The position numbers and the translations under genes were made by a program. From the IMG/VR virus record IMGVR_UViG_3300031992_000018, positions 104,027 through 168,026 of that record: DNA of 64,000 bases. One strand, written 5' to 3'. The stretch comes from a virus (lineage: Duplodnaviria; Caudoviricetes). This document shows, one piece after another, positions 1 through 64,000 of the stretch (positions within the stretch are counted from its first letter, which is position 1; every line of letters starts with the position of its first letter). The notes below the pieces were generated by a model that was not told the DNA's origin, did not search any database, and saw only the letters and a list, made by a program, of their open reading frames with translations.

Positions 1-3
1 TAC

Positions 4-453
4 ATGATTATTGCTTTACGTCAACGTGCTAAGCAAACAATAAAGGCATTTTCAAAACGTCTTGAGGAATATAATTCTATAACAAATTCAAATATTGATT
101 TTCATACATTTTTTGTAGATGTTTTGAATTATTCTGAAGAAGATTATTTGAATTTACTTACTGTTAAAATTAAATTTGAAAAAATAAGAAAAGATAGAGA
201 AACTCCTAAGAAGAAAAAAATAGACCAAAATAAATTAATTGAACATGGAATAGGAGATACAGAAAATCCTGAATATAAAAAATACTGGGATATTTTTACA
301 GACTATAATGAAAATTATCTTGGAGATGAATCTATTAAAGGTAAAAAATGCTTAAAGCAATATTTTATTTATAAATATAATTATGATGAAGATAAAGCTT
401 ATGCTGAATCTAGAAAAATAACATCTATAATTTTTAAAAAGAAAAAGAAGTAA
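4..453 (+). CDS. Hypothetical protein, probably 5'-truncated by the window edge
   Basis: Open frame from the window start; stop abuts the next gene; no recognisable motif. Confidence 0.6.
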   Translation: MIIALRQRAKQTIKAFSKRLEEYNSITNSNIDFHTFFVDVLNYSEEDYLNLLTVKIKFEKIRKDRETPKKKKIDQNKLIEHGIGDTENPEYKKYWDIFTDYNENYLGDESIKGKKCLKQYFIYKYNYDEDKAYAESRKITSIIFKKKKK

Positions 454-455
454 TT

Positions 456-1079
456 ATGGATAAGAGAGAATTTATTAGTTATCTTGGTGGTATTAGTGAT
501 ATTGAAATTGGTATTCGTAAAGAAGCTGCAAGTGTTCATGAAAATGTAAATCAACATTATGATGAACATCCTTATTTCTATCATCTTAATAAGGTTGCTA
601 CTAATGTAATTAAATTTGGTTATGAAATTATTACTAAAAAAGAAGATATTCTCCCTGTTCTTTTCAGCTCATATTTTCATGACTCTATTGAAGATGCAAG
701 ACTTACTTATAATGATGTAAGGAAAATTGCAGAGAAGTATATGACTGAAGAACAGGCATTTCTTGCTGTCGAGATTATATATGCTCTTACTAATGAAAAG
801 GGAAGGAATAGACATGAAAGAGCAAATGATAAATATTACGCAGGTATTCGTGATATTCCTTATGCTCCTCTTGTAAAAGCATGTGACCGCCTTTCTAATT
901 ATAACTTTGCTAAAGAAACAAAGTCTAGAATGGTAAAGATGTATGAAAAAGAAATGGATAATTTTATTAAAGCTATTTCACCACAAGATGAATATGAAAA
1001 ATATCCTGGAGTTGTACCAATCGATAAAAGATTTACTTTAACTGAAGAATTAATCTCAGCTCTTATGAGTACAGAATAA
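456..1079 (+). CDS. HD-domain hydrolase, RelA/SpoT hydrolase (Mesh1/small alarmone hydrolase)-like
   Basis: H..Q.Y...PY..H, FHDSIED and VKACDRLSN motifs typical of HD_4 proteins. Confidence 0.8.
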   Translation: MDKREFISYLGGISDIEIGIRKEAASVHENVNQHYDEHPYFYHLNKVATNVIKFGYEIITKKEDILPVLFSSYFHDSIEDARLTYNDVRKIAEKYMTEEQAFLAVEIIYALTNEKGRNRHERANDKYYAGIRDIPYAPLVKACDRLSNYNFAKETKSRMVKMYEKEMDNFIKAISPQDEYEKYPGVVPIDKRFTLTEELISALMSTE

Positions 1080-1098
1080 TGTTTGTTGTTTTAATTAC

Positions 1099-1130
1099 AA
1101 AAAAAGAGGTTCATTATTGAACCTCTTTTA
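1099..1130. terminator. Bidirectional intrinsic terminator
   Basis: A-tract, gaggttca-ttat-tgaacctc hairpin, T-tract, between convergent genes. Confidence 0.8.
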
Positions 1131-1132
1131 AA

Positions 1133-2020
1133 TTAATCATGATACCATTTAGGAGGATTTTTTTGTAAAGGAGATTCTTTAAACATACGTAGCATATTTG
1201 TAACATTACTTACATTCCACTTTGATATATCCCCATTAAATTTAGAATTTAAAAACATACAATACATATTAGTAACTTTACTTACATCCCAAGATGATAT
1301 ATCTCCATTAAATTCAGTCTTACTAAACATACTTGCCATACTTGTAACATTACTTACATCCCATTTTGATATATCACCATTAAATTTAGAATTATAAAAC
1401 ATACTATTCATACCTGTAACATTGCTTACATTCCAAGATGATATATCACTATTAAAATCAGAATCACAAAACATTGCCGACATATCAGTAACATTACTTA
1501 CATCCCAAGAAGATATATCTCCATTAAATGATGAATAATAAAACATCTGTGACATATCAGTAACATTACTTACATCCCAAGAAGATATATTTCCATTAAA
1601 TAATGAATGATAAAACATAGAAATCATATCTTTAACATTACTTACATCCCAAGATGATATATCACCATTAAATTCAGAACCAGAAAACATTCTTTGCATA
1701 TTAGTAACATTACTTACATCCCAAGATGATATATTTCCATTAAATTTAGAATTATAGAACATACTATCCATATTAGTAACATTACTTACATCCCAAGATG
1801 ATATATTTCCATTAAATTTAGAATTATAGAACATACTATCCATATTAGTAACATTACTTACATCAATATCATTTAAATCAGCCTTATTTCCTCTTTCTTC
1901 AATAAGTTTATCTACTAAAGATTTAAGTTCATCTCTATCTTTAGGTTGATAATTATGTATTGGTTTAATATTTTTATTAAGATGAAGTTTTTCAAATAAG
2001 TAATTATTTAATTCTTTCAT
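1133..2020 (-). CDS. DUF285/BspA-type repeat protein with MK..EKLHLNK leader
   Basis: Nine 24-aa FNGxISxWDVSNVTxMxxMF repeats (72-bp period); N-terminus MKELNNYLFEKLHLNKNIK. Confidence 0.85.
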   Translation of the reverse strand: MKELNNYLFEKLHLNKNIKPIHNYQPKDRDELKSLVDKLIEERGNKADLNDIDVSNVTNMDSMFYNSKFNGNISSWDVSNVTNMDSMFYNSKFNGNISSWDVSNVTNMQRMFSGSEFNGDISSWDVSNVKDMISMFYHSLFNGNISSWDVSNVTDMSQMFYYSSFNGDISSWDVSNVTDMSAMFCDSDFNSDISSWNVSNVTGMNSMFYNSKFNGDISKWDVSNVTSMASMFSKTEFNGDISSWDVSKVTNMYCMFLNSKFNGDISKWNVSNVTNMLRMFKESPLQKNPPKWYHD

Positions 2021-2041
2021 TATATGTATAATATATTATTA

Positions 2042-2054
2042 TATATAAAAATAA
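2042..2054 (-). promoter_or_regulatory. Putative late promoter TTATTTTTATATA
   Basis: Same 13-mer recurs shortly upstream of leader-bearing and structural operons, always in the sense orientation. Confidence 0.65.
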
Positions 2055-2082
2055 AAAAGAGGTTCATTTATTGAACCTCTTT
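2053..2082. terminator. Intrinsic terminator, near-identical copy of 1099-1130
   Basis: aaaaaagaggttca-tttat-tgaacctcttt. Confidence 0.75.
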
Positions 2083-2101
2083 CTATTTATATTTTAGTAA
2101 A

Positions 2102-3379
2102 TTATTTTTCAAGCATTGCAAGTTCTTTAGCTGCTTTATTAAGAAGAGTAATCTTAACAGGATCATTCTTATATTGTTCTGCTAAAAGAGCAATCTTCTT
2201 TCTTCTTGCTGCGAATGCTGCTTCTTTATCAGCTTCAAGTTGTTCCTTGATTTGCTGATATTTTTCGGGATCAGCTTTCTTACAATCTTCATTGATTCTA
2301 TTTTCATAAACTTCTTTAAGATCAATACCTGTTACTTTAATAACATCCTTAAGAGCTTCTACCATAAAATCATAAGATTTAACTGAAGTACCAGCATTAA
2401 GTGAACGGTTAACTGAAAGAACTACATTATTACCTTCGATAATTGTGCAAATTTCACCTGTAGATGTCTGAAGAACATTAACATTATCAAGAGCGCGTAC
2501 ATTATCATAAGCTTCAAATACTTCTGCAATAGCACTTGTAACATTCATCCAATTCATCTTTTCATTTAATGACATTGGTTTAGAAACTGTATTACAATAC
2601 TGAATAAAATCAGCTGCATTACTAAAGCTTTCTTTAAGATCACCTTTTGTAAATACAAGACCTTCATCAGTTAAAGTAAATCTTGCTGTATCTCCATGAG
2701 TACCTTTATATTCATAGAAAATAGAATTATCTTCTCTAGAGAAACTTTCAAGAAGAGCATTAATTCTCTTGAATTTAATATCATCACAAACAGCTTCAGT
2801 AATATTATTTTCTTCATCTCTCTTATAAGTTTTACCAAGAACTGAGAAATAAGAATCTTTCTTATCTTCACTTTCTGTAACTACTACATAAGAAATAGGA
2901 GTTGTAACAACATATGTAGGAGCATGCATTTCATTAAGAGTTGAAGCATAAACATTCTTAAGAATCTGTCTAAATTCAGGAATAAATGTAAGGTTCTTCA
3001 TTGCACCAGCTTTAAGATATGATACAACTTCACTTTCATTCATTTCAAGAAGTTTATCTACTTGTTCAAGTCCCATCTTTGAAAGATAACCATAACTTGA
3101 ATTATTAGCATTGATTGATTCACAAGCTGTTGCAAGTTGCCAAGAAATATTATTTTCTTTAATAAAACTATTAACAGATTCTAAAATTCCTACCAAACCT
3201 GCATCGAAACTAAATTTAGCTGCTTCTTTAATAAAGCCATTAACGATACCACAGGTAACTGGATTAGAATAAATATATCCTCTGTAGTTTTGTAACATTT
3301 CTTTACCTGCTTCGGTAACTGCTTCAGTTCCGTTTATCTTACTTGCGAAGTCCAGGTTTTTTAGTAATTTTATATTCAT
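2102..3379 (-). CDS. Conserved-looking phage protein, possibly a head/core structural protein
   Basis: 425 aa; late-promoter variant at 3434-3446; several L/I-x-E sites; C-terminal coiled coil. Confidence 0.5.
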   Translation of the reverse strand: MNIKLLKNLDFASKINGTEAVTEAGKEMLQNYRGYIYSNPVTCGIVNGFIKEAAKFSFDAGLVGILESVNSFIKENNISWQLATACESINANNSSYGYLSKMGLEQVDKLLEMNESEVVSYLKAGAMKNLTFIPEFRQILKNVYASTLNEMHAPTYVVTTPISYVVVTESEDKKDSYFSVLGKTYKRDEENNITEAVCDDIKFKRINALLESFSREDNSIFYEYKGTHGDTARFTLTDEGLVFTKGDLKESFSNAADFIQYCNTVSKPMSLNEKMNWMNVTSAIAEVFEAYDNVRALDNVNVLQTSTGEICTIIEGNNVVLSVNRSLNAGTSVKSYDFMVEALKDVIKVTGIDLKEVYENRINEDCKKADPEKYQQIKEQLEADKEAAFAARRKKIALLAEQYKNDPVKITLLNKAAKELAMLEK

Positions 3380-3473
3380 AGTTTTAATATATTTGGTATA
3401 TTTATAGAATTTGTAGATTAATTCTACTTTTTATATATAATAATAAAATAATTTTAAAATGTATGATTATTTA

Positions 3474-3695
3474 TTATATTTTTGTTTTAATATCTTTAAT
3501 GTCACCAATTTTAATAACAATTGTATTTTCACTACATTTTGCTATTTCCCAATCATCAATTTGATTCCATTCATCAAAATCATCATCATCTGGTCTATGC
3601 CAAAAGAATTTACCTCTTAAATCAACTTCTAAAATATATCCTTTACCATTATTATTTATATTTTCATTTAAAAGGAGTTCAACTAAATTTTTCAT
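3474..3695 (-). CDS. Small leader-bearing protein (MKNLVELLLNE)
   Basis: Shared N-terminal motif; tight operon packing. Confidence 0.65.
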   Translation of the reverse strand: MKNLVELLLNENINNNGKGYILEVDLRGKFFWHRPDDDDFDEWNQIDDWEIAKCSENTIVIKIGDIKDIKTKI

Positions 3696-3719
3696 AATTA
3701 TATTATATATTTATTTATT

Positions 3720-4007
3720 TTATACTTTCCAACCAACTGATGTACCAACAGCAGTAAGTATAAGTCTTGATGTAAATAAACTTCCAAGAGGACCAGTTTC
3801 GTTAATACCAAGAGCCTTACAAATTGCTTTCATAACTTTAGGGCCAAATGTAGCACCAGTAATACCACCAACTATAGATCCTATAATTCCTTCTTCAATT
3901 GGAATATTATTTTCTTTAGCCTCTTGAAGTTTAGCAATTACATTATCATAAGTTAATTCCTCTGTAATAGGAGTTTCAGTATTTATAAAATCTTCTAATT
4001 TTTTCAT
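3720..4007 (-). CDS. Small leader-bearing protein with Gly-rich hydrophobic C-terminal part
   Basis: MKKLEDFINTE...IEEGIIGSIVGGITGATFG. Confidence 0.7.
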   Translation of the reverse strand: MKKLEDFINTETPITEELTYDNVIAKLQEAKENNIPIEEGIIGSIVGGITGATFGPKVMKAICKALGINETGPLGSLFTSRLILTAVGTSVGWKV

Positions 4008-4012
4008 ATTAA

Positions 4013-4441
4013 TTATTTAATGATTTTATCTATATCAAAATCAAATTCATCTTTATTATCAACTAAATTCTTTATAATTTCATCTTTTGTTCCTATAAAA
4101 ACTTGATTATCTTCTTCAGAATTTCCAGCAATAGCATTTAATCCAGGACGATAAAAAATATAACTTGTTTCATCATATATATTTTTAAAAATTAAATCAC
4201 CAACCTTAGGTTTATTATTACCTTTATCAGCAAAATAATTACTATTATCATATATAAAGTATTCTTCAATAAATTCTTTCATAGAAGAACCTTCTTTAAA
4301 ATCATCATTTGTTAATATATGATAAGGTTCAATCTCTTTAATTAATTTATTTAATTTACTTTGTGCATTGATTTCTTTATAATCAATTATATAATATATA
4401 TCTTTTTTTGTTTCTAAAATATAATCTTTTAAACTTTTCAT
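4013..4441 (-). CDS. Leader-bearing hypothetical protein (MKSLKDYILE)
   Basis: Shared N-terminal motif. Confidence 0.7.
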   Translation of the reverse strand: MKSLKDYILETKKDIYYIIDYKEINAQSKLNKLIKEIEPYHILTNDDFKEGSSMKEFIEEYFIYDNSNYFADKGNNKPKVGDLIFKNIYDETSYIFYRPGLNAIAGNSEEDNQVFIGTKDEIIKNLVDNKDEFDFDIDKIIK

Positions 4442-4461
4442 ATTAATTATTTAATAATTTT

Positions 4462-5232
4462 TTATAGTTTTTTACCAAGATTATTTATTGGATGAGGAAA
4501 TTCATTTTTCTTTGCAAGTTCTTCTAAATCTTTTTCATACTTCTCTTTTTCAAAAACAATTGTAAATAAGAAAGTATAAAGATCATCAAGATTATCAATA
4601 GCAACATCAAGTACTTGAGCCCAAGTAATTTCTTTTCTCTTTTCAAGTTTAGTTAAAGTATCTGCTGCATTAAGTAAAGAATTTTTTATAGAACATTCTT
4701 TACCATTAGTACCCATATGTTTAATAGCAAATAATTGAATATCACCATTAGCTCTTAATAAAAGTACAGGTTCTGATAATTTTTCATCTTTACATATAGA
4801 TAATATATCATTTCTTAATTTAGGACTCATACACATATTTCCCATATTAGAACATGGTTCATAAAATACAAGTGGTTCTGAATTGCTTCTTTGATATTCA
4901 TCATTGAATCTGCATTTATAACTAAATTCTCCATGTGCATTATATAAATCCATTACTTTAGGATAACCTGAAAAAATCTGTGTATATTTTGTAACAGGAT
5001 CTAATGGAGTACATGAACTAGGTTCTAAAGTATTTGCACATGGAACGCAAGGATCAACAGTACATGATGCTTCACCAGGAATATCACATCCATAAGAGCA
5101 ACCATCATCACAACATCCACAACATTCAGTTATTTCATATCCTTCAAGATTAGAAAGTTTTTCTACAATATTCTTATCTAATCCCTTTAAACATATATAT
5201 TGATTATTTATATATTCAGATAATTTTTTCAT
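4462..5232 (-). CDS. Leader-bearing protein with Cys-rich segment
   Basis: MKKLSEYINN; ITECCGCCDDGCSYGC...CTVDPCVPC. Confidence 0.7.
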   Translation of the reverse strand: MKKLSEYINNQYICLKGLDKNIVEKLSNLEGYEITECCGCCDDGCSYGCDIPGEASCTVDPCVPCANTLEPSSCTPLDPVTKYTQIFSGYPKVMDLYNAHGEFSYKCRFNDEYQRSNSEPLVFYEPCSNMGNMCMSPKLRNDILSICKDEKLSEPVLLLRANGDIQLFAIKHMGTNGKECSIKNSLLNAADTLTKLEKRKEITWAQVLDVAIDNLDDLYTFLFTIVFEKEKYEKDLEELAKKNEFPHPINNLGKKL

Positions 5233-5283
5233 ATCTTAATATTATATAATTTTCTATTAAACTTTAGAAAATGTAGTAATTCT
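5227..5283 (-). repeat. Diverged copy of the 6385-6440 junction (3' end of the DUF4494-like gene plus start of leader)
   Basis: tttcatatcttaatattatataattttctattaaactttagaaaatgtagtaattct aligns with tttcatatcttatattatataattttccattgagtttcagaaactgtagtgattct. Confidence 0.75.
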
Positions 5284-5286
5284 AAT

Positions 5287-5634
5287 TTATTTTACTAATT
5301 CTAATACTTTAGCTATAACCTTTTTAAAGATTTCACCAGCCTTTTCAGGTTCATTTTTAAATAATTGTAAACAAACTGCACTATGATAAGCATCATATAT
5401 TTTATTATTTATTTCTTTATCCCATTTTGGAGATTCAAAATAAACATCTAAAGCATTCATAGCTACATCATGAATCTTATTTACATCATCATTATTTTTA
5501 ACATCTAAATCTTTAACATCATCATATTGAGATGATAATTCATTAACCGATATTGCTTTATTTTCATTTATATTAAAATCAATATCAATTGTATTTGCAC
5601 TTGCATTGTTTAAATATTCATTTAAGCTTTTCAT
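5287..5634 (-). CDS. Leader-bearing hypothetical protein (MKSLNEYLN)
   Basis: Shared N-terminal motif. Confidence 0.7.
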   Translation of the reverse strand: MKSLNEYLNNASANTIDIDFNINENKAISVNELSSQYDDVKDLDVKNNDDVNKIHDVAMNALDVYFESPKWDKEINNKIYDAYHSAVCLQLFKNEPEKAGEIFKKVIAKVLELVK

Positions 5635-5654
5635 ATCTTTATATTATTTATTTA
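5609..5654 (-). repeat. 46-bp direct repeat of 5839-5884 (one mismatch)
   Basis: tttaaatattcatttaag[c/t]ttttcatatctttatattatttattta. Confidence 0.85.
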
Positions 5655-5864
5655 ATCAAAATATCCACAAGCATCCATTTCATCATAAAGTTCTTCTAAA
5701 GTTTTGTCTGTAAATGTATCCCACAAAAGATTTAAAATTTCTTCTGTATCTAATTTAGAAAAAGCTTTATTCATTTTTTCTTTATAATTATCTCTTTCTG
5801 ATTGAGACCATTCATTAATTACTTGTTCATCAGTATGATTTAAATATTCATTTAAGTTTTTCAT
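5652..5864 (-). CDS. Small leader-bearing protein (MKNLNEYLN)
   Basis: Shared N-terminal motif; VINE site. Confidence 0.7.
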   Translation of the reverse strand: MKNLNEYLNHTDEQVINEWSQSERDNYKEKMNKAFSKLDTEEILNLLWDTFTDKTLEELYDEMDACGYFD

Positions 5865-5906
5865 ATCTTTATATTATTTATTTATATAATTTTCCATTGA
5901 GTTTCA
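5838..5906 (-). repeat. Copy of the 6364-6423 junction
   Basis: 5838-5869 is identical to 6364-6395 (32 nt); 5882-5906 is identical to 6399-6423 (25 nt, the last codons of the 6399..6800 gene). Confidence 0.85.
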
Positions 5907-5910
5907 TAAA

Positions 5911-6390
5911 TTAATCCCAAGCGGCATCATCATATTCTTTTGTTCTTCTTATATTTTTATAACCATTATCAGTATATGAAAGTTTAGTATAAAGATTATT
6001 TATTAATTCATAAATAAATCCATAAGGTTTTCCAGGATCTTTTCTTTCAGAACATTGATACTGCCAACTGTCTAGCCATTTTAATATTTGTACCTCTGAA
6101 ACTTTTTCTTTAGGTTCAGAATATTTAAATGTAGATTTTGCTGCTTCTGATTTTCCATATCTATAACTTATTGCACGACGATTACAATTATATAAATCAT
6201 TTGCAATTGTTTGTTCATCTGCATCATCATACCATTTTATGTATGTTTTAGTAATTTTTGAAAGTAAATCAGATTTATTTATAAATAAGTCATGAATATA
6301 TTTTGCTAATTGATTAATTACTTCATCACTTTCCATAAATGCAGATTCATTAATGAGTGATTCATTTAAATATTCATTTAAGTTTTTCAT
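5911..6390 (-). CDS. Leader-bearing protein (MKNLNEYLNESLINE)
   Basis: Shared N-terminal motif; N..AI..RY and W.YQCSE motifs. Confidence 0.7.
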   Translation of the reverse strand: MKNLNEYLNESLINESAFMESDEVINQLAKYIHDLFINKSDLLSKITKTYIKWYDDADEQTIANDLYNCNRRAISYRYGKSEAAKSTFKYSEPKEKVSEVQILKWLDSWQYQCSERKDPGKPYGFIYELINNLYTKLSYTDNGYKNIRRTKEYDDAAWD

Positions 6391-6398
6391 ATCTTATA

Positions 6399-6800
6399 TT
6401 ATATAATTTTCCATTGAGTTTCAGAAACTGTAGTGATTCTCATATTATCAAGACCTTGTTTAAGATAAAGGTCAAGAATCTTTTGAAGTTCTGTATTGTT
6501 ATTAGCATAAAAAGGAACAGGATATTTAAGAGTCTTTATTGTTCCATCTTCCTGTTCTACTTCTTCTGCAAATTTTACTATAAATACTTTGCATGTTTCT
6601 TGATATTCTATATTACCAGCTGGTTTAAGATTCTTCATAAGACATACATCTTCAATCTCTCCTTCACCATTTAAATATTTTAATACAGCATATCCTGCTT
6701 CTGCAAAATTATTTTGATCACTAAGATAATACTCAGTGATAGGTTTTTCTTTACCTTTAGTGGTTAATATATTTCTACTTACCTTAACTCTGTACCACAT
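6399..6800 (-). CDS. DUF4494-like protein (Bacteroidota family)
   Basis: MWYRVKV...GKEKPITEYYL....FAEA...VSET pattern resembles DUF4494. Confidence 0.6.
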   Translation of the reverse strand: MWYRVKVSRNILTTKGKEKPITEYYLSDQNNFAEAGYAVLKYLNGEGEIEDVCLMKNLKPAGNIEYQETCKVFIVKFAEEVEQEDGTIKTLKYPVPFYANNNTELQKILDLYLKQGLDNMRITTVSETQWKII

Positions 6801-6812
6801 AATTATTATATA

Positions 6813-7247
6813 TTATATACTTTCTAAATCTATCCATCCGTATTTGCTACTATCTAATTTATCCTGAATTTTTTCAATAAAATCAATAAAAGAATAAATT
6901 ACATAATCTCTTGATGGATCAAATTCATCATCATCACCTTTATAATATTTAATATCATCTAAATCTGGATAAAGATTATTTATATATTTTTTAAAAATTT
7001 CTATTTCCATTTTTAATTCATCTTCTCTTTCTTTAGATTTATAGTTAGTTTCAAAATCTTCTCTTCTTTGAATACTTAAAAACTCTCCAATAGATTTATC
7101 ATCATTATTTATTATAAAAAATTGTTCACCACTAACACCATTATCGTCATAATGATACTGGAAAACTAATAATTTAATATCATCTATTTTTATATTTTTA
7201 TTAAGATGAAGTTTTTCTGAAATTAAATATTCATTTAAAGTTTTCAT
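6813..7247 (-). CDS. Leader-bearing protein (MKTLNEYLISEKLHLNK)
   Basis: Shared extended N-terminal motif. Confidence 0.7.
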   Translation of the reverse strand: MKTLNEYLISEKLHLNKNIKIDDIKLLVFQYHYDDNGVSGEQFFIINNDDKSIGEFLSIQRREDFETNYKSKEREDELKMEIEIFKKYINNLYPDLDDIKYYKGDDDEFDPSRDYVIYSFIDFIEKIQDKLDSSKYGWIDLESI

Positions 7248-7254
7248 ATATTAT

Positions 7255-7587
7255 TTATTTATTTATTTCATTATATCTTTCAATTATATCTAATAGTAAT
7301 TGTTTATTAGATATTGGATAAAACATTCTATCAATATAGATTCCAATAATATCTTTTGGTGCTGCAATATCTAATTCTTTATCAATCATATTTATTGTAT
7401 ACCATGAATAATCATTTCCTTCTTTTAAAAGAATTTTAGGTAATTGATCAGAATTACTTTTATTTGCATCATATCTATTTGTTCTATCGATTACTTTTTT
7501 ACATGCTTCATCTTTTTCTAAAATAGATTTTACAAATGCAAAAAAAGAATTTTTTCCTTCAGTTATATATTCATTTAAATTCTTCAT
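7255..7587 (-). CDS. Leader-bearing protein (MKNLNEYITE)
   Basis: Shared motif; late promoter at 7606-7618. Confidence 0.7.
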   Translation of the reverse strand: MKNLNEYITEGKNSFFAFVKSILEKDEACKKVIDRTNRYDANKSNSDQLPKILLKEGNDYSWYTINMIDKELDIAAPKDIIGIYIDRMFYPISNKQLLLDIIERYNEINK

Positions 7588-7678
7588 TATATTATATAAT
7601 CTAATTAAATAAAAATAAAATCTTTTGAATTATATTATCAAAATTATCTATAATACATTATCTAAATTAATTAATAAA

Positions 7679-7876
7679 ATGAAAAAAATATTTGTTTTAA
7701 TTATATCATTACTTTGTTTATTTGGTTGTTCTTCACAAGAAAGAGGTTCTAATGGAATTTCTGTTGAAAAGTTTACTTATGAACAACATGACTATTTGAT
7801 GTTTTACACAATAACTGGTCATTTTACTGGAGTAGAACATGATCCAAATTGTTGGTGTATGAATGATTATGATTAA
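7679..7876 (+). CDS. Small lipoprotein
   Basis: Start moved to MKKIFVLIISLLCLFGC, a signal peptide with lipobox. Confidence 0.65.
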   Translation: MKKIFVLIISLLCLFGCSSQERGSNGISVEKFTYEQHDYLMFYTITGHFTGVEHDPNCWCMNDYD

Positions 7877-7888
7877 ATTTTATATAAT

Positions 7889-8053
7889 ATGAGTAAATAT
7901 CCTAAAATGACACATTATCCATTACCAACTTCTATTAATGGAGAAATTTTTGAACCAGAAAAATATGAGAAATGTATTCAAGTAGAAGTCAATAAAGATG
8001 GTTCAATAGATACTTATGATTTTAATACATGTAAACATTTAGAAAGATATTAA
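7889..8053 (+). CDS. Small hypothetical protein (54 aa, not in the ORF track)
   Basis: ATG 7889 to TAA 8053 fills the gap between neighbours. Confidence 0.5.
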   Translation: MSKYPKMTHYPLPTSINGEIFEPEKYEKCIQVEVNKDGSIDTYDFNTCKHLERY

Positions 8054-8054
8054 T

Positions 8055-8699
8055 ATGGAAATTACACTTGTTACAACATTTGATTTAAGTCAAGATATTA
8101 CTCTTGATGCTTATAATGAAGATGAAAAAGTAGGTACTGCTGTTATAAAAAATAGTGAACTTACTTATTATAATCTTTTGACTCATACTGATGAAAAGTT
8201 TACTGAAGATAATCTTAATGAATTTATAGATTTTGTTTCTGAATTTAATCTTAAATTTAAAAAGGTATGGGATAGAAAATGGATAAAATATAATCCAAAT
8301 CCTCAGAATAATAACACTGGTGACTGTTCAATTAGAGCTTATTGTAAAGCTGAAAATCTTGAATGGAATACAGCATATGATATGGCCACTAAAGTAGGTA
8401 AAGAAATGTCAATGATTTGTGATGACCATAAAGTAGTTGATAAGATACTTACTGAAAAATTTGGTTATACTTATTACAAAGGAGATCATTGTTTTGTAAA
8501 AGATACTGATGGTAAAGGTAAACTTGAGAAAGGAAAAAAGAAAACAATTAATGAGTTTGCTATTGAACATCCTAAAGGAAAATATATTCTATGGGTTCAT
8601 GCTCATGTAGTTACAGTAATTGATGGATATTATTATGACTCTTGGGATAGTGGAAATAAAAAGATAAATGGTTATTATACAAAAGAAAAAGAGAGGTAA
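8055..8699 (+). CDS. Phage protein with papain-like Cys-His-Asp peptidase-type motif
   Basis: GDCSIRA...HVVTVIDGYYYDSWDSG. Confidence 0.6.
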   Translation: MEITLVTTFDLSQDITLDAYNEDEKVGTAVIKNSELTYYNLLTHTDEKFTEDNLNEFIDFVSEFNLKFKKVWDRKWIKYNPNPQNNNTGDCSIRAYCKAENLEWNTAYDMATKVGKEMSMICDDHKVVDKILTEKFGYTYYKGDHCFVKDTDGKGKLEKGKKKTINEFAIEHPKGKYILWVHAHVVTVIDGYYYDSWDSGNKKINGYYTKEKER

Positions 8700-8712
8700 A
8701 AACCTCTCTTTT
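8687..8712. terminator. Bidirectional terminator
   Basis: aaaagagaggt-aaaa-acctctctttt. Confidence 0.75.
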
Positions 8713-9126
8713 TTATTTTAGTAATTTATTAAATTCTGATTTAGAAACTTTAGTAAAATTATCAAAATTTTGTGCCCAATCATAACAAACCTTTTCATAA
8801 TTATCACCTGTTAAATCTCCACCTTCTAAAGAAAATGTAAAAGATTTAACATTATCAATAAATACATCCATATCTTCCCATGAACCTTCACCAAATCCAA
8901 CTTCGCCATCATATTTATCTAAATATGTATGTAATTTACCAACAATTTCTTGTCCTTTTAATTTACCAAAATTAAAAATAATTACAGCATCACGCATTGT
9001 AACATAATAACATGTATCAGGCCAGTCATAAGTATCTGTATTTTTTAACCATTTATTTATAAATTCAAATACTTCTTTTTCAGATAATGTTTTTGCTTCT
9101 AATAAAAATTCTACTAGATTTTTCAT
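8713..9126 (-). CDS. Leader-bearing protein (MKNLVEFLLE)
   Basis: Shared motif. Confidence 0.7.
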   Translation of the reverse strand: MKNLVEFLLEAKTLSEKEVFEFINKWLKNTDTYDWPDTCYYVTMRDAVIIFNFGKLKGQEIVGKLHTYLDKYDGEVGFGEGSWEDMDVFIDNVKSFTFSLEGGDLTGDNYEKVCYDWAQNFDNFTKVSKSEFNKLLK

Positions 9127-9147
9127 AATTTATATATATATTTAATA

Positions 9148-9534
9148 TTAATCCAAGTGATCAAAAGCTACTGGTTCACCATTCCAATAATAACAATATG
9201 TATATTTATCTAATTTTACATCTCCAAATTTATTTATTCTTGCTCTCTTTTCTTCTGTTTCTTTTGTATCAAATTCATCAGGAATTGGAACTGATTTACC
9301 AGCTTGACCATTACCAGATACAATTTTATCTTTTAATTTTCTAAAAGTAAATGTTTTACCACTAATTTTAACTATTTTATAAAAATCAATTATAATCATA
9401 CTATAACTAAAATTAGAATAAATAATATCACCTACTTCCCAATTTTCTGGTTTTGATTTATCTCTTTCTTCAACAGTTTCAATATCTTTATTAAGATGTA
9501 ATTTTTCTATTATATATTTATCTAATTGTTTCAT
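9148..9534 (-). CDS. Leader-bearing protein (MKQLDKYIIEKLHLNK) with a small beta-rich domain
   Basis: Start moved to MKQL; WEVGDII...FYKIVKISGK domain. Confidence 0.7.
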   Translation of the reverse strand: MKQLDKYIIEKLHLNKDIETVEERDKSKPENWEVGDIIYSNFSYSMIIIDFYKIVKISGKTFTFRKLKDKIVSGNGQAGKSVPIPDEFDTKETEEKRARINKFGDVKLDKYTYCYYWNGEPVAFDHLD

Positions 9535-9544
9535 ATTATATATA

Positions 9545-11053
9545 TTAATATTTATGTCCTCCTCTTGCATATTGAAGTCTCATTTGTTCTTCAATCATTG
9601 ATTCTGCATCTTCATCAGTAAAATCAGGATCATCATCACAAGCAGTAAATATCTTTGCACAAAGAACAAATGTTCTTAATGATAATTCCATACTTGATCC
9701 TTTTTCATTTAATTCTTTTAAATAATTATAAGCCTTTATTTTTGCTTTAGGCAATAATATTTTATTTTCAATATTTGGAAGTAATTTCTTTATAATTGAT
9801 AAAATCTCATCATTTGAAAAATCAATATCTTGCATAAAACATCTATTTCTTAAAGCTGTATCAAGTTGTCCTGCACGATAATTTGTTATAACAATAACAC
9901 CAGATTTAATTCTACATTTCTTTGGAATTTCTTGACCGTCATCATCAGTAATTTTACCAGCAATTCCATAAGTAACAAGTCTTCCTTCTGGAGATGTATC
10001 TGAATCAAGAGCTGCTTTAAGAATATTGATACAGTTTTCATCTGCTTGTGGACCTACAAGAGAGTCAGCATCATCAATTAAAATAATATCATTACTTTCT
10101 CTAAATCCATAAAGAGTAGCATAAAGTCTTCTTGCTGTACATTTGCCTTTTATAGTACAAAGATTTTCTCCTTCAATATAATTAGATTCTTTAAGTTGTT
10201 TCTTTACTCTATATGTTTTACCAACACCAGGAGCTCCACAAAGAATAAGTGCTGGTTGACGACCTTTAATAACTAAAGAAATATATTTTTCCATTTCTTT
10301 AAATATCTGGTCAGGATCTTTTCTATTACTTTGAGCATCTTTAATTTCCTTAGAATCTTCAATTTCAACTCTTTTACCTTTAGCAATTGATACTTTAATA
10401 TCTTCTGAACCACCTTCTTTTATATATTTATAAATATCTTTAACATCATTTTCGATATTATTTAAATTAGAGTTTGAAATTTTACTCTTAGCAATAAATG
10501 ATTCATGAATTAAATCTTTATCAATTTTAGAAAAAATATAATTTAATTTACCAATATTATATTTAGATTCTTTTAAATTATCTTCTTTATTAGATAATTT
10601 TTTAACATCTTCTTCACTAATAGAATATTTTTTAGAATTTACTATTGTCCATACTACTGGTAATAATTTAGCTATATTTGTACCTAAAGTATAAATAGAT
10701 AAATCTGCTTTTCCTTTACCAGACCAATATACATCTAAATCTTTAAAAAAGTCTATAGAATATACATCTACAGAATCATTATCATTAATCCAATTAAATT
10801 GAAAAAATGAAGTTTTAGCATAATCTGATTTATCAATAACAATAAATTGTTTTGATGTACATTTTTCACCATCAATTGTAGTATCTACAAAACCAATAAG
10901 AGGAACAAGACCATTGATATGCTTCTTTAAAATTGATTCAATTTTTTCAATAGCCGCATCAATATCTTTTTCTCTAAATGATTCATTTAATTTTTCTTTA
11001 TTTTGTATATCTTGATTACGCTTATTTACGAATTCTAAAAAATTATATCTCAT
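9545..11053 (-). CDS. AAA+ ATPase
   Basis: Walker A GAPGVGKT, Walker B IILIDDAD, sensor ITN, ALRNR arginine finger; late promoter 11072-11084. Confidence 0.8.
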   Translation of the reverse strand: MRYNFLEFVNKRNQDIQNKEKLNESFREKDIDAAIEKIESILKKHINGLVPLIGFVDTTIDGEKCTSKQFIVIDKSDYAKTSFFQFNWINDNDSVDVYSIDFFKDLDVYWSGKGKADLSIYTLGTNIAKLLPVVWTIVNSKKYSISEEDVKKLSNKEDNLKESKYNIGKLNYIFSKIDKDLIHESFIAKSKISNSNLNNIENDVKDIYKYIKEGGSEDIKVSIAKGKRVEIEDSKEIKDAQSNRKDPDQIFKEMEKYISLVIKGRQPALILCGAPGVGKTYRVKKQLKESNYIEGENLCTIKGKCTARRLYATLYGFRESNDIILIDDADSLVGPQADENCINILKAALDSDTSPEGRLVTYGIAGKITDDDGQEIPKKCRIKSGVIVITNYRAGQLDTALRNRCFMQDIDFSNDEILSIIKKLLPNIENKILLPKAKIKAYNYLKELNEKGSSMELSLRTFVLCAKIFTACDDDPDFTDEDAESMIEEQMRLQYARGGHKY

Positions 11054-11089
11054 AAATTATAATATTAATTATATATAAAAATAAAATTA

Positions 11090-12784
11090 TTAAATCCATA
11101 TAATTGTTATAGGATCTATCTTTATAAATGAATTTTTATTTGGTTTATCTGTATAATAGTTAAATCCTCCTCCAAGTATTGGAATTTCTAATTTTGAATT
11201 TAATGATATATTTCCATAATTGTCAAGTCCTGGATTTGTATCACTTTCATAATATATCTTTTTATTTACTAAGTTATATTGACCATTTATATATTCAAAA
11301 TTAGAAGTATAATAAAATCCTCTATAAAATGTTTCTTCACTAAGTTCTGATATTATATCTATATCAAATGATTCAATATCATCATGACAAAGAGAACCAA
11401 TATTAATTAAATCACTCTTAGCAATAAATTTTGAATCCTCTTTCAAATTCATAAAATAATTACCTAATACAGATTTTATAGAATCTTCAATATCTTGTTT
11501 AGAATATTGTGATTTTGTTTTAACATAACACATAATAGCAAATCTTCTAATTTCAGGATCTTGGAATTTAAGTGTTATACCAGCAAATGATTTATTTGAA
11601 TTCTTAAGAGTATTTTGAATCATTAATTTTTGGTCATTTGTAATTAAAATACCTTGATTATTATTTGCTTTATTAGTTAATTTATAGTATTCATCTATAG
11701 AAGATATATTATTTATTATATTAGATATACATGTAGCATATATAGTCATACTATTTTCTTCACTCCAACAATTTACATATCCAACAAATGAGAATCTTTT
11801 AAAGAATAATTTAAAGTTTTGTTCAGAAGCAATGACATTACTTCTAGAATTATATCCAATCATATTTCTTACAAAATCAATTGAATCAGAATTTGTACCA
11901 CCAGAAATTACTGTATTAAGATTAAGTAATAAATAGTCATCTAAGTTAACTGTATTTCCTTCTGAATCATATCCATTATCAACAAATGAAAATTTAGGAT
12001 TATCACCATATAAAATATTTCCTATAGTTCCTGAATGTGATAAATATAATATTTGTACTACATCACCAGGATTTGGAATTTTACCATATATACCATTACC
12101 AAATATTATATCAAATGTATTTTCATATCCAACAGTAAGAACATATTCTTTACTGTCTTTTGACATATCATATAAACTTGAAACAGGTTCCCATTCTTCT
12201 CCATTTACAAATACTCTTATATAATCTCTGTCAAAAAGACCAGATGATTCAATAGATATTCTTTCAAGAGGTTCACCAATACAACCATATTGATAATTAT
12301 TCCATGTTCCTTGTACAATTTTAAATTCATGAGATGTAAGTGGTTGCTTTGTATAAATTATATATCTATTTGAATTCAATATAACAACATAGTTTACACC
12401 AGTATTCTTATTGATTATTCTTGTATAATTATTAATATAAATTTTATCAATATCAAGATATGAACCATTATTCATTATAACTTTACCAATAATACTTCCA
12501 CTTGCAGCTGATCCATAATATGGTTCATAACCACTGATTTTAGCTAATGAATAAATACTTTTTCTTCTTGTAGCAGTTCTGACATTTTGTTCTGTAAGAG
12601 CATCTTCAATATAGAACATAGCATTTTGCATGATACCTTTAATACCATCAAAGATAACACCAAAAATTTGGTTATGAGTATATTGATAACCAATTGAATT
12701 AAATGTTTTTGAAAGATATAGTCTTACTGTTTCATCAAACTGATCATAAGCAGTTTGCATTACTGAAAATAATTTATTAGCCAT
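11090..12784 (-). CDS. Baseplate wedge subunit (T4 gp6-like)
   Basis: TATRRKSIYSLAKISGY, IIFGNGIYGKIP..GD.V.I.YL...G..GN, GGTNSDSID motifs. Confidence 0.85.
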   Translation of the reverse strand: MANKLFSVMQTAYDQFDETVRLYLSKTFNSIGYQYTHNQIFGVIFDGIKGIMQNAMFYIEDALTEQNVRTATRRKSIYSLAKISGYEPYYGSAASGSIIGKVIMNNGSYLDIDKIYINNYTRIINKNTGVNYVVILNSNRYIIYTKQPLTSHEFKIVQGTWNNYQYGCIGEPLERISIESSGLFDRDYIRVFVNGEEWEPVSSLYDMSKDSKEYVLTVGYENTFDIIFGNGIYGKIPNPGDVVQILYLSHSGTIGNILYGDNPKFSFVDNGYDSEGNTVNLDDYLLLNLNTVISGGTNSDSIDFVRNMIGYNSRSNVIASEQNFKLFFKRFSFVGYVNCWSEENSMTIYATCISNIINNISSIDEYYKLTNKANNNQGILITNDQKLMIQNTLKNSNKSFAGITLKFQDPEIRRFAIMCYVKTKSQYSKQDIEDSIKSVLGNYFMNLKEDSKFIAKSDLINIGSLCHDDIESFDIDIISELSEETFYRGFYYTSNFEYINGQYNLVNKKIYYESDTNPGLDNYGNISLNSKLEIPILGGGFNYYTDKPNKNSFIKIDPITIIWI

Positions 12785-12790
12785 ATTATA

Positions 12791-13138
12791 TTATTGATAT
12801 TGATATTCTCTTATTTTTGTTTCTCCAGATTCTTTATCTACTAAAGCAATCTTTATTAAATAAATACTTCTATAATCACCTTGAAGAAATGTAGCATTTA
12901 CATAATATTCCATCTTAGATGCATAATATGTAAGTGTATCTATTTTTTCTCTTATATATTTTTCAATTTCAGATGTAGTTGGAGTAAGTGTCCATAAAAA
13001 TGATTCAAATTCTGTACCATATTGTGGATATCCAATTAATTGTGTATTTTCTGTATTAAGAAGCATATCTATTTCTTGAAGTGCACAATCTACTTCATTA
13101 TCTAAAAATACTCTTCCATCTAAAGCTAAATCTAACAT
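12791..13138 (-). CDS. Baseplate wedge subunit (T4 gp25-like)
   Basis: LL.T.....G.P.YG......L pattern; adjacent to the gp6-like gene. Confidence 0.7.
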   Translation of the reverse strand: MLDLALDGRVFLDNEVDCALQEIDMLLNTENTQLIGYPQYGTEFESFLWTLTPTTSEIEKYIREKIDTLTYYASKMEYYVNATFLQGDYRSIYLIKIALVDKESGETKIREYQYQ

Positions 13139-13146
13139 AATCAAAA

Positions 13147-14970
13147 TTAATTTATATTATAATTTCCATCAGAAATATAATCATTGTTTTCATTTACAAT
13201 GGTATATTTTCCATATAAATTGTTTATATCTGATGAATTTATTGAAAAAATTACATATATATCATTTCTTCCTATTTCAATATATTCTTGTTGTTCAATA
13301 ATCAATTTAAATGTTTCTACTTTTGATAAATATTCACTTAAATCAATACCAATATTCTGAGTAAATCCATTTCTTAAACTGATATTTTGTAATTCAGATG
13401 TTTTATAAAATATTGGTTTATATATTACTCTTGGAGTACTTGATTTTTTAATACTTATATTATTATCATTTTCTGATGATTTTAAAATTGAACAATTTAT
13501 TTTATCAATAAATACAAGATTATCTTTATTTATTTCTGTTACTAACATATTTGTTTTATTGTTTAATTTATATATCTTATTAAATGTTAATTTATGTATA
13601 GATAAATCATTTATTAAATATTTATACCATTCTTTAGATAATATAACTGGATTAGAACGTATAATATTACAATTTACTTTATCGATAAATGATATTCTAT
13701 ATACAATTAATTCAGGAATATCATCCCAAGTATCAAAAATATCTGCTAATGGTAACATCATATTATCAATTATAGAATCATTTAAATTGCTACATGATTT
13801 ATAAAATACTTCATTAAAATATTTATCTGTACTAAATTCTATTAAAAATCCTGTTTTATTTATATTTTCTAAATCTTCACCAAATAAATCATTATCTTCT
13901 TCTTTATTATTTTCATAATTTATATATTCATTTTTAGTAATATTATTGAAAAATAAATATGATTCTTCTAAAGTTTTATTATCATAATCTGGATATGAAA
14001 ATTCATTTACAATAAAAGGAATTCCATAATATTTATTATATAATGTTTGTGATTCAAACTCTTCTTCTTTTAAAAATTTTATTTTACTTTTTAAAGAGAA
14101 TGAAACATTTATATTAAATGTATTAGAGTTTTGTAAATTATCAAGATCTTGAACATACATATTATTACTATCAACATCAATATATGGTGTTAATATAATA
14201 TTCAATGTATTATAAAATTGATTATTGATATAATTTATTTTATTATCAAAAATCTTCTTATAAGATACACTACCATTTTCTTTAATATCAGATTCAATAC
14301 TATATGGATAATATAATAAATAAAATGGTACTAAAGAAGTATATTCATTATCATTATTCTTTAAATTAAATTTTTCTTGAGTATTTCTATTTATACATTC
14401 ATTATAATCTTCTATATAAATATCTTTATCATATAAAAGTAATTTTAAACAAGGTATATATAATTCTATATATTCTGAATATGTTATATTATTTATTACT
14501 AATTCAGTATTAGATAATCTTGGATAATTTTTACTTAAATCAACTAAATAATGAAATTTTATATCATTTATATAATTTTCAATATCTATTATACTATTTA
14601 ATGTTGTATAAATAGTTGGTATATATATTCTTATTTTATCACACAATATTTCTGTCTCATTAAAACTTGAATTATATATCTTATACTTATTATATTCTAT
14701 ATTATCTCTTTTTATCTTATCATTAAAATTTGATGGATCTGTTGAATATCCAAGAGATGTTCCATTTGGAATAGGGAAACAAGAAATATTTTTATTTGAC
14801 TCAGGAATAAAAAATATATCTTTATCTACAAAGATACCAGATATAAAGTTTTGATTTTTTAATATGTAAAACTTTTCATAATGATGCAAATCATTTTTTA
14901 AATCAGTCATCGCATCAAAATAATCAATAATATAAGTATAATTACCTAATATTACTTTTTCTCTTATCAT
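13147..14970 (-). CDS. Putative virion structural protein
   Basis: 607 aa; co-transcribed with baseplate genes behind late promoter 14990-15002. Confidence 0.55.
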   Translation of the reverse strand: MIREKVILGNYTYIIDYFDAMTDLKNDLHHYEKFYILKNQNFISGIFVDKDIFFIPESNKNISCFPIPNGTSLGYSTDPSNFNDKIKRDNIEYNKYKIYNSSFNETEILCDKIRIYIPTIYTTLNSIIDIENYINDIKFHYLVDLSKNYPRLSNTELVINNITYSEYIELYIPCLKLLLYDKDIYIEDYNECINRNTQEKFNLKNNDNEYTSLVPFYLLYYPYSIESDIKENGSVSYKKIFDNKINYINNQFYNTLNIILTPYIDVDSNNMYVQDLDNLQNSNTFNINVSFSLKSKIKFLKEEEFESQTLYNKYYGIPFIVNEFSYPDYDNKTLEESYLFFNNITKNEYINYENNKEEDNDLFGEDLENINKTGFLIEFSTDKYFNEVFYKSCSNLNDSIIDNMMLPLADIFDTWDDIPELIVYRISFIDKVNCNIIRSNPVILSKEWYKYLINDLSIHKLTFNKIYKLNNKTNMLVTEINKDNLVFIDKINCSILKSSENDNNISIKKSSTPRVIYKPIFYKTSELQNISLRNGFTQNIGIDLSEYLSKVETFKLIIEQQEYIEIGRNDIYVIFSINSSDINNLYGKYTIVNENNDYISDGNYNIN

Positions 14971-15067
14971 AAATTTTACATACTTAATTTAATTAAAAAT
15001 AAAAATCTACTATAAAAGTTTAAAGATTTGAATGTTATTTTTATATATAAATAGATAATACTAAGAA

Positions 15068-15910
15068 ATGAAAACATTTTCAAATTACATTGATAATATA
15101 AAATTAATTGATGAAATTTGTTCTTATGAATATAGTGATGTAGTTCTTGAAGGAATATTAAAGAAAATAGCTAATTGGTTTGGTAATAAATCAAGAAATA
15201 TATCTAATAAATTAAATAATTTTTATGATGAATTATATTATTTTCCAGATAATGTAATAAAGACATTTAATGGAACATTATCAATTGCAGCAGATGAAAC
15301 TAATGATTCACAAGAAAATAAAGATATTATAAATAACATTATTAATGATAAACCAGAAAATATACCAGAAAAAGTTATAAATTATCTTAAAGAACATGAA
15401 AATGATAAAGATTTTTATAATTCAATACTTATTGCTTCATTATGTGTATTAGGTATAAATGTAGCAAATGAAAATAAAGATCAAAAATCAGTAGATACTA
15501 TAAAATTATATTTTAATAAAATTAGTGATAAAATAAAGGAAGATACTAAAGATATTTTAAAAAAATCTACAAATAATCCAGATAATAATGATAATGATAA
15601 TGATAATAATCCTTCAGAAGATCTTACTAAAAAAGTTGATGATGTAGTACAAAATGTAGTAGATGATAATCCAGATATAGATATTAATAAAGAAAAAGAA
15701 AGAGAATTAATAGAAACAATAACTTGGATGATTTTTTATAAATATAATAAAAATAATATGAATTCAGACGAAATTGAAGATAATGCCAAGAGACTTGCTA
15801 ATATATTAATAAATGAATTAGAATTAGATGATGATTTAAAACAGAAATTTAATATAACTTCATTAGATGATTTAAAACAGAAAATTGAAGATTATAAAAA
15901 CAATAAATAA
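15068..15910 (+). CDS. Leader-bearing protein (MKTFSNYID...VLEGILKKIANWF)
   Basis: Late promoter on + strand at 15035-15047; leader-like N-terminus. Confidence 0.7.
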   Translation: MKTFSNYIDNIKLIDEICSYEYSDVVLEGILKKIANWFGNKSRNISNKLNNFYDELYYFPDNVIKTFNGTLSIAADETNDSQENKDIINNIINDKPENIPEKVINYLKEHENDKDFYNSILIASLCVLGINVANENKDQKSVDTIKLYFNKISDKIKEDTKDILKKSTNNPDNNDNDNDNNPSEDLTKKVDDVVQNVVDDNPDIDINKEKERELIETITWMIFYKYNKNNMNSDEIEDNAKRLANILINELELDDDLKQKFNITSLDDLKQKIEDYKNNK

Positions 15911-15936
15911 AAAGTTGCAATTTTTGCAACTTTTTT
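15911..15936 (+). terminator. Intrinsic terminator
   Basis: aaagttgcaa-ttt-ttgcaacttt followed by a T-run. Confidence 0.75.
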
Positions 15937-15964
15937 TTGAATTTCTAGAAATACTTACTATATT
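15937..15964 (+). promoter_or_regulatory. Putative early/middle promoter TTGAAT-N16-TATATT
   Basis: Same consensus and spacing at 44660, 50098, 53982, 56524, 57305 and 60169. Confidence 0.7.
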
Positions 15965-15974
15965 ATTAATGTAA

Positions 15975-16360
15975 TTAATTTAGCTCTTTGAATGCCATTA
16001 AAAATACCTAAAAACCAATATTGAAATCGAGGTTATCTTGAAATAAGTTTAGCAGATTTCACATTTTTTGGAGGATAAACCAATGTAATAGATAAAATAT
16101 ATAATTAATTTTATTCTAATTTATTTAATCTTAAGAGTAAAAACTAACAAAGAGAGTTAAAGTTTTTCAAAACCTTTTTCAACGCTCTCGCAACAATAAT
16201 TAAGGCGTAAGGTGTTTAAAAAACGAACAATACAGACTAGTCATCTGATATTGAAGCCTGAGTGACTTGGAAAGAAAAGATAATATAATATTTAATACGA
16301 ATTATTTAATTTAATTATGAATATAAAAATGAGCACCTTTGAGTATCAGGTGCTCTTATT
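15975..16360 (+). ncRNA. Candidate structured non-coding RNA (about 380 nt)
   Basis: No ORF of 60 aa or more; bounded by consensus promoter and terminator; several complementary segments. Confidence 0.5.
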
Positions 16361-16365
16361 TTTTA
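16331..16365. terminator. Intrinsic terminator
   Basis: gagcacct-ttgagtatc-aggtgctc followed by T-rich tail. Confidence 0.75.
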
Positions 16366-16366
16366 A

Positions 16367-16705
16367 TTATTTATTTTTAAATTCTATGTCATGTATATAT
16401 ATTGTTGTAAGATCATCTTCATCAAAGGTTATAAAAAAACTATCTATATAATCATTATCAAAAAATTTCTTTTTTATCTCTTTAATACAACTATGTAAAA
16501 AAGATGATGATTTTTCTTTTTTAAATTTTATATATAACCATTTATCATCATCTATAATAAATGTATAATCATCATCTTTATATAAAAATTCTCCATCAAA
16601 ATAAGATTCTAGATCAAATAATAGTTTATCCATATTATCTGATTTTACATTTATATTTTTATTAAGATGTAATTTTTCTGTTATATATTGACTTAAATTA
16701 TTCAT
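16367..16705 (-). CDS. Leader-bearing protein (MNNLSQYITEKLHLNK)
   Basis: Extended motif; late-promoter variant 16726-16738. Confidence 0.7.
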   Translation of the reverse strand: MNNLSQYITEKLHLNKNINVKSDNMDKLLFDLESYFDGEFLYKDDDYTFIIDDDKWLYIKFKKEKSSSFLHSCIKEIKKKFFDNDYIDSFFITFDEDDLTTIYIHDIEFKNK

Positions 16706-16772
16706 CATTAAAATTTTTCTTTATACAATTAAAAATAATTTTATTTTTATTTAATTATATAACACAGTATTT

Positions 16773-17459
16773 ATGAAAACAATTAATGAATATATTAGAT
16801 TTTCAGTTAATAATATAAACTATAATATTATTGACGAAGCATTAGCTCTTGAATCAGAAGGATGGACAATGCAAGATGTTTATGAGACATTATTTATAAC
16901 TGATATTTATGATAATGATCAATTAAATGAAGGTTGGATTGGTGATAAACTTAGAAAATTAGCTGGTGCGGCTGATACTGCAGAAGATAAAGCAAAAGAA
17001 ACAATAAATAAAACAAAAGAAGGTATTAAAAATGCTAAAGATGCAGTTGTTGCAAAATTTGATGAATGGTCAAATGAAGCAAAAGAAGCATTCAATAATT
17101 TAAAGAAATGGGCCGGAAGTAAATGGGATAAAGTTAAAAAAGATATAACTGAAATAATTGGAAAAATTGAAGCAGCATTTAATAAAATAAAAGATACAAT
17201 AAAAAATATTGTTGTTTCTATTGGTAAACTTAGTAAAGATATTGTTTTAACAACAGTAGGTCTTTTAATTTTATTAGTAAAACAAATAATAGCATTGATT
17301 GATAAAGGTTCAGATTTAGTTATGAAATTATTTAATGATGCAAAATTATTTGCTGGTAATGCAATATTTAATTTAGGTGCTGTTGCCGCTAAGAAAGCTG
17401 GTTTATCTCAAGAAGAATTAACAAATGTTTTAACTTTAACATTTTCTTATGCAAAATAA
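16773..17459 (+). CDS. Leader-bearing helical protein with hydrophobic C-terminal part
   Basis: MKTINEYI...LNEGWIGDKLRKL; late promoter 16741-16753; amphipathic helical repeats. Confidence 0.7.
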   Translation: MKTINEYIRFSVNNINYNIIDEALALESEGWTMQDVYETLFITDIYDNDQLNEGWIGDKLRKLAGAADTAEDKAKETINKTKEGIKNAKDAVVAKFDEWSNEAKEAFNNLKKWAGSKWDKVKKDITEIIGKIEAAFNKIKDTIKNIVVSIGKLSKDIVLTTVGLLILLVKQIIALIDKGSDLVMKLFNDAKLFAGNAIFNLGAVAAKKAGLSQEELTNVLTLTFSYAK

Positions 17460-17478
17460 TTTAAATATTATAAATATA

Positions 17479-17510
17479 AAAAAGAGCTCTTTTTAAAGAG
17501 CTCTTTTTTT
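17479..17510. terminator. Bidirectional terminator
   Basis: aaaaagagctctt-tta-aagagctcttttt. Confidence 0.75.
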
Positions 17511-19170
17511 ATTTTTCTTCTCTACTATGTTTATTGTATTCTGATGAATGAAATTCTTCTTCAAAAGTATGTTTAGCACCAGGATTAATCATATAAGCCA
17601 TTTTTGCCATTATATCTCTATTAAGAAGAACTGGTGTTGATTTCTTTCTATTATCAACAAGAGCAAAATCTACATTAAGTAATTTTCTTGAACCAATCTG
17701 AATACAAGGTACTATTACAGTAACTCTTTCTTCACGTACTTGTCCAACTATAGGGTTTGAAACCCCACTTTTCTTAAATCTATATGTTTTACCATTTATA
17801 ACTGCTGATACTTTATCTCCAACTACTTCAACTGATTCACAACCAATTGTAGAAGCTTTAGCGCCATTACCTGTATCAAATTTAGCTTCAAGTTCAAATT
17901 CTGAATCATTATCCATAATAAACTTCATATTTTCAATATAACCAATTGATTTAGGTGCAAGTACAAGCTCATTAATATCATTGATTGCATCAAGAAGTAT
18001 CTTACAGAAATTTTCTCCAATTACTTCAGAAATACCTTCTGTACCTGGAGAGCAGTTATATTCAAGAACAACATTATCTCCAATCTCTGGATTAGAACCT
18101 TTTACAAGAGGCATAATATCAACAGCACACCAAGGCATACCTGAAATCTTTGCTACATTTAATGCAATATCTTCTTGTTCTTTAGTAATTTCAACTTTTT
18201 CAGCTTCTGCACCAAGAGATACATTACTTCTGAAATCACCACCAAGTTTCTTTCTCTTCATACATGCAAGAATTGTTTGTTTTGTTCTGCTTGTAAGAAC
18301 ATGCACTCTGATATCACCACCATCAGCTTCTTCTTTCTTTTGAAGAAGTAATTCTCTTTCAGGGTCAATAGCAAATATTGCTTGAAGAATTGCAAGAATA
18401 CCTTTACCTGTTGTCATGAATACACCTGTTCCACCATGACCATCAAGAATCTTTACAACATATTCTCTCTTTTCATCTTCTTCTTTATTTTCACCTACTT
18501 CTTTATAAATAAGTTTAAGTTTCTTCTGAAGAGATTCTTCACCTTTAGATACATCTTTTGAAGAAAGAAGACAGAATTTTGGTTGTGGAATATCATATCT
18601 TTTCATAAGAACAGCTGAAGCATATTTATTACTTGCTCTTTTAGCTGCTTGAATTGGATTAAGAACAAAAAGACCCCAATCTTGAAGTTCTTTAATACAT
18701 TCCATACATTCTTCACTATCTTGTGCACCAAGACGTGCAATAACTATTGTATCTATATTTGATTGATCTGTTATAGTAAATTTCTCTTTAGAATCTTTAA
18801 TTTCAATTTTCTTATCATCTGCACTATAATCAACTTCTTCAGAAACAAATGTTATAAGATTTACATCTGTATTTTTAAGTGCATCTTGAAGGTTTTTAAG
18901 AGTTTTATTTTTTGAAGCATCTCTTTCATTTGTAAAGAAGATAATATTCTTAAAGAAATATTCTTCATTTCTTTTTATTTTTTCAGCATTCTGTACAGTA
19001 TCATTTTTTGCACCTAATTGTTCAGCTGCTTGATCAACTGCTTGGTCTTCTGAACCAGGTTTTTCTGGATTTTTTTCTGCACCAGTATTTTCTTCTGCTT
19101 CTAAAATAGATTCTACTTCATCTATTGATTTAATAAATTTTGATTCTAAAAGTTCAGTTAAAGTTTTCAT
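17509..19170 (-). CDS. rimK: RimK-like ATP-grasp ligase fused to a C-terminal retropepsin-like (RimB-type) protease, with leader
   Basis: NKY, VVKILDGHGGTGV, GDIRVHV, FRSNVSLG, VDI, LEYNCSPG; C-terminal AKFDTGN...VLLNR. Confidence 0.8.
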   Translation of the reverse strand: MKTLTELLESKFIKSIDEVESILEAEENTGAEKNPEKPGSEDQAVDQAAEQLGAKNDTVQNAEKIKRNEEYFFKNIIFFTNERDASKNKTLKNLQDALKNTDVNLITFVSEEVDYSADDKKIEIKDSKEKFTITDQSNIDTIVIARLGAQDSEECMECIKELQDWGLFVLNPIQAAKRASNKYASAVLMKRYDIPQPKFCLLSSKDVSKGEESLQKKLKLIYKEVGENKEEDEKREYVVKILDGHGGTGVFMTTGKGILAILQAIFAIDPERELLLQKKEEADGGDIRVHVLTSRTKQTILACMKRKKLGGDFRSNVSLGAEAEKVEITKEQEDIALNVAKISGMPWCAVDIMPLVKGSNPEIGDNVVLEYNCSPGTEGISEVIGENFCKILLDAINDINELVLAPKSIGYIENMKFIMDNDSEFELEAKFDTGNGAKASTIGCESVEVVGDKVSAVINGKTYRFKKSGVSNPIVGQVREERVTVIVPCIQIGSRKLLNVDFALVDNRKKSTPVLLNRDIMAKMAYMINPGAKHTFEEEFHSSEYNKHSREEK

Positions 19171-19259
19171 ATATATTTTATAAAAAATTTATCTATATAA
19201 AAATAAAAGATAAAAGAATAAATATCTATATTATATAAGAAATATATTTAAGATAATGA

Positions 19260-19829
19260 ATGATAAATTCAAAGTTAAATGATTATTTATATAATATAGA
19301 TAATTTAAGAAATATTGACCGTTATCAAATAGCTCATAAGATTACAAAAGAAACAGTTGCTGAACATTCTTTTTTTGTTGCTTCTTATATATTAAAACTT
19401 CATGATTATTATAATTTTAATTTAGAGAAGGCACTTACTATGGGTTTACTTCATGATTTTAGTGAAGTATTTATTAGTGATGTACCTCATCCAATTAAGA
19501 TGGCTTTTCCTGATATAAATAAACAATTAGAAAAAGCTGAATATGATATGAATAGTAAATATATATCTAAGGATTTTGCTGATAATCTTGAAGAATTTAA
19601 TAATCTTACGACTGTTGAAGGTAAAATTGTAAATGTAGCTGATATTCTTTCAGTTATATCATATTCTAAATATGAAATATCTCTTGGAAATTCTCAATAT
19701 ATGAAAGATGTTCTTAATAGAGGATTAATGAGAATTAAAGATGCTCTTGATTTAATTGAAGATAATATAAAACCAGAATATAAAACATTTGATATATTAT
19801 CTGAAATTATTGATTTTTCAAAACGATAA
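19260..19829 (+). CDS. HD-domain 5'-deoxynucleotidase/dNTPase (YfbR-like)
   Basis: RY...ETVAEHSF, LLHDFSEVFISDVPHPIK, VADIL. Confidence 0.85.
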   Translation: MINSKLNDYLYNIDNLRNIDRYQIAHKITKETVAEHSFFVASYILKLHDYYNFNLEKALTMGLLHDFSEVFISDVPHPIKMAFPDINKQLEKAEYDMNSKYISKDFADNLEEFNNLTTVEGKIVNVADILSVISYSKYEISLGNSQYMKDVLNRGLMRIKDALDLIEDNIKPEYKTFDILSEIIDFSKR

Positions 19830-19901
19830 TTATATATTAGATTATATGGAGAAATATAGTCTATATAATCTATGTTTTAAAATATATTACAAATTAAATA
19901 T

Positions 19902-22900
19902 ATGAGTAAAAGAAAAGATCTTAAAAAGATTATGGTCATAGGTAGTGGTCCAATTGTAATTGGTCAAGCTGCCGAATTTGATTATGCTGGTACACAAGCA
20001 TGTCTTGCACTTAAAGAAGAAGGATATGAAGTTATTCTTGTAAATTCTAATCCAGCAACAATTATGACAGATACTAATATTGCTGATAAGGTTTATATGG
20101 AACCTTTGACTTTTGATTATGTATCTAAAATTATTTATAAAGAACGTCCAGATGGTATTGTACCAGGTCTTGGTGGTCAGACAGGATTAAATCTTGTAAC
20201 AGAACTTTCACAAAAAGGTGTTCTTGATGAATGTGGTGTAGAAGTTCTTGGTACATCATTTGAAAGTATAAATATTGCTGAAGACAGAGAAAAATTTAAA
20301 AACTTTTGTATTGATAATAATATTCCTGTAATTCCTTCGGAGATTGTACATGATATTCAAGGTGCTATTAATGCAGCATCTTCAATTGGATATCCTGTTG
20401 TTCTTCGTCCAGCATTCACTCTTGGTGGAACAGGTGGTGGATTTGCTTATAATGAAGATGAATTAAAGGAACATATGATAAATGCTCTTAATCTTTCACC
20501 TATTCATCAGGTACTTATAGAAAAGAGTGTAAAAGGTTATCGTGAGATTGAATTTGAAGTAATGAGAGATAACAATAACAATGCTATATGTATTTGTGGA
20601 ATGGAAAATGTTGATCCTGTTGGAATTCATACAGGTGATTCAATTGTTGTTGCTCCATGTATAACAGTTTGTAAAAATGATTATGAAAGGTTAAAAAATG
20701 ATGCTTTAAAGATTATTAAGAAATTACAAATTGCTGGTGGATGTAATGTACAGTTTGCTCTTTCTCAAGAAGATGAAGATAAATATTATATTATTGAAAT
20801 TAATCCTCGTGTATCTCGTTCATCAGCTCTTGCATCAAAAGCATCTGGTTATCCTATTGCAAGAGTAACTGCTAAGATTGCTGTTGGTTATAATCTTAAT
20901 GAAATAAATCTTGATGATCATACAGCATTGTTTGAACCTTGTCTTGATTATATAATTGCTAAATTCCCAAGATTTCCATTTGATAAATTTGAAGAAGCTA
21001 AAGATGAACTTTCAACTCAGATGAAAGCAACTGGTGAAGTTATGTCAATTGGTAAAACTCTTGAAGAAGCTTTCTTAAAGGGTCTTAGAAGTCTTGAAAC
21101 AAAAACATATCATTTATATAATTCTAAATTTGATCATTTTAAGAAACAAGAACTTATTGAATATATTTCAACTGATGCATATGATAAGATTTTTGCTATA
21201 GCACAACTTCTTAGGATTGGTGTATCTGTAAAAGAAATATTTAATAAGACAATGATATGTGAAGATTTTTTAGTAGCATTTAGAAATATTGTTGAATTTG
21301 AAGAGAAGGTAGAACATTATGGCAAAGATGAAAATGCTGATTTTGGTGATATAATTTATAGAGCAAAGTTATTAGGTTTTTCTGATGAAGAAATAGCTCA
21401 TCTTATAGATACAGATCCTTATGAAATTACTAAATATCGTTTAGATAATGGTTATGTACCAAAATATAGAATAGTTGATTGTTATTGTTATAGATATTCT
21501 ATTGATATAAATGGTAAAGAATATGAACATAAGAGATCAATTCCTTATTTCTATTCAACATATAATGATCTTGTAGAAAATGAATCAGTAAGAAGTAATA
21601 AAAAGAAAATCATAGTTCTTGGTTCTGGTCCTATACGTATTGGTCAAGGTGTAGAATTTGACTATTCTACAGTACATGCAATATGGGCTATCAAGAATAT
21701 GGGTTATGAAGCTATTATCATTAATAACAATCCTGAAACAGTTTCAACAGACTACACTATTTCTGATAAACTTTATTTTGAACCTCTTACTGTTGAGGAT
21801 GTAATGAATGTAATTAATTTTGAAAAACCTGATGGAGTAATTGTATCTCTTGGTGGACAAACAGCAGTAAATCTTGCTAATCCTCTTTCTAAGTTCAATA
21901 TTCCAATTATAGGTACTGGAATTGAAGCAATTAATAATGCTGAAGATAGAAAGATTTTTGAAAGCATTCTTGAAGAACTTAATATTCCTCAACCAAAAGC
22001 TATTGCTGTAACAAATATTGAAGATGGTTTAAAAGCTGCTAATGAAATTGGTTATCCAGTACTTGTTCGTCCAAGTTTTGTTCTTGGTGGTCGTGCAATG
22101 ATGATTGTTGGTAATGATGATACTCTTAAGCATTATCTTGCTAATGCTGTTGCTCTTGATGAAAAATCTCCAGTTCTTATTGATAAATATATACAAGGTA
22201 TTGAGTGTGAAGTAGATGCAATATGTGATGGAGAAACAGTACTTATTCCAGGTATAATGGAACATATTGAAAGAACTGGTGTTCATTCTGGAGACTCTAT
22301 AAGTATATATCCTTCAGTTAAATTAACTGATATAAATAAACAAAGGATTATTGAATATACAAAGAAACTTGGTGTAAGAATTGGTATTAAAGGATTATTT
22401 AATATTCAATATATTGCTAATGGTGATGATATTTATGTTATTGAGGTAAATCCAAGAAGTTCTAGAACAATTCCATTCTTAAGTAAGTCTACTAATATTC
22501 CTATGGCAAAAATTGCTACAGAAATAATGTTAGGTAAGAAATTAGTTGATTATGGATATCCTGAATATATTCCTGAAAAGAATTCATATTTTATCAAAAC
22601 TCCTGTATTTTCATTTAATAAACTTATAGGTGTTGAGTCATATTTGTCACCAGAGATGAAATCTACAGGTGAGGCGATAGGTATTGATAAAACTTTCACA
22701 AAAGCTCTCCAGAAGAGTTTGTGCGCCTCTGGATTAAAGATTAAAGACCATGGTACGATATTCGTAAGTGTATATGATGATGATCGTGAAGAAGTATTAC
22801 CTATTATAAAGAGATTTTATGATTTAGGATTTAATATTGAATCTATAAATGGTACAGCTACTTTCTTAAAAGAACATGGTATACATACTAAGACTCTTAA

Positions 22901-23123
22901 GAATCTTTCATATTATGATCTTATTAGAAATGGACACTTTACATATATAATCAATAGGATTAATGTAAATCAGCATTCATCTCATCTTGATGATTATGGT
23001 ATTCGTCACGTTGCTACTGAATGTAATGTACCAGTATTTACATGTCTTGATACAGTAAATGCACTTCTTGATGTTATTGAAGATATAACATTAAACGTTA
23101 ATGATATTACTAAATTCAATTAA
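19902..23123 (+). CDS. carB: Carbamoyl-phosphate synthase large subunit
   Basis: IGSGPIVIGQAAEFDYAGTQAC, two ATP-grasp halves (EINPRVSRSSALASKA; EVNPRSSRT), C-terminal MGS-like domain. Confidence 0.97.
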   Translation: MSKRKDLKKIMVIGSGPIVIGQAAEFDYAGTQACLALKEEGYEVILVNSNPATIMTDTNIADKVYMEPLTFDYVSKIIYKERPDGIVPGLGGQTGLNLVTELSQKGVLDECGVEVLGTSFESINIAEDREKFKNFCIDNNIPVIPSEIVHDIQGAINAASSIGYPVVLRPAFTLGGTGGGFAYNEDELKEHMINALNLSPIHQVLIEKSVKGYREIEFEVMRDNNNNAICICGMENVDPVGIHTGDSIVVAPCITVCKNDYERLKNDALKIIKKLQIAGGCNVQFALSQEDEDKYYIIEINPRVSRSSALASKASGYPIARVTAKIAVGYNLNEINLDDHTALFEPCLDYIIAKFPRFPFDKFEEAKDELSTQMKATGEVMSIGKTLEEAFLKGLRSLETKTYHLYNSKFDHFKKQELIEYISTDAYDKIFAIAQLLRIGVSVKEIFNKTMICEDFLVAFRNIVEFEEKVEHYGKDENADFGDIIYRAKLLGFSDEEIAHLIDTDPYEITKYRLDNGYVPKYRIVDCYCYRYSIDINGKEYEHKRSIPYFYSTYNDLVENESVRSNKKKIIVLGSGPIRIGQGVEFDYSTVHAIWAIKNMGYEAIIINNNPETVSTDYTISDKLYFEPLTVEDVMNVINFEKPDGVIVSLGGQTAVNLANPLSKFNIPIIGTGIEAINNAEDRKIFESILEELNIPQPKAIAVTNIEDGLKAANEIGYPVLVRPSFVLGGRAMMIVGNDDTLKHYLANAVALDEKSPVLIDKYIQGIECEVDAICDGETVLIPGIMEHIERTGVHSGDSISIYPSVKLTDINKQRIIEYTKKLGVRIGIKGLFNIQYIANGDDIYVIEVNPRSSRTIPFLSKSTNIPMAKIATEIMLGKKLVDYGYPEYIPEKNSYFIKTPVFSFNKLIGVESYLSPEMKSTGEAIGIDKTFTKALQKSLCASGLKIKDHGTIFVSVYDDDREEVLPIIKRFYDLGFNIESINGTATFLKEHGIHTKTLKNLSYYDLIRNGHFTYIINRINVNQHSSHLDDYGIRHVATECNVPVFTCLDTVNALLDVIEDITLNVNDITKFN

Positions 23124-23166
23124 TAAAAATTACTATATTAAATAAAATTAAAATAATTTATATAAT

Positions 23167-24945
23167 ATGAAGAGTTTACTTTTAACACTTGGACATAATT
23201 CATCCGCAATTTTTGTAGAAGATGGTAAAACACCTATTGGTTATGAAGAAGAAAGATTAACAGGTATTAAATCTGATTCACAGTTTCCTACTGATGCAAT
23301 TCATGAAATTGCTAGAAATGTAGGTATTAAGAATATGAAAGGTTGTAAGATATTTATTTCACATTGGTTTGATTTTATTCCTAATGTAATACCTAATAAA
23401 TATATTACTCAGACTGATATTGACAATCTTAAAGAAATTTCTGATGATATTACCTTTGTATCTCCAGAATTTACACATCATGATGCTCATGCTTATGCTG
23501 GTAAGAGTTTCTTTGATTATCATTTCTCAAAGTTAAATACTGATCCTTATTGTGATGTTTCTCTTAAACTTCAGCAGAATAAAGATATTTATGTTATTGT
23601 AGCTGATGGTTTTGGTAATAATGGTGAGGTTCTTTCAGTTTATAAAATTAATGATTATTTAAATAATAGATTTAGTAATCTTAATCTTGAACATAGAGTT
23701 TATGGATATAAGAATTCTATTGGTCTTATGTATCAGTATGCAACTTCTTATGTTGGTATGAAAGAAAATCAAGATGAGTATAAATTCCTTGGATATGAAG
23801 CTCATATTGATGAATATCTTAATAAATATAAGATTGATATTCTTGATGCATATATCAAAGAACTTGTAAATACTCTTTGGGAAGGATTTGAAAGAGATAC
23901 TAATACTAATGTATATAAAAAGTGTGAATATTTAATTAATTTTGATTCACTTAAAGAAACTAAAGAATATTTCCATAATATCTTTAGAGAAGCATATGAG
24001 ACAGTATGGAAAGCTGATGATAAAGCAAAATATTCAAAAGAAGATAATGAATTTATTCAGAGAAGTATTGTAGCATATTATCTTCAGCAGACAGTAGAAC
24101 AATTCTTTGGTAAGGTTGTTGAAAAGTTTAATATACAGAATGTAGTTGTAGTTGGTGGTTCATTCTATAATGTAAAACTTAATAATTATATTTTTGAACA
24201 TACTAATGGTGTATATTGTGCAATGCCTCTTGCAGGTGACCAAGGTGCTGCTATAGGTCTTTATTACTATTATACTGGTGAACAATTCAATTTTGAAACA
24301 CTTTGTATTGGTAAGAGAAATTTCTATGGTGCTGAAAAGGTATTTAAGAAGAATTTCTATAGAGAAGCTACTGATGAACTTGCAAAAGAAATAGCAAGAA
24401 AGATTGCTGATGGATATATTGTAGATCTTGTACATGGTTCTATGGAATTTGGTCCTCGTGCTCTTATGCATACATCAAGTTTATTTATTCCTACAGTAGA
24501 GAATACTGCTCAGAATAATTCAAATAATCTTAGAAATGAAGTAATGCCTTGTGCGCCAGTTCTAACAAAAAAGAATGCTGAATTTTTATTTGGTAAAGAA
24601 AGTATTAATCGTGTTGTTGGTAGTGATGAATTTATGATTCTTACACATACTTATAAGAGAGGATATTCAGAACTTTATGGTGGTGTAATGCATAAGATTG
24701 TCCTTAAAGATGGTTATTCTGGTCGTCCACAAATTGTAAGAGAAGGAACATTTGAAGAGAAGATTCTTAAATATGTTGAAGAACTTGCAGATATTAAATG
24801 TCTTGTCAACACATCTTATAACAAGCATGGTACACCTATTCTTTATTCAATGAAGCAAATTAAAGATGACTACAATTTCCAAGTTGAACATTCACAAATG
24901 AATGGTTACAAGAAGTCTCCTTTACTTTATGTAGTTGAAGATTAA
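23167..24945 (+). CDS. O-carbamoyltransferase (CmcH/NodU family)
   Basis: GHNSSA, EEER, HHDAHA, DGFG, AGDQGAAIG, MEFGPRAL, RPQ, VNTSYNKHGTPI. Confidence 0.92.
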   Translation: MKSLLLTLGHNSSAIFVEDGKTPIGYEEERLTGIKSDSQFPTDAIHEIARNVGIKNMKGCKIFISHWFDFIPNVIPNKYITQTDIDNLKEISDDITFVSPEFTHHDAHAYAGKSFFDYHFSKLNTDPYCDVSLKLQQNKDIYVIVADGFGNNGEVLSVYKINDYLNNRFSNLNLEHRVYGYKNSIGLMYQYATSYVGMKENQDEYKFLGYEAHIDEYLNKYKIDILDAYIKELVNTLWEGFERDTNTNVYKKCEYLINFDSLKETKEYFHNIFREAYETVWKADDKAKYSKEDNEFIQRSIVAYYLQQTVEQFFGKVVEKFNIQNVVVVGGSFYNVKLNNYIFEHTNGVYCAMPLAGDQGAAIGLYYYYTGEQFNFETLCIGKRNFYGAEKVFKKNFYREATDELAKEIARKIADGYIVDLVHGSMEFGPRALMHTSSLFIPTVENTAQNNSNNLRNEVMPCAPVLTKKNAEFLFGKESINRVVGSDEFMILTHTYKRGYSELYGGVMHKIVLKDGYSGRPQIVREGTFEEKILKYVEELADIKCLVNTSYNKHGTPILYSMKQIKDDYNFQVEHSQMNGYKKSPLLYVVED

Positions 24946-24949
24946 TTTA

Positions 24950-24980
24950 AAAAAGCCTCTAAATTATTAGAGGCTATTTT
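24950..24980 (+). terminator. Intrinsic terminator
   Basis: agcctctaa-atta-ttagaggct followed by T-run. Confidence 0.65.
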
Positions 24981-25014
24981 TCTATATTAATATATATTAA
25001 ATTATAGAATAGTT

Positions 25015-25647
25015 ATGAATTGTCCAAAGGTTTTAGTATTTACAGGTGGTTGTTATTCAGGTAAAACAACTTCAATGCAAGTTATAAAAGAAATACTTGA
25101 AGAAAAAGGTAAAAATGTTATATTTCTTGATGAACTTATTCGTCGTCATAAGATAGGTTCTATTGATGAGATTCGTCGTGATCCTAATAAATATATGGAA
25201 TTACAGAATGATATCATTAGAGGTAAAATGGATAGTGAAAAATATTCATATAAAAACTTTAATGAAAATACTGTTATTCTTGTTGATAGAAGTGTAACAG
25301 ATTCATTGTTCTATTTAACATTTTATGTTGATAAGAATTCATTAGATATTGAACATCAAAAGCAATTTATAACTTTATTTAATGATTTAAATGATTATCT
25401 TGATACAGTATCAGATATATATACTTATATATTTGAATTTACTCCTTTAAAAGAAGTAATTGAAAATGATAATTTTAGACCACAAAATCTAAAAGATTTA
25501 CAAAACATAGAATATAAAATGATTAAGAAATATAATCTTTTATATTTTCATAATCATAGTGGATATATGAGTATTGATTTAAATAATGTATCTAAAGATA
25601 ATATGAAAGAATATTGGAAAAATTTACTTGATTGGATGAATATATGA
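25015..25647 (+). CDS. P-loop nucleotide kinase-like protein
   Basis: FTGGCYSGKTT; ILVDRSVTDSLFY. Confidence 0.75.
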   Translation: MNCPKVLVFTGGCYSGKTTSMQVIKEILEEKGKNVIFLDELIRRHKIGSIDEIRRDPNKYMELQNDIIRGKMDSEKYSYKNFNENTVILVDRSVTDSLFYLTFYVDKNSLDIEHQKQFITLFNDLNDYLDTVSDIYTYIFEFTPLKEVIENDNFRPQNLKDLQNIEYKMIKKYNLLYFHNHSGYMSIDLNNVSKDNMKEYWKNLLDWMNI

Positions 25648-26420
25648 TATTTCCAGATATAGAATATTTACATTTAACTAATAATTGGAAAAGAATATTT
25701 GAAGATTTTAGTTATAAATGTGAAATATATAAAGATTATTATGAATGTTTAAACTATTCATATAAAATATCTCCAATGATTGATTATTGCATGAGTTATT
25801 TTACTAATCTATTTGATTTAGATAAAGCAAAAGCAATATATAATTGGTATAGAAATCATGATTCAAGAGATCATTCTATTGAAGAATATTTTGATGAATA
25901 TAAAAGATGTACAGATGAAACTCATTTAGATTTTAATTCTAATTATGGGTTATATGCTTATTCTCCAGAAGGTCTTGATAAATGTATAAAACGTCTTGGA
26001 GAAAATAATGATACTCGTCAAGCAATGTTTTGTATAAATAACAATGAAGCAATGTCTGATAGAAGTATAGATAAACTTTGTACTAATACTGTTCAATTTT
26101 ATATAAGAAGAAATAAATTAATTATGGTAGTACAAATGAGAGCAAGTAATATGATTACTCTTTTACCATATGATTCATTTATGTTTTGTTATTGGTATTT
26201 TTATGTATTTAATAAATTATATAATGAATATGATTTAAAAAATCTTGAACTTAATTATATTTATATTAATGTATCAAGTATTCATTACTATATAGATAAT
26301 TTAGAAAAGATTAATAAGGATAATAAAGACGTTAAATTTATCAATGATTTATTTGATGATTATAAAGATCCTGATTTTATAAATATATTTGATAAAAAGA
26401 TAAATGGACAATACAGTTGA
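25644..26420 (+). CDS. Divergent thymidylate-synthase-fold protein
   Basis: NSNYG, DTRQA, DKLCTNTVQFYIR, MRASN...PYD; start moved to the ATG overlapping the upstream stop. Confidence 0.8.
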   Translation: MIFPDIEYLHLTNNWKRIFEDFSYKCEIYKDYYECLNYSYKISPMIDYCMSYFTNLFDLDKAKAIYNWYRNHDSRDHSIEEYFDEYKRCTDETHLDFNSNYGLYAYSPEGLDKCIKRLGENNDTRQAMFCINNNEAMSDRSIDKLCTNTVQFYIRRNKLIMVVQMRASNMITLLPYDSFMFCYWYFYVFNKLYNEYDLKNLELNYIYINVSSIHYYIDNLEKINKDNKDVKFINDLFDDYKDPDFINIFDKKINGQYS

Positions 26421-27111
26421 TATTTTAAATCAATTTAAAGAAAAGTATAAAAATGGTGAATTCAGATATATTAATGGAACTACAAAAACAGTAGAAATTC
26501 AAAATGCACATTTTATATGTGATAAAGATTATATTTTAAGAGAACCAAATTATGAATATGCTAGAAGAGAGATTGCATGGTATGATACAATGTCTTTATA
26601 TGTAAAAGATATTCCTGATAAGATACCAGTAATTTGGCAGAATGTTTCTGATATAAATGGTAAGATTAATTCAAATTATGGTTGGTGTATTTATTCAGAA
26701 GAAAATGGTTCACAATATAAAAATTGTTTATATAATTTAATTCATGATACTTGTTCAAGACAAGCAGTAATGATATATACTAGACCATCAATGCATAATG
26801 ATGCTAATAAAAACCATATGCATGATTTTATGTGTACATTTGCAACACAGTGTTTTTTAAACAAAGTTGAAGATGGTTATTCTTTAAAGTATATAGTTTA
26901 TCAAAGAAGTAGTGATGCTGTATTTGGTTTTAATAATGATCATCTTTGGCATAAAGAAGTACAAAAAAGATTAGCTGATGATTTAGAGAAAGAATTTAAT
27001 AAAATAAAAAATGAAAGTGATGAACATATCCATGTACATTGTGAACCAATAGAATTTAATTGTGGATCAATTCATGTTTATGAAAGACATTTTCAATATT
27101 TGGAGGATTAA
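26404..27111 (+). CDS. dCMP hydroxymethylase (T4 gp42-like)
   Basis: INSNYGW, SRQAVMIYTRPSM, DFMCT, RSSDAVFGFNND (Asp at the dCMP-specificity position), GSIHVYERHF. Confidence 0.9.
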   Translation: MDNTVDILNQFKEKYKNGEFRYINGTTKTVEIQNAHFICDKDYILREPNYEYARREIAWYDTMSLYVKDIPDKIPVIWQNVSDINGKINSNYGWCIYSEENGSQYKNCLYNLIHDTCSRQAVMIYTRPSMHNDANKNHMHDFMCTFATQCFLNKVEDGYSLKYIVYQRSSDAVFGFNNDHLWHKEVQKRLADDLEKEFNKIKNESDEHIHVHCEPIEFNCGSIHVYERHFQYLED

Positions 27112-27114
27112 TTT

Positions 27115-27633
27115 ATGAGAAATTTTGATTATCAATATCTTAGAATTGCTAAAATTTGGAGTGAGAATTCTTATTCAAGAAGAAATAAAGTAGGTGCTAT
27201 TATAGTAAAAGATGGTATGATTATTTCTGATGGTTATAATGGTACACCAGCAGGATTTGATAATAATTGTGAAAATGAAGTAAAATGTGATGTTGATTGG
27301 GATGAACTTATTTCTGCATTAGATAATGGATCTTCTGTATGTGCTGCATATAATAGAGATTGTAATAAATGTCCTCATCATTATCTTGTTACAAAACCAG
27401 AAGTACTTCATGCAGAAGCTAATGCTATTACAAAAGTAGCAAAATCTACTAATTCTTCAGATGGAAGTACATTATATGTAACATTATCTCCTTGTATTGA
27501 ATGTGCAAAACTTATTATTCAAGCAGGTATTAAAAGAGTTGTATATAATGATGTTTATAGAAATACTGACGGTCTTGAATTACTTAAGAAAGCAGGTATT
27601 GAATTAGTACAAATAAAAGATATAAATGATTAA
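27115..27633 (+). CDS. dCMP deaminase
   Basis: KVGA, GYNGTP, HAEANAI, SPCIECAK. Confidence 0.92.
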   Translation: MRNFDYQYLRIAKIWSENSYSRRNKVGAIIVKDGMIISDGYNGTPAGFDNNCENEVKCDVDWDELISALDNGSSVCAAYNRDCNKCPHHYLVTKPEVLHAEANAITKVAKSTNSSDGSTLYVTLSPCIECAKLIIQAGIKRVVYNDVYRNTDGLELLKKAGIELVQIKDIND

Positions 27634-27635
27634 TT

Positions 27636-27818
27636 ATGTTAAGTAAAAATGATTTAATATTTTTAGGAGCATCTATAATTATAGGAGCAGATGTAAATAG
27701 AAATGGTGTTCAATTTAGTACAAATAATAGTATATCAAAAGCTATTGAATTATCATCAAAATTATTTGATAATATATTTAAAGATGATAATAGTAAAGAT
27801 GAAATGATTTTAGAATAA
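27636..27818 (+). CDS. Small hypothetical protein
   Basis: Operon packing. Confidence 0.5.
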   Translation: MLSKNDLIFLGASIIIGADVNRNGVQFSTNNSISKAIELSSKLFDNIFKDDNSKDEMILE

Positions 27819-27859
27819 TTCTATATTAATATAATGTAACGTTTACAAAAAGAAAGAAT

Positions 27860-28963
27860 ATGATGAAGAAAATTTTAAGTATTATTATCGCATTTGTAAT
27901 GATGATTACACTTGCAAATGCTCAGACGGTTGAACATTCACGTCTTTTTGAAAACACTTATGTAACCCTTGTCGGTGGTGGTATTACAACCCAGCATACA
28001 GGTGGTCAGACTTTCTTCTGGGCCGGAGCACAGAATATCGTTAATGGTATTCGTCCTTTTGCAGGTCTTGAGATTGGAAAATATGTAACTCCTGTTGTTG
28101 GTTTTGGAATCGAAGGTCTTGCAATGTTTAATACTACTGGTTCAAATACTGTTGTTGATCAGTCAAATGTTGTAGGTAACTTGAAACTTAATCTTTCCAA
28201 TTGGTTTGGAGGATATAAGGGAGAGCCTCGTAGAGTAGAGGTAGTTTTGGTTCCTGGACTTGGTTGGGGTCATGATTATGGTAATGTTTATAATGATAGA
28301 AATTATTTAACTTATAATATTGGCGCAGAATTAAATATTAATCTTGGCAAGGCTCGTGCTTGGCAAATTAATGTTAAACCTGTTGTAATGTGGAACAATT
28401 ATAATAATGTTCTTACTCCTAGACGTGCCAATATGCAAGGTAGAATTCAGTTTGGTTTAACATATAAGTTCGGTTCAAGAAGTAAGAAGAGCCATAACTT
28501 TGTTCTTTGTCCTTATAGTGTAACTGCAGCTGATTATGAAGCAGCACATGCAAGAATTGCTGAACTTGAAGCAAGAGAACCTAAGACTGTTGAAAAGGTT
28601 GTAGAAAAGGTAGTTGAGAAGCAGGTTATTATTGAAAAGGTTGTTTCTCATGATCCTGCACTTCAAACAGTTATTACATTCAATATTGGAAGTACTAAGC
28701 TTTCAAGTGTTGAAAGAGCTAAGCTTGGTGTTCTTGCTAAGGTAGTTAGAGCTGATGAAAAAGTTTATCTTGTAGGTAGTGCTGATAGCGCTACTGGTAC
28801 TGAAAAGAGAAATACAGAACTTGCAAATGGAAGAGCTAATACAGTTAAAGATATTCTTGTAAAGGAATATGGTATTAGTGAAGACAGAATATTTATCAGA
28901 ACAGCTTTTGATACAAATTCAGATGCTGAAGCAAGTAGAGCTGTTGTTATTACTCTTGAATAA
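27860..28963 (+). CDS. ompA: OmpA-family outer membrane protein (Bacteroidota type)
   Basis: Signal peptide (ANA-Q), beta-barrel ending GLTYKF, C-terminal F.IGS...GSADSATG..RN..L...RA peptidoglycan-binding domain. Confidence 0.88.
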   Translation: MMKKILSIIIAFVMMITLANAQTVEHSRLFENTYVTLVGGGITTQHTGGQTFFWAGAQNIVNGIRPFAGLEIGKYVTPVVGFGIEGLAMFNTTGSNTVVDQSNVVGNLKLNLSNWFGGYKGEPRRVEVVLVPGLGWGHDYGNVYNDRNYLTYNIGAELNINLGKARAWQINVKPVVMWNNYNNVLTPRRANMQGRIQFGLTYKFGSRSKKSHNFVLCPYSVTAADYEAAHARIAELEAREPKTVEKVVEKVVEKQVIIEKVVSHDPALQTVITFNIGSTKLSSVERAKLGVLAKVVRADEKVYLVGSADSATGTEKRNTELANGRANTVKDILVKEYGISEDRIFIRTAFDTNSDAEASRAVVITLE

Positions 28964-28992
28964 AATAATTTAATTTAAACGTTACAAAATTA

Positions 28993-29021
28993 AAGTCTCC
29001 TAAAATAAGGAGACTTTTTTT
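28993..29021 (+). terminator. Intrinsic terminator
   Basis: aagtctcct-aaaata-aggagactt followed by T-run. Confidence 0.75.
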
Positions 29022-29079
29022 ATTTTTAAATATATTAATAAGTAATTACTATATTAATATATAATATATTTTAAATATT

Positions 29080-29526
29080 ATGGAACAAAAAAAAGTAGTA
29101 CAAAAAGTTGTAAAGAAGTCAGTTAATAAAAATGAAAATAATTTATTAGATAAACTAAAAAAGAATTGGAAGAATATATTACTTATTCTTTTAATAATTT
29201 TTAGTATGAGTAAATGTACAAGTTCTTGTTCAAGAGGAAGAGAAATTAATAGACTTAATGTTCAAATTGAACAATTAGATTCTATAGTAGTTGCTAAAGG
29301 AATTGAATATGATAAACAAAGTATTGAATTACAAGGAGTAAAAACAAGTATAGATTCTTATAAAGGAATTGCTACTGGTAATCAAAAAGAACTTGTTGAT
29401 AAAGTTACTTCATTAACAGAAGAAAATAGAAACTTAACAAATAAAGTTAATTCATTAAATAAAGAAAATAAAAAACTAAAAGAAAAAATTGATGAATTAG
29501 AAAAACAAAAAGAAGATATGAATTAA
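29080..29526 (+). CDS. Membrane-anchored coiled-coil protein (possibly spanin-like)
   Basis: Basic N-terminus, one hydrophobic segment, long heptad region. Confidence 0.5.
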   Translation: MEQKKVVQKVVKKSVNKNENNLLDKLKKNWKNILLILLIIFSMSKCTSSCSRGREINRLNVQIEQLDSIVVAKGIEYDKQSIELQGVKTSIDSYKGIATGNQKELVDKVTSLTEENRNLTNKVNSLNKENKKLKEKIDELEKQKEDMN

Positions 29527-29553
29527 TATCTTCTTTTTTTTATTTTTAAATAT

Positions 29554-30309
29554 ATGAATATACTTATAACAGGAAACAGAGGATTTATTGGTGGACATTT
29601 ATCTAAATATTTAAAGGATAAAGGTCATAATATTATAGGTATAGATAGAAAAGATGGTAATGAAGTATTAGATATTAATGAAGATACTTTAAAAGATATT
29701 GATATTATAATCCATTTAGCAGCACAAACATCAGTTTGGAATACTAATATTGAATTAATAGAAAATGATAATATAAAATCTTTTATTCATATATTTAATT
29801 TATGTAAAAAACTTAATAAAAGATTTATATATGCAAGCAGTTCATGTTCGATAAATATAACATCGATGTATGGATTAAGTAAATATTTTGATGATTTATA
29901 TTTTGAAATTTATAAATGGGATAAATGTATTGGATTAAGATTTCATAATGTATATGGTAAAGATTCAAGAGAAGATACATTATTAGGAATTTGTTTAAAT
30001 AATTCAGAAATTACATTATATAATAATGGACTTAATTATAGACATTTTACTTATATAGATGATGTATGTAAAAGTATAGAAATGTCTTTTAATTTAAAAT
30101 CTTGTATATATAATGTATTTAATCCTCAAGAAAATTCAGTATTAGAATTTGTCAATGAAGTTTTAAAATATAAAGATTTAAAAATTAATTTAATTGATTC
30201 TATAAGAGAACTTGATAAAGAAAAACAGCTTATAGATGATACTAAAATAAATTTAATAGAAAATAATTATAAAAATATAAAAATAGGCATAAATGAGATA
30301 TTTAGGTAA
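29554..30309 (+). CDS. NAD-dependent epimerase/dehydratase
   Basis: ITGNRGFIG, HLAA, YASSS, YGLSK, RFHNVYG. Confidence 0.88.
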   Translation: MNILITGNRGFIGGHLSKYLKDKGHNIIGIDRKDGNEVLDINEDTLKDIDIIIHLAAQTSVWNTNIELIENDNIKSFIHIFNLCKKLNKRFIYASSSCSINITSMYGLSKYFDDLYFEIYKWDKCIGLRFHNVYGKDSREDTLLGICLNNSEITLYNNGLNYRHFTYIDDVCKSIEMSFNLKSCIYNVFNPQENSVLEFVNEVLKYKDLKINLIDSIRELDKEKQLIDDTKINLIENNYKNIKIGINEIFR

Positions 30310-31216
30310 ATTTACTTCAGAAACTGAAATACAAAATGCATTAGATAATAATGAATTATTAAATCCTTATATTGCATTATATAATAATGCATTAAATATA
30401 GATATTAATACAAAAACACCACATGATTATTCTCAAGATTATTTAACATTTGTTATTTTATCTGGTTTAGGAGAGATTTCTCCACAATATGATGGAATTG
30501 AATTTTCTAAGGATAATGGAGAATCATGGCAAGATTGGACTATAAGTGGTGAACAAGGAGATAGAATTTTAGTAAGAGGAAATTTTAAAAATGGAAGTGC
30601 AACTAATGGATTTTTTAATATAGTAGATTCACATTTTTATGCAATTCCAGAAGATTTTACATATAATGTAGAAGGTAATATATTATCAATATATGATTCA
30701 GAAAATTTTAGAACATTAACTGAAATTGAAAATACTACTTTTGAAGGATTTTTTTTTAATTTAGATGGTTTAATTTCAGCAAAAAATCTTATATTACCAT
30801 TAACAACTTTAACACAAGATTGTTATAAATTAATGTTTAAAGGTTGTGTAAATCTTACTACTGCGCCTGAACTTCCTGCTACTGTATTATCAAATGATTG
30901 TTATTTAGAAATGTTTGATGGTTGTGTAAATTTAAATTATATTAAATGTCTTGCTTTAAATATATCTACTAGTATTTATTTTGGTTTACAAGAATATAGT
31001 TCAGGTTCAGGTTCAGGTTCAGGTTCAGGTTCAGGTTCAGGTTCTGGTTCAGGTTCAGGTTCTGGTTCAGGTTCTGGATCAAGTTCTGAAACAGGTTCAA
31101 TATCTAAAACATTTATTATAAATAATAATTTTGATGGTAATCCATATGACTTGTTTAATATACCATATTCATGGAATGTATATTATGAAAATGGTACACA
31201 ATATATTAATGAATAA
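30293..31216 (+). CDS. BspA-like leucine-rich-repeat protein with Gly-Ser linker; putative virion appendage
   Basis: LPLTTL..CY.LMF.GC.NL..APELPAT repeats; (SG)n tract. Confidence 0.65.
   Translation: MRYLGKFTSETEIQNALDNNELLNPYIALYNNALNIDINTKTPHDYSQDYLTFVILSGLGEISPQYDGIEFSKDNGESWQDWTISGEQGDRILVRGNFKNGSATNGFFNIVDSHFYAIPEDFTYNVEGNILSIYDSENFRTLTEIENTTFEGFFFNLDGLISAKNLILPLTTLTQDCYKLMFKGCVNLTTAPELPATVLSNDCYLEMFDGCVNLNYIKCLALNISTSIYFGLQEYSSGSGSGSGSGSGSGSGSGSGSGSGSGSSSETGSISKTFIINNNFDGNPYDLFNIPYSWNVYYENGTQYINE
31001..31080 (+). repeat. Hexamer tandem repeat (tcaggt/tctggt)n encoding Ser-Gly
   Basis: Visible directly in the sequence. Confidence 0.9.
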
Positions 31217-31239
31217 AGAAATATAATAATAATATATAT

Positions 31240-33528
31240 ATGGGAAAACATTTAGCTAAATTTAATACTAAGACAGAAATACAAAATGCTTTAAATAGTT
31301 TTACATTATTAAAACCTTATGTTGCGATATATAATAACAAAACTAATATTGATTATAATTCATTTAATATAAAGTATCGTAATTTTGATTTTGATTCTGT
31401 TATAAAAATAAATACAGAAAATGATACATCATATGCTATAACATTAACAAAACAAATAGTAAATAATATAGAAACAACAAATACATGGATTAATATAACA
31501 TTAACTGATGTATTAGATAATAGTACTGATAATTGGACTCATTATCCAACTATTATAACTATACCAGATTCTGGTTCTGGTTCTGGATCTGGATCTGGTT
31601 CTGATTCTGACTCTGGTTCTGATTCTGACTCTGGTTCTGGATCTGGTTCTGGTTCTGGTTCTGGCTCTGGTTCTAGTTCTAATTTTGAAAAGATATTAGA
31701 AGTTAATTCAATGCTTATAAAAAATAATGAATTATATTTAAGATTAACTAATAATTTATATTATAAAGATAGTGCTAAATTATGTGCTAATGCATTTAAA
31801 ATTAATTTAGATACTCAATTAGTAACACCAGTTATAATTAATGATTATAATGATAACTATTATATTGATAGTATTATATATTGTGAAACTGAGAATAATA
31901 ATATAATAGCAAAATCATTAACATCTAATATAATTAATATATTAACTTCTAATACAAATGTAAGTGAAAAATATATACCAATAGAATCAACAATTATTGT
32001 TATTAATGATGAAGTAGCATATTATATAACAGATATTAAATTAAAGACTAATAATCTTTATTTACGATTAAATAATATTATATATGATAATAATTGTAAT
32101 ATAGATTTTAACGCATTTTCATTATATTTAACACATGGTTTAATAGAAAAAATTATATCTACAAATGAAATAAGTAATATTAATTCAGTAATTATAAAAT
32201 ATGATTGTATTTATGAAAGACCTGAAAATGTATTTAATGTAATTATAGATGCTAATGATGAATCAAATGAAGAAGCAAATGAATTAAATGGATATTATTG
32301 TGTAGATATTTTAAATCCAGAATATGGTGATGATGGTTGTATATATACATCTAAATATCAACTAAATAATTATATTAATGATAATATAACATATGTGGAT
32401 AATGATAATATATCTATTAAACTTGCACAATATACATATAAATTATTAACTAGTGATGAGAATAATTATTATGTACCATTTGTTCAATCAAATGAAAATG
32501 TACTTACATATACTAATGATAATAATTATGTTTTAACTGAAGTAACAGGAGAATTACAAACAATAATTTATGGTATAAAAAATAATACATTATCACAAAC
32601 AGAATTTAATGTTAATATATCAATATCTGATGACAATAATAATACATATAATATTGAAAAAATAGAATATGTTAGTGGAGATTGTGGTAAACTTATATTA
32701 TATAAATATGTTAAGCCTGATATAGACTATGATTATTATAATCAGACTAATGGTTGGATAGATGGATATACATTAACTATTAACACTAACTCTGTATGGT
32801 CTTATTATGACGACAAAATAATTGGTTTATGTAAAATAGAAGAAGATAATAATGTACCAGACATTTTAGATAGTAAATATATAATGCAGCCATTAGCAAA
32901 TAATACTGAATATCAAGGAATATATGTATTAAATACTACATTAGATGGATCTACAAATAATCCTTATGTTGTAGGAATAATTCCACAAATTAAAAATGTA
33001 AATACATCAAATAATATATCAATTGAAAATTTATCTATTTATAATGATGTTGTATATTATATAAAAGATGGAGTTGATGATTATGATTTATTTGGATCTA
33101 GATGTTATTATATGAAGAATAATAATATAACATATATTATATCTGAAAAATTATTATCAGAAAATTATTCTAATGTTTATTTTACTATAAATTCATCAGG
33201 TGTAATATCAAATGAAGGAAATTTATTATGTACAATATCATCTAATGGAGATAATGCTTATGTAAAGTTCAGTGAATTATATGAAGCAGTACATAATCCA
33301 AAAACTTTAGTTGATATAGATAGTTCTGATGGTTTATATCAAGCTATATATAATGGAGGTCATTTATATATAATTAGAAATCATACTACTACATCTGGTG
33401 TCGTACCAACTGGTGGTTATGTAGAAATAAGTACTGACTTTACATCATTACATGATATAACAAATTTAGATGTTAACTTTGAAACTATTGAAGAAGAAAA
33501 TGAATTTATTACAAATTTAACATCATAA
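31240..33528 (+). CDS. Large Asn/Ile-rich protein with Gly-Ser linker; N-terminus homologous to 30293
   Basis: KF.T.TEIQNAL....LL.PY.A.YNN..NID.N shared with the upstream gene. Confidence 0.6.
31570..31680 (+). repeat. Hexamer tandem repeat encoding Ser-Gly/Ser-Asp
   Basis: (tctggt/tctgat)n. Confidence 0.9.
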
Positions 33529-33531
33529 TAT

Positions 33532-34452
33532 ATGAAATGTTGTATAATTGCCATAGCAAAAAAAGAAAATAAGTATATTCAAGAATGGGTTAATTATCAT
33601 CTTAATTTAGGATTTGATAATATAATAATTTGTGATAATAATGATACAGGTGATGAAAAAATATCAGATGTAATTAATGATGATAAGGTAATTATTTTAA
33701 ATTATTTTAACTTTAAAAATATACAACCAACTGCATATACAAAATGTTTTTTAAAATATAAAGATACATATGATTGGCTGGCATTTATAGATATAGATGA
33801 ATTTATTATATTAGATAAAAAATACGATAATAATATAAAGAATTTTTTATCAGATAATATATTTAAAAATGCAGATATTATAAGATTATGTTATAAGTTT
33901 TTTACTGGTGGAAATAAGTTAGATGTTGAAAATAATGACTATTCTTTAATGAGTAGATTTACTGAAGAATTTGATACTATAGAAAATACATGGGGTAAAT
34001 CAATTATTAAAAACACAATTAAATATATTCCTAATACTAGATTTTATGGGCACGGGTATGCAACTAATAAAAATAATGTAGCTTATTCGGCTGATGGAAA
34101 TATATGTAAAAATGATTGGATTATTGTAAGTGAAGAACCTATATATGTTAATGCTTGGATAAATCATTATCCAACAAAAACAATTGGAGAATATGTAAGA
34201 CAAAAATATTTTCGTGGTGGTCCAAATAATAACAACAATAAATATAAATCATTAAATTATTTTTTCAGATATAATAAAAAAACAGATAAATTATTTAAAT
34301 ATGGTATTAAATTAATTAATTCATATAAACAAGAAATAGAGAAGAAAAAAATCAAAACTAATAAACAAGAAATAGAGAAGAAAAAAATCAAAACTAAAAT
34401 TAATACTTTAGTTATTTCTAATAATTTATTAATAAGTAAAGAGATTGATTAA
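33532..34452 (+). CDS. Glycosyltransferase (GT-A fold, GT2/GT92-like)
   Basis: AIAKKENKYIQEWVNYH..LGFD, DWLAFIDIDEFI, INHY.TK. Confidence 0.85.
   Translation: MKCCIIAIAKKENKYIQEWVNYHLNLGFDNIIICDNNDTGDEKISDVINDDKVIILNYFNFKNIQPTAYTKCFLKYKDTYDWLAFIDIDEFIILDKKYDNNIKNFLSDNIFKNADIIRLCYKFFTGGNKLDVENNDYSLMSRFTEEFDTIENTWGKSIIKNTIKYIPNTRFYGHGYATNKNNVAYSADGNICKNDWIIVSEEPIYVNAWINHYPTKTIGEYVRQKYFRGGPNNNNNKYKSLNYFFRYNKKTDKLFKYGIKLINSYKQEIEKKKIKTNKQEIEKKKIKTKINTLVISNNLLISKEID
34325..34396 (+). repeat. Exact 36-bp tandem duplication
   Basis: ataaacaagaaatagagaagaaaaaaatcaaaacta twice. Confidence 0.9.
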
Positions 34453-34506
34453 TTCAATCTCTTTTTTCTATATTAATATATATATATAATTTTTACTTTT
34501 ATAAAT

Positions 34507-35145
34507 ATGATAAATAAAGAATTTATAAATAATTATTTAAATAATAATGAAATTACAAAATTACAATTAGGTTGTGGTATATTTACAATTAATAATTGGT
34601 TAAATACTGATAAAGATACATATAAAATAAATAATAATATAATATATTTAGATGTAACTAAACAATTTGAATTACCTGATAATTCATTTAATTATATATA
34701 TTCTGAACATCTTTTTGAGCATTTAACATATTTTGAAGGTTTAAATATGCTAAAAGAATGTTATAGAATTTTAAAGCCTGGTGGAATAATTAGAATAGCT
34801 ACACCAAATTTAGAATTTCTTATTGATTTATATTTTCATCCAGAGAAGGAGATAAATAAATTATATATAGAATTTGATGGTAAAAGAACAAATCAACCTA
34901 ATGATGCAATATATGCTATAAGTCATTTTCATACTGATTGGGGTCATAAAATTATATATGATTATAAATCATTAAAAACTTTTTTAGAAAATGTTGGTTT
35001 TAAAAACATTATACAATGTGAAGTTAGTAAAAGCTCACATCCAGAATTAAATGACATTGAGCAACACCCAAAACATTTCAAAAGAATGGAAGTTAAATAT
35101 GATTTTAATTCTTTACAAACAATGGTTTTAGAGGCTGAAAAATAA
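34507..35145 (+). CDS. SAM-dependent methyltransferase
   Basis: LQLGCG, YSEHLFEHL, CYRILKPGG.IRIATP. Confidence 0.85.
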   Translation: MINKEFINNYLNNNEITKLQLGCGIFTINNWLNTDKDTYKINNNIIYLDVTKQFELPDNSFNYIYSEHLFEHLTYFEGLNMLKECYRILKPGGIIRIATPNLEFLIDLYFHPEKEINKLYIEFDGKRTNQPNDAIYAISHFHTDWGHKIIYDYKSLKTFLENVGFKNIIQCEVSKSSHPELNDIEQHPKHFKRMEVKYDFNSLQTMVLEAEK

Positions 35146-35208
35146 ATCTCATTGAATAAAATCAATGAGGTTTTCTATTTTATAATAGTAATAGTAAATA
35201 GTTTAATT

Positions 35209-36042
35209 ATGAGTACAGGTTTAGGAAAAACAACACCAGCTAAGAAAGAAAAAATTACAAAGATTTCTGATTTTGAAGAAACATGTATGTGGATGAGTTA
35301 TCGATATGCAATAGGTAGACATACTATTGCTTCATCTATGCATGCTAATGATATTGCAACTCATTTTTTCTATCGTCTTTCAAATGATAGAAAGGAATTT
35401 ACTGCATTTGATATAGCAAGAGAAATTGATAATATACTTAGATGGCAATTTAATTTATTTATTGAATATCCTAATAAAAATATAAATTATAGACCTTATG
35501 AAATTCTTATGGATTTCATTAAGAAATATAATATTAAAGATTTAGATGAATTCAATAAGTTTGATAGAATTGATTATGATTGTTCAACAAAAGAATTTAA
35601 AGTAAGATATGTTTCTTCTTATATTGACTCTTATCATTCATCTCCAATAGGTGATGAACAAAAAGAGATATATGATAAGAAAAGAAATTATAATACAATG
35701 GATCTTGAAGATTTACTTCATTGGCAAATGCTTTCTGCTTGTTTTGATGTTAAAAGACTTAAAGTAGTTAAGACATTATATGAAGGAAAAGAAGAAGAAC
35801 ATATTTGTTTTAAATCTTATTTCTTACAATATGGTCATACAACTGAAATTAGTAAAATTAATGGTGAACCTTATGAAGTAAATGACCTACATAATATTTG
35901 GTGGGATGAACACTGGATTCCTCTAGATAGATATTTAAGCGGTATTGAAGATGGCTATATTGCAGATGAATATATTACAGATGTAAGAGATATTACCGAT
36001 GAAGAATGTAGACAATTTGAAGGATTTAATAAAGGAAAATAA
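35209..36042 (+). CDS. Hypothetical protein
   Basis: Start moved to MSTGLGK, downstream of a hairpin/promoter region; WMSYRYAIGR motif. Confidence 0.65.
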   Translation: MSTGLGKTTPAKKEKITKISDFEETCMWMSYRYAIGRHTIASSMHANDIATHFFYRLSNDRKEFTAFDIAREIDNILRWQFNLFIEYPNKNINYRPYEILMDFIKKYNIKDLDEFNKFDRIDYDCSTKEFKVRYVSSYIDSYHSSPIGDEQKEIYDKKRNYNTMDLEDLLHWQMLSACFDVKRLKVVKTLYEGKEEEHICFKSYFLQYGHTTEISKINGEPYEVNDLHNIWWDEHWIPLDRYLSGIEDGYIADEYITDVRDITDEECRQFEGFNKGK

Positions 36043-36223
36043 ATTACCTTTAATTAATGGTTTTGATGGAACAACAAGTAAAATAACTGATGATAAATGG
36101 CTAATTTGTATACATCAATTTGAACATTGTAAATACCAAGCTTCTGTTGGAGATGGAGCATGTTTAATATGTACAAATTATCCAGAATGTTTAAAAGAAG
36201 GATGTTTTATTGAAGAAAAATAA
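35999..36223 (+). CDS. Small Cys-containing hypothetical protein
   Basis: Overlapping operon packing. Confidence 0.5.
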   Translation: MKNVDNLKDLIKENKLPLINGFDGTTSKITDDKWLICIHQFEHCKYQASVGDGACLICTNYPECLKEGCFIEEK

Positions 36224-36233
36224 TAAAATAATT

Positions 36234-36518
36234 ATGATTAGATTAGTTGAATTTGATAATATAAATTTTCTTAAAGATAATCCTAGTTACATTAAAAGGG
36301 TTTATGAACACAGATATAAAGATACCAATTATGCAATTATTCAAGAAGGTAAAAATACTTGGGTAATATATATAATTGATGATAACCTTGGTGTATTTGA
36401 ATTATTTGAAGGATATTGGACTAAAAAGAAAGCTATTGAAGAAATAGAGAGTGGAAATCTTAAAAGAAAGCTTTTTGAACAAAAAATTTTATATGATAAA
36501 ATAGTTGAAGTATTATGA
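36234..36518 (+). CDS. Hypothetical protein
   Basis: Operon packing; start moved to first ATG. Confidence 0.55.
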   Translation: MIRLVEFDNINFLKDNPSYIKRVYEHRYKDTNYAIIQEGKNTWVIYIIDDNLGVFELFEGYWTKKKAIEEIESGNLKRKLFEQKILYDKIVEVL

Positions 36519-37018
36519 ATATAGCATTAGTTGCCCATGATGGGCGTAAAAAAGAGTTAATGGAATGGGTAAAGTATAACTGGGAAACCCTTTCACAACA
36601 TAATTTATTTGCAACAGGTACAACTGGAAAACTTGTTATACAGACTCTTACTGAATCACATTTAGATATGATTGGACTTGGTAATTATCCTGATTTTTAT
36701 CCAAGTAAATTACATGATACATATTCAAATAAGGTAACTTGTTTATTAAGTGGTCCTCTTGGTGGTGATCAGCAAATTGGAGCAATGATAGCAGAAGGAA
36801 AAATTGATGTACTTATTTTCTTCTGTGATAATCTTATTATGCAAGGCCATCAAAATGATGTATCAGCACTTACAAGACTTGCATCTTTGTATAATATTGC
36901 ATTTGCAACAAATCGTACAACTGCAGATATGATATTAACATCACCATTATTTAAAGATCCTAATTATAAAAGAATTCTTCCACAAGCAATCGAAAATTAT
37001 AAAAATAGAAGTATATAA
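36515..37018 (+). CDS. mgsA: Methylglyoxal synthase
   Basis: IALVAHD..K, ATGTTG, SGPLGGDQQIGA, H..DV.AL.R, ATNRTTAD. Confidence 0.95.
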   Translation: MNIALVAHDGRKKELMEWVKYNWETLSQHNLFATGTTGKLVIQTLTESHLDMIGLGNYPDFYPSKLHDTYSNKVTCLLSGPLGGDQQIGAMIAEGKIDVLIFFCDNLIMQGHQNDVSALTRLASLYNIAFATNRTTADMILTSPLFKDPNYKRILPQAIENYKNRSI

Positions 37019-37020
37019 TT

Positions 37021-37425
37021 ATGTATGGAGAAAAACCAAACTATAATAGAAGGAAAATAAAAGAAAACTTATATAAATTAAAGTTTAGATTAGGTGAAGA
37101 ATATGATGAAATAGACTTTACTGAAATAATTAATTGGTGTTCTAAGGTTATTGCTAAGTCAAAAGATTTAAATAAGAAACTTATAATTGATATTTGCTGT
37201 GAAGATGAAGATAGTGGAGGATGCGATTATCGTAAAGATGTTATTATGTTAATTCCTTTTTATGAAAGAGAAGAAACTGATACAGAATATAATAAACGTA
37301 TTGCTGAAGAAGAAAAAGAATATAATGAGTATCTTCAAGTAAAGAAATTAGAAAGAGAGCAAAATGCAGAATATTTAAAAGACTTAGAAGAATACCGTAG
37401 AATAAAGAATAAATATCATTTTTAA
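37021..37425 (+). CDS. Hypothetical protein
   Basis: REETDTEY.KR coiled-coil tail. Confidence 0.6.
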   Translation: MYGEKPNYNRRKIKENLYKLKFRLGEEYDEIDFTEIINWCSKVIAKSKDLNKKLIIDICCEDEDSGGCDYRKDVIMLIPFYEREETDTEYNKRIAEEEKEYNEYLQVKKLEREQNAEYLKDLEEYRRIKNKYHF

Positions 37426-37428
37426 AAT

Positions 37429-38397
37429 ATGAAAATATTAGTAACTGGAGCAAATGGACAATTAGGTAGATGTATTTATGATATTATGCATGAAACATTT
37501 ACTTACAAAAATAATGAATATATTTTTGCTTCTCATTCAGAATTTGATATTACTGATATCGGAAGTATGGAAAAATATTTTTTCTATAATCCGGATATAA
37601 AATGTATTATCAATTGTGCTGCATATACTAATGTAGATGGTGCTGAAAAAGATCAATATACAGCATTTTATGTAAATTCAAGAGGTGTACAAAATCTTGT
37701 ACAACTTTGTGAAAAATATGATATAATGTTATTCCATATTTCTACTGATTATGTATATAAAGACTATCAATCATTAGATAGTTTATGTAGTGAAGATTCA
37801 GAAATTGAACCAATTAATATCTATGGACAATCAAAAAGAGATGGAGAATTACATATAATTAATTCTAATTTAAAGAATTGGTATATTTTTAGAACATCTT
37901 GGTTATATTCTGAATATCCTGGAAATTTCTTTACAAAGATTTTAGAAAAAGCAAAAAATAGTTATTCATTAGGTGTTGTTACAGATGAAGTTGGATGTCC
38001 TACTTATGCAAAAGATTTAGCATCAATGTTAATATGCATTATAGAACATGAATATTATAAAACAATATTAGAAAGTGGTATTTATAATTATAGTGGTCTT
38101 GGTTTTACTTCAAGATATGATTTTGCTTCTTCAATAATTGCAGCTGGATATAATATTAAAGTTAATGATAAAAAAATTGGAATTCATATACCAATCTATC
38201 CTATAAAACAAAAAGATTTAAATTTACCAGCTAAAAGATCACAATTTGTTGTTTTAAATAATCAAAAAATTTCAAAAATACCTGTTTTTAGAGATAATTG
38301 GATATTTGATTTACAATCATGTATAAATAATTATGAAAAGAAATTAAATAAAGAAAATAATGATTATAGAATAATGTATGGAAAAGACTTATATTGA
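37429..38397 (+). CDS. rfbD: dTDP-4-dehydrorhamnose reductase
   Basis: VTGANGQLG, NCAAYTNVD.AE, ISTDYV, YGQSK, RTSWLY, GCPTYA.DLA. Confidence 0.92.
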   Translation: MKILVTGANGQLGRCIYDIMHETFTYKNNEYIFASHSEFDITDIGSMEKYFFYNPDIKCIINCAAYTNVDGAEKDQYTAFYVNSRGVQNLVQLCEKYDIMLFHISTDYVYKDYQSLDSLCSEDSEIEPINIYGQSKRDGELHIINSNLKNWYIFRTSWLYSEYPGNFFTKILEKAKNSYSLGVVTDEVGCPTYAKDLASMLICIIEHEYYKTILESGIYNYSGLGFTSRYDFASSIIAAGYNIKVNDKKIGIHIPIYPIKQKDLNLPAKRSQFVVLNNQKISKIPVFRDNWIFDLQSCINNYEKKLNKENNDYRIMYGKDLY

Positions 38398-38953
38398 ACC
38401 ATTTAGAATTACAAATGAAGTATTTAATGATGTAAGAGGTGGATTTTCTCCATTTAATTTTGCTAAAGATTTTAGTGATTTTAATATATATCAATTAAAT
38501 ACAGTTACTACAAAAGAACCATATACATTTAGAGGTATGCATTGGCAAGAGCCTCCTTATGCACAGGGTAAACTTATTCGTTGTACACTTGGAAAGATAA
38601 TTGATTTTGCTGTAGATATTAGATGTGGAAGTCCTAATTTTGGTAAAAGTTATGGTTTTGTACTTTCAAATCCACAAGAATGGGTATTTATTCCAAGATG
38701 TTTTGCTCATGGTTATTTAACTCTTCCTCATAATCTTGGAAATACTTATCCAACAACTGTTGAGTATCTTGTTGATAATCATTATAATCCTCAAAGTGAA
38801 AGAGGAATGTTTATGACTAAAGAGATTAATGATTGTATAAATGCAGAACTTCCAAATGGTATAACAAATATAATTTTTAATGAACGTGACCTTAATTGGC
38901 CTACAATAAGTGAAATAGAAACAAATTTTAGATATGAACCAGAAGAACAATAA
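38378..38953 (+). CDS. rfbC: dTDP-4-dehydrorhamnose 3,5-epimerase
   Basis: F.D.RG.F, RGMHWQ, QGKLIRC, VDIR.GSP.FG, FAHGY.TL. Confidence 0.92.
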   Translation: MEKTYIEPFRITNEVFNDVRGGFSPFNFAKDFSDFNIYQLNTVTTKEPYTFRGMHWQEPPYAQGKLIRCTLGKIIDFAVDIRCGSPNFGKSYGFVLSNPQEWVFIPRCFAHGYLTLPHNLGNTYPTTVEYLVDNHYNPQSERGMFMTKEINDCINAELPNGITNIIFNERDLNWPTISEIETNFRYEPEEQ

Positions 38954-39281
38954 TAATGAAGAAAATATTTTAGATGTTGATAAATTATATAATATAGCAT
39001 CTAGATTAAAAGAAGCACAAAGTAATAGAATAAGTGCAAAAAATATACTTGCAAAGAATCCAAGTTCTACAATTAATAAAAGATATATTGATGCTAAAGA
39101 AGAATATGGAAAAGCTTTAAATGATTTTAATAACTTTGTTAATAATTATATTGAAATTAATCCTGATGGTATTAATCAAATAATATTTAATAAAGATGTA
39201 AATGATGAAACTGTTATTAGAATAATTAAAAAGGTTAAAGAAGAATTAGAAAAAATAGTTAAAAAAGAATTAGAAAAATAA
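38934..39281 (+). CDS. Hypothetical protein
   Basis: Operon packing. Confidence 0.55.
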   Translation: MNQKNNNNEENILDVDKLYNIASRLKEAQSNRISAKNILAKNPSSTINKRYIDAKEEYGKALNDFNNFVNNYIEINPDGINQIIFNKDVNDETVIRIIKKVKEELEKIVKKELEK

Positions 39282-39309
39282 AAGGAGAGAATTAATTCTC
39301 TCCTTTTTT
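39280..39309. terminator. Bidirectional terminator
   Basis: aaaaggagagaat-ta-attctctcctttt. Confidence 0.75.
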
Positions 39310-39708
39310 GTCATTTTCTTGTCCCATTGGTGGAGTATCTACTTCTGTATTAGGAATGCCATTTAATGCATGTTGATAATCATAAGATACTTTATTAAAT
39401 AAGTTAAAGTTTGTAATAAAATGTTCAATTATCTTAGTAAATAAATAAATATAATCTACACTAATTGCTTCATCTCTTTTTACATCTTCATCAAAGAAAT
39501 CTACAAACTTTTTAATTTTAAACTTAGGATTTTCTGCTAAAAATTTTTCAACATCATCTTTTTGAACAAGTTTTCTTTGTCCACATATAGTTATAAAATT
39601 TAACATTGGTTTTAAATATTCTTTATCATTTTTAAACCATACATCAAATTTATAAGCGAAATTATCTACATCAAGACATTCTTTTATATATTCTTTAATA
39701 TTCTTCAT
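39292..39708 (-). CDS. Leader-bearing protein (MKNIKEYIKE)
   Basis: Shared motif. Confidence 0.7.
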   Translation of the reverse strand: MKNIKEYIKECLDVDNFAYKFDVWFKNDKEYLKPMLNFITICGQRKLVQKDDVEKFLAENPKFKIKKFVDFFDEDVKRDEAISVDYIYLFTKIIEHFITNFNLFNKVSYDYQHALNGIPNTEVDTPPMGQENDKKGEN

Positions 39709-39710
39709 AA

Positions 39711-40322
39711 TTAAATACTATAATATCCTTTTAAATTTTCTACAGATTTTATTGTAATTTCATTACTCTTTAATTGAGATATTAAACGTTTATCTTTTAT
39801 TAAGATATCACTGTTTATTTCTTTTAATGCAGATACAATATCACCATAATTAATAACATATTTATAAACAGTTAAATCTTCAAATAAAAATACTACAGGA
39901 ACATCTTTTGCATTTTCATCAGTATATGTAATACCAATCAATGTACAAGATTCTGTTAATTCATCAGTTTTAAATACTGATGTCAACCATGTATATTTAT
40001 CATTTATTTCTCCATGTTCAGGATGAGTTTTTAGATCTTCTTTTACTTTATAAAAACCAACCTTTTGATTATCATCATTTTGAGAATTAGATATAATCTT
40101 TTTTAAGATTTTTGTATTTTCAACAGGTTTAATAATTACATTATCAGAAGTAAACTTATTTATATACTTAACTTTTTCTTTTTCATTATAATCAGAAGAA
40201 GTTGCATCATATTCCTTCTTATTTGATTTACCTGTTAACCATTCCCAAAAACCTTTAAACCAATCACTTATAACTCCTTCTTCAACTAATTGTTCTTGAA
40301 TGTATTCATTTAAATGTTTCAT
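39711..40322 (-). CDS. Leader-bearing protein (MKHLNEYIQEQLVEE-GVISDWFKGFWEWL)
   Basis: Shared motif followed by amphipathic helix. Confidence 0.7.
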   Translation of the reverse strand: MKHLNEYIQEQLVEEGVISDWFKGFWEWLTGKSNKKEYDATSSDYNEKEKVKYINKFTSDNVIIKPVENTKILKKIISNSQNDDNQKVGFYKVKEDLKTHPEHGEINDKYTWLTSVFKTDELTESCTLIGITYTDENAKDVPVVFLFEDLTVYKYVINYGDIVSALKEINSDILIKDKRLISQLKSNEITIKSVENLKGYYSI

Positions 40323-40954
40323 ATATTATATATTAATATTTCTTTATTTTCTTGTGATGTTTTAAATTTAAGTTTATTTAAATTTCCTTTTAATTTTGGA
40401 TGTAAATTTTTTGCAGTAAAACCTTTTATATTACTATTTTCTTTTTTACATATATCAATATATTGTTTTAATATTGTTTCATTTACTTCTGTTGGATTAT
40501 CTACAATAAGATTAGATTCAATATCTACAATATGTCTATAATTTTCTATATATGTAGAAGTATTATCAACCATTAATAAAGCAATAGAATAAGTTCTTTT
40601 TCCATCCTCATCTTGAGAAAAAAATGTATAAACTAATGGATCTATTGGATTATTATTTATATCAACTAATAACTTTTTTTGGTTATTTATAATATTTGTA
40701 GCAACAACATATCCTAATTTATTATGTTTCCATTCATTTAAAGTATCATTATCAATTTCACTGAATTTTACTGGTTCTTTTGCAAATTTTATAGTTTTAG
40801 TATTAACTTCATACATTTCAACATTATTACCATTTAATCTTGATTGTTGACTTTTAAATACCTTTTTAAAAAATGCTTTAAACCAATCTAATAAACCCTC
40901 ATTTAAATATTTATTTTCAGCAAAATTATAATAATATTCTTTAATTTGTTTCAT
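40319..40954 (-). CDS. Leader-bearing protein (MKQIKEY...LNE-GLLDWFKAFFKKVF)
   Basis: Shared motif followed by amphipathic helix; late promoter 40976-40988. Confidence 0.7.
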   Translation of the reverse strand: MKQIKEYYYNFAENKYLNEGLLDWFKAFFKKVFKSQQSRLNGNNVEMYEVNTKTIKFAKEPVKFSEIDNDTLNEWKHNKLGYVVATNIINNQKKLLVDINNNPIDPLVYTFFSQDEDGKRTYSIALLMVDNTSTYIENYRHIVDIESNLIVDNPTEVNETILKQYIDICKKENSNIKGFTAKNLHPKLKGNLNKLKFKTSQENKEILIYNI

Positions 40955-41042
40955 ATAATATTTTATATAATAATCTATATAAAAATAAAATTAAATATTA
41001 TTACATTTCTATATTAAAATAGAAATATATCTATTTATATGC

Positions 41043-42041
41043 ATGAATCTTATTCATACTGATTTTGAAATTCTAGAACAAGAACCTGGTTTAAAAGGCA
41101 TATATAAAGCAGCAGAATATCCTGGAAGAATATGTTATGGTAGTACTGATAAAATAACTGAAGATAGTGCACAACCATTTGTAGAAAATACTTTAATGAA
41201 ATCAGATCATGGTGCACCTCTTGAGCATGCTGCAGTTTATCTTAAATGTCCAGAAAATGTATATCAAAAATATGTAAATAATAAATATTCAAGAACTAAT
41301 TATCATAAAACAGAAAATAATAATGGTCCTATTACTTGGTTAGATACTGAATCAAGATTTGGTTATTTAAGTGATACTGTTGAATATTATGTATCAACAA
41401 ATCTTAGAGTTCTTTATGATAATAAATGGTTAGATGATTTAAAATATATTTGTGAATTAACACAGTATCATACAAGAAGAGTTACAGTTAAATTTACTTG
41501 TGATATTGGAGTAAGTAGAGAATATAATCGTCATCGTAATGATTCACCTAATGAAGAAAGTACAAGATATTGTAATTATTCTAAAGATAAGTTCGGTGGT
41601 TCAATAAATATTATAGAGCCTTGTTGGTTATATGATAGACATGATGAACTTCAGAAGAAAGTAGATACTCTTGATTTTATTACTTATATTAAATGGATTG
41701 CTGCCGGTCAAGATGAATTATTTAATGATATTGATTATTGGCTTTTTGGATCACTTTCCTCAGAATGGTGTTACATGAATCTTGTAAATAAATGTGGATG
41801 GAAACAACAACAAGCAAGAACTAAACTTGAACTTGATACAAAGACTACATTAGTACATACAGCATTTGTAGATGATTGGGTGCACTTCTTTAATTTACGA
41901 GCCCTTGGTACTACTGGTGCACCTCATCCACAAGCTAAAGAATTAGCAGAACCACTTTTGGAAGAATTTATAAATAGAGGATATTTAAATAATGAACTTA
42001 AAAACAGACTTGGTAAAAAACAACGAGAATACAATAGTTAA
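41043..42041 (+). CDS. thyX: FAD-dependent thymidylate synthase
   Basis: GRICY, HGAPLEH, VSREYNRHR...ESTRYC, HFFNLRA, HPQ. Confidence 0.92.
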   Translation: MNLIHTDFEILEQEPGLKGIYKAAEYPGRICYGSTDKITEDSAQPFVENTLMKSDHGAPLEHAAVYLKCPENVYQKYVNNKYSRTNYHKTENNNGPITWLDTESRFGYLSDTVEYYVSTNLRVLYDNKWLDDLKYICELTQYHTRRVTVKFTCDIGVSREYNRHRNDSPNEESTRYCNYSKDKFGGSINIIEPCWLYDRHDELQKKVDTLDFITYIKWIAAGQDELFNDIDYWLFGSLSSEWCYMNLVNKCGWKQQQARTKLELDTKTTLVHTAFVDDWVHFFNLRALGTTGAPHPQAKELAEPLLEEFINRGYLNNELKNRLGKKQREYNS

Positions 42042-42225
42042 ATTTAATTTTATTACAATAATATTAATTTTTATTGTATTATGTCTTGAAACTACTTTAT
42101 TCTTATCTGTACCTCTTGGTATTATATTTACAGTAATTTCATTAGGTTATATAATATTTATAATTATAGTAAAAGATAAATTATTGAAAATAAATAAAGA
42201 AAAAGGAGATGAAAAACTTTCTTGA
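41992..42225 (+). CDS. Small membrane protein
   Basis: Two hydrophobic segments. Confidence 0.55.
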   Translation: MNLKTDLVKNNENTIVKFNFITIILIFIVLCLETTLFLSVPLGIIFTVISLGYIIFIIIVKDKLLKINKEKGDEKLS

Positions 42226-42430
42226 TGGATTAATGAAAATGTTTGTAATGATAGGAATGTTTATATTTCTAATTTTAGGCACAATAATTATGTTTTGGCC
42301 ATTCATTGCAACTATATTAATATTCTGCGTATTATTTTGGATATTTCTTCCAGTTATTGGTTGGATATTATTTAGTATATTAACACTTGCAATATTACTA
42401 TATATAATATTAAATATCTTTTTTAATTAA
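42209..42430 (+). CDS. Small membrane protein
   Basis: Almost entirely hydrophobic. Confidence 0.55.
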   Translation: MKNFLDGLMKMFVMIGMFIFLILGTIIMFWPFIATILIFCVLFWIFLPVIGWILFSILTLAILLYIILNIFFN

Positions 42431-42504
42431 TGAATTTTTTAAATAAGAATTTCTATTTTATAGTAAGTGATAAAAAATATATTAATTTTTAAACAATTTT
42501 AGTT

Positions 42505-43119
42505 ATGAGTAATTCTATTTTTGACCTTTTAGGTATTGATTTAAATGCTACACTTGAAAAGCTTGTTGATTTAAAAGATGAATTAACAAATATTTATAAT
42601 AATAAGGTAGATGAAATAAAGGAAAGTATTAAGAAATATGATCTTGATACAGAAGAAGGTTATGAAGCTTTTATTAAGGAAGCTGCAAATATTAGAACTG
42701 AACTTGTTAAGAGTGATTCAATATTTTCAGATAAACTTATTGATTTACTTGATTCTGCTGTAGAAAGAGCTATGAAGAATCATTCAGAAAAAATGGCAAA
42801 TAAAAATCTTTCTAAGGTTAAAGAAAATAAAGTAAATGATCTTGTAGATGCTGAGGTTAATCGTAGTAAGAATGAAAATCATAAAAAGATTAATACAGGT
42901 AAGGGTGTTACTGAAAATGTAAATGAAGATGAAATTGATTGGCCATCTAATAAACTTACTATTAAGCAGAAAAAGAATATTATTAAACTTGTTGATGAAT
43001 ATATGAATACCATGGTTTTACCTTATATCAATGATGATATTGATGAAGATACTGTACATGATATGGCAAGTGGATTATTTGAATTCGCCGCTTGGATTCT
43101 TACAAAAGAAGAAGACTAA
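42505..43119 (+). CDS. Hypothetical helical protein
   Basis: 204-aa ORF with promoter-like upstream region. Confidence 0.65.
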   Translation: MSNSIFDLLGIDLNATLEKLVDLKDELTNIYNNKVDEIKESIKKYDLDTEEGYEAFIKEAANIRTELVKSDSIFSDKLIDLLDSAVERAMKNHSEKMANKNLSKVKENKVNDLVDAEVNRSKNENHKKINTGKGVTENVNEDEIDWPSNKLTIKQKKNIIKLVDEYMNTMVLPYINDDIDEDTVHDMASGLFEFAAWILTKEED

Positions 43120-43168
43120 AGCGTTAATATATATTAAATTTTATAAATAAATTAAAAAACAAAAAAGT

Positions 43169-43807
43169 ATGAAGAAATTATTTGTAATTTTGGCAAGCAT
43201 TCTTCTTATGATTGGAGTAAGTTCTTGCAATTCATGTACAAATCGTTCAACAGAACCTGTTTTTGCTGATGTTGAAACCGTAGATTCTCTTTATGTAGAG
43301 CATACTGTTGCAGTAGATAGACAGGCAATGTTTGCTAAGGGCATTGATAATGATTACAGATGGTATGAAACAAATATTCGTCTTGTAAATTTCCTTGATG
43401 AGGAATATGCAGGTATTGACGAAGTTGTTAATGTATTCCAAACTGTAGAAAGTAGAGATGAACATAGTTTTGATACTGTTGTTTATAAGTTCCAGCACAC
43501 AGCTGAAGGAACAGTAGAAGGTTCTACACCTGGTTTCTGGGTTGAAGATTATCCTCTTAACAATGAACAGATTATTGTAACATTTGCACAAGCTCTTGAG
43601 AAGGTAAATGAAGTTAATCTTCCTAAGCCACATTCAAGATATGCTGTTCTTAGAAAGCAGGTTGGTCCTGTAGATGCAAATCCTCAGTGGATTTTTGGAA
43701 ATGTAAGAGCACAGCTTTATGTTGATGCAGTTACTGGTGAAGTTTCAACAGAAAATCCTGCATTTAAGGGACTTAATCTTGGTACACCTCTTGGAGAATG
43801 GCCTTAA
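43169..43807 (+). CDS. Lipoprotein (Bacteroidota-type), PepSY-like C-terminus
   Basis: MKKLFVILASILLMIGVSSC lipobox; LYVDAVTGEV. Confidence 0.7.
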   Translation: MKKLFVILASILLMIGVSSCNSCTNRSTEPVFADVETVDSLYVEHTVAVDRQAMFAKGIDNDYRWYETNIRLVNFLDEEYAGIDEVVNVFQTVESRDEHSFDTVVYKFQHTAEGTVEGSTPGFWVEDYPLNNEQIIVTFAQALEKVNEVNLPKPHSRYAVLRKQVGPVDANPQWIFGNVRAQLYVDAVTGEVSTENPAFKGLNLGTPLGEWP

Positions 43808-43947
43808 TAGTTAAATATTAAATTCGTATGGTTAATTTACAGAACACTCGCCTAGATTTTTATATGAGTATAAAAGTTGATAATGGAGAAATAATAGGAG
43901 TGAAAAACCTTCAGTAGAAATCTGACGTTAAAATTTTACGATAAAAT

Positions 43948-43980
43948 AAAGAGAACCAATTATTTGGTTCTCTTTTTTTA
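43948..43980. terminator. Bidirectional terminator
   Basis: aaagagaaccaa-ttat-ttggttctcttt. Confidence 0.75.
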
Positions 43981-44325
43981 TTACATTACGCCAAGAACAT
44001 TTGGTAATTTACCAGCAAGAGGATTTGCAACATTTAAAGTTCCTCCTGGATTAACAACAGCTGTTTGTGTTACTGGTGAACCTGTTGTAAGAATATTTCC
44101 ATATATACACATTGATTTTACATATTGATCTATAATATCAGCAATTCTTTCTGCAAGCGCATCTGATACCATATCATCAAATTTTTCAGCAAAATCAGAA
44201 CACATTTCTTTTGTTTTATCTGTCATTTCTACAAATGTACCTCTCATACATATTTCAATTGCTGGAGGTATTATTTGAGAAAATGTATTTTTTAAATCAT
44301 CTTTTAATTGTGAAGGATTTAACAT
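43981..44325 (-). CDS. Putative late/structural protein
   Basis: Late promoter 44346-44358. Confidence 0.55.
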   Translation of the reverse strand: MLNPSQLKDDLKNTFSQIIPPAIEICMRGTFVEMTDKTKEMCSDFAEKFDDMVSDALAERIADIIDQYVKSMCIYGNILTTGSPVTQTAVVNPGGTLNVANPLAGKLPNVLGVM

Positions 44326-44375
44326 ATTACTTCTATATTATATTATATATAAAAATAATTTTTAATATTGAATTT

Positions 44376-44663
44376 ATGATTCTTTATATAGTATTTTCAT
44401 GTAATAAAAAAAGTAATGATTATTATGACAATGATAGAACAGTTGAATATATTTCTCAAGATAAACAAAAAGCAATTGATTTTTTAAATTCAGAAAGAGA
44501 AAGATATTTTAATACTTGTATTGGAGAAATTACAAGAGATGAAAAATATCATTTTTGTTTATGTGATTGTTATAATTGGGATTATGAATATTGGATAGAA
44601 AAATTTACAACAGATATTAATATTAGAAAATGGTTATTAGAAAAAAATAATAGTGAACTTTGA
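44376..44663 (+). CDS. Hypothetical protein
   Basis: Start moved to MILYIVFS. Confidence 0.55.
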   Translation: MILYIVFSCNKKSNDYYDNDRTVEYISQDKQKAIDFLNSERERYFNTCIGEITRDEKYHFCLCDCYNWDYEYWIEKFTTDINIRKWLLEKNNSEL

Positions 44664-44687
44664 ATTTTAAAATAATAATACTATATT
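44660..44687 (+). promoter_or_regulatory. Putative early/middle promoter TTGAAT-N16-TATATT
   Basis: Consensus match. Confidence 0.7.
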
Positions 44688-44782
44688 ATAATTGGTTGCC
44701 GATTGACCATAATAATCGGTGGTGGTGGACCTTCAAGAAAATATCTTGATTGTAAAGTTAAATAAATTTATTAGTTTACAAA

Positions 44783-45721
44783 ATGAAGACACAGACTTAC
44801 ACAAAAATTAACACACTTTACAAGAGGTATCAGAACCTTGGTAAGGTAGAACTTCCTAACAAGGCTTGGATGGCTTTCCAGAACAAGATTATCATTGGTG
44901 ATTTCTCTGATGATTATATGGAATATATCAAGGGTCTAAAGTTCGACTGTTTCTCTAAGATTGACGGTACTAATTCTAAGATTGTTTATCTTCCTTCTAC
45001 TGGTGAATGTTTCGCTGGTGGTAAGACTGATAATGCTGATATTGTCGGTACTGGTCAGAAAGCTATGCTTGATGATATTATTGCTCGTATCAAGCCTATT
45101 CTTGCAGAGCTTTTCCCTCCTGAGTGTGCAAAGTTCGCTCCTAAGATGAATGACAAGAATCAGCCTATTATGTATGAATTTGATAGTGCAGAGGGTTACT
45201 ATCCTGATTCTCCTATTGAAAAGCCTACATCAGCAGATGTATATGTTGTAGAATATGAGGAAGTTCCTATCTACATCTATGGAGAGTTCTTCGGTAAGAA
45301 GATTCAGGCTGGTGGAAACTATGATAAGGATAAGAACCGTTTCTCTATCTTTGACATTTGTATGCAAGGTTGGTGGGTTCCTATTGACATGCTCAATGAC
45401 TATGCTACAAAGCTTGGTCTTGATGTAGCTCCTTACATTGGTCAGATGACTATTGAGGAAGCTGAAAAGATGGTTATGAATGGATTCAAGACTCGTGTAC
45501 CAAATGTATCTAATCCTGATTATCTTGAGGAAGGTATTGTAGCTCGTCCTATTGTTCCTATCAAGGATCCTCGTGGACGCCGTATCATTGTCAAGATTAA
45601 GACTTGTGACTACAATGATCTTAAGGTTGCTGTTGATAAGGTTGGTGAGGATGAGTATAAGAAGTTCAAGAAGTGGTATGAGGATAATAGGGAGATGATT
45701 GAGAATTCAGTCAAAAAGTAA
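44783..45721 (+). CDS. RNA ligase, Rnl2-like
   Basis: Nucleotidyltransferase motifs KIDGTN, YGEFFG, FDI, EEGIVAR, IVKIK. Confidence 0.85.
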   Translation: MKTQTYTKINTLYKRYQNLGKVELPNKAWMAFQNKIIIGDFSDDYMEYIKGLKFDCFSKIDGTNSKIVYLPSTGECFAGGKTDNADIVGTGQKAMLDDIIARIKPILAELFPPECAKFAPKMNDKNQPIMYEFDSAEGYYPDSPIEKPTSADVYVVEYEEVPIYIYGEFFGKKIQAGGNYDKDKNRFSIFDICMQGWWVPIDMLNDYATKLGLDVAPYIGQMTIEEAEKMVMNGFKTRVPNVSNPDYLEEGIVARPIVPIKDPRGRRIIVKIKTCDYNDLKVAVDKVGEDEYKKFKKWYEDNREMIENSVKK

Positions 45722-45748
45722 AGATATAAAATTAAAATGGGTTAAACA

Positions 45749-45781
45749 AAAATAGGGATGTTGTGAAATATCCCTATTTTA
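45749..45781 (+). terminator. Intrinsic terminator
   Basis: aaaatagggat...atccctatttt. Confidence 0.7.
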
Positions 45782-45815
45782 TTTTCTATATTAAATTATA
45801 AATAGGTAATTAAAT

Positions 45816-46196
45816 ATGATTTATATTTTTATATTAATGTTATTTTGTCATATTATTGATGACTTTGTATTACAACCAGTTTGTTTAAGTAATTTAAAAC
45901 AAAAACACTGGTGGGATGAACATTGTTATGGAAAACAATATAAGAATGATTATAAAATGGCATTACTCATTCATTCTTTAAGTTGGAGTATAATGATACA
46001 TCTACCATTAATGTATAATATGTTCTATATGTTTCCTGAAATATTGATATTATTAAGCATTATTATAAACGCAATAATTCATTATATTGTTGATGATTTA
46101 AAGGCAAACAAATATAAAATTAATTTAATTATTGATCAAAGTATACATTTTGTACAAATTATTTTAACATTTATTTTATTCTTTATAATTTTATGA
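45816..46196 (+). CDS. DUF3307-like membrane protein
   Basis: HIIDDFVLQ, H.IVD.LK, IDQSIH. Confidence 0.75.
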   Translation: MIYIFILMLFCHIIDDFVLQPVCLSNLKQKHWWDEHCYGKQYKNDYKMALLIHSLSWSIMIHLPLMYNMFYMFPEILILLSIIINAIIHYIVDDLKANKYKINLIIDQSIHFVQIILTFILFFIIL

Positions 46197-46456
46197 ATGA
46201 AGATACTATAAATATATTAGAAGAATATAAAAAGTCTTTATTAGATGAACTTCAAGTATATGTAGATTTAGTAGCTAAATCAGCTAAATGGCGTCTTGAT
46301 TTTTGGAAGAAACATAAGAAAGATCTTGAAGGTGTTCAACAATATGATCTTGTATCAACATTTGATTTGCCAGCATACTATGCATATGGTAATGCAAAAG
46401 ATATTGTAAAAGAAAAGTTTAATGAAATATTAAGTAAATATGAAAGTACAGATTAG
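46193..46456 (+). CDS. Hypothetical protein
   Basis: Operon packing. Confidence 0.55.
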   Translation: MNEDTINILEEYKKSLLDELQVYVDLVAKSAKWRLDFWKKHKKDLEGVQQYDLVSTFDLPAYYAYGNAKDIVKEKFNEILSKYESTD

Positions 46457-47135
46457 ACAAAGTTGTTTTGAAACAAATAGTAGCAGTATGCATGCTATTG
46501 TTATTACAAAGAATAAACCAGAAAATATTTATACTGGATATGCATGCGAATTTAAAGTAGGAGAATTCGGATGGGAACATAGAAGATATATGGATTTCAT
46601 GGATAAAGCTTCATATCTTTGGACTATTATTGTAAATAGTTGTTTAAAGACTGTTTATGAAGGTACTTTTTATACATCTAATTATGATGGTAAAGAATAT
46701 GAAAAGTATCATTATGAATTAGATACTGAGAATGAAGATTATAAGAAAATAAAGAAAGCGATTACAGATACTCTTATTAGTGTTGGATTTGAAGATGATG
46801 GTTGGAGTATTAGGTTTCAAGAAGAATTTACTAAAACAGATTGGGGATTAGAAACTGGTTATGTTGATCATACTCCTGGTCTTGGTTTTGTAAAAGAAAT
46901 TGTTTTTAATAGAGATAGACTAATTAGATTTCTTTTTAATCCTACTTCATTTATTGAAACATGGAATGACAATGAATGGGAACTTGATCCAAGAATTGAA
47001 GAAGAGCTTGAAAAGAAATATTGGGATGAAGAAAAACAAGATTATAAAGATGGATATTGGGAAGCAGAAGATTGGGCATATTTTAGAATGCCTCGTGAAG
47101 AAGATATTGAATGGAAATATTTAAAAGGAAATTAA
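46440..47135 (+). CDS. FETNSSS-motif protein, type A
   Basis: MKVQIRQSCFETNSSSMHAI; GEFGWE, SYL, GYVDH, IETWNDN. Confidence 0.7.
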   Translation: MKVQIRQSCFETNSSSMHAIVITKNKPENIYTGYACEFKVGEFGWEHRRYMDFMDKASYLWTIIVNSCLKTVYEGTFYTSNYDGKEYEKYHYELDTENEDYKKIKKAITDTLISVGFEDDGWSIRFQEEFTKTDWGLETGYVDHTPGLGFVKEIVFNRDRLIRFLFNPTSFIETWNDNEWELDPRIEEELEKKYWDEEKQDYKDGYWEAEDWAYFRMPREEDIEWKYLKGN

Positions 47136-47136
47136 T

Positions 47137-47751
47137 ATGAAAATACAAATTAGACGAAACGTTTTTGAGACAAATTCAAGTCATGAACATTCTATTTCAA
47201 TTGTCAAAGAGGATGATTGGGTAAAGTGGCTTAATGGTGAAATTCTTGGTAGAGTTGTAAAGAAGAAAAGAGAAGCTGGATGGGGTAATTTTGATAGTGA
47301 AATTTTTGAGTGGGAATTTTCTTCAGACTTTGATAGATGTAAAAGAGATAATGAAATTCTTATAAATGAAATTAAAAATAAAGGTCTTGCTAAGCAAGAA
47401 GAATATAAGAATGAGTGTCTTAATCATAAGAAGCTTGTTGAAAGGGAATTAACTCCTAAAGAATTTGAGGCTTTATCAGATAAAGAACAAGACAAGTATG
47501 AAGATGACCTTTATATGGATAGACTTTATACATTTGATGAAGATGATTATAATTATTGGAAAGATATTTATAATAATATGTCTTTAGATAATCCTAGTAG
47601 TCTTCAATATGTTTCAAGAGTTCTTGATGGTTTTTGGATTACTTATGATCAATATAAAGAAGATTGGCTTGATATAGATTGTGTATCTCCTTGGGACCAT
47701 AAGAATGAAAATCTTGGTGTACATGTATTTGGTAAATATTTTCACAGTTAA
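47137..47751 (+). CDS. FETNSSS-motif protein, type B
   Basis: MKIQIRRNVFETNSSHEHSI; C-terminal FG.Y. Confidence 0.7.
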   Translation: MKIQIRRNVFETNSSHEHSISIVKEDDWVKWLNGEILGRVVKKKREAGWGNFDSEIFEWEFSSDFDRCKRDNEILINEIKNKGLAKQEEYKNECLNHKKLVERELTPKEFEALSDKEQDKYEDDLYMDRLYTFDEDDYNYWKDIYNNMSLDNPSSLQYVSRVLDGFWITYDQYKEDWLDIDCVSPWDHKNENLGVHVFGKYFHS

Positions 47752-47756
47752 AGATT

Positions 47757-48062
47757 ATGATTGGTAAAATTTTAATAATATTACTTTTTATACTTCTATA
47801 TATAGTCATTTCATGTGGGCTATGTTATACAGTAATTGGAGTGCATAATCCTATACATAAATTTAATACTGAAAAAGATCCTTGGGATGATAGTAAATCT
47901 ATATTGATTTGTAATACAGATGATAAATTTTCATTTTTCTTACTATTTCTTATTTGGCCATTATTAGTATTATTTTATTGGATTCCGCTTGGTATATATC
48001 ATATATTTAAATTCCTGATTGAATTTTTAGCTTGGTCTATTGCAAAATTATTTAAGCTTTAA
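47757..48062 (+). CDS. Membrane protein
   Basis: Hydrophobic segments. Confidence 0.55.
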   Translation: MIGKILIILLFILLYIVISCGLCYTVIGVHNPIHKFNTEKDPWDDSKSILICNTDDKFSFFLLFLIWPLLVLFYWIPLGIYHIFKFLIEFLAWSIAKLFKL

Positions 48063-48063
48063 T

Positions 48064-48474
48064 ATGAAAATTAATTTAAGAAAGGGTTTATTTGAAACAT
48101 CATCATCAAGTGAAGATTCATTAAGTGTATATCAAGATATGAAACTTTATATACTTCCTAAGGATGTATATAATAGATTTATTAATGGTGAAGTATATAT
48201 AAGATTTGGTGAAAATATCAGACCAGATTGGAGTGATGATGAAAATGTCATTGAAGAAGCAAATAAAGAACCTATTAAGAAGTATAATCTTGTTGGTAGG
48301 AATTCAGGATATAAGTTTTCTGTCGGACATTTATATTATTACTTTGATAAATTTTATATAGATTATGAATCATATATAGGAGAATTATATTATCATTTTT
48401 CAGACTATCAATTATTTAATTATGAAGATGGAGATAATATGATTTTTGGATTTTATGCATATACAGAAGATTAA
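48064..48474 (+). CDS. FETNSSS-motif protein, type B
   Basis: Start moved to MKINLRKGLFETSSSSEDSL. Confidence 0.7.
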   Translation: MKINLRKGLFETSSSSEDSLSVYQDMKLYILPKDVYNRFINGEVYIRFGENIRPDWSDDENVIEEANKEPIKKYNLVGRNSGYKFSVGHLYYYFDKFYIDYESYIGELYYHFSDYQLFNYEDGDNMIFGFYAYTED

Positions 48475-48476
48475 TT

Positions 48477-48674
48477 ATGATACCACCATATAAAATATAT
48501 AGCGACGGAAGCATAGAATCTGATGGATATATGTTTCGAGATAAGTATGAATTTTGTAATTATTGCGATTATAAAGAAGCTTGTGATGATTATTGGAGAC
48601 ACCAAGAAGAAATGGAACAAGAAGAAAGAGAATATAGATTACAAGAATTAGATAGACTTTTAGTAGAATTATAA
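48477..48674 (+). CDS. Small hypothetical protein
   Basis: Operon packing; CxxC...C. Confidence 0.55.
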   Translation: MIPPYKIYSDGSIESDGYMFRDKYEFCNYCDYKEACDDYWRHQEEMEQEEREYRLQELDRLLVEL

Positions 48675-48686
48675 AAAAATATTTAT

Positions 48687-49160
48687 ATGAAAACACAAAT
48701 TAGAAAAGGAGCATTTGAAACTAATAGTAGTTCTACACATGCTATTAATATTTTTAGAGGATATGATGAAAAAAATATTCCAGAAAGTATAGTTGTAAAA
48801 CCAGGAGAATTTGGATGGGAATGTGATACTTATTATGATTATGATAGTAAGCTTTCTTATCTTTATACTTGGTGTCTTAGTGTAATGAGTATAGATGAAG
48901 CTGAATATAAAATTAAAGAAGCACTTACAAATCTTGGTGTTAAAGAAGTAGAATTTGAAGAATGTAGTGGTTGGTATGAAGAAGGATATATTGACCATTC
49001 TGAAGATTTATATAGAGGAGATCTTGATAAAATATTTGAAAATTACTTTGCTGATTTTATATTTGGAAATTCTTCATATATAGAGACAGGTAATGATAAT
49101 GATGATATTGATGTATGTGAAGATTATAGAGCAGACTTCAGCATATATAAGAGTAATTAA
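48687..49160 (+). CDS. FETNSSS-motif protein, type A
   Basis: MKTQIRKGAFETNSSSTHAI; GEFGWE, SYL, GYIDH, IETGNDN. Confidence 0.7.
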   Translation: MKTQIRKGAFETNSSSTHAINIFRGYDEKNIPESIVVKPGEFGWECDTYYDYDSKLSYLYTWCLSVMSIDEAEYKIKEALTNLGVKEVEFEECSGWYEEGYIDHSEDLYRGDLDKIFENYFADFIFGNSSYIETGNDNDDIDVCEDYRADFSIYKSN

Positions 49161-49162
49161 TT

Positions 49163-49435
49163 ATGAAACAAAATATATATTATAATATTGAAAATATTTC
49201 TCCTTCATCTATATGTAATAAAGAAATTTATTTCTATATTAATAAAGAGGTTTGGTGTGATAAATATAAAAATTATATTATAAAAGTTTTATATGAAACA
49301 CCAGTTTATTTAATAATTGATAGAAATAAAGGAGAAAAATTATTAATATTAGTAATTACTAATGTATCAGAATTTAAAGAAAATTTTAAATTAATTGAAA
49401 CTTCAATCAATTATGAAAAAAGAACTAATAGTTAG
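49163..49435 (+). CDS. Hypothetical protein
   Basis: Operon packing. Confidence 0.5.
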   Translation: MKQNIYYNIENISPSSICNKEIYFYINKEVWCDKYKNYIIKVLYETPVYLIIDRNKGEKLLILVITNVSEFKENFKLIETSINYEKRTNS

Positions 49436-49691
49436 AAGAAATATATATAATGGTAAAGAACATAAATTAATATGGTCTGGTACAGGTAAATTATATGAAT
49501 TCAAACCAGCAGAAGAATGGATGCCTGTTTATCTTAATTATTGGAATGATGAAGAACATGGTACAAGAACTATTGAATCTTTAGATAGTGATGGATTTGG
49601 ATTTCCTCTTTGTGTTGGTGATATTGTAGATGATATGGAAGTTGCTGCAATATTAGAAGTAGATGATAAAATATGTGTAATGTTTAAATAA
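49413..49691 (+). CDS. Hypothetical protein
   Basis: Start moved to ATG 49413. Confidence 0.55.
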   Translation: MKKELIVRRNIYNGKEHKLIWSGTGKLYEFKPAEEWMPVYLNYWNDEEHGTRTIESLDSDGFGFPLCVGDIVDDMEVAAILEVDDKICVMFK

Positions 49692-49705
49692 AAATTAATT
49701 AAGTT

Positions 49706-50080
49706 ATGAGTACATTTGAAATTTTGTTTTTAATTTTAGTAACAATTTTTGTAGGTTCAAGTCTTTATTTTGCTATTACTGGTAGAATTAGGATGATTGC
49801 TGCTGAAGCAAAAGATGATGAAAGGTATATAAATCAAACTCAGTGGGAAGATCAGATTAAAGTTCTTACAGTTAGAATGGGTGAAATAACTTCAGAAAAT
49901 CAACGTCTTAATGGTGTTGTAAGAGAGTGGATGAATGCAGCTAATACATATAAAGTTGAAATTGATAAACTTAATAAGTCATTAGAAGAGTGGCAAAAAC
50001 AATCTGAAGAATATAAAGCAAAATATTTTGAAGTTGATAAAGAACTAAAGAAATTTACAACAGCAAAAGGTAATGAATAA
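49706..50080 (+). CDS. Membrane-anchored coiled-coil protein
   Basis: N-terminal hydrophobic segment plus heptads. Confidence 0.6.
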   Translation: MSTFEILFLILVTIFVGSSLYFAITGRIRMIAAEAKDDERYINQTQWEDQIKVLTVRMGEITSENQRLNGVVREWMNAANTYKVEIDKLNKSLEEWQKQSEEYKAKYFEVDKELKKFTTAKGNE

Positions 50081-50097
50081 TTTAAATTCCAGAAATA

Positions 50098-50125
50098 TTG
50101 AATTTCTGGAATTTTTTTCTATATT
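50098..50125 (+). promoter_or_regulatory. Putative early/middle promoter TTGAAT-N16-TATATT
   Basis: Consensus match. Confidence 0.7.
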
Positions 50126-50152
50126 TATATTGTAATTTAAAAAACAAACATT

Positions 50153-50482
50153 ATGAGTCATTACAATTTCAAATTCGGTCAGTACATTGTTAAGAAAATG
50201 CGTCCGGTTAATGACATTACTCCTATTCCTATGATGGGAATGTTTATGTATTCTCGTAGTGATACTCCTATTTATGGTGTGTTCCGTGTTGATCCTTATA
50301 TCAGAGGAGACTATGAAGCTCCATTTGAATACAAAGTTATTCTTACTCCTGTTGGTAAGTCTGCTGAAATTTTTCTTGATGATGATTTTTATACTTCTGA
50401 TTTGAGAGATATCAAGGATGAAATGATTTTTGATGATATGAATCTGGCTGAGAAGTTTGTTGAAGAATTTTTGATTGATTAA
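50153..50482 (+). CDS. Hypothetical protein
   Basis: First gene after a consensus promoter. Confidence 0.65.
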   Translation: MSHYNFKFGQYIVKKMRPVNDITPIPMMGMFMYSRSDTPIYGVFRVDPYIRGDYEAPFEYKVILTPVGKSAEIFLDDDFYTSDLRDIKDEMIFDDMNLAEKFVEEFLID

Positions 50483-50485
50483 ATT

Positions 50486-50743
50486 ATGTATATTCTTTTT
50501 ACACCAGAAATGAATATTGATAATATTCTTGGTGCTCTTCATAATAAGGGTCTTAAAGATAGTCATTATGGTCCAGATAAAGAGCATGCAATTGGTGTAT
50601 GTACTACATTTGTTACAAAACACTATACTTTCTTGTGTGAACCAATGCTTTCTAAGAATCCACATGTTAGTTGGATTCATTGTAGAAAGAAATATGAAAC
50701 TGAAGAAGAATTTATTAATGCTGTGAATAATGAAACCTTCTAA
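50486..50743 (+). CDS. Hypothetical protein
   Basis: Operon packing. Confidence 0.55.
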   Translation: MYILFTPEMNIDNILGALHNKGLKDSHYGPDKEHAIGVCTTFVTKHYTFLCEPMLSKNPHVSWIHCRKKYETEEEFINAVNNETF

Positions 50744-50918
50744 AAGAAGAATATATCATCATGAAGGTCATTGCTGTGACTGTTTATGGGGACCAATATA
50801 TGATTGTTATAATAAAACAAGAAATTGGTGTTCGGAACATAAAAGGGAAATAGAAGATCCCCAAACTGAAAGATGTAATCAATTTTATAGAGCTGATTGT
50901 AAAAGAAATAAGAAGTAA
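50730..50918 (+). CDS. Small Cys/His-rich protein, possible zinc finger
   Basis: HCCDC...WC..H...C..F. Confidence 0.5.
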   Translation: MKPSKRRIYHHEGHCCDCLWGPIYDCYNKTRNWCSEHKREIEDPQTERCNQFYRADCKRNKK

Positions 50919-50919
50919 T

Positions 50920-52032
50920 ATGTCTACTAAGATAGAAGAAATAATGGATAAGAAGCTTCTCGATGAAATGATTGAGAAGAAGTATGTTAATGTTCAGAAG
51001 CTTGACACTGGAGATCCTACTACTGATCTTTGGCTGCTTAATTATTCTAAGTCTTGTCAGATTGAACATGTTTGGAATGAAGTAACTACTCAGTGCCGTG
51101 GCCTTATCATTAATATGTTTGGAACTATCAAGGCTCGTCCTTTTGTTAAGTTCTATAACTATGAAGAGCTTGAAGGTCTTGGTATTACTGTTCCTAATCT
51201 TCCATTTGATGCTTATGAGAAGATGGATGGTTCACTTGGTATTATGTACTGGGTGAATGATGTACCTTATCTTGCAACTCGTGGTTCATTCAACTCAGAA
51301 CAGTGTAAGCATGGTACTGAACTCCTTCATACTAAGTATAAGGATATGTGGGACCGTTTTGACAGAAATAAAACCTATCTTTTTGAAATCATTTATCCTG
51401 AGGATAAGCATTGTATTGTCTATGGTCCTGAGGTTGATGACATATTCCTTCTTGCAGTAATTGATACTGATACTGGAGAAGAGACTGATTCTATTGATAA
51501 CTATCGTGATGTATTGTCTGTAACAAAGCATTATGATGGTATTAAGGATTGGAAGAATATTCGTGAACAGTTTGATGGTGATAACCGTGAAGGATTTGTT
51601 ATCCGTTTCTCCAATGGATTTAGAATGAAGCTTAAGTATGAACAGTACTTTAAGATTCATTTCCTTAGGTCTATGCTTTCTAAGAAGTATATTCTTGAGT
51701 GTCTTGCTGATGATAAGATTTCTAATATAGAAGATTATATTGGTCAGCTTGATGAAGAGAACCAGATTTATTACCGTGCTAAGATGCAGGAAATAAAGGA
51801 TAGATATACAGAAATTGAGAATAAGATGCTTGATATGTATATCTCTCCTGAGTGTTTTAAGACTCAGAAGGAATATGCTGAATGGGTATTTGGAAATCCT
51901 GCTCATAAGGGATTTACTGGTATGATGTTCTCTAAGGCAAAGGGTGCAGATTATTCTAAGATAATTTGGAAAATGATTAGAGAAGAAATTCGTGAAGAAA
52001 ATAGAAATGAATTAAATTCTGATGATGAATAA
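50920..52032 (+). CDS. RNA ligase, T4 Rnl1-like
   Basis: CRGLI, ARPF.KFYN, YEKMDGSL, ATRGSF, FEII, EGFVIRF, KLK. Confidence 0.88.
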   Translation: MSTKIEEIMDKKLLDEMIEKKYVNVQKLDTGDPTTDLWLLNYSKSCQIEHVWNEVTTQCRGLIINMFGTIKARPFVKFYNYEELEGLGITVPNLPFDAYEKMDGSLGIMYWVNDVPYLATRGSFNSEQCKHGTELLHTKYKDMWDRFDRNKTYLFEIIYPEDKHCIVYGPEVDDIFLLAVIDTDTGEETDSIDNYRDVLSVTKHYDGIKDWKNIREQFDGDNREGFVIRFSNGFRMKLKYEQYFKIHFLRSMLSKKYILECLADDKISNIEDYIGQLDEENQIYYRAKMQEIKDRYTEIENKMLDMYISPECFKTQKEYAEWVFGNPAHKGFTGMMFSKAKGADYSKIIWKMIREEIREENRNELNSDDE

Positions 52033-52153
52033 ACAGTTATATGGTAGAACTTTTAGTTCTAAAAAGGAATTCCTTAAATGGTTTGAAGAACATGAAGATG
52101 ACATCGATTGGGATTATGATGTTGAATTATCTTGGTATTATAAAGATGAATAG
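52025..52153 (+). CDS. Small hypothetical protein (not in the ORF track)
   Basis: ATG 52025 to TAG 52153. Confidence 0.45.
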   Translation: MNKQLYGRTFSSKKEFLKWFEEHEDDIDWDYDVELSWYYKDE

Positions 52154-52155
52154 AT

Positions 52156-52308
52156 ATGACACAAGAAGAAAAAGATAAACTTATCAATAAAGCAGCTAAT
52201 TGGTTATATGAACATTTAGCTAATTCAGATAGATTACCTATGGCTAATTGGAATAAAGAATTCTGGAAAACAGCATTTATAGGTTATATGAATGATAATA
52301 AAGAATAA
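52156..52308 (+). CDS. Small hypothetical protein (MTQEEKDK..., not in the ORF track)
   Basis: ATG 52156 to TAA 52308; N-terminus resembles 52520. Confidence 0.5.
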   Translation: MTQEEKDKLINKAANWLYEHLANSDRLPMANWNKEFWKTAFIGYMNDNKE

Positions 52309-52319
52309 TTTCATTATAT

Positions 52320-52523
52320 ATGGCACCAGATAAGATTTACATTGCTGAAACTCCGAATAAACTCATTGAGATTTGGAGCGACGAACCGATAGAACAAAAA
52401 TCGTATATAACAGAACATGAATATATTCGCAAGGACGCTTTATTGAAGTGGATAGATGAATATAAAAATTATTCATCTGGTCCTTCATGGGAATTGTTAA
52501 AAATACACATTGAGACGCTATGA
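52320..52523 (+). CDS. Small phage protein
   Basis: APDKIY...EYIRKDALL.W; atypical CG-containing codons. Confidence 0.6.
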   Translation: MAPDKIYIAETPNKLIEIWSDEPIEQKSYITEHEYIRKDALLKWIDEYKNYSSGPSWELLKIHIETL

Positions 52524-52855
52524 CACAAGAAGAAAAACAATTACTACTCAAGGATCTTTGTGCTAGATTAGCGCATGGTATTACATATTACTATGATACA
52601 GATAATGTTGTCATACCTAAACAGATTTTAGGTCTCACAGAAATAAACAATATTCTCCTTGGAATAGGTGATAATATTAAACCTTATCTTAGACCTATGT
52701 CAAGTATGACTGATGAAGAAAAGGATGAATTATCTTGTTACGAAAACTGTATACAAAGAGTAGATTTCTATTACTCACATCATATTGATTGTAGATTTAT
52801 GATAGAGAAAGGTCTTGCTATTGAAGCAGAAGAAGGAATGTATAAAATTAAATAG
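52520..52855 (+). CDS. Conserved-looking phage protein
   Basis: LLLKDLCARL, KPYLRPMSSMT.EE, HHID.R..IEKGLA. Confidence 0.65.
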   Translation: MTQEEKQLLLKDLCARLAHGITYYYDTDNVVIPKQILGLTEINNILLGIGDNIKPYLRPMSSMTDEEKDELSCYENCIQRVDFYYSHHIDCRFMIEKGLAIEAEEGMYKIK

Positions 52856-52871
52856 ATTATAAAGATTAATT

Positions 52872-53240
52872 ATGATAACATATCATTTAATAGACCTTGA
52901 AAATATTCCAGTAAAATGGACTTCATTAATTAAACCAAATTATGAAGATCATATTTTAATATTTAGACTTGAAAATCCAAATGATAAAAATTATATATCA
53001 CTTGATGATTTTGTTAAATTTGCAAATTTGAATTTACATATAACTATTATTCAATGTAAAAATGGTAAACCAAAAATGAATGCTCTTGATTTTCAATTGT
53101 CTTCATATTTTGGTTATCTTATTGGAACAAATGTAGATAATTCATTTATCATTTATTCTAATGATACTGGTTTTGATCCAGTAATAGAATTTTGGTCTGC
53201 TAAAGGAATAAATATTAAAAGAGTAGAAGAAAATGAATAA
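52872..53240 (+). CDS. PIN-domain protein (PIN7-like)
   Basis: LIDLENI, NALDFQLSSY.GYL, SNDTGFD. Confidence 0.75.
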   Translation: MITYHLIDLENIPVKWTSLIKPNYEDHILIFRLENPNDKNYISLDDFVKFANLNLHITIIQCKNGKPKMNALDFQLSSYFGYLIGTNVDNSFIIYSNDTGFDPVIEFWSAKGINIKRVEENE

Positions 53241-53436
53241 TTTTATATCTACAATAAATTGGCAAAATGCTGATATTTATATACCTGAAGAAAGTAATGA
53301 AGGTATTATATATTGTACAGTAAATAATAAAATTGGTACATTTAATGATATTAAAAATATAAATCATTGGAATTTTTTGAAAGATAAGTATCATATTAAA
53401 TGGTGGTGCTATCAATGGAAAATATTACCTAATTAA
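53233..53436 (+). CDS. Small hypothetical protein
   Basis: Operon packing. Confidence 0.5.
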   Translation: MNNFISTINWQNADIYIPEESNEGIIYCTVNNKIGTFNDIKNINHWNFLKDKYHIKWWCYQWKILPN

Positions 53437-53447
53437 ATTTAATAATT

Positions 53448-53744
53448 ATGGCTAAAGAAAGAAAAACTAAAGAAGTTATTAAAGTAGAATATAAAGAAAA
53501 AGAAATTGATAATAGTGATATTTATGATACCGCTATTGATAGAGCTTCTACTGGTTTTGCAGAATATATTGCAAGAGAAAAAAATGTAACGCGTTTACAT
53601 TGTCCTGGTATTGATTTTGGTGTACGTATGCTTGCAAGAAGTTTGGTAAAAAATAATATTGTTGATGCTGTAAAACTTTTTAATTATTTAAAACAAAATA
53701 GTTATCGTTCATATGACGATATTATTAAAGAATGGTGGAAATAA
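53448..53744 (+). CDS. Hypothetical protein
   Basis: Operon packing. Confidence 0.55.
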   Translation: MAKERKTKEVIKVEYKEKEIDNSDIYDTAIDRASTGFAEYIAREKNVTRLHCPGIDFGVRMLARSLVKNNIVDAVKLFNYLKQNSYRSYDDIIKEWWK

Positions 53745-53751
53745 TAAATAT

Positions 53752-53955
53752 ATGTTAAAATTAAATTCAAATATATTTAAAATTAAAATTGGAGATACTG
53801 TAAAATGCGGACGTACGGTTTATACAATTGTAGCTACATTTGAAGATGAAGGTAGTATATACTATGTAGGTAAGTATATTAATAAAGATAATATACCATA
53901 TTATTCTAATATTTTAACATATATTGGAGAACATATATTATTTAAACATGTATAA
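53752..53955 (+). CDS. Small protein, tandem paralogue of 54032
   Basis: MLKL.S...K.K.GDTV.CG...YSNILTY..EH.LFKHV shared. Confidence 0.65.
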   Translation: MLKLNSNIFKIKIGDTVKCGRTVYTIVATFEDEGSIYYVGKYINKDNIPYYSNILTYIGEHILFKHV

Positions 53956-53981
53956 AAATATTAAATTAATATCAATAATTT

Positions 53982-54009
53982 TTGAATTTTTTTAATATTA
54001 TTCTATATT
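53982..54009 (+). promoter_or_regulatory. Putative early/middle promoter TTGAAT-N16-TATATT
   Basis: Consensus match. Confidence 0.7.
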
Positions 54010-54031
54010 ATAATGTGATTATATAAATAAT

Positions 54032-54238
54032 ATGTTAAAATTACGTTCAGATGTACTTAAAGTTAAAGTAGGAGATACAGTTCAATGCGGTCTCATACGT
54101 TATATTGTAGTAAGTATATTTGAAGATAATGGAAGAACATTTTATGTATGTAAGTATACTAAAAAGAATGATAATGTTACTTCTTATTCTAATATTTTAA
54201 CATATAATAAAGAACATAAATTATTCAAACATGTATAA
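54032..54238 (+). CDS. Small protein, tandem paralogue of 53752
   Basis: See 53752. Confidence 0.65.
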   Translation: MLKLRSDVLKVKVGDTVQCGLIRYIVVSIFEDNGRTFYVCKYTKKNDNVTSYSNILTYNKEHKLFKHV

Positions 54239-54842
54239 GTTCGTAAAAATTCGTCCTAAGGATCAGTCAGAAAAGAAAGGTTATTGGTATTTTGTACCTA
54301 ATTCTATTGAACAGGTTCAGGAACATTTTACTAAAATTTTTGGACAGGAAATCAGTGCTGGTGTAAAGGATAAGTTTAGTTCTATAACAAAGTATAAACA
54401 TCCTGAAACTGCTTGGAGATTTGGTGTTGATACTCTTAATAGATTTAGTGGAAATCCCTGGGTAGTAGATGCTGTTAATCTTGAGAATCAAGTTCTACAT
54501 AGTCGTATTGATGATTTTCTCAAGTATGGAAAAATTTATCTTGCTGATGGCGTTCAGCAGTTTATGTATCGTGATGATCTTTTTGAGATTGTTGAAGAGG
54601 TAGATTCTGAAATTCTTTCTTATCCTAGAGAAGCACAAGTTCATATTGAAGAAGTAAGGTATATGCAATGGGAAGTTCCTGGTTATCCTAAAGGTGAACA
54701 TTGGTATGCTAAGATTGGTAATATGGATGTTCGAGATAAAGAAGGAAATATGAAGTGGAATACCAAGGAAGAGGCTATAAAGGCTGCTGAATGGTTTTGT
54801 CAAGAATTGAATTGGAAAACGTATTTTGGTTCTAAAAAATAA
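54231..54842 (+). CDS. Hypothetical protein
   Basis: 203 aa; GEHWYAKIG motif. Confidence 0.65.
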   Translation: MYKFVKIRPKDQSEKKGYWYFVPNSIEQVQEHFTKIFGQEISAGVKDKFSSITKYKHPETAWRFGVDTLNRFSGNPWVVDAVNLENQVLHSRIDDFLKYGKIYLADGVQQFMYRDDLFEIVEEVDSEILSYPREAQVHIEEVRYMQWEVPGYPKGEHWYAKIGNMDVRDKEGNMKWNTKEEAIKAAEWFCQELNWKTYFGSKK

Positions 54843-54905
54843 TATAAAAGATTAGTAAGCATATTGGTATTATAAACTAATATTCTTACAAATGAACGTA
54901 AGAAA

Positions 54906-54930
54906 AGAGGACTAATATTAGTCCTCTTTA
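54906..54930. terminator. Bidirectional terminator-like hairpin
   Basis: aagaggactaatattagtcctctt palindrome between convergent genes. Confidence 0.65.
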
Positions 54931-56489
54931 TTTATTATGTTTTCTAAACTTTTTTCTAATTCTTTACTCCAACCATCAACACTATTACAAACAAATTTTA
55001 TATTAGGATTTTCTATAGCATTTTTAAATTCATTTTTATAAATATTATTACTCCAAATTCCAAGTCTTATCGTTGAATCTAAAACAGGTTCTTCATGTTT
55101 AAAGTAATTAAAGTATATATCTTCTAATACATAACTTTCATTTCTCATATTAAACCTGTCCAAAATTTCTTTTAACTTGTTAAATTCAAAATAGCAAGGA
55201 TAATGAGTTGTATAATTAACATGTGGTAAATTATATTTATCTAATAATTGTCGTGTTTTCCACTTATCATGATTCCAAAAATTTATAGGGGCTTTTTTAT
55301 CTCCGGTAAAACTTAATGAATGATAATGAATTGTAGTAATATCTTCTAAACTAAAAGGCTTTATGGCATAATTATCATCAACCATCCATATAAAACCATC
55401 GTACATCTTATCATACTTTTTCATTACAATATTAAACTTATTCTGCATATCAAGATGCGGATTATACTGATTTTCTATTTTTACTATTGTTGGACAATAT
55501 ATAAATTCAACCCAATGAAAATCATTTTTTAATGATTTATCAAATTCACCAATAACAACAAAATGATATTTAAACTGGCAAAACATTTTCCACCCACTTA
55601 AAGCCAATCTAATTTCATTACCTTGTGAACTACTTTGTTTATATGGTAATATAACTAATATCTCTTTTTTTAAGTCGTTCAATAGTTGTTGTTTAAGATG
55701 AAGCATATCTGGATTTATTTTAAAAAATACATCAATAGTTCTGGCATAACCCATAAAATAACCTCTTTTCCTTTTATTAATATATTCTTCCCAAGATTTT
55801 GTCATATAATGTTTAATGTATATTCTATCATATACAATCTTTGTTCTTATATTACTAAAATCTGTTCTACACCATTTACATTTGTCTGTTGGTTGGTGTG
55901 CATCTTTAAATTTTGTTTCATTAAAACTACTTAATTTATAACACGTTTTTGTTGTCCACTCTAACCTATCATGTCCAGGATATTTAGATTCTTTTGTATA
56001 AGTTTTAAGTAATCCTTTGTTAATATAATCAGGCTTATTTATATATCCATTTGCACCATATATCTTCCATTGTAATATAACAGCATCATAATCCTTATAC
56101 TTTGATAATATATTTTTAATATCATCATCTTCATTTTGAAAAGTTATAAATTCATCATTATCAATAACAAAACACCAATCATATTTATCAGCATATAAAT
56201 TTTTAATATAATTAAGACATTTTGGAAAATATATTTCCTGTGGATTTTTCTTTCTTGATAGTTTTAACTCAAATACCAATTTTTTATCTTCTTCATTAAG
56301 AATAGTTGATACACTATTCAATGTTACATTATCAGTGTATTTATCTGTTATTTCTTTATGAGAATCACTATCCAAATCTTCAAATATGAATATGTGGTTA
56401 ATACCTAAATCTAAATGATATTTTATCCACTCATCAAGATATTCTTGTTCGTTTTTTATTACGGTTAATATGCAGGAAGTATTTATCAT
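54918..56489 (-). CDS. Two-domain glycosyltransferase (GT2/GT92-like plus second GT-A-like domain)
   Basis: VIKNEQEYLDEWIKYH..LG, WCFVIDNDEFI, HYMTKSWEEY; second domain EIRLAL, FIWMVDDNY; late promoter 56508-56520. Confidence 0.8.
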   Translation of the reverse strand: MINTSCILTVIKNEQEYLDEWIKYHLDLGINHIFIFEDLDSDSHKEITDKYTDNVTLNSVSTILNEEDKKLVFELKLSRKKNPQEIYFPKCLNYIKNLYADKYDWCFVIDNDEFITFQNEDDDIKNILSKYKDYDAVILQWKIYGANGYINKPDYINKGLLKTYTKESKYPGHDRLEWTTKTCYKLSSFNETKFKDAHQPTDKCKWCRTDFSNIRTKIVYDRIYIKHYMTKSWEEYINKRKRGYFMGYARTIDVFFKINPDMLHLKQQLLNDLKKEILVILPYKQSSSQGNEIRLALSGWKMFCQFKYHFVVIGEFDKSLKNDFHWVEFIYCPTIVKIENQYNPHLDMQNKFNIVMKKYDKMYDGFIWMVDDNYAIKPFSLEDITTIHYHSLSFTGDKKAPINFWNHDKWKTRQLLDKYNLPHVNYTTHYPCYFEFNKLKEILDRFNMRNESYVLEDIYFNYFKHEEPVLDSTIRLGIWSNNIYKNEFKNAIENPNIKFVCNSVDGWSKELEKSLENIINKED

Positions 56490-56523
56490 TTAAATAAATT
56501 ATGTATTTATATAAAAATAAAGA

Positions 56524-56551
56524 TTGAATTTTGTTATTCTTTTTCTATATT
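56524..56551 (+). promoter_or_regulatory. Putative early/middle promoter TTGAAT-N16-TATATT
   Basis: Consensus match. Confidence 0.7.
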
Positions 56552-56574
56552 ATATTGTAATTAAATAAAACAAT

Positions 56575-56710
56575 ATGTATAGTTTCATTAAAATTTATCC
56601 AAAGAATATACCTGATAAGAAAGGAGTTTATTAATGAATAGGCTATAAATGATGCTAAGTGAGTTTGTCAAGAATTGAATTATAAAATGTATTTTTGTTA
56701 TAAAGATTAA
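56575..56710 (+). pseudogene. Decayed, internally deleted copy of the 54231..54842 gene
   Basis: MYSFIKIYPKNIPDKKG resembles MYKFVKIRPKDQSEKKG; aggctataaa...tttgtcaagaattgaatt...gtatttt matches 54772-54837. Confidence 0.7.
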
Positions 56711-56712
56711 TT

Positions 56713-57303
56713 ATGAATAATTTTCCTGTAAAAGTTGATGGTAAAGAATACTGGATTAGCCGTTCTGTTGCGGTAGCAGTTTCTATTTATACATTTATTG
56801 ATGGTAAGTTATGTATACTTGCTAATAAACGAGGTACTGGTCTTCCTGGACAGAATTTTTCTAACCCTGGTAAATGGAATGTCGTAAGTGGATTCATTGA
56901 TTATGATGAAACACTTAAAGAGGCATGTATCAGAGAAGTTCATGAAGAAACAGGACTTGATATCAGTAATGTCGAATTAAGACAGATGATGATTGATGAT
57001 TCTCCTAAACGTTCTGGTCAGGTAATTCTTTTTAGATATATTGGATTTTATTATAATTTTGATAAAAAGATTACTCTTACTAATAAATATGCAGAACCAA
57101 AAGAAGTTGATGATGTAAAGTTTATTCCTATTAATGAGCTTGATAATTATGATTGGACTAGTGAAAATCATAAAGAGAAGATCAAAGAATATGGAGAATA
57201 TATAAAATATAACAATAGTACTGCTTATACATTCTTTAGTATGATTAATCAAGGAGATGAAAAAGCAAAAAATTCTGTTTATTATGATATAGATATAAAA
57301 TAG
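56713..57303 (+). CDS. Nudix hydrolase
   Basis: GFIDYDETLKEACIREVHEETGL Nudix box. Confidence 0.88.
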   Translation: MNNFPVKVDGKEYWISRSVAVAVSIYTFIDGKLCILANKRGTGLPGQNFSNPGKWNVVSGFIDYDETLKEACIREVHEETGLDISNVELRQMMIDDSPKRSGQVILFRYIGFYYNFDKKITLTNKYAEPKEVDDVKFIPINELDNYDWTSENHKEKIKEYGEYIKYNNSTAYTFFSMINQGDEKAKNSVYYDIDIK

Positions 57304-57304
57304 T

Positions 57305-57332
57305 TTGAATTTTTAAAATATTTTACTATATT
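57305..57332 (+). promoter_or_regulatory. Putative early/middle promoter TTGAAT-N16-TATATT
   Basis: Consensus match. Confidence 0.7.
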
Positions 57333-57360
57333 ATTTATGTGAAAAAGAGATTAATTTGTT

Positions 57361-57681
57361 ATGATTACTCAGAAAGATTTGTTGACTGTTCAAATTAATA
57401 AAATTTGTTATTCTCCAGAGTTTAATAAGTATTATTGTAATAAATATAAATTTGCTCCAAGTGGAATGACTCTTGATATTTGGGAAAAAGATAATGGAAA
57501 ATTTAATTCTGCTCTTGTAGCAAAACAATATGGATATAATAGTTTTACTACTGGTTATTCTGAATATGAAGATTTGAGTGATTATACTATTAATCCTTAT
57601 GATTTTACTGATGAGCAATATGAATATGTTCTAAAATATTTCAAAGATAATCATCCAGAAATTTATAAATATCTAAATTAA
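57361..57681 (+). CDS. Hypothetical protein
   Basis: Lies between a promoter and a terminator. Confidence 0.6.
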   Translation: MITQKDLLTVQINKICYSPEFNKYYCNKYKFAPSGMTLDIWEKDNGKFNSALVAKQYGYNSFTTGYSEYEDLSDYTINPYDFTDEQYEYVLKYFKDNHPEIYKYLN

Positions 57682-57713
57682 AAACAGGAACTAATCATTA
57701 GTTCCTGTTTTTT
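57680..57713. terminator. Bidirectional terminator
   Basis: aaaaacaggaactaa-tca-ttagttcctgttttt. Confidence 0.8.
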
Positions 57714-58596
57714 TATATTCTATTTGTTTAGCATCATCATCTATTTTTATAAACATTTCTGCTTGTTTTTTCATTTTCTCTCCATTTTTACCAGATAAAT
57801 CTTTTTTAACTTTAGGTAAATCTATTGGTTGTTTTTCTTTTAAAAATGAATCAACCATTTTTTCTTGATCAAATATAAATTTACCTTCTGAGTCTTTTTT
57901 AATTTTTATTACTGGAGAAGTTTTATATTTACCACCTTGTATTCTACCATATCCAGCTGAATAACCAATCCATACTGTATCAATAAAATTATTAAAGTGA
58001 GGATATTTATTATTTAATAAATCTGTCAATGTTTTATATGCAGCTTTATGATTAGGTATTAAAACTGTTTCTTCATCAACATATCTATCTCTTACTCTAT
58101 TATTTATTTTAGCAACTTCTAAATTACAAAGAACCCAAACAAGAGTTACATTATATCCAAGAGTTTTGGCACGTGTTGCAATTTCAGTAATATCTTCTAT
58201 TTTACCAGATACTCTATCAAAAAGAAGATTAGGAAGAATTTTTGAATTATTAGCTTCTTTATTTGGATTTTGTTTATTTCTAAATATCAAATTAATCTGT
58301 TTATCTTTCCAACCATGATCTTTAACTCTCATATGAAGTTCTGTAACATCTTCTGGATTTTTAAAATCAAAGTTTTTTAATTCATCTTTAAGTTTACCTT
58401 GATTTAAAAGTTTTATATATTTGCCTTTTAAATCATCAACATCATATGTTTTAAAATCAGCATCTATAATATTTTTTATAAATCCTTTTCCACTTCCAGG
58501 TCCACCAGCAAGAATAATACATTCACCATAAGTTGGTGTTTTCTTCTTAAAACCAACTACAGTATTTTCAAATATAAAATCTAATAATTTTTTCAT
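57691..58596 (-). CDS. Leader-bearing P-loop kinase (zeta-toxin/AAA_33-like)
   Basis: MKKLLDFIFE; ILAGGPGSGKG, DVDD, LLFD, LGY...LVWV....VA...N..R.R. Confidence 0.75.
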   Translation of the reverse strand: MKKLLDFIFENTVVGFKKKTPTYGECIILAGGPGSGKGFIKNIIDADFKTYDVDDLKGKYIKLLNQGKLKDELKNFDFKNPEDVTELHMRVKDHGWKDKQINLIFRNKQNPNKEANNSKILPNLLFDRVSGKIEDITEIATRAKTLGYNVTLVWVLCNLEVAKINNRVRDRYVDEETVLIPNHKAAYKTLTDLLNNKYPHFNNFIDTVWIGYSAGYGRIQGGKYKTSPVIKIKKDSEGKFIFDQEKMVDSFLKEKQPIDLPKVKKDLSGKNGEKMKKQAEMFIKIDDDAKQIEYKKTGTND

Positions 58597-58603
58597 ATAT
58601 TAA

Positions 58604-59074
58604 TTATCTTTTTTTTCTAAATACAATTACAATTACACTTGTAAAATTTGAATAATAAATAAATTCATTATTATCTGTTTCAAATGTTGAACCTAAACTA
58701 GTTGTTTCTTCAGATAATCTTGCTTTTATATATTTATACCAATTTGGAGATGTTATATAATTTCTATAATAATTTTTTATTACATCTTCATCAGTAATTG
58801 TAACAAATTTATCTAATTTTTTCTTTTTTATTGCTGCCCATATATGTTTATCCATATATAGTTTATCATTAATTAGACATTCAACTTCTTCTATTGATTC
58901 AATTTCATTTTTTCTTACCCAATCTTCAAAAGATTTTAAAATATCTTTAATCATTGATTGATCAAGATTTAAACAACAAATATCTGTCATTATTGAAACA
59001 ACAGTATTTTTTAAATTTTTATTATCCTTTGTCAAATGTAACTTTTCAAATATATATGAATTAATCTTCTTCAT
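58604..59074 (-). CDS. Leader-bearing protein (MKKINSYIFEKLHLTK)
   Basis: Extended motif. Confidence 0.7.
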   Translation of the reverse strand: MKKINSYIFEKLHLTKDNKNLKNTVVSIMTDICCLNLDQSMIKDILKSFEDWVRKNEIESIEEVECLINDKLYMDKHIWAAIKKKKLDKFVTITDEDVIKNYYRNYITSPNWYKYIKARLSEETTSLGSTFETDNNEFIYYSNFTSVIVIVFRKKR

Positions 59075-59465
59075 TTTTCTTAATTAAATAATCTATATAT
59101 TTATTACCATATCTTTTTCCTTTTTCTGGTAAAAAACTACCCTTTCTTATATATAAAGTATTTGATGAATTAATATTTTCTTTATCAATAAGATCTTTTA
59201 TATCAAGAGTAATTTTTTTAAATCTATCTTCAGTAAGATTACTTGAAAATTCTAATCTTAAAAAATTAGCATCTCCCCAATCACTTCTTGTATATAAAGA
59301 TTGTTTTTGAATATCTAATAATTCTATAGTATAATTTAATTTTGACTTTGAAAAATATTCTTTAATAACATCTTTTATAATATTAAATATATCATTATTA
59401 AAAGAATTTTTTATATTCTTATTTAAATGTAATTTCTCTATTATATATTGACTTAAACTATTCAT
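59061..59465 (-). CDS. Leader-bearing protein (MNSLSQYIIEKLHLNK)
   Basis: Extended motif. Confidence 0.7.
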   Translation of the reverse strand: MNSLSQYIIEKLHLNKNIKNSFNNDIFNIIKDVIKEYFSKSKLNYTIELLDIQKQSLYTRSDWGDANFLRLEFSSNLTEDRFKKITLDIKDLIDKENINSSNTLYIRKGSFLPEKGKRYGNKYIDYLIKKNEED

Positions 59466-60135
59466 GATACCAAGAAGGTGGATTTTTTTCTAAAGGACAA
59501 TTATTAAACATAAAACCCATATCAGTAACATTACTTACATCCCATTTAGATATATCTCCATTAAATTTTGATTTAGTAAACATATCAGACATACTTTTAA
59601 CATTACTTACATCCCATTTAGATATATCTCCATTAAATTCAGATTTATAAAACATATCAGACATACTATTAACATTACTTACATCCCATTTAGATATATC
59701 ATTATTAAATTGAGAATATTGAAACATTTTTTCCATATTAGTAACATTACTTACATCCCAATTAGATATATCTTGATTAAATTTAGACTCGGAAAACATA
59801 CTTTTCATATTAGTAACCTTGCTTACATCCCATTTTGATATATCTCCATTAAATGGAGAATATTCAAATATATGACTCATATCAGTAACATTACTTACAT
59901 CCCATTTTGATATATCTCCATTAAAATTAATATTTTGTAATATACAGAACATATCAGTAATTTCACTAACATCAATATCATTTAAATCAGCATCATTTCC
60001 TCTTTCTTCAATTAACTTCTTAATTAAAGATCTAAGTTCATCTCTATCTTTAGGATGATAATGATATACTACTTTTTTAATATTATCTCTATTTAAATGT
60101 AACTTTTCTAATATATATGTATTAAGTTCTTTCAT
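59458..60135 (-). CDS. DUF285/BspA-type repeat protein with MK..EKLHLNR leader; paralogue of 1133..2020
   Basis: Six 24-aa repeats; start moved to MKEL; late promoter 60156-60168. Confidence 0.85.
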   Translation of the reverse strand: MKELNTYILEKLHLNRDNIKKVVYHYHPKDRDELRSLIKKLIEERGNDADLNDIDVSEITDMFCILQNINFNGDISKWDVSNVTDMSHIFEYSPFNGDISKWDVSKVTNMKSMFSESKFNQDISNWDVSNVTNMEKMFQYSQFNNDISKWDVSNVNSMSDMFYKSEFNGDISKWDVSNVKSMSDMFTKSKFNGDISKWDVSNVTDMGFMFNNCPLEKNPPSWYHE

Positions 60136-60168
60136 AAATGGCATATTCTTTATTATATATAAAAATAA

Positions 60169-60196
60169 TTGAATTTTTCTATATTAATACTATATT
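60169..60196 (+). promoter_or_regulatory. Putative early/middle promoter, back-to-back with the late promoter
   Basis: TTGAAT-N16-TATATT. Confidence 0.7.
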
Positions 60197-60206
60197 AAAT
60201 GTGGAT

Positions 60207-60563
60207 ATGAAAGTATTAAAACATAGAAATAATTGGTGTTGGGGACATAGTACAATAATTGTACTAAATGGTGGTAAAGGAATTGTTACTGTTTCATTTG
60301 AAAATGATAATCCAAATGAAGCAACAATAACTGGTTTAAGTGTACATGAAAAATATAGAAATAAAGGACTTGGTACAGAATTGGTAAAACTTGCTGAAGA
60401 AGAAGCAAAAGAATTTAAAGTAAAAAGAATTATACTTTTTAGTGATGAAAATACATTTACATATAATTGGTATCAACGTCTTGGTTATAAAAGAGCATTT
60501 GACAGAGTATATATAGAATCACCACAAGTAAAAGAATTATCAAAAGATATTATATATGAGTAG
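60207..60563 (+). CDS. GNAT acetyltransferase
   Basis: LSVHEKYRNKGLGTELV, WYQRLGY; start moved to MKVL. Confidence 0.85.
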   Translation: MKVLKHRNNWCWGHSTIIVLNGGKGIVTVSFENDNPNEATITGLSVHEKYRNKGLGTELVKLAEEEAKEFKVKRIILFSDENTFTYNWYQRLGYKRAFDRVYIESPQVKELSKDIIYE

Positions 60564-61227
60564 AGAAGTTAAGAAATATAAATTCAATAAAAATCATATT
60601 GAGATTTTTACTATTGAAAATCCAGAGATGCCTATTCCAAAGTGGCCAGCTTTTGAACAGGTATCTGCTAATTCATATTCTTATTCTCATAATTATGGTT
60701 TATATCAGAAAGACGAATATAAAACTATAAAGAAAGAATCTAAACTTGGTTTTTATTACTATTCTAAAGTTAGGGTTCATCAGCCAGGTAAAACATTTAG
60801 TGGAGTAATTAGTAGAACTATTGTGACATTTCCTATAGCAGGAGAAAAGAATATGTATTATCAGCTTAAATATGTTACTCAGTATGATGATAATAAAATT
60901 GGTGGAGAAGATGGTCTAAGACCTTGGGATATTTATCCTGGTGATAAGAATTTTCCTGATAATATGCTTGAAGGTCTTATTAAAGATGTAAATGAATTCT
61001 TTGCAATAGCTGAAACATCATGTTCTGATTTTTATAATACTAGTAGTAGATATTATTATACTAAGGAAGATAAAAGTACAATATCTGTAAAGGCTGTAAA
61101 AAATAAAGTATTCACTGAATTGTTTGGAAATCCTAATGGTCCAAGATTTCAGACAGATCTAGAAAAGATTCTATCACATGGATTTGATCCTAAATATAGT
61201 TTTAGAAAAGATAAGGAGAAAAAATAA
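60556..61227 (+). CDS. Hypothetical protein
   Basis: KILSHGFDPKYSFRK C-terminus. Confidence 0.65.
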   Translation: MSREVKKYKFNKNHIEIFTIENPEMPIPKWPAFEQVSANSYSYSHNYGLYQKDEYKTIKKESKLGFYYYSKVRVHQPGKTFSGVISRTIVTFPIAGEKNMYYQLKYVTQYDDNKIGGEDGLRPWDIYPGDKNFPDNMLEGLIKDVNEFFAIAETSCSDFYNTSSRYYYTKEDKSTISVKAVKNKVFTELFGNPNGPRFQTDLEKILSHGFDPKYSFRKDKEKK

Positions 61228-61382
61228 TGTTTAATGATGGACAAGTGTTGACACCAGATAAATGTTTTGAACAAGCATTACGTGATGCATTTAATACATT
61301 TTATACAAATTATAATAAGTATAAAAGTTGGATGGAAAATGAACAAAAATATCGTTATTGTGACGATGATGATGAATATTAA
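61227..61382 (+). CDS. Small hypothetical protein (not in the ORF track)
   Basis: ATG overlaps the upstream stop; ORF fills the gap. Confidence 0.5.
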   Translation: MFNDGQVLTPDKCFEQALRDAFNTFYTNYNKYKSWMENEQKYRYCDDDDEY

Positions 61383-61384
61383 TT

Positions 61385-62056
61385 ATGGGACGATATGTAT
61401 TAATAACAAATATTTGGGGTCGTAAACCTAGACAGATTACTTCATACTATTCTGAATGGTGTGATTTTGATATTAATAAAAATCCTATCTTTGTAGATGA
61501 TGAAAGATATGAATTTGATACTCTTGAAGAACTTAATGAACATATTAAGCTCTTTAAAGAGATATGTAAGGATTATGAAAGACCATCTACAGAAACAGTT
61601 GGTTATAGTAGATGGGAGAAATCTAAGAAGGATATTTTTGATAGTCCTAATAAAAGAAAGTATGGATATCTATATGGTGATAGAGAAACCATGAGACTTG
61701 TATGGGGTGGTGATAAATTATATAACTATAATAAAAGTACTAATACTTTAAAACTTTATGATATTCTTTTTAGAGGAGCAGATGAAATTCCTAAAGATTA
61801 TAAATGGGATGATGGAGAATATGAAGGATGGCTTCAATATCGTTGGGGTGATGGAAAAAATGCTGTAGGTTATGTTGAACCAGAAAAGCCTAAAAAGAAT
61901 GATGAAGTTATTGATGAAGTTATTAATGAAGATGAAGTAGAAGATACTTCATACTATGATGATTCATTTGATAATTCATTTGCAGAAGAAATTGAAAATG
62001 CTTATGCAAAACTTGAAGATAAAGAATTAGTTAAAAAACTTGAAGATAGATGGTAA
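61385..62056 (+). CDS. Hypothetical protein
   Basis: 223 aa with acidic tail. Confidence 0.65.
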   Translation: MGRYVLITNIWGRKPRQITSYYSEWCDFDINKNPIFVDDERYEFDTLEELNEHIKLFKEICKDYERPSTETVGYSRWEKSKKDIFDSPNKRKYGYLYGDRETMRLVWGGDKLYNYNKSTNTLKLYDILFRGADEIPKDYKWDDGEYEGWLQYRWGDGKNAVGYVEPEKPKKNDEVIDEVINEDEVEDTSYYDDSFDNSFAEEIENAYAKLEDKELVKKLEDRW

Positions 62057-62068
62057 AAAATTAAAGAT

Positions 62069-62290
62069 ATGAAAAAATTTGGAACTAAAGGATATATTGG
62101 TAAACATGTTTATGCTGGTGGTGAATTAAATGGTATTTGGGGAACCATTGTTGGAATAGAGCCAGATGAGGATTTTGAAGATCATATTTGGTATATCGTA
62201 AAAGATGATGAATATGGTGGATTACATAAATATGATTTATGTGAAATTAAAGAACAAGTAATAACCACAAAATTAGTACCGTTACATTAA
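62069..62290 (+). CDS. Small hypothetical protein
   Basis: Operon packing. Confidence 0.55.
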   Translation: MKKFGTKGYIGKHVYAGGELNGIWGTIVGIEPDEDFEDHIWYIVKDDEYGGLHKYDLCEIKEQVITTKLVPLH

Positions 62291-62291
62291 T

Positions 62292-62639
62292 ATGAGAGAC
62301 AAAGATTATCGTAGAAGGCAAGAAGCTTCTCATTTTAATAAGAGGCTTAAATTTTATTCTATTTATAAACCAGATGAACATGCTCCACGTTCTAATGGTA
62401 TGATGAAAAGAAAAGACCCAGTTGAAATTGATGATATTAAAGATGAAAGATGGGTTAATAAACTTAAGAATGGAGATGTAAAGTTTAAGTGGATGGATAA
62501 ATGGAACAAGAAGTTTTGTGATAAAGTTAGAAGGAATCTTCAGAAAACCGTTGATTATCAACTTAAACCACATAGATGGTATGATAGAAAACATGTAAAT
62601 GCACAAGCAAAAGGTTATCCAATTAATGATGAAGAATAA
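62292..62639 (+). CDS. Basic hypothetical protein
   Basis: Operon packing. Confidence 0.55.
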   Translation: MRDKDYRRRQEASHFNKRLKFYSIYKPDEHAPRSNGMMKRKDPVEIDDIKDERWVNKLKNGDVKFKWMDKWNKKFCDKVRRNLQKTVDYQLKPHRWYDRKHVNAQAKGYPINDEE

Positions 62640-62640
62640 T

Positions 62641-62799
62641 ATGAAAGATAATAAAGATTTAAATAAAGATAATAAAGATTTAAAGAAAGACTGGTTTGAT
62701 GAAAATCAGTCTCATGGAGCATTTGCTCTCACTCAAGAAGAAATAGATTTTTATTACAATAAAGAATATCTTAAAGAAAGGTTTGGTTATGAATACTGA
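62641..62799 (+). CDS. Small hypothetical protein
   Basis: Start moved to MKDNK; contains a short in-frame tandem duplication. Confidence 0.45.
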   Translation: MKDNKDLNKDNKDLKKDWFDENQSHGAFALTQEEIDFYYNKEYLKERFGYEY

Positions 62800-63649
62800 A
62801 GATATTAAAGGAACATTAAAATATCGGGTTAATTATCCTATGGCATTTGTTATTTCACATCCATATCTTTATATTGATGATAAAGAAAAATTAAAAGCAT
62901 TGGGTGTTGATGAAGAAAGATATGAAAAATTAAATACATATAAGGATGAATTAACAGAAGAAGAAGCTTCTTTAATCAGAGATTTATTAGATAAAGAATT
63001 AAAAGATAAAAGTGAAAATCCTGATGATTGTCTTGATGATTTATTTAATCCTGGAAAATTTGAATTGAAAGCTAAAAAGTTTTTCTGTGAAATTAATGAT
63101 CCAACAAAAGCAGAATATTGGTCTTCTCAAAAGATTGAATATGATAGAAAGATAAATAAAGAGATTAATGATTTTTTGGAAAAAGATTCTACTACATTTG
63201 AAGATGTAATTGAATTTGCAATAAAAAGAGCACTTAAATATCTTTCATGTAATCCAAAAAATAGTTACTGGGTTACAGAAAAATATTCATTACATGGCAC
63301 TTCTGGTAATTCAAAATATACACAGTTTGAATGTAATTTAATTCCATTCGGTATGATTGCTATTCAGAAATTATATAAAAAATATGGAATTGCACCAGAT
63401 GCGTGCTATGAAAGAGATTTAGGTTTTGGACATACTGCAAAAAGATATGTTGATAATGGTCATATTTATATTGGTACTAAAGGAGATAAATTTTTTATAG
63501 AATATAAACCAAGAATAAAAGGAGATAAAGGATTTCATGATGAATTAATTGACAATATTGGTAGTATTAAAAAAGATATTAGAAATTTTGCTATATCATC
63601 AAAATATTTTAAACAAACTATTCCAGAATTATTAAAAGAAATTGAATAA
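62789..63649 (+). CDS. Hypothetical protein
   Basis: Long ORF; start moved to first ATG. Confidence 0.65.
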   Translation: MNTEDIKGTLKYRVNYPMAFVISHPYLYIDDKEKLKALGVDEERYEKLNTYKDELTEEEASLIRDLLDKELKDKSENPDDCLDDLFNPGKFELKAKKFFCEINDPTKAEYWSSQKIEYDRKINKEINDFLEKDSTTFEDVIEFAIKRALKYLSCNPKNSYWVTEKYSLHGTSGNSKYTQFECNLIPFGMIAIQKLYKKYGIAPDACYERDLGFGHTAKRYVDNGHIYIGTKGDKFFIEYKPRIKGDKGFHDELIDNIGSIKKDIRNFAISSKYFKQTIPELLKEIE

Positions 63650-64000
63650 TGAAAGATCATTTTGAATACAATACACTTCTTACAAGACAGAAGTTTAAAG
63701 AACTTGGTTTCTTGAGAACCAAAGGAATGTGTTGTATTCCAGGATGTAGAGAACATGCTGATGATGCTCATCATATAATGGATAGAAAACTTTGGTCTGA
63801 TTCTGGTTATTATCTTTCTAATTGTGCTCCTGTTTGTTATCAACATCATATGGATTGTGAAAAAATGAAATGGACACCATATCAAGTAATGAAATTTGCT
63901 GATATTGATATAAAATATCTTCAAAAACCTGATAAACTTGACTGGTTAACTTTTGATGAATATAAAGAACTTTTTATTAATGGAGAAATAAATAAATGGG
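63649..64000 (+). CDS. HNH-type nuclease, 3'-truncated by the window edge (not in the ORF track)
   Basis: CCIPGC....DDAHHIMDR.LW..SGYYLSN...VC..HH. Confidence 0.7.
   Translation, partial: MKDHFEYNTLLTRQKFKELGFLRTKGMCCIPGCREHADDAHHIMDRKLWSDSGYYLSNCAPVCYQHHMDCEKMKWTPYQVMKFADIDIKYLQKPDKLDWLTFDEYKELFINGEINKW

Follow-up and report, generated by a model that had tools for sequence, protein, structure and literature searches.

A T4-like N-terminal leader on about one in six genes of a giant gut phage, a candidate capsid-targeting tag for an expanded cargo set

Leader genes and promoter-like motifs in the window

The DNA analysed here comes from an uncultured giant phage of the sheep gut, of a rumen lineage, represented by a 168 kb contig that is about 59% complete and has 25% GC; by the window we mean the whole 64,000-nucleotide stretch of this contig that was examined. 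Genes in it share an N-terminal leader of the pattern M-[K/N]-x-[L/I/F]-x-x-[Y/F/L]-[I/L], mostly continued by x-E, with the Glu at position 10 lying outside the search pattern. The leftmost of them (1133..2020, minus strand) encodes 295 aa with a DUF285 repeat body (E=3e-121) behind an extended leader, that is, the leader plus an EKLHLNK spacer, and has its own TTATTTTTAT motif 23 nt upstream. The minus strand continues with a 73-aa protein with an orphan body and an L-x-E site ending at residue 11 (3474..3695), a 95-aa protein that lacks Glu-10 (3720..4007), and orphan-body proteins of 142 aa (4013..4441) and 256 aa (4462..5232), the latter with its first post-leader Φ-x-E ending at residue 24. 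Proteins of 115 aa (5287..5634) and 70 aa (5652..5864) have a downstream I-N-E ending at residues 24 and 18, respectively, and are followed by an orphan of 159 aa (5911..6390), a 144-aa protein with the extended leader and EKLHLNK spacer (6813..7247), a 110-aa unit head with TTATTTTTAT 20 nt upstream (7255..7587), an orphan of 137 aa (8713..9126) and a 128-aa protein with an extended leader (9148..9534), whose actual start, the Met at 9534, lies 10 nt past the stop of an AAA gene. This AAA ATPase (502 aa, 9545..11053, minus strand) has a weak leader-like start and sits between baseplate and leader genes, apparently co-transcribed with them. The adjoining baseplate wedge subunit (11090..12784, minus strand; phrog_219, E=8e-31) belongs to the same minus-strand run as the leader genes, and its presence suggests that the run is of the virion-gene (late) class.

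Both strands are used in the next part of the window. The plus strand has a 280-aa orphan (15068..15910) with its own motif 34 nt upstream and an I-D-E ending at residue 16, and a 228-aa protein (16773..17459) with a coiled-coil body, weak tape-measure-like matches and one membrane-like segment; the minus strand has a 112-aa protein with an extended leader (16367..16705) and a RimK-type ATP-grasp enzyme of 553 aa (17509..19170), whose leader is weak, with Leu at position 7. The remaining members are all on the minus strand: orphans of 138 aa (39292..39708) and 203 aa (39711..40322); a 211-aa unit head (40319..40954) with a weaker leader and an L-N-E ending at residue 19, whose homologue in the related genome G001 likewise bears the leader; a 301-aa protein with a zeta-toxin-like P-loop body (57691..58596); extended-leader proteins of 156 aa (58604..59074) and 134 aa (59061..59465), the latter with close orthologues in other assemblies, one of them on a 459 kb contig; and a 225-aa DUF285 protein with an extended leader (59458..60135), which heads the unit 60135-57691.

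The promoter-like motif TTATTTTTAT of this last unit lies at 60157..60168 (minus strand), and as a class the motifs lie 20-35 nt upstream of unit heads; further copies start at window positions 2043, 7607, 11073, 14991, 15035 (plus strand), 16727, 16741 (plus strand), 19195 and 40977. The first-pass annotation had placed all leader genes in units of this type and none in TTGAAT-N16-TATATT operons, and counts over the whole genome agree: 28 leader genes and 63 other genes are in TTATTTTTAT-headed units, against 0 leader genes and 43 other genes in TTGAAT-N16-TATATT units (leader versus other, Fisher p = 5.5e-6). Nine leader genes are unassigned, four of which sit behind the motif at 60157. In other parts of the genome the motif also stands ahead of the portal gene and of baseplate operons, and this sharing suggests that the leader genes are transcribed together with virion genes, in a late class. 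The leader-gene array is present in metatranscriptome runs, where its share may stem from DNA carry-over.

Frequency of the leader and its match to the T4 tag

The strict pattern occurs in 35 of the 215 predicted genes of the whole contig, or 37 with two near-matches, which is about one gene in six. For the window, all 23 starts listed in the first-pass annotation have an ATG and the N-terminus given there when read from the sequence, and an independent gene call yielded 95 genes, among them the identical 23 leader genes; the listed number is accurate for the window and is an underestimate for the genome. At 9534, 16705 and 60135 the start is the second Met of the longest ORF, and the gene spacing is sensible for each. 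At least one of the listed members, the RimK-like enzyme, is probably a false positive, since its homologues in G001 and G002 have no leader. The AAA ATPase, originally put forward as a weak 24th member, is on inspection a weak match only, and its membership is doubtful, as is that of a 407-aa protein. A two-component mixture model over all N-termini returned the leader as the dominant signal; its memberships were set aside because the gene set was over-split. The continuation by x-E, described as usual from the outset, is borne out by Glu at position 10 in 22 of 34 leader proteins here, 21 of 22 in G001 and 9 of 12 in the related genome G002.

Could such a pattern arise without selection on the peptide? 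A base composition of 25% GC does favour K, N, I, L, Y, F and E, and the frequency was therefore compared with what AT-rich N-termini yield by chance. None of 803 internal Met positions matched (the density, inside proteins, of the pattern without its Met predicts 0.2). When residues 2-12 of each N-terminus were shuffled, 0.34 matches arose on average and 3 at most, whereas the real N-termini gave 32 at offset 0. The pattern was carried by 1 of 351 discarded non-gene ORFs, and in its reversed form had 0 matches in every relative. These controls refute a chance or compositional artefact, to which we give practically no credence. Selection might instead act on the nucleic acid, with the leader DNA serving as a translation-initiation enhancer or as a homology patch for cassette shuffling and the peptide as a by-product. 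The genome has no Shine-Dalgarno sites, leader codons are A/T-rich, and near-identical spacer-plus-start DNA is common to some neighbouring leader genes, so recombination through the leader probably does occur. However, upstream DNA varies widely among leader genes, positions 4, 7 and 8 switch between similar residues by non-synonymous codons, highly expressed structural genes have no leader, the peptide pattern persists in lineages at 25-37% GC although their codons differ, and the downstream pattern of cleavage sites described below has no RNA-level explanation. The conservation of the leader acts at the peptide level, and an origin of the pattern in the DNA or RNA is very improbable.

The peptide that is conserved resembles the T4 capsid-targeting sequence, which, to our knowledge, has been documented on only a few proteins of T-even phages. 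Inspection of T4 N-termini showed that IPII and IPIII start with MKTYQEFIAE, while IPI, without Glu-10, has an I-T-E at residue 19; the product of gene 3720..4007 likewise lacks Glu-10 and has I-T-E ending at residue 16. A matrix built from the leaders of this genome only ranked T4 gp24, IPIII, IPII and IPI as the top 4 of 69 T4 genes, with scores of 7.3 to 2.8 and the next T4 gene at -5.8. These four proteins have 10-20-residue propeptides that are removed by gp21 (PMC5694885), and in T4 mutagenesis residues 4 and 7 proved to govern targeting, residues 8 and 10 processing (PMC9026906). Besides Met-1 and Lys-2, the four most conserved leader positions here are the same ones, 4, 7, 8 and 10; position 4 is L/I/F and position 7 Y/F/L in all members, partly by construction of the pattern, and likewise in G001, G002 and MA9V-1.

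The T4 protease gp21 cuts after L/I-x-E. An [LIV]-x-E ends at residues 9-11 in 28 of 37 leaders, and 8 of the remaining 9 have one ending at residues 12-26, compared with 45 of 178 non-leader proteins (p = 1.9e-4). Simple cleavage at Glu-10 does not explain the EKL[H/K/R][L/I]xK spacer, which is conserved after Glu-10 on about ten members. The leader, of 10-18 residues, occupies the extreme N-terminus ahead of an unrelated mature protein, and in an AlphaFold model of a protein family encoded behind the portal gene (pTM 0.76) residues 1-17 are unstructured and a folded body follows; a Foldseek search of this model against PDB and BFVD returned nothing significant. A secretion or membrane signal was considered as an identity for the leader and rejected: the leader has no hydrophobic stretch, and a membrane-like segment occurs in one member only.

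Protein bodies, head genes and relatives

The bodies behind the leader are unrelated, as first described, apart from the DUF285 paralogues: 36 leader proteins fall into 34 BLASTP families, and the only clustering is among these paralogues, of which two are in the window and three in the genome. Enzyme bodies include an AAA_33 kinase, the zeta-like P-loop protein and a restriction-type nuclease-helicase-methylase of 1331 aa. In the leader-bearing kinase the Pfam AAA_33 match begins at residue 16, and its G002 homologue begins at the P-loop. Other comparisons also show the leader and the body varying separately, with DUF285 bodies bearing leader types that differ by lineage and the post-portal family bearing a short or an extended leader on one body type. 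Mature leader proteins are mostly acidic (median pI 4.9), whereas T4 internal proteins are basic and DNA-associated. Searches with the bodies returned little: 8 of 10 orphan cargo proteins remained without a function in PHROGs, a protein atlas search with two orphans (4462..5232 and 15068..15910) gave no usable match, and a homologue search with the first 40 residues of the extended-leader protein at 59061..59465 found close orthologues only, a word-index search being unfit for surveying a 10-residue tag.

The portal of the phage (phrog_213, E=3e-71) is of the T4 gp20 type and matches more than 2000 T4-type phages by tblastn, and TerL is also present. Behind the portal gene lies a hypervariable slot for leader genes, and T-even internal-protein loci are likewise plastic (PMC3012670, PMC9026906). 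A gp21-like protease was sought with a divided outcome. Profile and homology searches found no prohead protease or capsid gene on this 59%-complete contig, on which no scaffold gene was identified either, and with the protease and capsid proteins of PTm1, G002 and G003 as queries no homologue turned up in this genome (G000) or in G001. The leader-bearing relatives G002, L145 and L146, in contrast, have a gp21-type protease (Peptidase_S77 / phrog_207), as does the cultured phage PAU, and in L145 and L146 leader genes flank the protease and capsid genes. The protease ORF of the relatives has a long scaffold-like C-terminal region fused on. Since both genes are missing from the contig, what we say of the protease and capsid of this phage is drawn from these relatives. 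Complex prediction for the G002 protease/scaffold ORF and the aligned leader N-termini of that genome gave a score of 0.00 and no verdict.

Related lineages have their own leader versions on 12 to 25 genes each (22-24 in G001, 25 in G003, and 12 plus 22 of a second type in G002); under two DNA patterns tried, PTm1 showed no leader family. Judged by its portal (34% identity across 82% of the query), PAU is the closest relative in culture, and it has its own version, M-K-[T/S]-[L/I]-x-x-L-[Y/F]-E, on 18 genes clustered in the head module around the portal, protease and capsid genes. The PAU leader is one residue shorter than the one described here, with a cleavable L-Y-E at 7-9, and its members are fewer and more clustered. 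They include genes labelled by the depositors as scaffold (gp152) and 'internal capsid proteins' (gp142 and gp154), for which a PHROGs profile search gave no function; these labels are to be read as depositor annotations. No published analysis or proteomics of the PAU leader genes was found in the literature searched, and the MA9V-1 paper offers only an SDS-PAGE gel. The host of the sheep-gut phage is probably a member of the Bacteroidota, given the lack of Shine-Dalgarno sites.

A candidate head-loading tag and its alternatives

The shared N-terminus is probably a propeptide of the T4 type, for capsid targeting and processing, borne by a much enlarged set of cargo proteins. A flexible leader of about 10 residues, of which residues 4 and 7 are hydrophobic or aromatic, would dock each protein on the prohead scaffolding core, which in this phage group would be built around the fused gp21-type protease/scaffold protein beside the T4 gp20-type portal. 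Cleavage would follow the Glu of [L/I]-x-E, which falls at residue 10 or, for roughly one member in four, 12-26 residues from the start, and the mature protein would be freed inside the head and expelled with the DNA at the next infection. The tag is modular, being found on unrelated bodies, exchanged among them and varying with phage lineage, so that almost any protein could be recruited as virion cargo. With this T4-like tag on roughly a sixth of its genes, the phage probably carries in its head and injects a protein set that is unusually large and varied, although core binding, cleavage, packaging, injection and any effector role are predicted here from sequence. The first-pass annotation had proposed that the tag loads dozens of effectors; its T4-type leader is backed by every computational test run, but the word effectors is an assumption, and some members may be prohead-core or scaffold parts that are degraded and not injected.

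That last possibility can be extended to most of the set, in which case the leader would still target the prohead core but the tagged proteins would be core, scaffold or inner-body parts, degraded or retained in the head. The T4 core proteins gp22, gp67, gp68 and gp21 have Φ-x-E sites close to their N-termini (cf. PMC5694885), a PAU gene at the scaffold position bears the leader, the window member at 16773..17459 has a coiled-coil, tape-measure-like body, and the acidic pI is nearer to that of scaffold proteins than to that of T4 internal proteins. We consider this unlikely in view of the 34 unrelated body families, which include enzymes and DUF285 repeat proteins, of leader-gene presence that differs between close relatives, and of an internal [LIV]-x-E density that is not above that of other proteins, compared with 20 such sites in T4 gp22. 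A flexible amphipathic peptide could also bind many partners outside the capsid, and the conserved EKLxLxK spacer hints at an additional function, so the leader might serve in the cytoplasm as a signal by which a phage chaperone or protease times the activation or turnover of a protein, or might dock proteins to another late structure. This is quite unlikely for a peptide that fits the mapped T4 tag position by position, yields a matrix that recognises T4 gp21 substrates exclusively, co-occurs with gp21-type proteases and, in several lineages, marks genes clustered by the portal, protease and capsid genes.

Like the tag of IPI, IPII and IPIII and the gp24 propeptide, the proposed T4-type propeptide is N-terminal and about 10 residues long, with Lys-2, a hydrophobic or aromatic side chain at each of positions 4 and 7, Ile/Leu at 8, and either Glu-10 or, in the manner of IPI, an I-x-E further on; unrelated, fast-evolving bodies, variable loci, a gp20-type portal here and a gp21-type protease in relatives are further likenesses. 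The systems differ in that position 4 is mostly Leu/Ile here and Tyr/Phe in T4, in the optional EKLxLxK spacer, in the fusion of the relatives' protease to a scaffold-like C-terminal region and, as the first-pass annotation had emphasised, in number, since this partial genome has at least 35 genes with the tag and T4 has 3 internal proteins besides Alt. At ~17% of genes, and with some very large proteins among them, the set is far beyond any documented capsid cargo set that we know of, which counts against the proposed reading, as does the mostly acidic cargo. In phiKZ and SPN3US many head-internal proteins are cut after x-x-Glu by a gp21-related protease and co-injected with the DNA (PMC5694885, PMC13282480). 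Those propeptides are about 80-130 residues long, with no common short tag and several paralogues, whereas no such long propeptides on paralogues were found here, where the leader has 10-18 residues, the body folds from about residue 17 and the bodies are unrelated. For DarB of phage P1, an N-terminal signal suffices to bring a reporter into the capsid (PMC9024508); compared by description only, it differs in needing ~30 residues and in having no reported processing logic of the T4 kind.

If the tag works as in T4, giant gut phages would deliver dozens of pre-made proteins with their DNA, among them many orphans as well as kinases, DUF285 repeat proteins, a zeta-toxin-like enzyme and a restriction-type nuclease-helicase-methylase. 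Our picture of early host takeover and of counter-defence in these phages would then change, the orphan leader genes would be the first candidates for anti-defence activity, and a simple sequence rule would predict injected proteins across a large uncultured clade. The lineage versions of the tag, with their own protease and scaffold genes, would offer a natural data set on tag recognition, and the tags could carry T4-style protein packaging tools over to phages of Bacteroidota. A more tentative extension, possible though doubtful at present, is that a broad group of uncultured giant phages with T4-type heads uses short, lineage-specific N-terminal tags as a general cargo-loading code on 10-17% of genes, with at least two tag classes in one genome sorting processed from unprocessed cargo; virions would then serve to deliver dozens of enzymes and repeat proteins. 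The two classes would be a cleavable type ending in Glu-10 and an 'ESLFD' type ending in Asp-10, a residue that in T4 permits targeting without cleavage.

A shared N-terminal leader on unrelated bodies

The first-pass annotation listed 23 window genes, and a 24th as a weaker case, whose products open with a common leader, M-[K/N]-x-[L/I/F]-x-x-[Y/F/L]-[I/L], usually followed by x-E. All 23 starts are genuine ATG codons with the claimed N-terminus, and an independent gene call, which gave 95 genes in the window, recovered every one of them; the AAA ATPase listed as the 24th matches only weakly. Across the whole contig, 35 of 215 genes fit M-[K/N]-x-[L/I/F]-x-[polar]-[Y/F/L]-[I/L/Y], or 37 if two near-matches are included. 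The leader is commoner than AT-rich chance would give, and a chance origin is excluded by three controls: none of 803 internal Met positions fits the pattern (0.2 expected, given how often the pattern without its Met occurs internally), shuffled N-termini yield 0.34 matches on average and never more than 3, against 32 observed, and a single one of 351 non-gene ORFs fits. Glu-10, which was left out of the search pattern, is present in 22 of 34 leader proteins.

That the bodies are mostly unrelated also held: with the first 22 residues cut off before BLASTP comparison, 36 leader proteins fall into 34 families, and the three DUF285 proteins alone cluster. Besides DUF285 repeats, the identifiable bodies are an AAA_33 kinase, a zeta-toxin-like P-loop protein and a RimK-type ATP-grasp enzyme, the remainder being mostly orphans. 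A few of the pattern matches are doubtful, for example the RimK-like enzyme, whose homologues in the relative genomes G001 and G002 have no leader. The DNA upstream of leader genes is heterogeneous, and codon changes at leader positions 4, 7 and 8 are non-synonymous between similar residues, so it is the peptide, as judged from sequence, and not a copied DNA cassette that is under selection. Within window 5206-6441, the neighbouring leader genes at 5634 and 5864 are nearly identical in their spacer-plus-start DNA, which points to duplication of a cassette or to recombination through the leader region.

Promoter class, T4 likeness and the protease

As the first-pass annotation had proposed, leader genes keep to one class of promoter-like motif. 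When each gene is assigned to the nearest same-strand motif upstream, 28 leader genes fall in TTATTTTTAT units and 0 in TTGAAT-N16-TATATT units, compared with 63 and 43 other genes (p = 5.5e-6). The portal gene, the baseplate-wedge operons and 11 leader-gene unit heads have the TTATTTTTAT motif 20-35 nt upstream, and in the window run from 14970 down to 1133 leader genes stand directly downstream of baseplate genes.

In the T4 record, MKTYQEFIAE opens both IPII and IPIII; IPI agrees with them as far as position seven, its I-T-E being at residue 19, and gp24 has a similar first ten residues, the last being Glu. The gp24 and IP proteins carry 10-20-residue N-terminal propeptides that are removed by gp21 (PMC5694885). 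A position-weight matrix trained on the leaders of the source phage contig (G000) alone, and scored on all 69 genes predicted in a 50-kb segment of T4, places gp24, IPIII, IPII and IPI first to fourth, with scores of 7.3 to 2.8 against a fifth-best score of -5.8 and a median of -20.6. In the IPIII tag, targeting depends on residues 4 and 7 and processing on residues 8 and 10, and Asp-10 blocks cleavage while targeting is kept (PMC9026906); the best-conserved G000 leader positions besides Met-1 and Lys-2 are 4, 7, 8 and 10. An [L/I/V]-x-E ends at residues 9-11 in 28 of 37 leaders, and eight of the other nine have one ending at residues 12-26, compared with 45 of the 178 proteins that have no leader (p = 1.9e-4); such a later site in leaders without an early one is the arrangement of T4 IPI.

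The search for a gp21-like protease was positive in leader-bearing relatives; on the G000 contig and on 83%-complete G001, neither a gp21-type protease nor a major capsid gene was found. G002, which is 100% complete and has a portal 57% identical to that of G000, encodes an S77/phrog_207 protease that has a long C-terminal region fused to it. L146, a locus from the same sample as relatives with portals 83-86% identical, has a protease ORF and a gene for a major head protein, and a few genes upstream of them lie genes with the same extended leader, one of which has a DUF285 body. At locus L145 the protease and capsid genes stand on either side of a leader gene. We infer the protease of the G000 phage from these relatives.

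The 168,026-bp IMG/VR contig, whose final 64 kb make up the window, is linear, with a GC content of 25% and a CheckV completeness of 59%. Its genes lack Shine-Dalgarno sites and several have Bacteroidota-style lipoprotein signals; among the products of the contig are a large terminase and a portal of the T4 gp20 type (phrog_213, E = 3e-71). The tblastn matches of this portal include more than 2,000 T4-type phages, and its closest named relatives are Sphingomonas/Sphingobacterium phage PAU, Tenacibaculum PTm1/PTm5, Chryseobacterium MA9V-1/2 and Lak phages. G000 DNA is present in sheep gut metagenomes from several studies. Because a 458,778-bp contig (P0001) carries a 78%-identical orthologue of the leader protein at window 59061-59465, the complete genome of the lineage may be far larger than the ~285 kb implied by CheckV.

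Leader versions and the post-portal slot

By a strict DNA pattern, G001 has 23 leader starts and G002 has 11, with 0 in a reversed-pattern control. In G003, whose portal is 42% identical, 25 genes begin M-K-N-[I/L]-[P/Q]-T-F-[E/D]-[E/D]-F-[I/V]-N-E, which is the T4 core lengthened by three residues behind Lys-2. About 22 genes of G002 (e.g. at genome positions 144442-146639 and 230143-234211; loci L091-L102) begin with a second leader, M-K-S-L-x-E-S-L-F-D-K-D-L, alongside about 12 that have the Y-I-x-E type. Position 10 of the second leader is Asp, the residue that in T4 IPIII permits targeting and stops cleavage, and by this analogy the ESLFD leader may mark a second, uncleaved tag class. In PAU, 18 genes begin M-K-[T/S]-[L/I]-x-x-L-[Y/F]-E (control count 0), most of them surrounding the portal-protease-capsid cluster; they include a depositor-labelled scaffold (gp152) and internal capsid proteins (gp142, gp154), labels that profile searches did not confirm. 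MA9V-1 has two such genes, and both adjoin its portal gene. Leaders and bodies are exchangeable: homologous DUF285 bodies follow a Y-I-x-E leader in two genomes, G000 and G001, and the ESLFD leader in G002, and the AAA_33 kinase has a leader in G000, whereas its G002 homologue begins at the P-loop.

The slot directly after the G000 portal gene (genome 17852-20122; loci L001/L002) corresponds to the position of T4 core genes 67 and 68, and is occupied by a 147-aa leader protein. This family is present in six of ten sub-clade genomes (G000 and five of nine close relatives) and missing from the other four; in other sub-clades, one to three unrelated leader genes replace it. The slot is a hypervariable insertion site, which among close relatives is empty or holds one to three unrelated leader genes (L009-L029). 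In an AlphaFold model of the family (pTM 0.76), residues 1-17 are unstructured and the rest forms an α/β domain, for which no significant match was found in PDB or BFVD. In this family one and the same body can follow the 10-residue leader by itself or a leader extended by an EKL[K/R][I/L]xKDSK spacer. A spacer of the form E-K-L-[H/K/R]-[L/I]-x-K right after Glu-10 also occurs in about 10 G000 genes and in L011, L017, L145, L146 and G001; it is conserved over several lineages, yet optional on homologous bodies. It could be a second signal, a linker or a retained N-terminus, and plain cleavage after Glu-10 would not account for it.

Interpretation and other genes of the window

These results are most simply read by taking the leader as a T4-type propeptide for capsid targeting and processing, which in this lineage is carried by a protein set both very large and fluid, and we consider this probable. 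Packaging, cleavage and injection would follow from the tag entirely by analogy with T4. Against this reading stand the acidic cargo (mature G000 leader proteins are mostly acidic, median pI 4.9, whereas T4 internal proteins are basic), a protease known from relatives, the doubtful members and the conserved spacer after Glu-10. The main rival accepts capsid targeting but takes many of the members to be core or scaffold material instead of injected effectors, which seems unlikely to us. A tag with a function outside the capsid is slightly less probable again, and a role at the nucleic-acid level is very improbable; both fit the data more poorly.

The T4 tag and the variability of the T-even internal-protein locus are already well known (PMC3012670, PMC9026906), and a 2026 jumbo-phage review covers only phiKZ inner-body proteins. 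In the literature on giant or uncultured phages we found no description of a short tag common to dozens of genes. What would be new here is T4 tag logic kept at roughly ten times the scale, in lineage-specific versions, with a possible second uncleaved class.

Some other window genes, all on the plus strand, deserve mention. Four neighbouring paralogues of 231, 204, 136 and 157 aa (46440-49160) sit among non-leader genes and share an N-terminal motif, M-K-x-Q-I-R ... F-E-T-N-S-S-S, unlike the leader. The genes at 27860-28963, 7679-7876 and 43169-43807 encode exported proteins whose signal or lipoprotein peptides are of Bacteroidota style; one of these proteins ends in an OmpA-family domain. 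At 19902-24945, the gene for a full-length carbamoyl-phosphate synthase large chain (1073 aa) precedes that for a carbamoyltransferase of the NodU/CmcH type (592 aa), a pair that is unusual for a phage and probably belongs to a DNA or nucleotide modification pathway.

Follow-up and report, generated by a model that had tools for sequence, protein, structure and literature searches.

An uncultured T4-related jumbo phage of the ruminant (sheep) gut carries an operon of small, mutually unrelated genes that probably gains and loses members by recombination at the short repeats of its gene junctions. Unrelated gene bodies lie between these repeats, related phages differ from one another with breakpoints at the repeats, one-sided scars derive specifically from the end of a single gene (gene A), and the phage possesses a T4-type portal and terminase. 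We consider it likely that gene A and the scars serve as homology arms by which cassettes are added or removed behind A, and that the N-terminal leader of the encoded proteins resembles the capsid-targeting sequence (CTS) of T4. The recombination pathway, the origin of each first scar and the direction of each gain or loss we infer from these observations.

The window, i.e. the whole analyzed stretch of 64,000 nt, is part of a 168-kb contig (59% complete, 218 genes) from a phage with a GC content of 25%. Its stretch from 7587 to 3474 is a single ten-gene operon, since a single promoter-like motif precedes it and no terminator-like sites were found in 3300–7800; within this operon, the region of the repeats is the most plastic. 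Promoter-like sites in the same region are fewer than in shuffled sequences, and an Rfam search of 3000–9800 gave no match. The 12-nt promoter-like motif occurs six times in the window compared to 0.79 expected copies, each time 20–35 nt upstream of a gene start, and leader genes follow five of the six copies. Nine of the ten operon genes start with the leader. The operon contains the following features:

7609–7620, minus strand: promoter-like motif, sole copy 5' of the ten-gene array
7255–7587, minus strand: leader gene, 110 aa, conserved frame gene with orthologues in most related arrays
6813–7247, minus strand: leader gene, 144 aa, in a variable slot upstream of gene A that holds unrelated families in other arrays
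6399–6800, minus strand: gene A, DUF4494-like, 133 aa, without leader, conserved frame gene; its 3' end is the source of the scars
6364–6398, minus strand: native junction, 8-nt spacer (6391–6398) plus the 27-nt leader-coding start of B
5911–6390, minus strand: cassette B, 159 aa, leader with Glu10
5882–5910, minus strand: scar 1, 29-nt non-coding repeat of the gene A end (28/29 identical)
5838–5881, minus strand: 17-nt spacer and leader of C, copy 1 of the spacer-leader repeat
5652–5864, minus strand: cassette C, 70 aa, leader without Glu10
5608–5651, minus strand: 17-nt spacer and leader of D, copy 2 of the spacer-leader repeat
5287–5634, minus strand: cassette D, 115 aa, leader without Glu10
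5242–5286, minus strand: scar 2, 45-nt repeat of the gene A end in decayed form (37/45 identical), with an in-frame stop
4462–5232, minus strand: gene E, 256 aa, Cys-rich, leader without Glu10, conserved frame gene marking the end of the most variable stretch
3474–4441, minus strand: three leader genes of 142, 95 and 73 aa at the operon end; those of 95 and 73 aa are frame genes in relatives

On the minus strand the end of gene A is followed by an 8-nt spacer and then by the 27-nt leader of B; this native junction occupies 6364–6443. With one mismatch, the terminal 29 nt of A (6399–6427) reappear at 5882–5910, immediately 3' of the B stop codon. Allowing up to three mismatches, the 28-nt scar pattern was found at these two places only in the window, and 100 shuffles gave 0 matches. 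The second scar (5239–5286, 48 nt) differs from 6396–6443 at eight positions and lies immediately 3' of the D stop codon; in 200 shuffled genomes of 168 kb, no match came closer than 15 mismatches. A 46-nt unit of spacer and leader is present once 5' of C and once 5' of D, the 17-nt spacers in front of both being identical. The 27-nt leader sequences of B and C are the same, those of D and of the gene at 7247 show two and three mismatches, and no match was found in shuffles. All these repeats run in the direct orientation, none is inverted, and their occurrence goes well beyond chance expectation. The recurrence of the DUF4494-like gene end and of the spacer and leader in front of the following genes, as described in the earlier note, was thereby reproduced (28/29, 37/45 and the 46-nt unit), including the observation that the gene A remnant at 5227–5283 is the longest and most mutated one (37/45 versus 28/29 for scar 1).

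We compared the window with about 20 related metagenomic arrays. The frame of the arrays is fixed, and unrelated cassettes are exchanged in every slot; one breakpoint lies within the leader, about 25 nt from its start, and the other coincides with the stop codon. Between the window and array L022 homology stops 18–25 nt into each leader and returns at the stop codon or the next junction; in the slot of the 7247 gene it stops 25 nt into the leader and returns 10 nt before the stop. From a point 9 nt before the stop of their differing cassettes onward, arrays L040 and L044 share 98.1% identity over 3.95 kb; leftward, up to 26 nt into the leader, identity is only 89%. Directly behind A, 13 different families were found in 17 arrays, and slots upstream of A and far downstream vary as much as the A-proximal one. 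A near-identical contig of 28,083 bp from assembly ERZ27256871 with the same gene map, compared by gene coordinates, has the order A, 17-nt spacer, D (99% identical), 54-nt spacer, E and is devoid of B and C, which represents either gain or loss of these two genes. The presence/absence comparison of relatives proposed in the earlier note therefore finds differing cassettes and breakpoints in the repeats. Its idea of repeated insertion at one site holds insofar as at least six arrays have copies of the A end and these lie exclusively downstream of A, but every slot varies.

Leaders of unrelated cassettes are more alike when the upstream neighbor is the same (identity of 0.77 versus 0.69 otherwise). 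Judged from these sequences, leader DNA seems to follow the slot as well as the body, and its 5' part tends to stay with the slot. The suggestion that each insertion tags the newcomer with a leader is thus only partly retained: exchanged cassettes already possess leaders, and homology ends inside the leader.

At least six arrays contain scars of the gene A end; six different cassettes precede them, and an intact A invariably lies upstream. Among 166 gene tails from 74 families it is the tail of A only that is duplicated, always downstream and on the same strand. Five or six left edges are independent; measured from the stop of A, they range from -29 to about -47. Behind B the same left edge is present in the window, L034, L023–26, L029, L030 and L057, and it is retained in lineages whose B differ by 6–12%, suggesting that the scar behind B goes back to one old event. 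This scar is 28/29 identical to A in the window and about 23/28 in L023; conversion is therefore indicated, and scar identity does not serve as a clock. A simple age gradient along the array, with the B scar old by its shared left edge yet 28/29 identical to A, was rejected. The notion that the newest insertions lie nearest to A is partly borne out: L036 has an extra cassette directly behind A, followed by a fresh scar and the older B. The scar of L036 differs from its own A by three substitutions, all synonymous in the frame of A, but by only one from the A of B-bearing arrays, and therefore derives from the intact A of another lineage. Scar 1 of the window together with its 17-nt spacer corresponds to the native A junction of L043 and L044. 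Scar 2 and the scar of L033 have a common left edge and four derived substitutions. Given their persistence over long divergence in a very compact genome, the scars could be useful.

Since each junction consists of an AT-rich spacer and 27 nt of leader DNA, every body is flanked on either side by a short direct repeat. The phage recombination machinery would use these repeats to swap, add and delete bodies among co-infecting relatives and loci; a RecA/UvsX gene was not found in the contig fragment. A cassette once joined to the last 29–48 nt of A would carry the scar as right-hand homology arm, with intact A as the left-hand arm. Homologous recombination could then insert the unit of cassette plus scar in any related genome exactly between A and the first cassette, and delete it likewise, giving a polar, integron-like array without an integrase. 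The first joint between a cassette and the A end would need an illegitimate or unequal event. More tentatively, the A end with the resident spacer and leader might form a self-renewing landing pad, in which scarred cassettes are always insertable in first position and the landing body takes over the 5' part of the resident leader. If so, it would constitute a recombinase-free polar platform for gene capture that builds arsenals of injected proteins and spreads them through the phage population.

We also considered whether function alone keeps the repeats alike, the junction being a translation start region and the A-like pieces selected elements instead of scars. Folding of the junction RNA gave z-scores of +1.05, +1.84, -1.04 and +0.44; three of the four junctions (+0.4 to +1.8) are thus unstructured as a start region would be. 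The part adjoining the spacer is the best-kept part of each scar, and the scar common to the window and L033 persists with different neighbors on both sides. Most junctions in all arrays, however, have no A-like piece, and the scars contain stops and indels and decay from the left. D is followed by a scar in the window and in L057–59 and lacks it in L044, and scars as part of fixed cassette units were rejected for this cassette. Furthermore, the identical leaders of B and C have a rarer Asn codon in common, which selection at the protein level does not need, and breakpoints between relatives lie exactly at the repeats. We regard this explanation as unlikely.

Slightly less likely still is a dedicated capture system comparable to integrons or CRISPR arrays, in which a specific enzyme inserts at the A-end site, duplicates the site and leaves a chronological array. 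It would explain why scars are found downstream of A only and why A's tail alone is duplicated, why their left edges cluster within 20 nt around a 13-nt palindrome in A, and why L036 and L032 have new cassettes between A and older ones; one promoter serving promoterless cassettes also agrees with it. However, no IntI-type tyrosine recombinase (PF00589) is present in the 168 kb, while 14 of 14 control genomes matched this profile, and folding revealed no attC-like structure at the junctions, which are less structured than shuffles. The integron-like capture suggested in the earlier note is weakened by both results. The duplicated length is variable (29 to 48 nt), slots away from A vary equally, the old but nearly identical B scar deprives the order of its value as a clock, and the polarity is explained by homologous arms.

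Descent of all these genes from one ancestral leader gene by tandem duplication of whole genes and subsequent divergence, with the junction similarity as a remnant, is very improbable. The common leader and the similar small size would fit, as would a weak similarity between the array genes at 4441 and 7247 (E 0.002, obtained without composition correction). The bodies of B, C, D and E, however, are mutually dissimilar (blastp against a 13-protein database, all E > 0.1), and neither they nor 26 cassettes of relatives show body similarity, true orthologues apart; the earlier description of the intervening genes as unrelated was correct. Duplication of a leader gene moreover leaves the copies of the 3' end of the leaderless gene A unexplained, and cassettes occupy different slots in different arrays.

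A metagenome assembly artefact, in which strains were misjoined at short repeats, is scarcely credible: one contig ends inside C and the 1.5-kb contig L029 may be a chimeric cycle, but the longest exact repeat of about 32 nt is below assembler word sizes, scars recur in many samples and studies, and the array is not an artefact because separate assemblies agree on the order A-B-(C) and on C-D-E, in the latter case down to the 17- and 54-nt spacers. The two ends of L029 overlap by 38 nt, which closes the contig in the order A-B-F12-F18-A; this is explained just as well by a tandem duplication or by mixed strains.

A leader resembling the T4 CTS was found on 35 of the 218 contig genes, compared to 0.57 expected. 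Its consensus has Lys at position 2, Leu or Ile at 4, Tyr, Phe or Leu at 7 and Ile or Leu at 8; Glu at position 10 is present in 21 of the 35 leader genes as opposed to 15 of the 183 other genes. Conserved positions are 4, 7, 8 and 10. In the T4 CTS, the key hydrophobic residues at positions 4 and 7 are important for targeting, and Ile or Leu at 8 and Glu at 10, the protease site, for processing (PMC9026906). The B leader agrees with T4 at all four positions, whereas those of C, D and E have no Glu10. The leader is also found on unrelated families such as DUF285 repeat proteins, a Zeta-toxin-like kinase and a RimK-like ATP-grasp enzyme. The phage encodes a T4-type portal (Portal_T4, PF07230, 248.6 bits) and a terminase with best matches to the gp17 type. 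A gp21-type protease (PF03420, Peptidase_S77) and a gp23-type capsid protein (PF07068) were not found in the contig (59% complete) or in four related contigs (26–44% complete), and the part of the Tenacibaculum phage PTm1 annotation that was examined shows no protease. Most large structural candidates gave no match in PHROGs or Pfam, and a 425-aa neighbor protein has none among GenBank phages. By analogy, the ten-residue leader most likely works like the T4 CTS. It would take the protein into the prohead and be cut off after Glu10, and the protein would therefore be injected with the DNA; we infer both packaging and cleavage.

The array is a form of the T-even internal-protein hotspot. T4 injects its internal proteins as anti-restriction weapons, and the loci encoding them are hotspots of an arms race. 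T4 Ip1–3 and Ip4–10 of its relatives are likewise unrelated small proteins that have only an N-terminal leader of about ten residues in common, with conserved positions 4, 7, 8 and 10, and are encoded in hypervariable loci of phages with T4-type heads. The window phage differs in its leader consensus, its distant host clade and its jumbo size, and T4 has three leader genes versus 35 here in 59% of a genome. To our knowledge, polar scars specific to one neighboring gene have not been described for these loci. The internal proteins differ in number, order and identity among relatives (PMC12373910; PMC3012670; PMC9026906). The PeSL elements of T4-type phages, an early promoter with a stem-loop terminator (Arbiol et al. 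2010, PMC2839356; Comeau et al. 2014, PMC4122927), are similar in being short repeated intergenic elements that bracket ORFans in hyperplastic regions, with indels and replacements between close relatives and crossovers in the repeats by homologous recombination without a dedicated recombinase. In contrast, the repeat of the window is composed of a spacer and coding leader DNA and has no promoter, terminator or hairpin at each junction; as counterpart of the excised PeSL mini-circles, which carry one chimeric repeat, L029 is an ambiguous candidate. Integrons resemble the array in having one promoter, promoterless cassettes of unrelated function bounded by repeats, and polar additions next to a fixed site. 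Apart from the missing IntI and folded attC, the window differs in its direct, partly coding repeats, in the variable length of what is duplicated and in variation that extends beyond the proximal slot. For the phiKZ-like giant phage SPN3US, dozens of injected proteins are described that are packaged in the head and cut after Glu by the prohead protease (PMC5694885, PMC10052503). The propeptides of such ejection proteins are long and diverse, unlike the uniform ten-residue tag of the window, and the abstracts report no arrays of cassettes with repeated junctions.

This uncultured gut phage applies the internal-protein logic of T4 on a much larger scale. The arrays also illustrate the growth of such loci, in which short coding repeats would be the exchange points and scars of a conserved neighboring gene the arms that provide polarity without a dedicated enzyme, and they offer a concrete, testable model for the assembly and exchange of injected effector sets among phages. 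Leader plus scar represents a simple signature for finding injected effectors in metagenomes, and the leader arrays provide a natural template for getting foreign proteins into phage heads.

Gene A matches Pfam DUF4494 with 26.4 bits at a cut-off of 27 (profile positions 1–132 of 139), which makes DUF4494-like a fair name; precomputed DUF4494 matches on its relatives are marked weak or unmarked. It is 67–92% identical across 17 arrays and best conserved at the C-terminus. No solved relative was found by sequence. The predicted model has a pLDDT of 84 and matches ribosomal protein chains only weakly (TM about 0.3), therefore no function was drawn from it.

B has no protein family match, and neither B nor E has relatives in IMG/VR. 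Homologues of B with 79–93% identity were found only in related phage arrays, all with leader; B together with its scar has also moved to a different locus, one without gene A. P0008, considered as a leaderless homologue of B, was discarded as evidence: the product comes from a contig of 593 nt and is only half-matching. The sole homologue of C (90%) is located in the slot upstream of A in another array, and D is found directly behind A in the near-identical contig. Orthologues of E in related arrays are 47–54% identical. In most cases the scar joints lie 0–2 nt 3' of the cassette stop codon, a position for which random breakage offers no obvious explanation.

The array consists of ten tightly packed genes running from 7587 to 3474, all on the minus strand and separated by spacers of 8–54 nt. 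Nine of them start with the leader, a ten-residue N-terminal tag resembling the T4 capsid-targeting sequence; the exception is gene A (6399-6800, minus strand), which is DUF4494-like (26.4 bits vs a cut-off of 27). The bodies of the leader genes B (5911-6390), C (5652-5864), D (5287-5634) and E (4462-5232) are mutually unrelated. A unit of 17-nt spacer and leader is present before C and again before D, and the end of A recurs as two non-coding copies, termed scars:

5882-5910, minus strand: scar 1, last 29 nt of A, 28/29 matching, directly after the stop codon of B
5239-5286, minus strand: scar 2, last 45 nt of A plus 3 nt of spacer, 40/48 matching, directly after the stop codon of D

B is bracketed by the end of A and scar 1, and C by two spacer-leader copies. 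Shuffling controls gave no matches comparable to these repeats, and gene order and spacer lengths were reproduced in separate assemblies, which confirms the repeats of the A end and of the spacer-leader unit as described in an earlier note. No inverted or folding repeats were found at the junctions, where the RNA is less structured than shuffles, and no Rfam family was matched.

The ten genes have a single phage motif, at 7609-7620, and no terminator-like sites were found within the array. This 12-nt T-rich promoter-like motif, likely a phage promoter class, occurs six times in the window vs 0.79 expected, each time 20–35 nt upstream of a gene start, with leader genes downstream of five copies:

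2045-2056, 7609-7620, 11075-11086, 16739-16750, 19197-19208 and 40979-40990: copies of the 12-nt T-rich motif

Homologues of B with 79–93% identity are present in metagenomes; about 20 related arrays came from the contigs that carry them and from scanning metagenomes with gene A. These share a fixed frame in the order gp6-like baseplate gene, AAA ATPase, 110-aa leader gene, A, E, 95-aa and 73-aa genes, 425-aa gene. Each slot between frame genes holds differing, mutually unrelated cassettes, nearly all leader-bearing. Directly behind A we counted 13 families across 17 arrays; the slot before A is also variable, and the sole homologue of C occupies it in another array. Farther relatives (425-aa protein 55% identical) carry variable leader-gene arrays at the same locus without gene A, and in still remoter phages the DUF4494 gene adjoins a RecA-like gene instead. 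The 95-aa leader gene (3720-4007), whose product has a hydrophobic, glycine-zipper-like C-terminal half, is among the few array genes kept even in the 55%-identity relatives. Genes 9148-9570 and 8713-9126 are missing from contig L022, in which the AAA gene abuts a reverse-strand block. The gene at 9148-9570 probably starts at Met13, the first residue of its leader; in a near-identical contig it is annotated with 128 aa, not 140.

Comparison of close relatives places the breakpoints within the repeats. Between the window and L022, homology stops 18–25 nt into the leader DNA and is regained at the stop codon or at the junction that follows, in all four replaced slots. Arrays L040 and L044 share 98.1% identity across a stretch of 3.95 kb that starts 9 nt before the stop codons of differing cassettes; further left, through A and 26 nt of leader, identity is only 89%, which makes the pair a clean mosaic. 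Strongest of all is the case of a contig of 28,083 bp with the same gene map as the window, length for length, from which B and C are absent: A, 17 nt, D (99% identical), 54 nt and E follow each other. Although read from gene coordinates only, it passes the check proposed in the earlier note, presence or absence of cassettes in close relatives with breakpoints in the repeats.

The simplest account has two layers. In the first, spacer and leader form a short direct repeat before every gene, and recombination inside it swaps the bodies; such exchange is shown by the breakpoints. Mean leader DNA identity within a family is 0.89 behind the same neighbour and 0.80 behind another; for unrelated cassettes the values are 0.77 and 0.69. 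Leader DNA thus tracks both slot and body, in agreement with this layer. Between lineages, the leader of B is more divergent than its body.

The second layer concerns the scars. At least six other arrays also contain copies of the A end:

L032: behind cassettes of families F38 and F39
L033: behind F41
L034, L023-26, L029, L030 and L057: behind B
L036 (on one contig with L022): behind an extra 125-aa cassette
L057-59: behind D

In a control with the final 30 nt of 166 genes (74 families) of these arrays, only the tail of A recurred elsewhere, always downstream and on the same strand. No scar reaches 50 nt, and each is joined 0–2 nt after a stop codon or overlaps one. Their left edges, counted from the stop codon of A, lie at about -29, -29, -35, -44 and -45 to -47, which requires a minimum of five separate joining events. 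The scar behind B has an identical left edge everywhere and hence a single origin, yet 28/29 positions match A in the window and only about 23/28 do in L023, where the B gene has diverged by ~9%. Scar 1 with its 17-nt spacer equals exactly the native junction behind intact A in L043 and L044, and the 8-nt spacer before B in the window is that of the other A-B arrays. In L036, three substitutions separate the scar from the A gene of that array, all of them synonymous in the frame of A, but only a single one separates it from the A alleles found where B comes directly behind A; the scar is thus a tail taken from the functional A of another lineage. B and its scar are also found at a second locus without gene A (L030 1383-4522, L031), where a WYL_2 gene and a separate promoter motif precede them and a leader gene of more than 760 aa follows. 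The variation and relocation of the B scar, the junction match in L043 and L044 and the source of the L036 scar show the scars behaving as active recombination partners and not as passive fossils. Scar 2 and the L033 scar have a common left edge and four derived substitutions in common, and both neighbours differ; D carries the scar in the window and L057 and lacks it in L044.

After a cassette has become joined to an A end, this scar would provide one homology arm and intact A (402 nt, best conserved at its 3' end) the other. A double crossover with any related genome would put A end, spacer, leader and cassette before the A end of the recipient, which would become the new scar; the reverse crossover would delete the cassette. 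Such arms would explain the polarity, the restriction to gene A, the young-looking proximal scar, and why B is first in line before many different second cassettes. The age gradient of the earlier note, with the newest insertions nearest to A, is unsafe.

The first joint might be an illegitimate join between co-infecting relatives, kept since both cargos were retained. Alternatively, an unequal leader-leader crossover would yield two full copies of A, with most of the second deleted later. The two ends of L029, a 1.5-kb contig (1511 nt), overlap exactly over 38 nt, so that it closes into A-B-F12-F18-A; it shares 98% identity with L034, which has the order F12-F18-A-B. It would be the two-copy intermediate of the unequal crossover, and equally well a mix of strains; besides such a mix, either a circle or a tandem duplication holding two complete A genes may lie behind L029.

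In mechanism, the nearest precedent comes from T4-type phages and their PeSL elements, short repeats between genes in which crossovers occur and for which inverse PCR revealed mini-circles (PMC2839356); PeSL elements comprise promoter and terminator, whereas the array junctions have neither. The T-even ip hotspot is the nearest functional precedent. Repoila et al. reportedly proposed already in 1994 that ip genes are shuffled through conserved motifs at gene ends. What is new here are the A-specific, one-sided scars with their proposed role as homology arms. The pattern of the earlier note, with cassettes, breakpoints in the repeats and additions directly behind A, holds, and what it describes is confirmed and recurrent in nature. 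The likeness drawn to integrons and CRISPR arrays extends to polarity only. No tyrosine recombinase was found in 168 kb.

The IMG/VR contig (168,026 bp, GC content 25.3%), whose final 64 kb form the window, is rated 59% complete and the full genome is probably near 280 kb. Near-identical DNA is present in metagenome runs from sheep gut, and parts of it in runs from bovine and goat gut. Among its products is a T4-type portal (PF07230, 248.6 bits), and the large terminase is best matched by gp17-type enzymes from Tenacibaculum jumbo phages, cyanophages and T-even phages; by these matches, the phage is evidently a distant relative of T4. At 17852-20122 on the whole contig, a 147-aa leader gene lies directly downstream of the portal gene, where T4 has small prohead-core genes.

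A strict pattern finds the leader at the start of 35 of the 218 contig genes, where shuffled N-termini would give 0.57; two of these 35 resemble signal peptides. Position 10 is Glu in 21/35 leader genes vs 15/183 other genes, and the conserved positions are 2, 4, 7, 8 and 10. In T4 experiments on the ten-residue capsid-targeting sequence, residues 4 and 7 were assigned to targeting and 8 and 10 to processing (PMC9026906). This T4 sequence is the sole common feature of T-even internal proteins, which are located in a genomic hotspot (PMC12373910; PMC3012670). Since neither a gp21-type protease nor a gp23-type capsid gene was found in the contig or four searched relatives, all incomplete, we can only infer packaging and cleavage of the leader proteins. 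That leaders tag newcomers for packaging, as proposed earlier, is at most partly supported. F7 cassettes (L034 5927, L037, L038, L040, L044) lie directly behind A or a scar with the usual spacer and without leader; array entry therefore does not strictly need one.

Unrelated families bear the leader, among them DUF285 repeat proteins, a 553-aa RimK-like ATP-grasp enzyme (17509-19170) and a 301-aa Zeta-toxin-like P-loop kinase (57691-58596); the latter two are candidate injected host-modifying enzymes. About ten proteins have a second motif behind the leader, EKLHLNK plus N/D-I-K, which may mark a class of longer propeptides or act as a second signal for sorting; in relatives this position is taken by EKLKVNSK or EKLKIN:

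1133-2020, 6813-7247, 9148-9570, 16367-16708, 58604-59074, 59061-59465 and 59458-60144: genes of EKLHLNK-motif proteins in the window
7427, 7947 and 28248: the same, positions on the whole contig

Two adjacent large proteins encoded at 30293-33528 have long Ser-Gly/Asp dipeptide runs and a common N-terminal module.

Follow-up and report, generated by a model that had tools for sequence, protein, structure and literature searches.

A carbamoyl-phosphate synthase gene linked to a putative cytosine carbamoylation module in a T4-related jumbo phage of the gut

Phages encode the donor-synthesis pathways for some of their DNA hypermodifications, for example those that make NDP-sugars or preQ0. The locus described here raises the question of whether a carbamoyl-phosphate synthase can fill such a role, with a full-length carB lying next to a carbamoyltransferase gene (CT) of a family linked to 5-hydroxymethylcytosine (5hmC); in the literature searched, we found no report of a phage carbamoyl-phosphate synthase tied to DNA modification. 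The locus is part of a window of 64,000 nucleotides, the whole stretch of DNA that was analysed, which covers positions 104,027 to 168,026 of the IMG/VR record IMGVR_UViG_3300031992_000018, and searches were extended to the complete 168,026-bp record (CheckV completeness ~59%). The source is an uncultured, very AT-rich, T4-related jumbo phage of the gut, whose host is probably a gut or rumen Bacteroidales. A preliminary description made from the sequence had placed a seven-gene modification cluster at 19260-27633, and this cluster is real: the ORF coordinates match, and profile and motif checks found the catalytic motifs of all seven ORFs intact. The features are as follows:

19226..24989, + strand: promoter-like CTATATWA boxes at 19226 (HD), 19861 (carB), 23133 (CT) and 24982 (kinase)
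19260..19829, + strand: YfbR-like HD 5'-deoxynucleotidase (HD), 189 aa (PF12917; phrog_7076, 1.4e-22)
19902..23123, + strand: CarB, carbamoyl-phosphate synthase large subunit, 1073 aa (NF003671, TIGR01369, Pfam)
23167..24945, + strand: O-carbamoyltransferase of the phage TS-linked 5hmC carbamoyltransferase-type family (CT), 592 aa (Carbam_trans_N and Carbam_trans_C; phrog_1601)
24954..24975, + strand: terminator-like hairpin directly past the CT stop, a 9-bp stem with 4 GC pairs and then a T-run (consensus match only)
25015..25647, + strand: P-loop kinase of TMPK/dNK fold, 210 aa (AF2 model, Foldseek, motifs)
25632..26420, + strand: CT-linked thymidylate-synthase-fold paralog (TSp), 262 aa (phrog_160, 2e-14; AF2, Foldseek)
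26404..27111, + strand: T4 gp42-type dCMP hydroxymethylase, 235 aa (2.6e-51 to PDB 1B49)
27115..27633, + strand: dCMP deaminase, 172 aa (PF00383, 1e-23; phrog_174, 2e-55)

CarB scores 1396.6 bits against NF003671 (cut-off 599) and 1360 against TIGR01369 (cut-off 1027), aligns with residues 1-1023 of E. coli CarB (5.5e-285), and has the full four-domain architecture (CPSase_L_D1, D2 twice, D3 and MGS in Pfam). As in the bacterial CarAB enzymes of E. coli and of Bacteroidales pyr operons, the large subunit comprises both ATP-grasp halves, the oligomerisation domain and the MGS-like allosteric domain; unlike bacterial carAB, the phage gene has no gene for the small (glutaminase) subunit beside it and stands outside any pyr or arg operon. 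Its closest relatives are a phage clade (82-85% identity), followed by Bacteroidales (64-65%), and the closest bacterial homolog (65%) sits in a Bacteroidales pyrC-carA-carB-pyrK-pyrD-pyrF-pyrE-pyrBI operon. Fixed differences between the phage and bacterial proteins are enriched in the allosteric domain, where identity to Bacteroidales CarB is 50%, compared with 39% in the oligomerisation domain and 71-72% in the catalytic domains. The gene is under strong purifying selection, with dN/dS values of 0.076 between two related contigs (L003 and L004) and 0.12 between the window and L003. The GC3 of phage carB is 0.10, against 0.82 in the closest bacterial carB, suggesting that the capture is old. 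In the scheme proposed below, the source of carB would be a pyrimidine operon of Bacteroidales, from which it came alone, leaving carA behind, and its codon usage would long since have come to match that of the phage.

All phage-clade contigs examined (L003, L004/L005/L006, L109, L188, L189 and one further) have CT directly after carB, and three different flanking contexts surround this block. Together with the kinase, TSp and the hydroxymethylase, the two genes form a conserved five-gene core, which is kept intact in the related AT-rich contigs wherever the contig reaches far enough. In the window, carB and CT are 43 nt apart and are both preceded by the same promoter-like box, CTATATWA, whose copies upstream of HD, carB, CT and the kinase have their 3' ends 25-33 nt from the ATG. 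Of the 104 CTATATWA matches in the 168 kb, 25 have their end 18-33 nt before an ORF start, 24 of them on the + strand; these 25 include the four boxes above as well as 27821 and 29049.

The two outer genes behave differently from this core. HD is a clear member of PF12917 (2.2e-21, 76.8 bits, cut-off 25.9) with H36, H65-D66, E69 and D128 present, and its score against the NCBIfam equivalog (51.7) is below the cut-off of 122, so no specificity beyond YfbR-like is assigned by the equivalog. It was found in L109 (92% identity) and is missing at the same site in L003/L004/L189 and L188. Likewise, the dCMP deaminase, with its HAE and PCIEC (PCxxC) motifs, is missing at the same position in L003/L004 and L188. 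Two of the three contexts lack these genes at this position, which makes them lineage-specific flanks outside the conserved core, accessory nucleotide-pool genes of this sub-lineage. ThyX is encoded at 41043-42041, 13 kb downstream, which gives the deaminase an ordinary role in dUMP/dTMP supply. The earlier proposal that HD and the deaminase serve the modification by draining unmodified dC nucleotides needs correcting on this point.

If CarB feeds CT, its own partner subunit and the rival uses of carbamoyl phosphate have to be considered. The absence of carA from the window had been pointed out before, and it extends to the whole record (~59% complete), where neither PF00988 (CarA N-domain) nor PF00117 (GATase) was detected; no carA or GATase gene was found within 10 kb of carB in the related contigs either. 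OTC, ATCase (pyrB) and other pyrimidine or arginine genes are likewise absent from the 168 kb, leaving CT as the only carbamoyl-phosphate consumer encoded in the phage record. These absences weigh against a reading that we consider quite unlikely, with carB as a generic auxiliary metabolic gene that boosts de novo pyrimidine (or arginine) synthesis of the host so that a large genome can be replicated, and whose position among nucleotide-metabolism genes reflects only the tendency of such genes to cluster. The derivation of carB from a pyrimidine operon and the retention of all four domains, the allosteric one included, fit such a general nucleotide-supply gene as well, and its neighbours HD, kinase, deaminase and ThyX do belong to nucleotide metabolism. 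Nevertheless, the carB-CT junction is held while both outer flanks change across the three contexts, and we found no bona fide phage carB without CT: the 13 other "viral" carB matches in IMG/VR have a GC content of 41-43%, and the five tested all carry carA upstream and none carries CT.

The converse association does not hold. In 80 further phage loci whose CT is related to this one, carB never occurs within 10 kb, and most CT phages therefore manage without it, a point that also favours the generic reading. The carB-CT link is thus one-way, and CarB is an optional booster. Co-occurrence across phages, which had been suggested as a check, consequently gave a divided answer, with CT beside every phage-clade carB and no carB in the other CT loci. 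The claim that CarB is the donor source for the modification stands in part: adjacency in three contexts, purifying selection and the lack of other pyr/arg genes speak for it, and the 80 loci limit it.

CT itself matches TobZ, GdmN and NovN in the PDB, conserves the motifs HHDAH, ADGFG, PLAGDQG and EFGPRAL in the alignment, and is 46-51% identical to homologs in Bacteroides phage-like contigs of ~50 kb and 31-43% identical to others. The biochemistry cited for this family in the preliminary description was confirmed in the source: phage CT requires carbamoyl phosphate and ATP to act on 5hmC, with 5hmC in ssDNA and 5hmdCTP as substrates (Yang et al. 2021, eLife, PMC8670742). The domain and neighbour pattern of that study is found here, with two N177D TS homologs within 2.2 kb downstream of CT, and the metagenomic-phage system described there has the same two-domain CT beside an N177D TS homolog and a dCMP deaminase. 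The present locus differs in having carB directly before CT and, between the genes for CT and the hydroxymethylase, those for a TMPK-like kinase and a second TS homolog, the D169N paralog. Its carrier is a T4-related jumbo phage, and the sequenced part of the genome (168 kb, ~59% complete) yielded no PRA-PH/MazG gene. Because the characterised cellular members of the family (NodU, TobZ, CmcH; PDB matches) carbamoylate sugars and antibiotics, CT could instead modify a sugar or another small molecule, with CarB serving that pathway, and a sugar-nucleotide and glycosyltransferase cluster (GT2, RmlC, RmlD) does lie 6-11 kb downstream. We regard this as very improbable, as the phage branch acts on 5hmC (PMC8670742) and the CT relatives in the 80 viral loci almost always have an N177D TS homolog, a dNMP-type kinase or a dCMP deaminase as neighbour; in most loci the family occurs together with a canonical N177D hydroxymethylase.

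The hydroxymethylase of the core groups with T6 gp42 in the tree and keeps the equivalents of Glu60, the catalytic Cys148, the folate-site Asp171 and the cytosine-specifying Asp179 in the alignment to 1B49. The kinase, which adjoins CT in ~40 of the 80 loci, has a Walker A motif (GGCYSGKT), DRxxxDS and RP, so that P-loop, DR(x) and lid arginine are all present in the alignment. It falls below the Pfam Thymidylate_kin cut-off, and its AF2 model (pLDDT 92.2) matches thymidylate kinases and Drosophila dNK best in Foldseek (probability 1.00, E ~1e-6, TM 0.55-0.62). This predicted fold agrees with the earlier suggestion that the kinase activates the modified dNMP, and it is probably a dNMP kinase for modified dCMP. 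Compared with the T4 hmC pathway (gp42, gp1, gp56, cd and the glucosyltransferases), the gp42-type hydroxymethylase (~50% identity), the dCMP deaminase and a dNMP-kinase step are common to both; the kinase here has the TMPK/dNK fold, the analysed part of the genome yielded no MazG-type dCTPase, and CT takes the place of the glucose decoration of hmC.

We consider it somewhat probable, from gene content and linkage, that the five-gene module carries out hmC synthesis and carbamoylation, with CarB feeding carbamoyl phosphate to CT. In this scheme, whose substrate, product, nitrogen source and flux through CarB are what we infer, the hydroxymethylase would convert dCMP to 5hm-dCMP, which the kinase and the host NDP kinase would raise to the triphosphate. 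With carbamoyl phosphate and ATP, CT would then turn the 5-hydroxymethyl group into a carbamate, giving 5-carbamoyloxymethylcytosine, with either the nucleotide or nascent DNA as its substrate, and one carbamoyl phosphate would be spent per modified cytosine. CarB would add to the carbamoyl-phosphate supply, drawing on bicarbonate, ATP and either free ammonia or borrowed host CarA; in the absence of CarA, it would depend on one of the two, although carA may lie elsewhere in the genome at 59% completeness.

One strictly CT-linked gene, TSp, is without a role in this scheme. The preliminary description had called its product a TS-fold protein; the fold is right (AF2 pLDDT 89; Foldseek match to T4 dCMP hydroxymethylase at 4.9e-13), and what had been left uninterpreted can now be described as a CT-specific D169N paralog. 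Where canonical hydroxymethylases have the active-site signature E/Y/D/C/R/D/D, TSp has I/Y/D/C/R/N/D: E58 is lost and D169 replaced, the nucleotide-binding residues Cys, Arg and N177D are kept, and an MRASN motif is present. With D169N, N177D and L143D/E (E. coli ThyA numbering), TSp has the sequence features of folate-independent 5hodCMP synthases, for which D169N is diagnostic and held in all nine further homologs tested, and whose clusters carry cognate TMPK-like kinases (NAR 2026, PMC13326640). TSp thus resembles the synthases of RB69, DLP3 and HY126 (PMC13326640; 9IQU/9IQC) in these residues and in its adjacent kinase, and its fold fits the HY126 dCMP hydroxylase about as well as gp42. 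Because of this paralog, the end product is uncertain, and the final base may not be plain 5-carbamoyloxymethylcytosine.

A different acceptor or end product, with TSp making or processing another nucleotide, is unlikely in our assessment, though it has evidence on its side. TSp could yield 5-hydroxy-dCMP that is then carbamoylated or glycosylated, or the carbamate could be a leaving group for further substitution. The downstream GT2, RmlC and RmlD genes count in favour of this reading, and the TSp clade is confined to CT-kinase loci (19/19 IMG/VR contigs) and is also present in cultured Bacteroides fragilis phages (BF503P1 group). On the other hand, TSp falls into a clade of its own (22 rows, support 100), with RB69 gp48 on a long branch elsewhere in a quick ML tree of weak placement, and the pairwise identity of the two is only 27%. 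Unlike the RB69, DLP3 and HY126 enzymes, TSp always coexists with a canonical hydroxymethylase, and its linkage is to CT, not to arabinosyl or glycosyl transferases. Published hydroxylation uses O2 (PMC13326640), whereas the likely hosts of TSp phages are anaerobes, as is B. fragilis, the host of the closest isolates. That CT of this family carbamoylates 5hmC in vitro (PMC8670742) also favours the simpler product.

A bolder version, which we think rather unlikely, holds that the carbamate is not the end point and that TSp, its folate site disabled, performs a new C5 reaction, amounting to a new route of cytosine hypermodification. TSp might make 5-hydroxy-dCMP, to be carbamoylated to 5-carbamoyloxy-cytosine, or its Cys-C6 chemistry might displace the carbamate and install another substituent. 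Such a route would have its analogue in the phosphate-activated 5hmU pathways, and phage CarB would meet the cost of an activation that is stoichiometric.

If the preferred scheme of hmC synthesis and carbamoylation is true, carbamoylating every cytosine would cost enough to select for a captured 3.2 kb host gene, and CarB may function without its glutaminase partner in the ammonia-rich gut. Among jumbo phages of the gut and rumen, the carB and CT pair would then be a clean genomic marker for genomes with carbamoyl-cytosine. The CT-specific D169N TS paralog, for its part, is an accessible starting point for pyrimidine chemistry in anaerobes that may be new.

All seven genes of the proposed cytosine-modification cluster were found, each as an ORF exactly where the preliminary description had placed it, on the plus strand of the window:

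19260-19829, HD nucleotidase
19902-23123, carB
23167-24945, O-carbamoyltransferase (CT)
25015-25647, P-loop kinase
25632-26420, CT-linked TS-fold protein with D169N (the paralog)
26404-27111, gp42-type hydroxymethylase
27115-27633, deaminase

The window makes up the final 64 kb of an IMG/VR virus record of 168,026 bp (completeness 59% by CheckV); GC content is 25%, and a megablast search with the cluster gave zero matches among isolated phages. The HD protein is a YfbR-like 5'-deoxynucleotidase with its H, HD..E and D residues intact, CT matches the two Pfam halves of the carbamoyltransferase family, and the deaminase carries HAE and PCxxC motifs. At 1073 aa, CarB clears the curated equivalog cut-offs by a wide margin and can be aligned to its E. 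coli counterpart over residues 1-1023. The P-loop protein has a predicted thymidylate-kinase/deoxynucleoside-kinase fold (pLDDT 92) with Walker A, DRxxxDS and RP lid motifs; when it was compared with the TMPK-like kinase of RB69, the similarity was not significant (E 0.53). The hydroxymethylase is a T4 gp42-type dCMP hydroxymethylase (2.6e-51 to 1B49) with Glu60, Cys148, Asp171 and Asp179 kept.

Comparing the gene surroundings of six phage-clade CarB proteins, we found that carB leads directly into CT in all six (in the window across a 43-nt gap), and that kinase, paralog and hydroxymethylase come next wherever the contig continues. The outer flanks come in three versions: a minus-strand RimK gene and HD before the core and the deaminase after it (the window and L109, the contig most closely related to it); minus-strand RimK and 198-aa genes and a 288-aa gene before it and a 251-aa gene after it (related contigs L003-L006 and L189); and a very different set lacking RimK and HD, with gyrB downstream (L188). 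We therefore define the conserved unit as five genes, which leaves out HD and the deaminase; their earlier inclusion in the carbamoylation unit does not hold, and the roles proposed for them there are weak. In the phage lineage carB is under strong purifying selection, with dN/dS of 0.076 (L003 against L004) and 0.12 (window against L003). On the strength of this linkage and selection, the best-supported reading, and one we consider somewhat probable, is that CarB feeds carbamoyl phosphate to CT for carbamoylation of 5hmC; the original proposal of a donor source for DNA modification is kept to that extent, but carB is optional for the CT family. We found no report in the literature searched that ties phage CarB to DNA modification. 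The enzymology invoked for CT agrees with published work, in which a CT encoded on a TS-linked phage contig required carbamoyl phosphate and ATP and converted 5hmC in ssDNA and 5hmdCTP to the carbamate (PMC8670742).

Two neighbors were considered and set aside. The RimK-like ATP-grasp ligase (553 aa, 17509-19170, minus strand, divergent from the cluster) is kept in two contexts out of three, is missing from L188 and begins here with MKTLTELLES, a capsid-targeting-like leader, and was left out of the module; its L003 homolog, 68% identical, has another N-terminus. The 288-aa protein (L003:9138-10004, also in L004 and L189) takes the place that HD has in the window, with a 4-nt overlap into the start of carB, and is absent from this genome. 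As a CarA substitute or glutaminase it was rejected, having no Pfam match and, as language-model look-alikes, viral nucleotidyltransferase-like clusters.

The absence of carA noted for the window extends to the whole 168-kb record, itself 59% complete, where no carA or class-I amidotransferase domain was found. The record also lacks OTC/ATCase-family genes, making CT the sole encoded consumer of carbamoyl phosphate. Nearest to this CarB are twelve protein clusters, 82-85% identical and encoded on AT-rich metagenome contigs that reach 465 kb; Bacteroidales, Alistipes and Rikenellaceae proteins follow at 64-65%. Full-length relatives of 295-465 kb are represented by ENA ERZ1667816 scaffold_29 and ERZ28613724 scaffold_1. 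The nearest bacterial carB sits in a pyrC-carA-carB-pyrK-pyrD-pyrF-pyrE-pyrBI operon in which carA overlaps its start, and carB alone was taken or kept by the phage. Its capture is old, because GC3 is 0.10 in the phage gene against 0.82 in that bacterial gene. The catalytic halves of CarB are 71-72% identical to Bacteroidales proteins, the oligomerisation domain 39% and the allosteric domain 50%, and fixed differences between phage and bacterium reach a twofold density in the allosteric domain; this pattern of divergence hints at altered regulation. An alignment-based scan of the viral collection gave thirteen other IMG/VR carB loci (GC 41-43%), ten of them near-full-length matches at 48-55% identity; in the carAB-type loci tested, carA lay just upstream in 5/5 and CT was present in 0/5. 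Matches by tblastn in isolated-phage records (40-54% identity) fell mostly in small unannotated or bacterial-like records and were judged host DNA rather than phage carB. We read both groups as cellular DNA.

The presence of a CT-specific D169N paralog makes the end product uncertain. The protein has a confident TS fold (pLDDT 89), with about equally good Foldseek matches to T4 dCMP hydroxymethylase, MilA and HY126 dCMP hydroxylase; by the residue numbers of E. coli ThyA, Tyr94, Cys146 and Arg166 are retained, L143D and N177D are present, residue 169 is Asn (motif MRASN) and Glu58 is missing. Wherever a CT gene has a single TS homolog next to it, that homolog shows the canonical E/Y/D/C/R/D/D set. 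The TS homologs of four other CT-bearing loci (L033, L034, L036 and L038, near 9210-10001) have Gln 58 and Glu 169, and by this signature, Q/Y/D/C/R/E/D, constitute a third active-site variant. A 2026 paper reports D169N to be diagnostic of 5-hydroxy-dCMP synthases that depend on flavin; 5hodC was made by nine of nine additional homologs with D169N that were assayed, and the described clusters have cognate TMPK-like kinases (PMC13326640). Plain membership in that family, to which the D169N, L143D and N177D signature points, would make the paralog a 5-hydroxy-dCMP synthase leading to another end product, an assignment we regard as rather unlikely. A quick ML tree puts the paralog, together with its counterparts from Bacteroides-phage-like contigs of ~50 kb, in a well-supported clade separate from RB69 gp48, and a canonical hydroxymethylase accompanies it every time. 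Moreover, the published reaction consumes O2 (PMC13326640), whereas the nearest cultured carriers of the paralog infect Bacteroides fragilis. Among cultured phages of that species, BF503P1 and BF486P2 have CT, kinase, D169N paralog and hydroxymethylase. All 19 IMG/VR contigs with a member of the paralog clade also carry CT and kinase, which binds the function of the paralog to the CT pathway.

Other phages, for example Bordetella phages FP1, MW2 and CN2, also have an HD nucleotidase of this type next to a TS-fold hydroxymethylase, and depletion of canonical dNMP by the HD enzyme is plausible by analogy. T4 cd supplies dUMP for dTMP, and the deaminase here can simply do the same, since the window encodes ThyX, a flavin-dependent thymidylate synthase (41043-42041, PF02511 7.7e-18) extended at its N-terminus by ~140 aa. 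No MazG/PRA-PH dCTPase was found in the record. The genome also has, 18 kb upstream of the window, a divergent gene of the dUTPase family (genome 85717-86415; L187:1123-1821, L187 being a stretch of the same genome); its 232-aa product matches the dut superfamily at 1.5e-10, below the cut-off, has an N-terminal extension of ~120 aa and is possibly a dUTPase/dCTPase for pool control. This gene is preceded by a CTATATWA box; carB, CT, HD and the kinase have the same box, at 25-33 nt from their ATG codons. Of the 104 copies in the genome, 25 (24 on the plus strand) have their 3' end 18-33 nt ahead of an ORF start, those in the window lying at 19226, 19861, 23133, 24982, 27821, 29049, 34468, 41009, 45786, 54003 and 57326; the motif looks like a promoter class common to nucleotide-metabolism genes. 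A terminator-like hairpin follows the 3' end of CT.

A sugar-nucleotide/glycosylation set lies 2-11 kb downstream of the cluster (29554-30309, 33532-34452, 34507-35145, 37429-38397 and 38378-38953), comprising an NAD-dependent epimerase, a GT2-family glycosyltransferase, a methyltransferase, and RmlD and RmlC (dTDP-rhamnose steps). It is partly conserved in L109; DNA bases, virion proteins and the host surface are all possible targets for decoration. Nearby, a stand-alone 167-aa MGS-like protein (36515-37018, PF02142 2.6e-10; homolog in L109 at 16946-17443) shares its fold with the CarB allosteric domain.

The hydroxymethylase is of T4 type (~50% identical to gp42), CT, kinase and paralog are nearest to Bacteroides fragilis phage proteins (47%, 36% and 49% identity), and the nearest cellular homologs of CarB belong to Bacteroidales bacteria. 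From these similarities we infer that a T4-type hmC phage may have gained the carbamoylation triad of CT, kinase and paralog from Bacteroidales phages, the donor enzyme CarB being acquired from the host lineage. When the window is compared with L109, CarB (85%) and CT (87%) are more diverged than the flanking genes (92-97% identical), suggesting that both have also been swapped among phages. CT is itself mosaic: between L003 and L004 (13241-14983) it is 88% identical amid flanking genes at 99%, and at its 3' end, around window position 24500, DNA identity with L109 falls to 78%. The expected co-occurrence of carB and CT proved to be a one-way link: carB is followed by CT in all six phage-clade cases compared, but 0/80 IMG/VR loci with related CTs (31-53% identity) have carB within 10 kb, while about forty of them have the kinase and most a TS homolog. 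CarB would thus be a lineage-specific addition, a booster of the carbamoylation pathway rather than a requirement for it.
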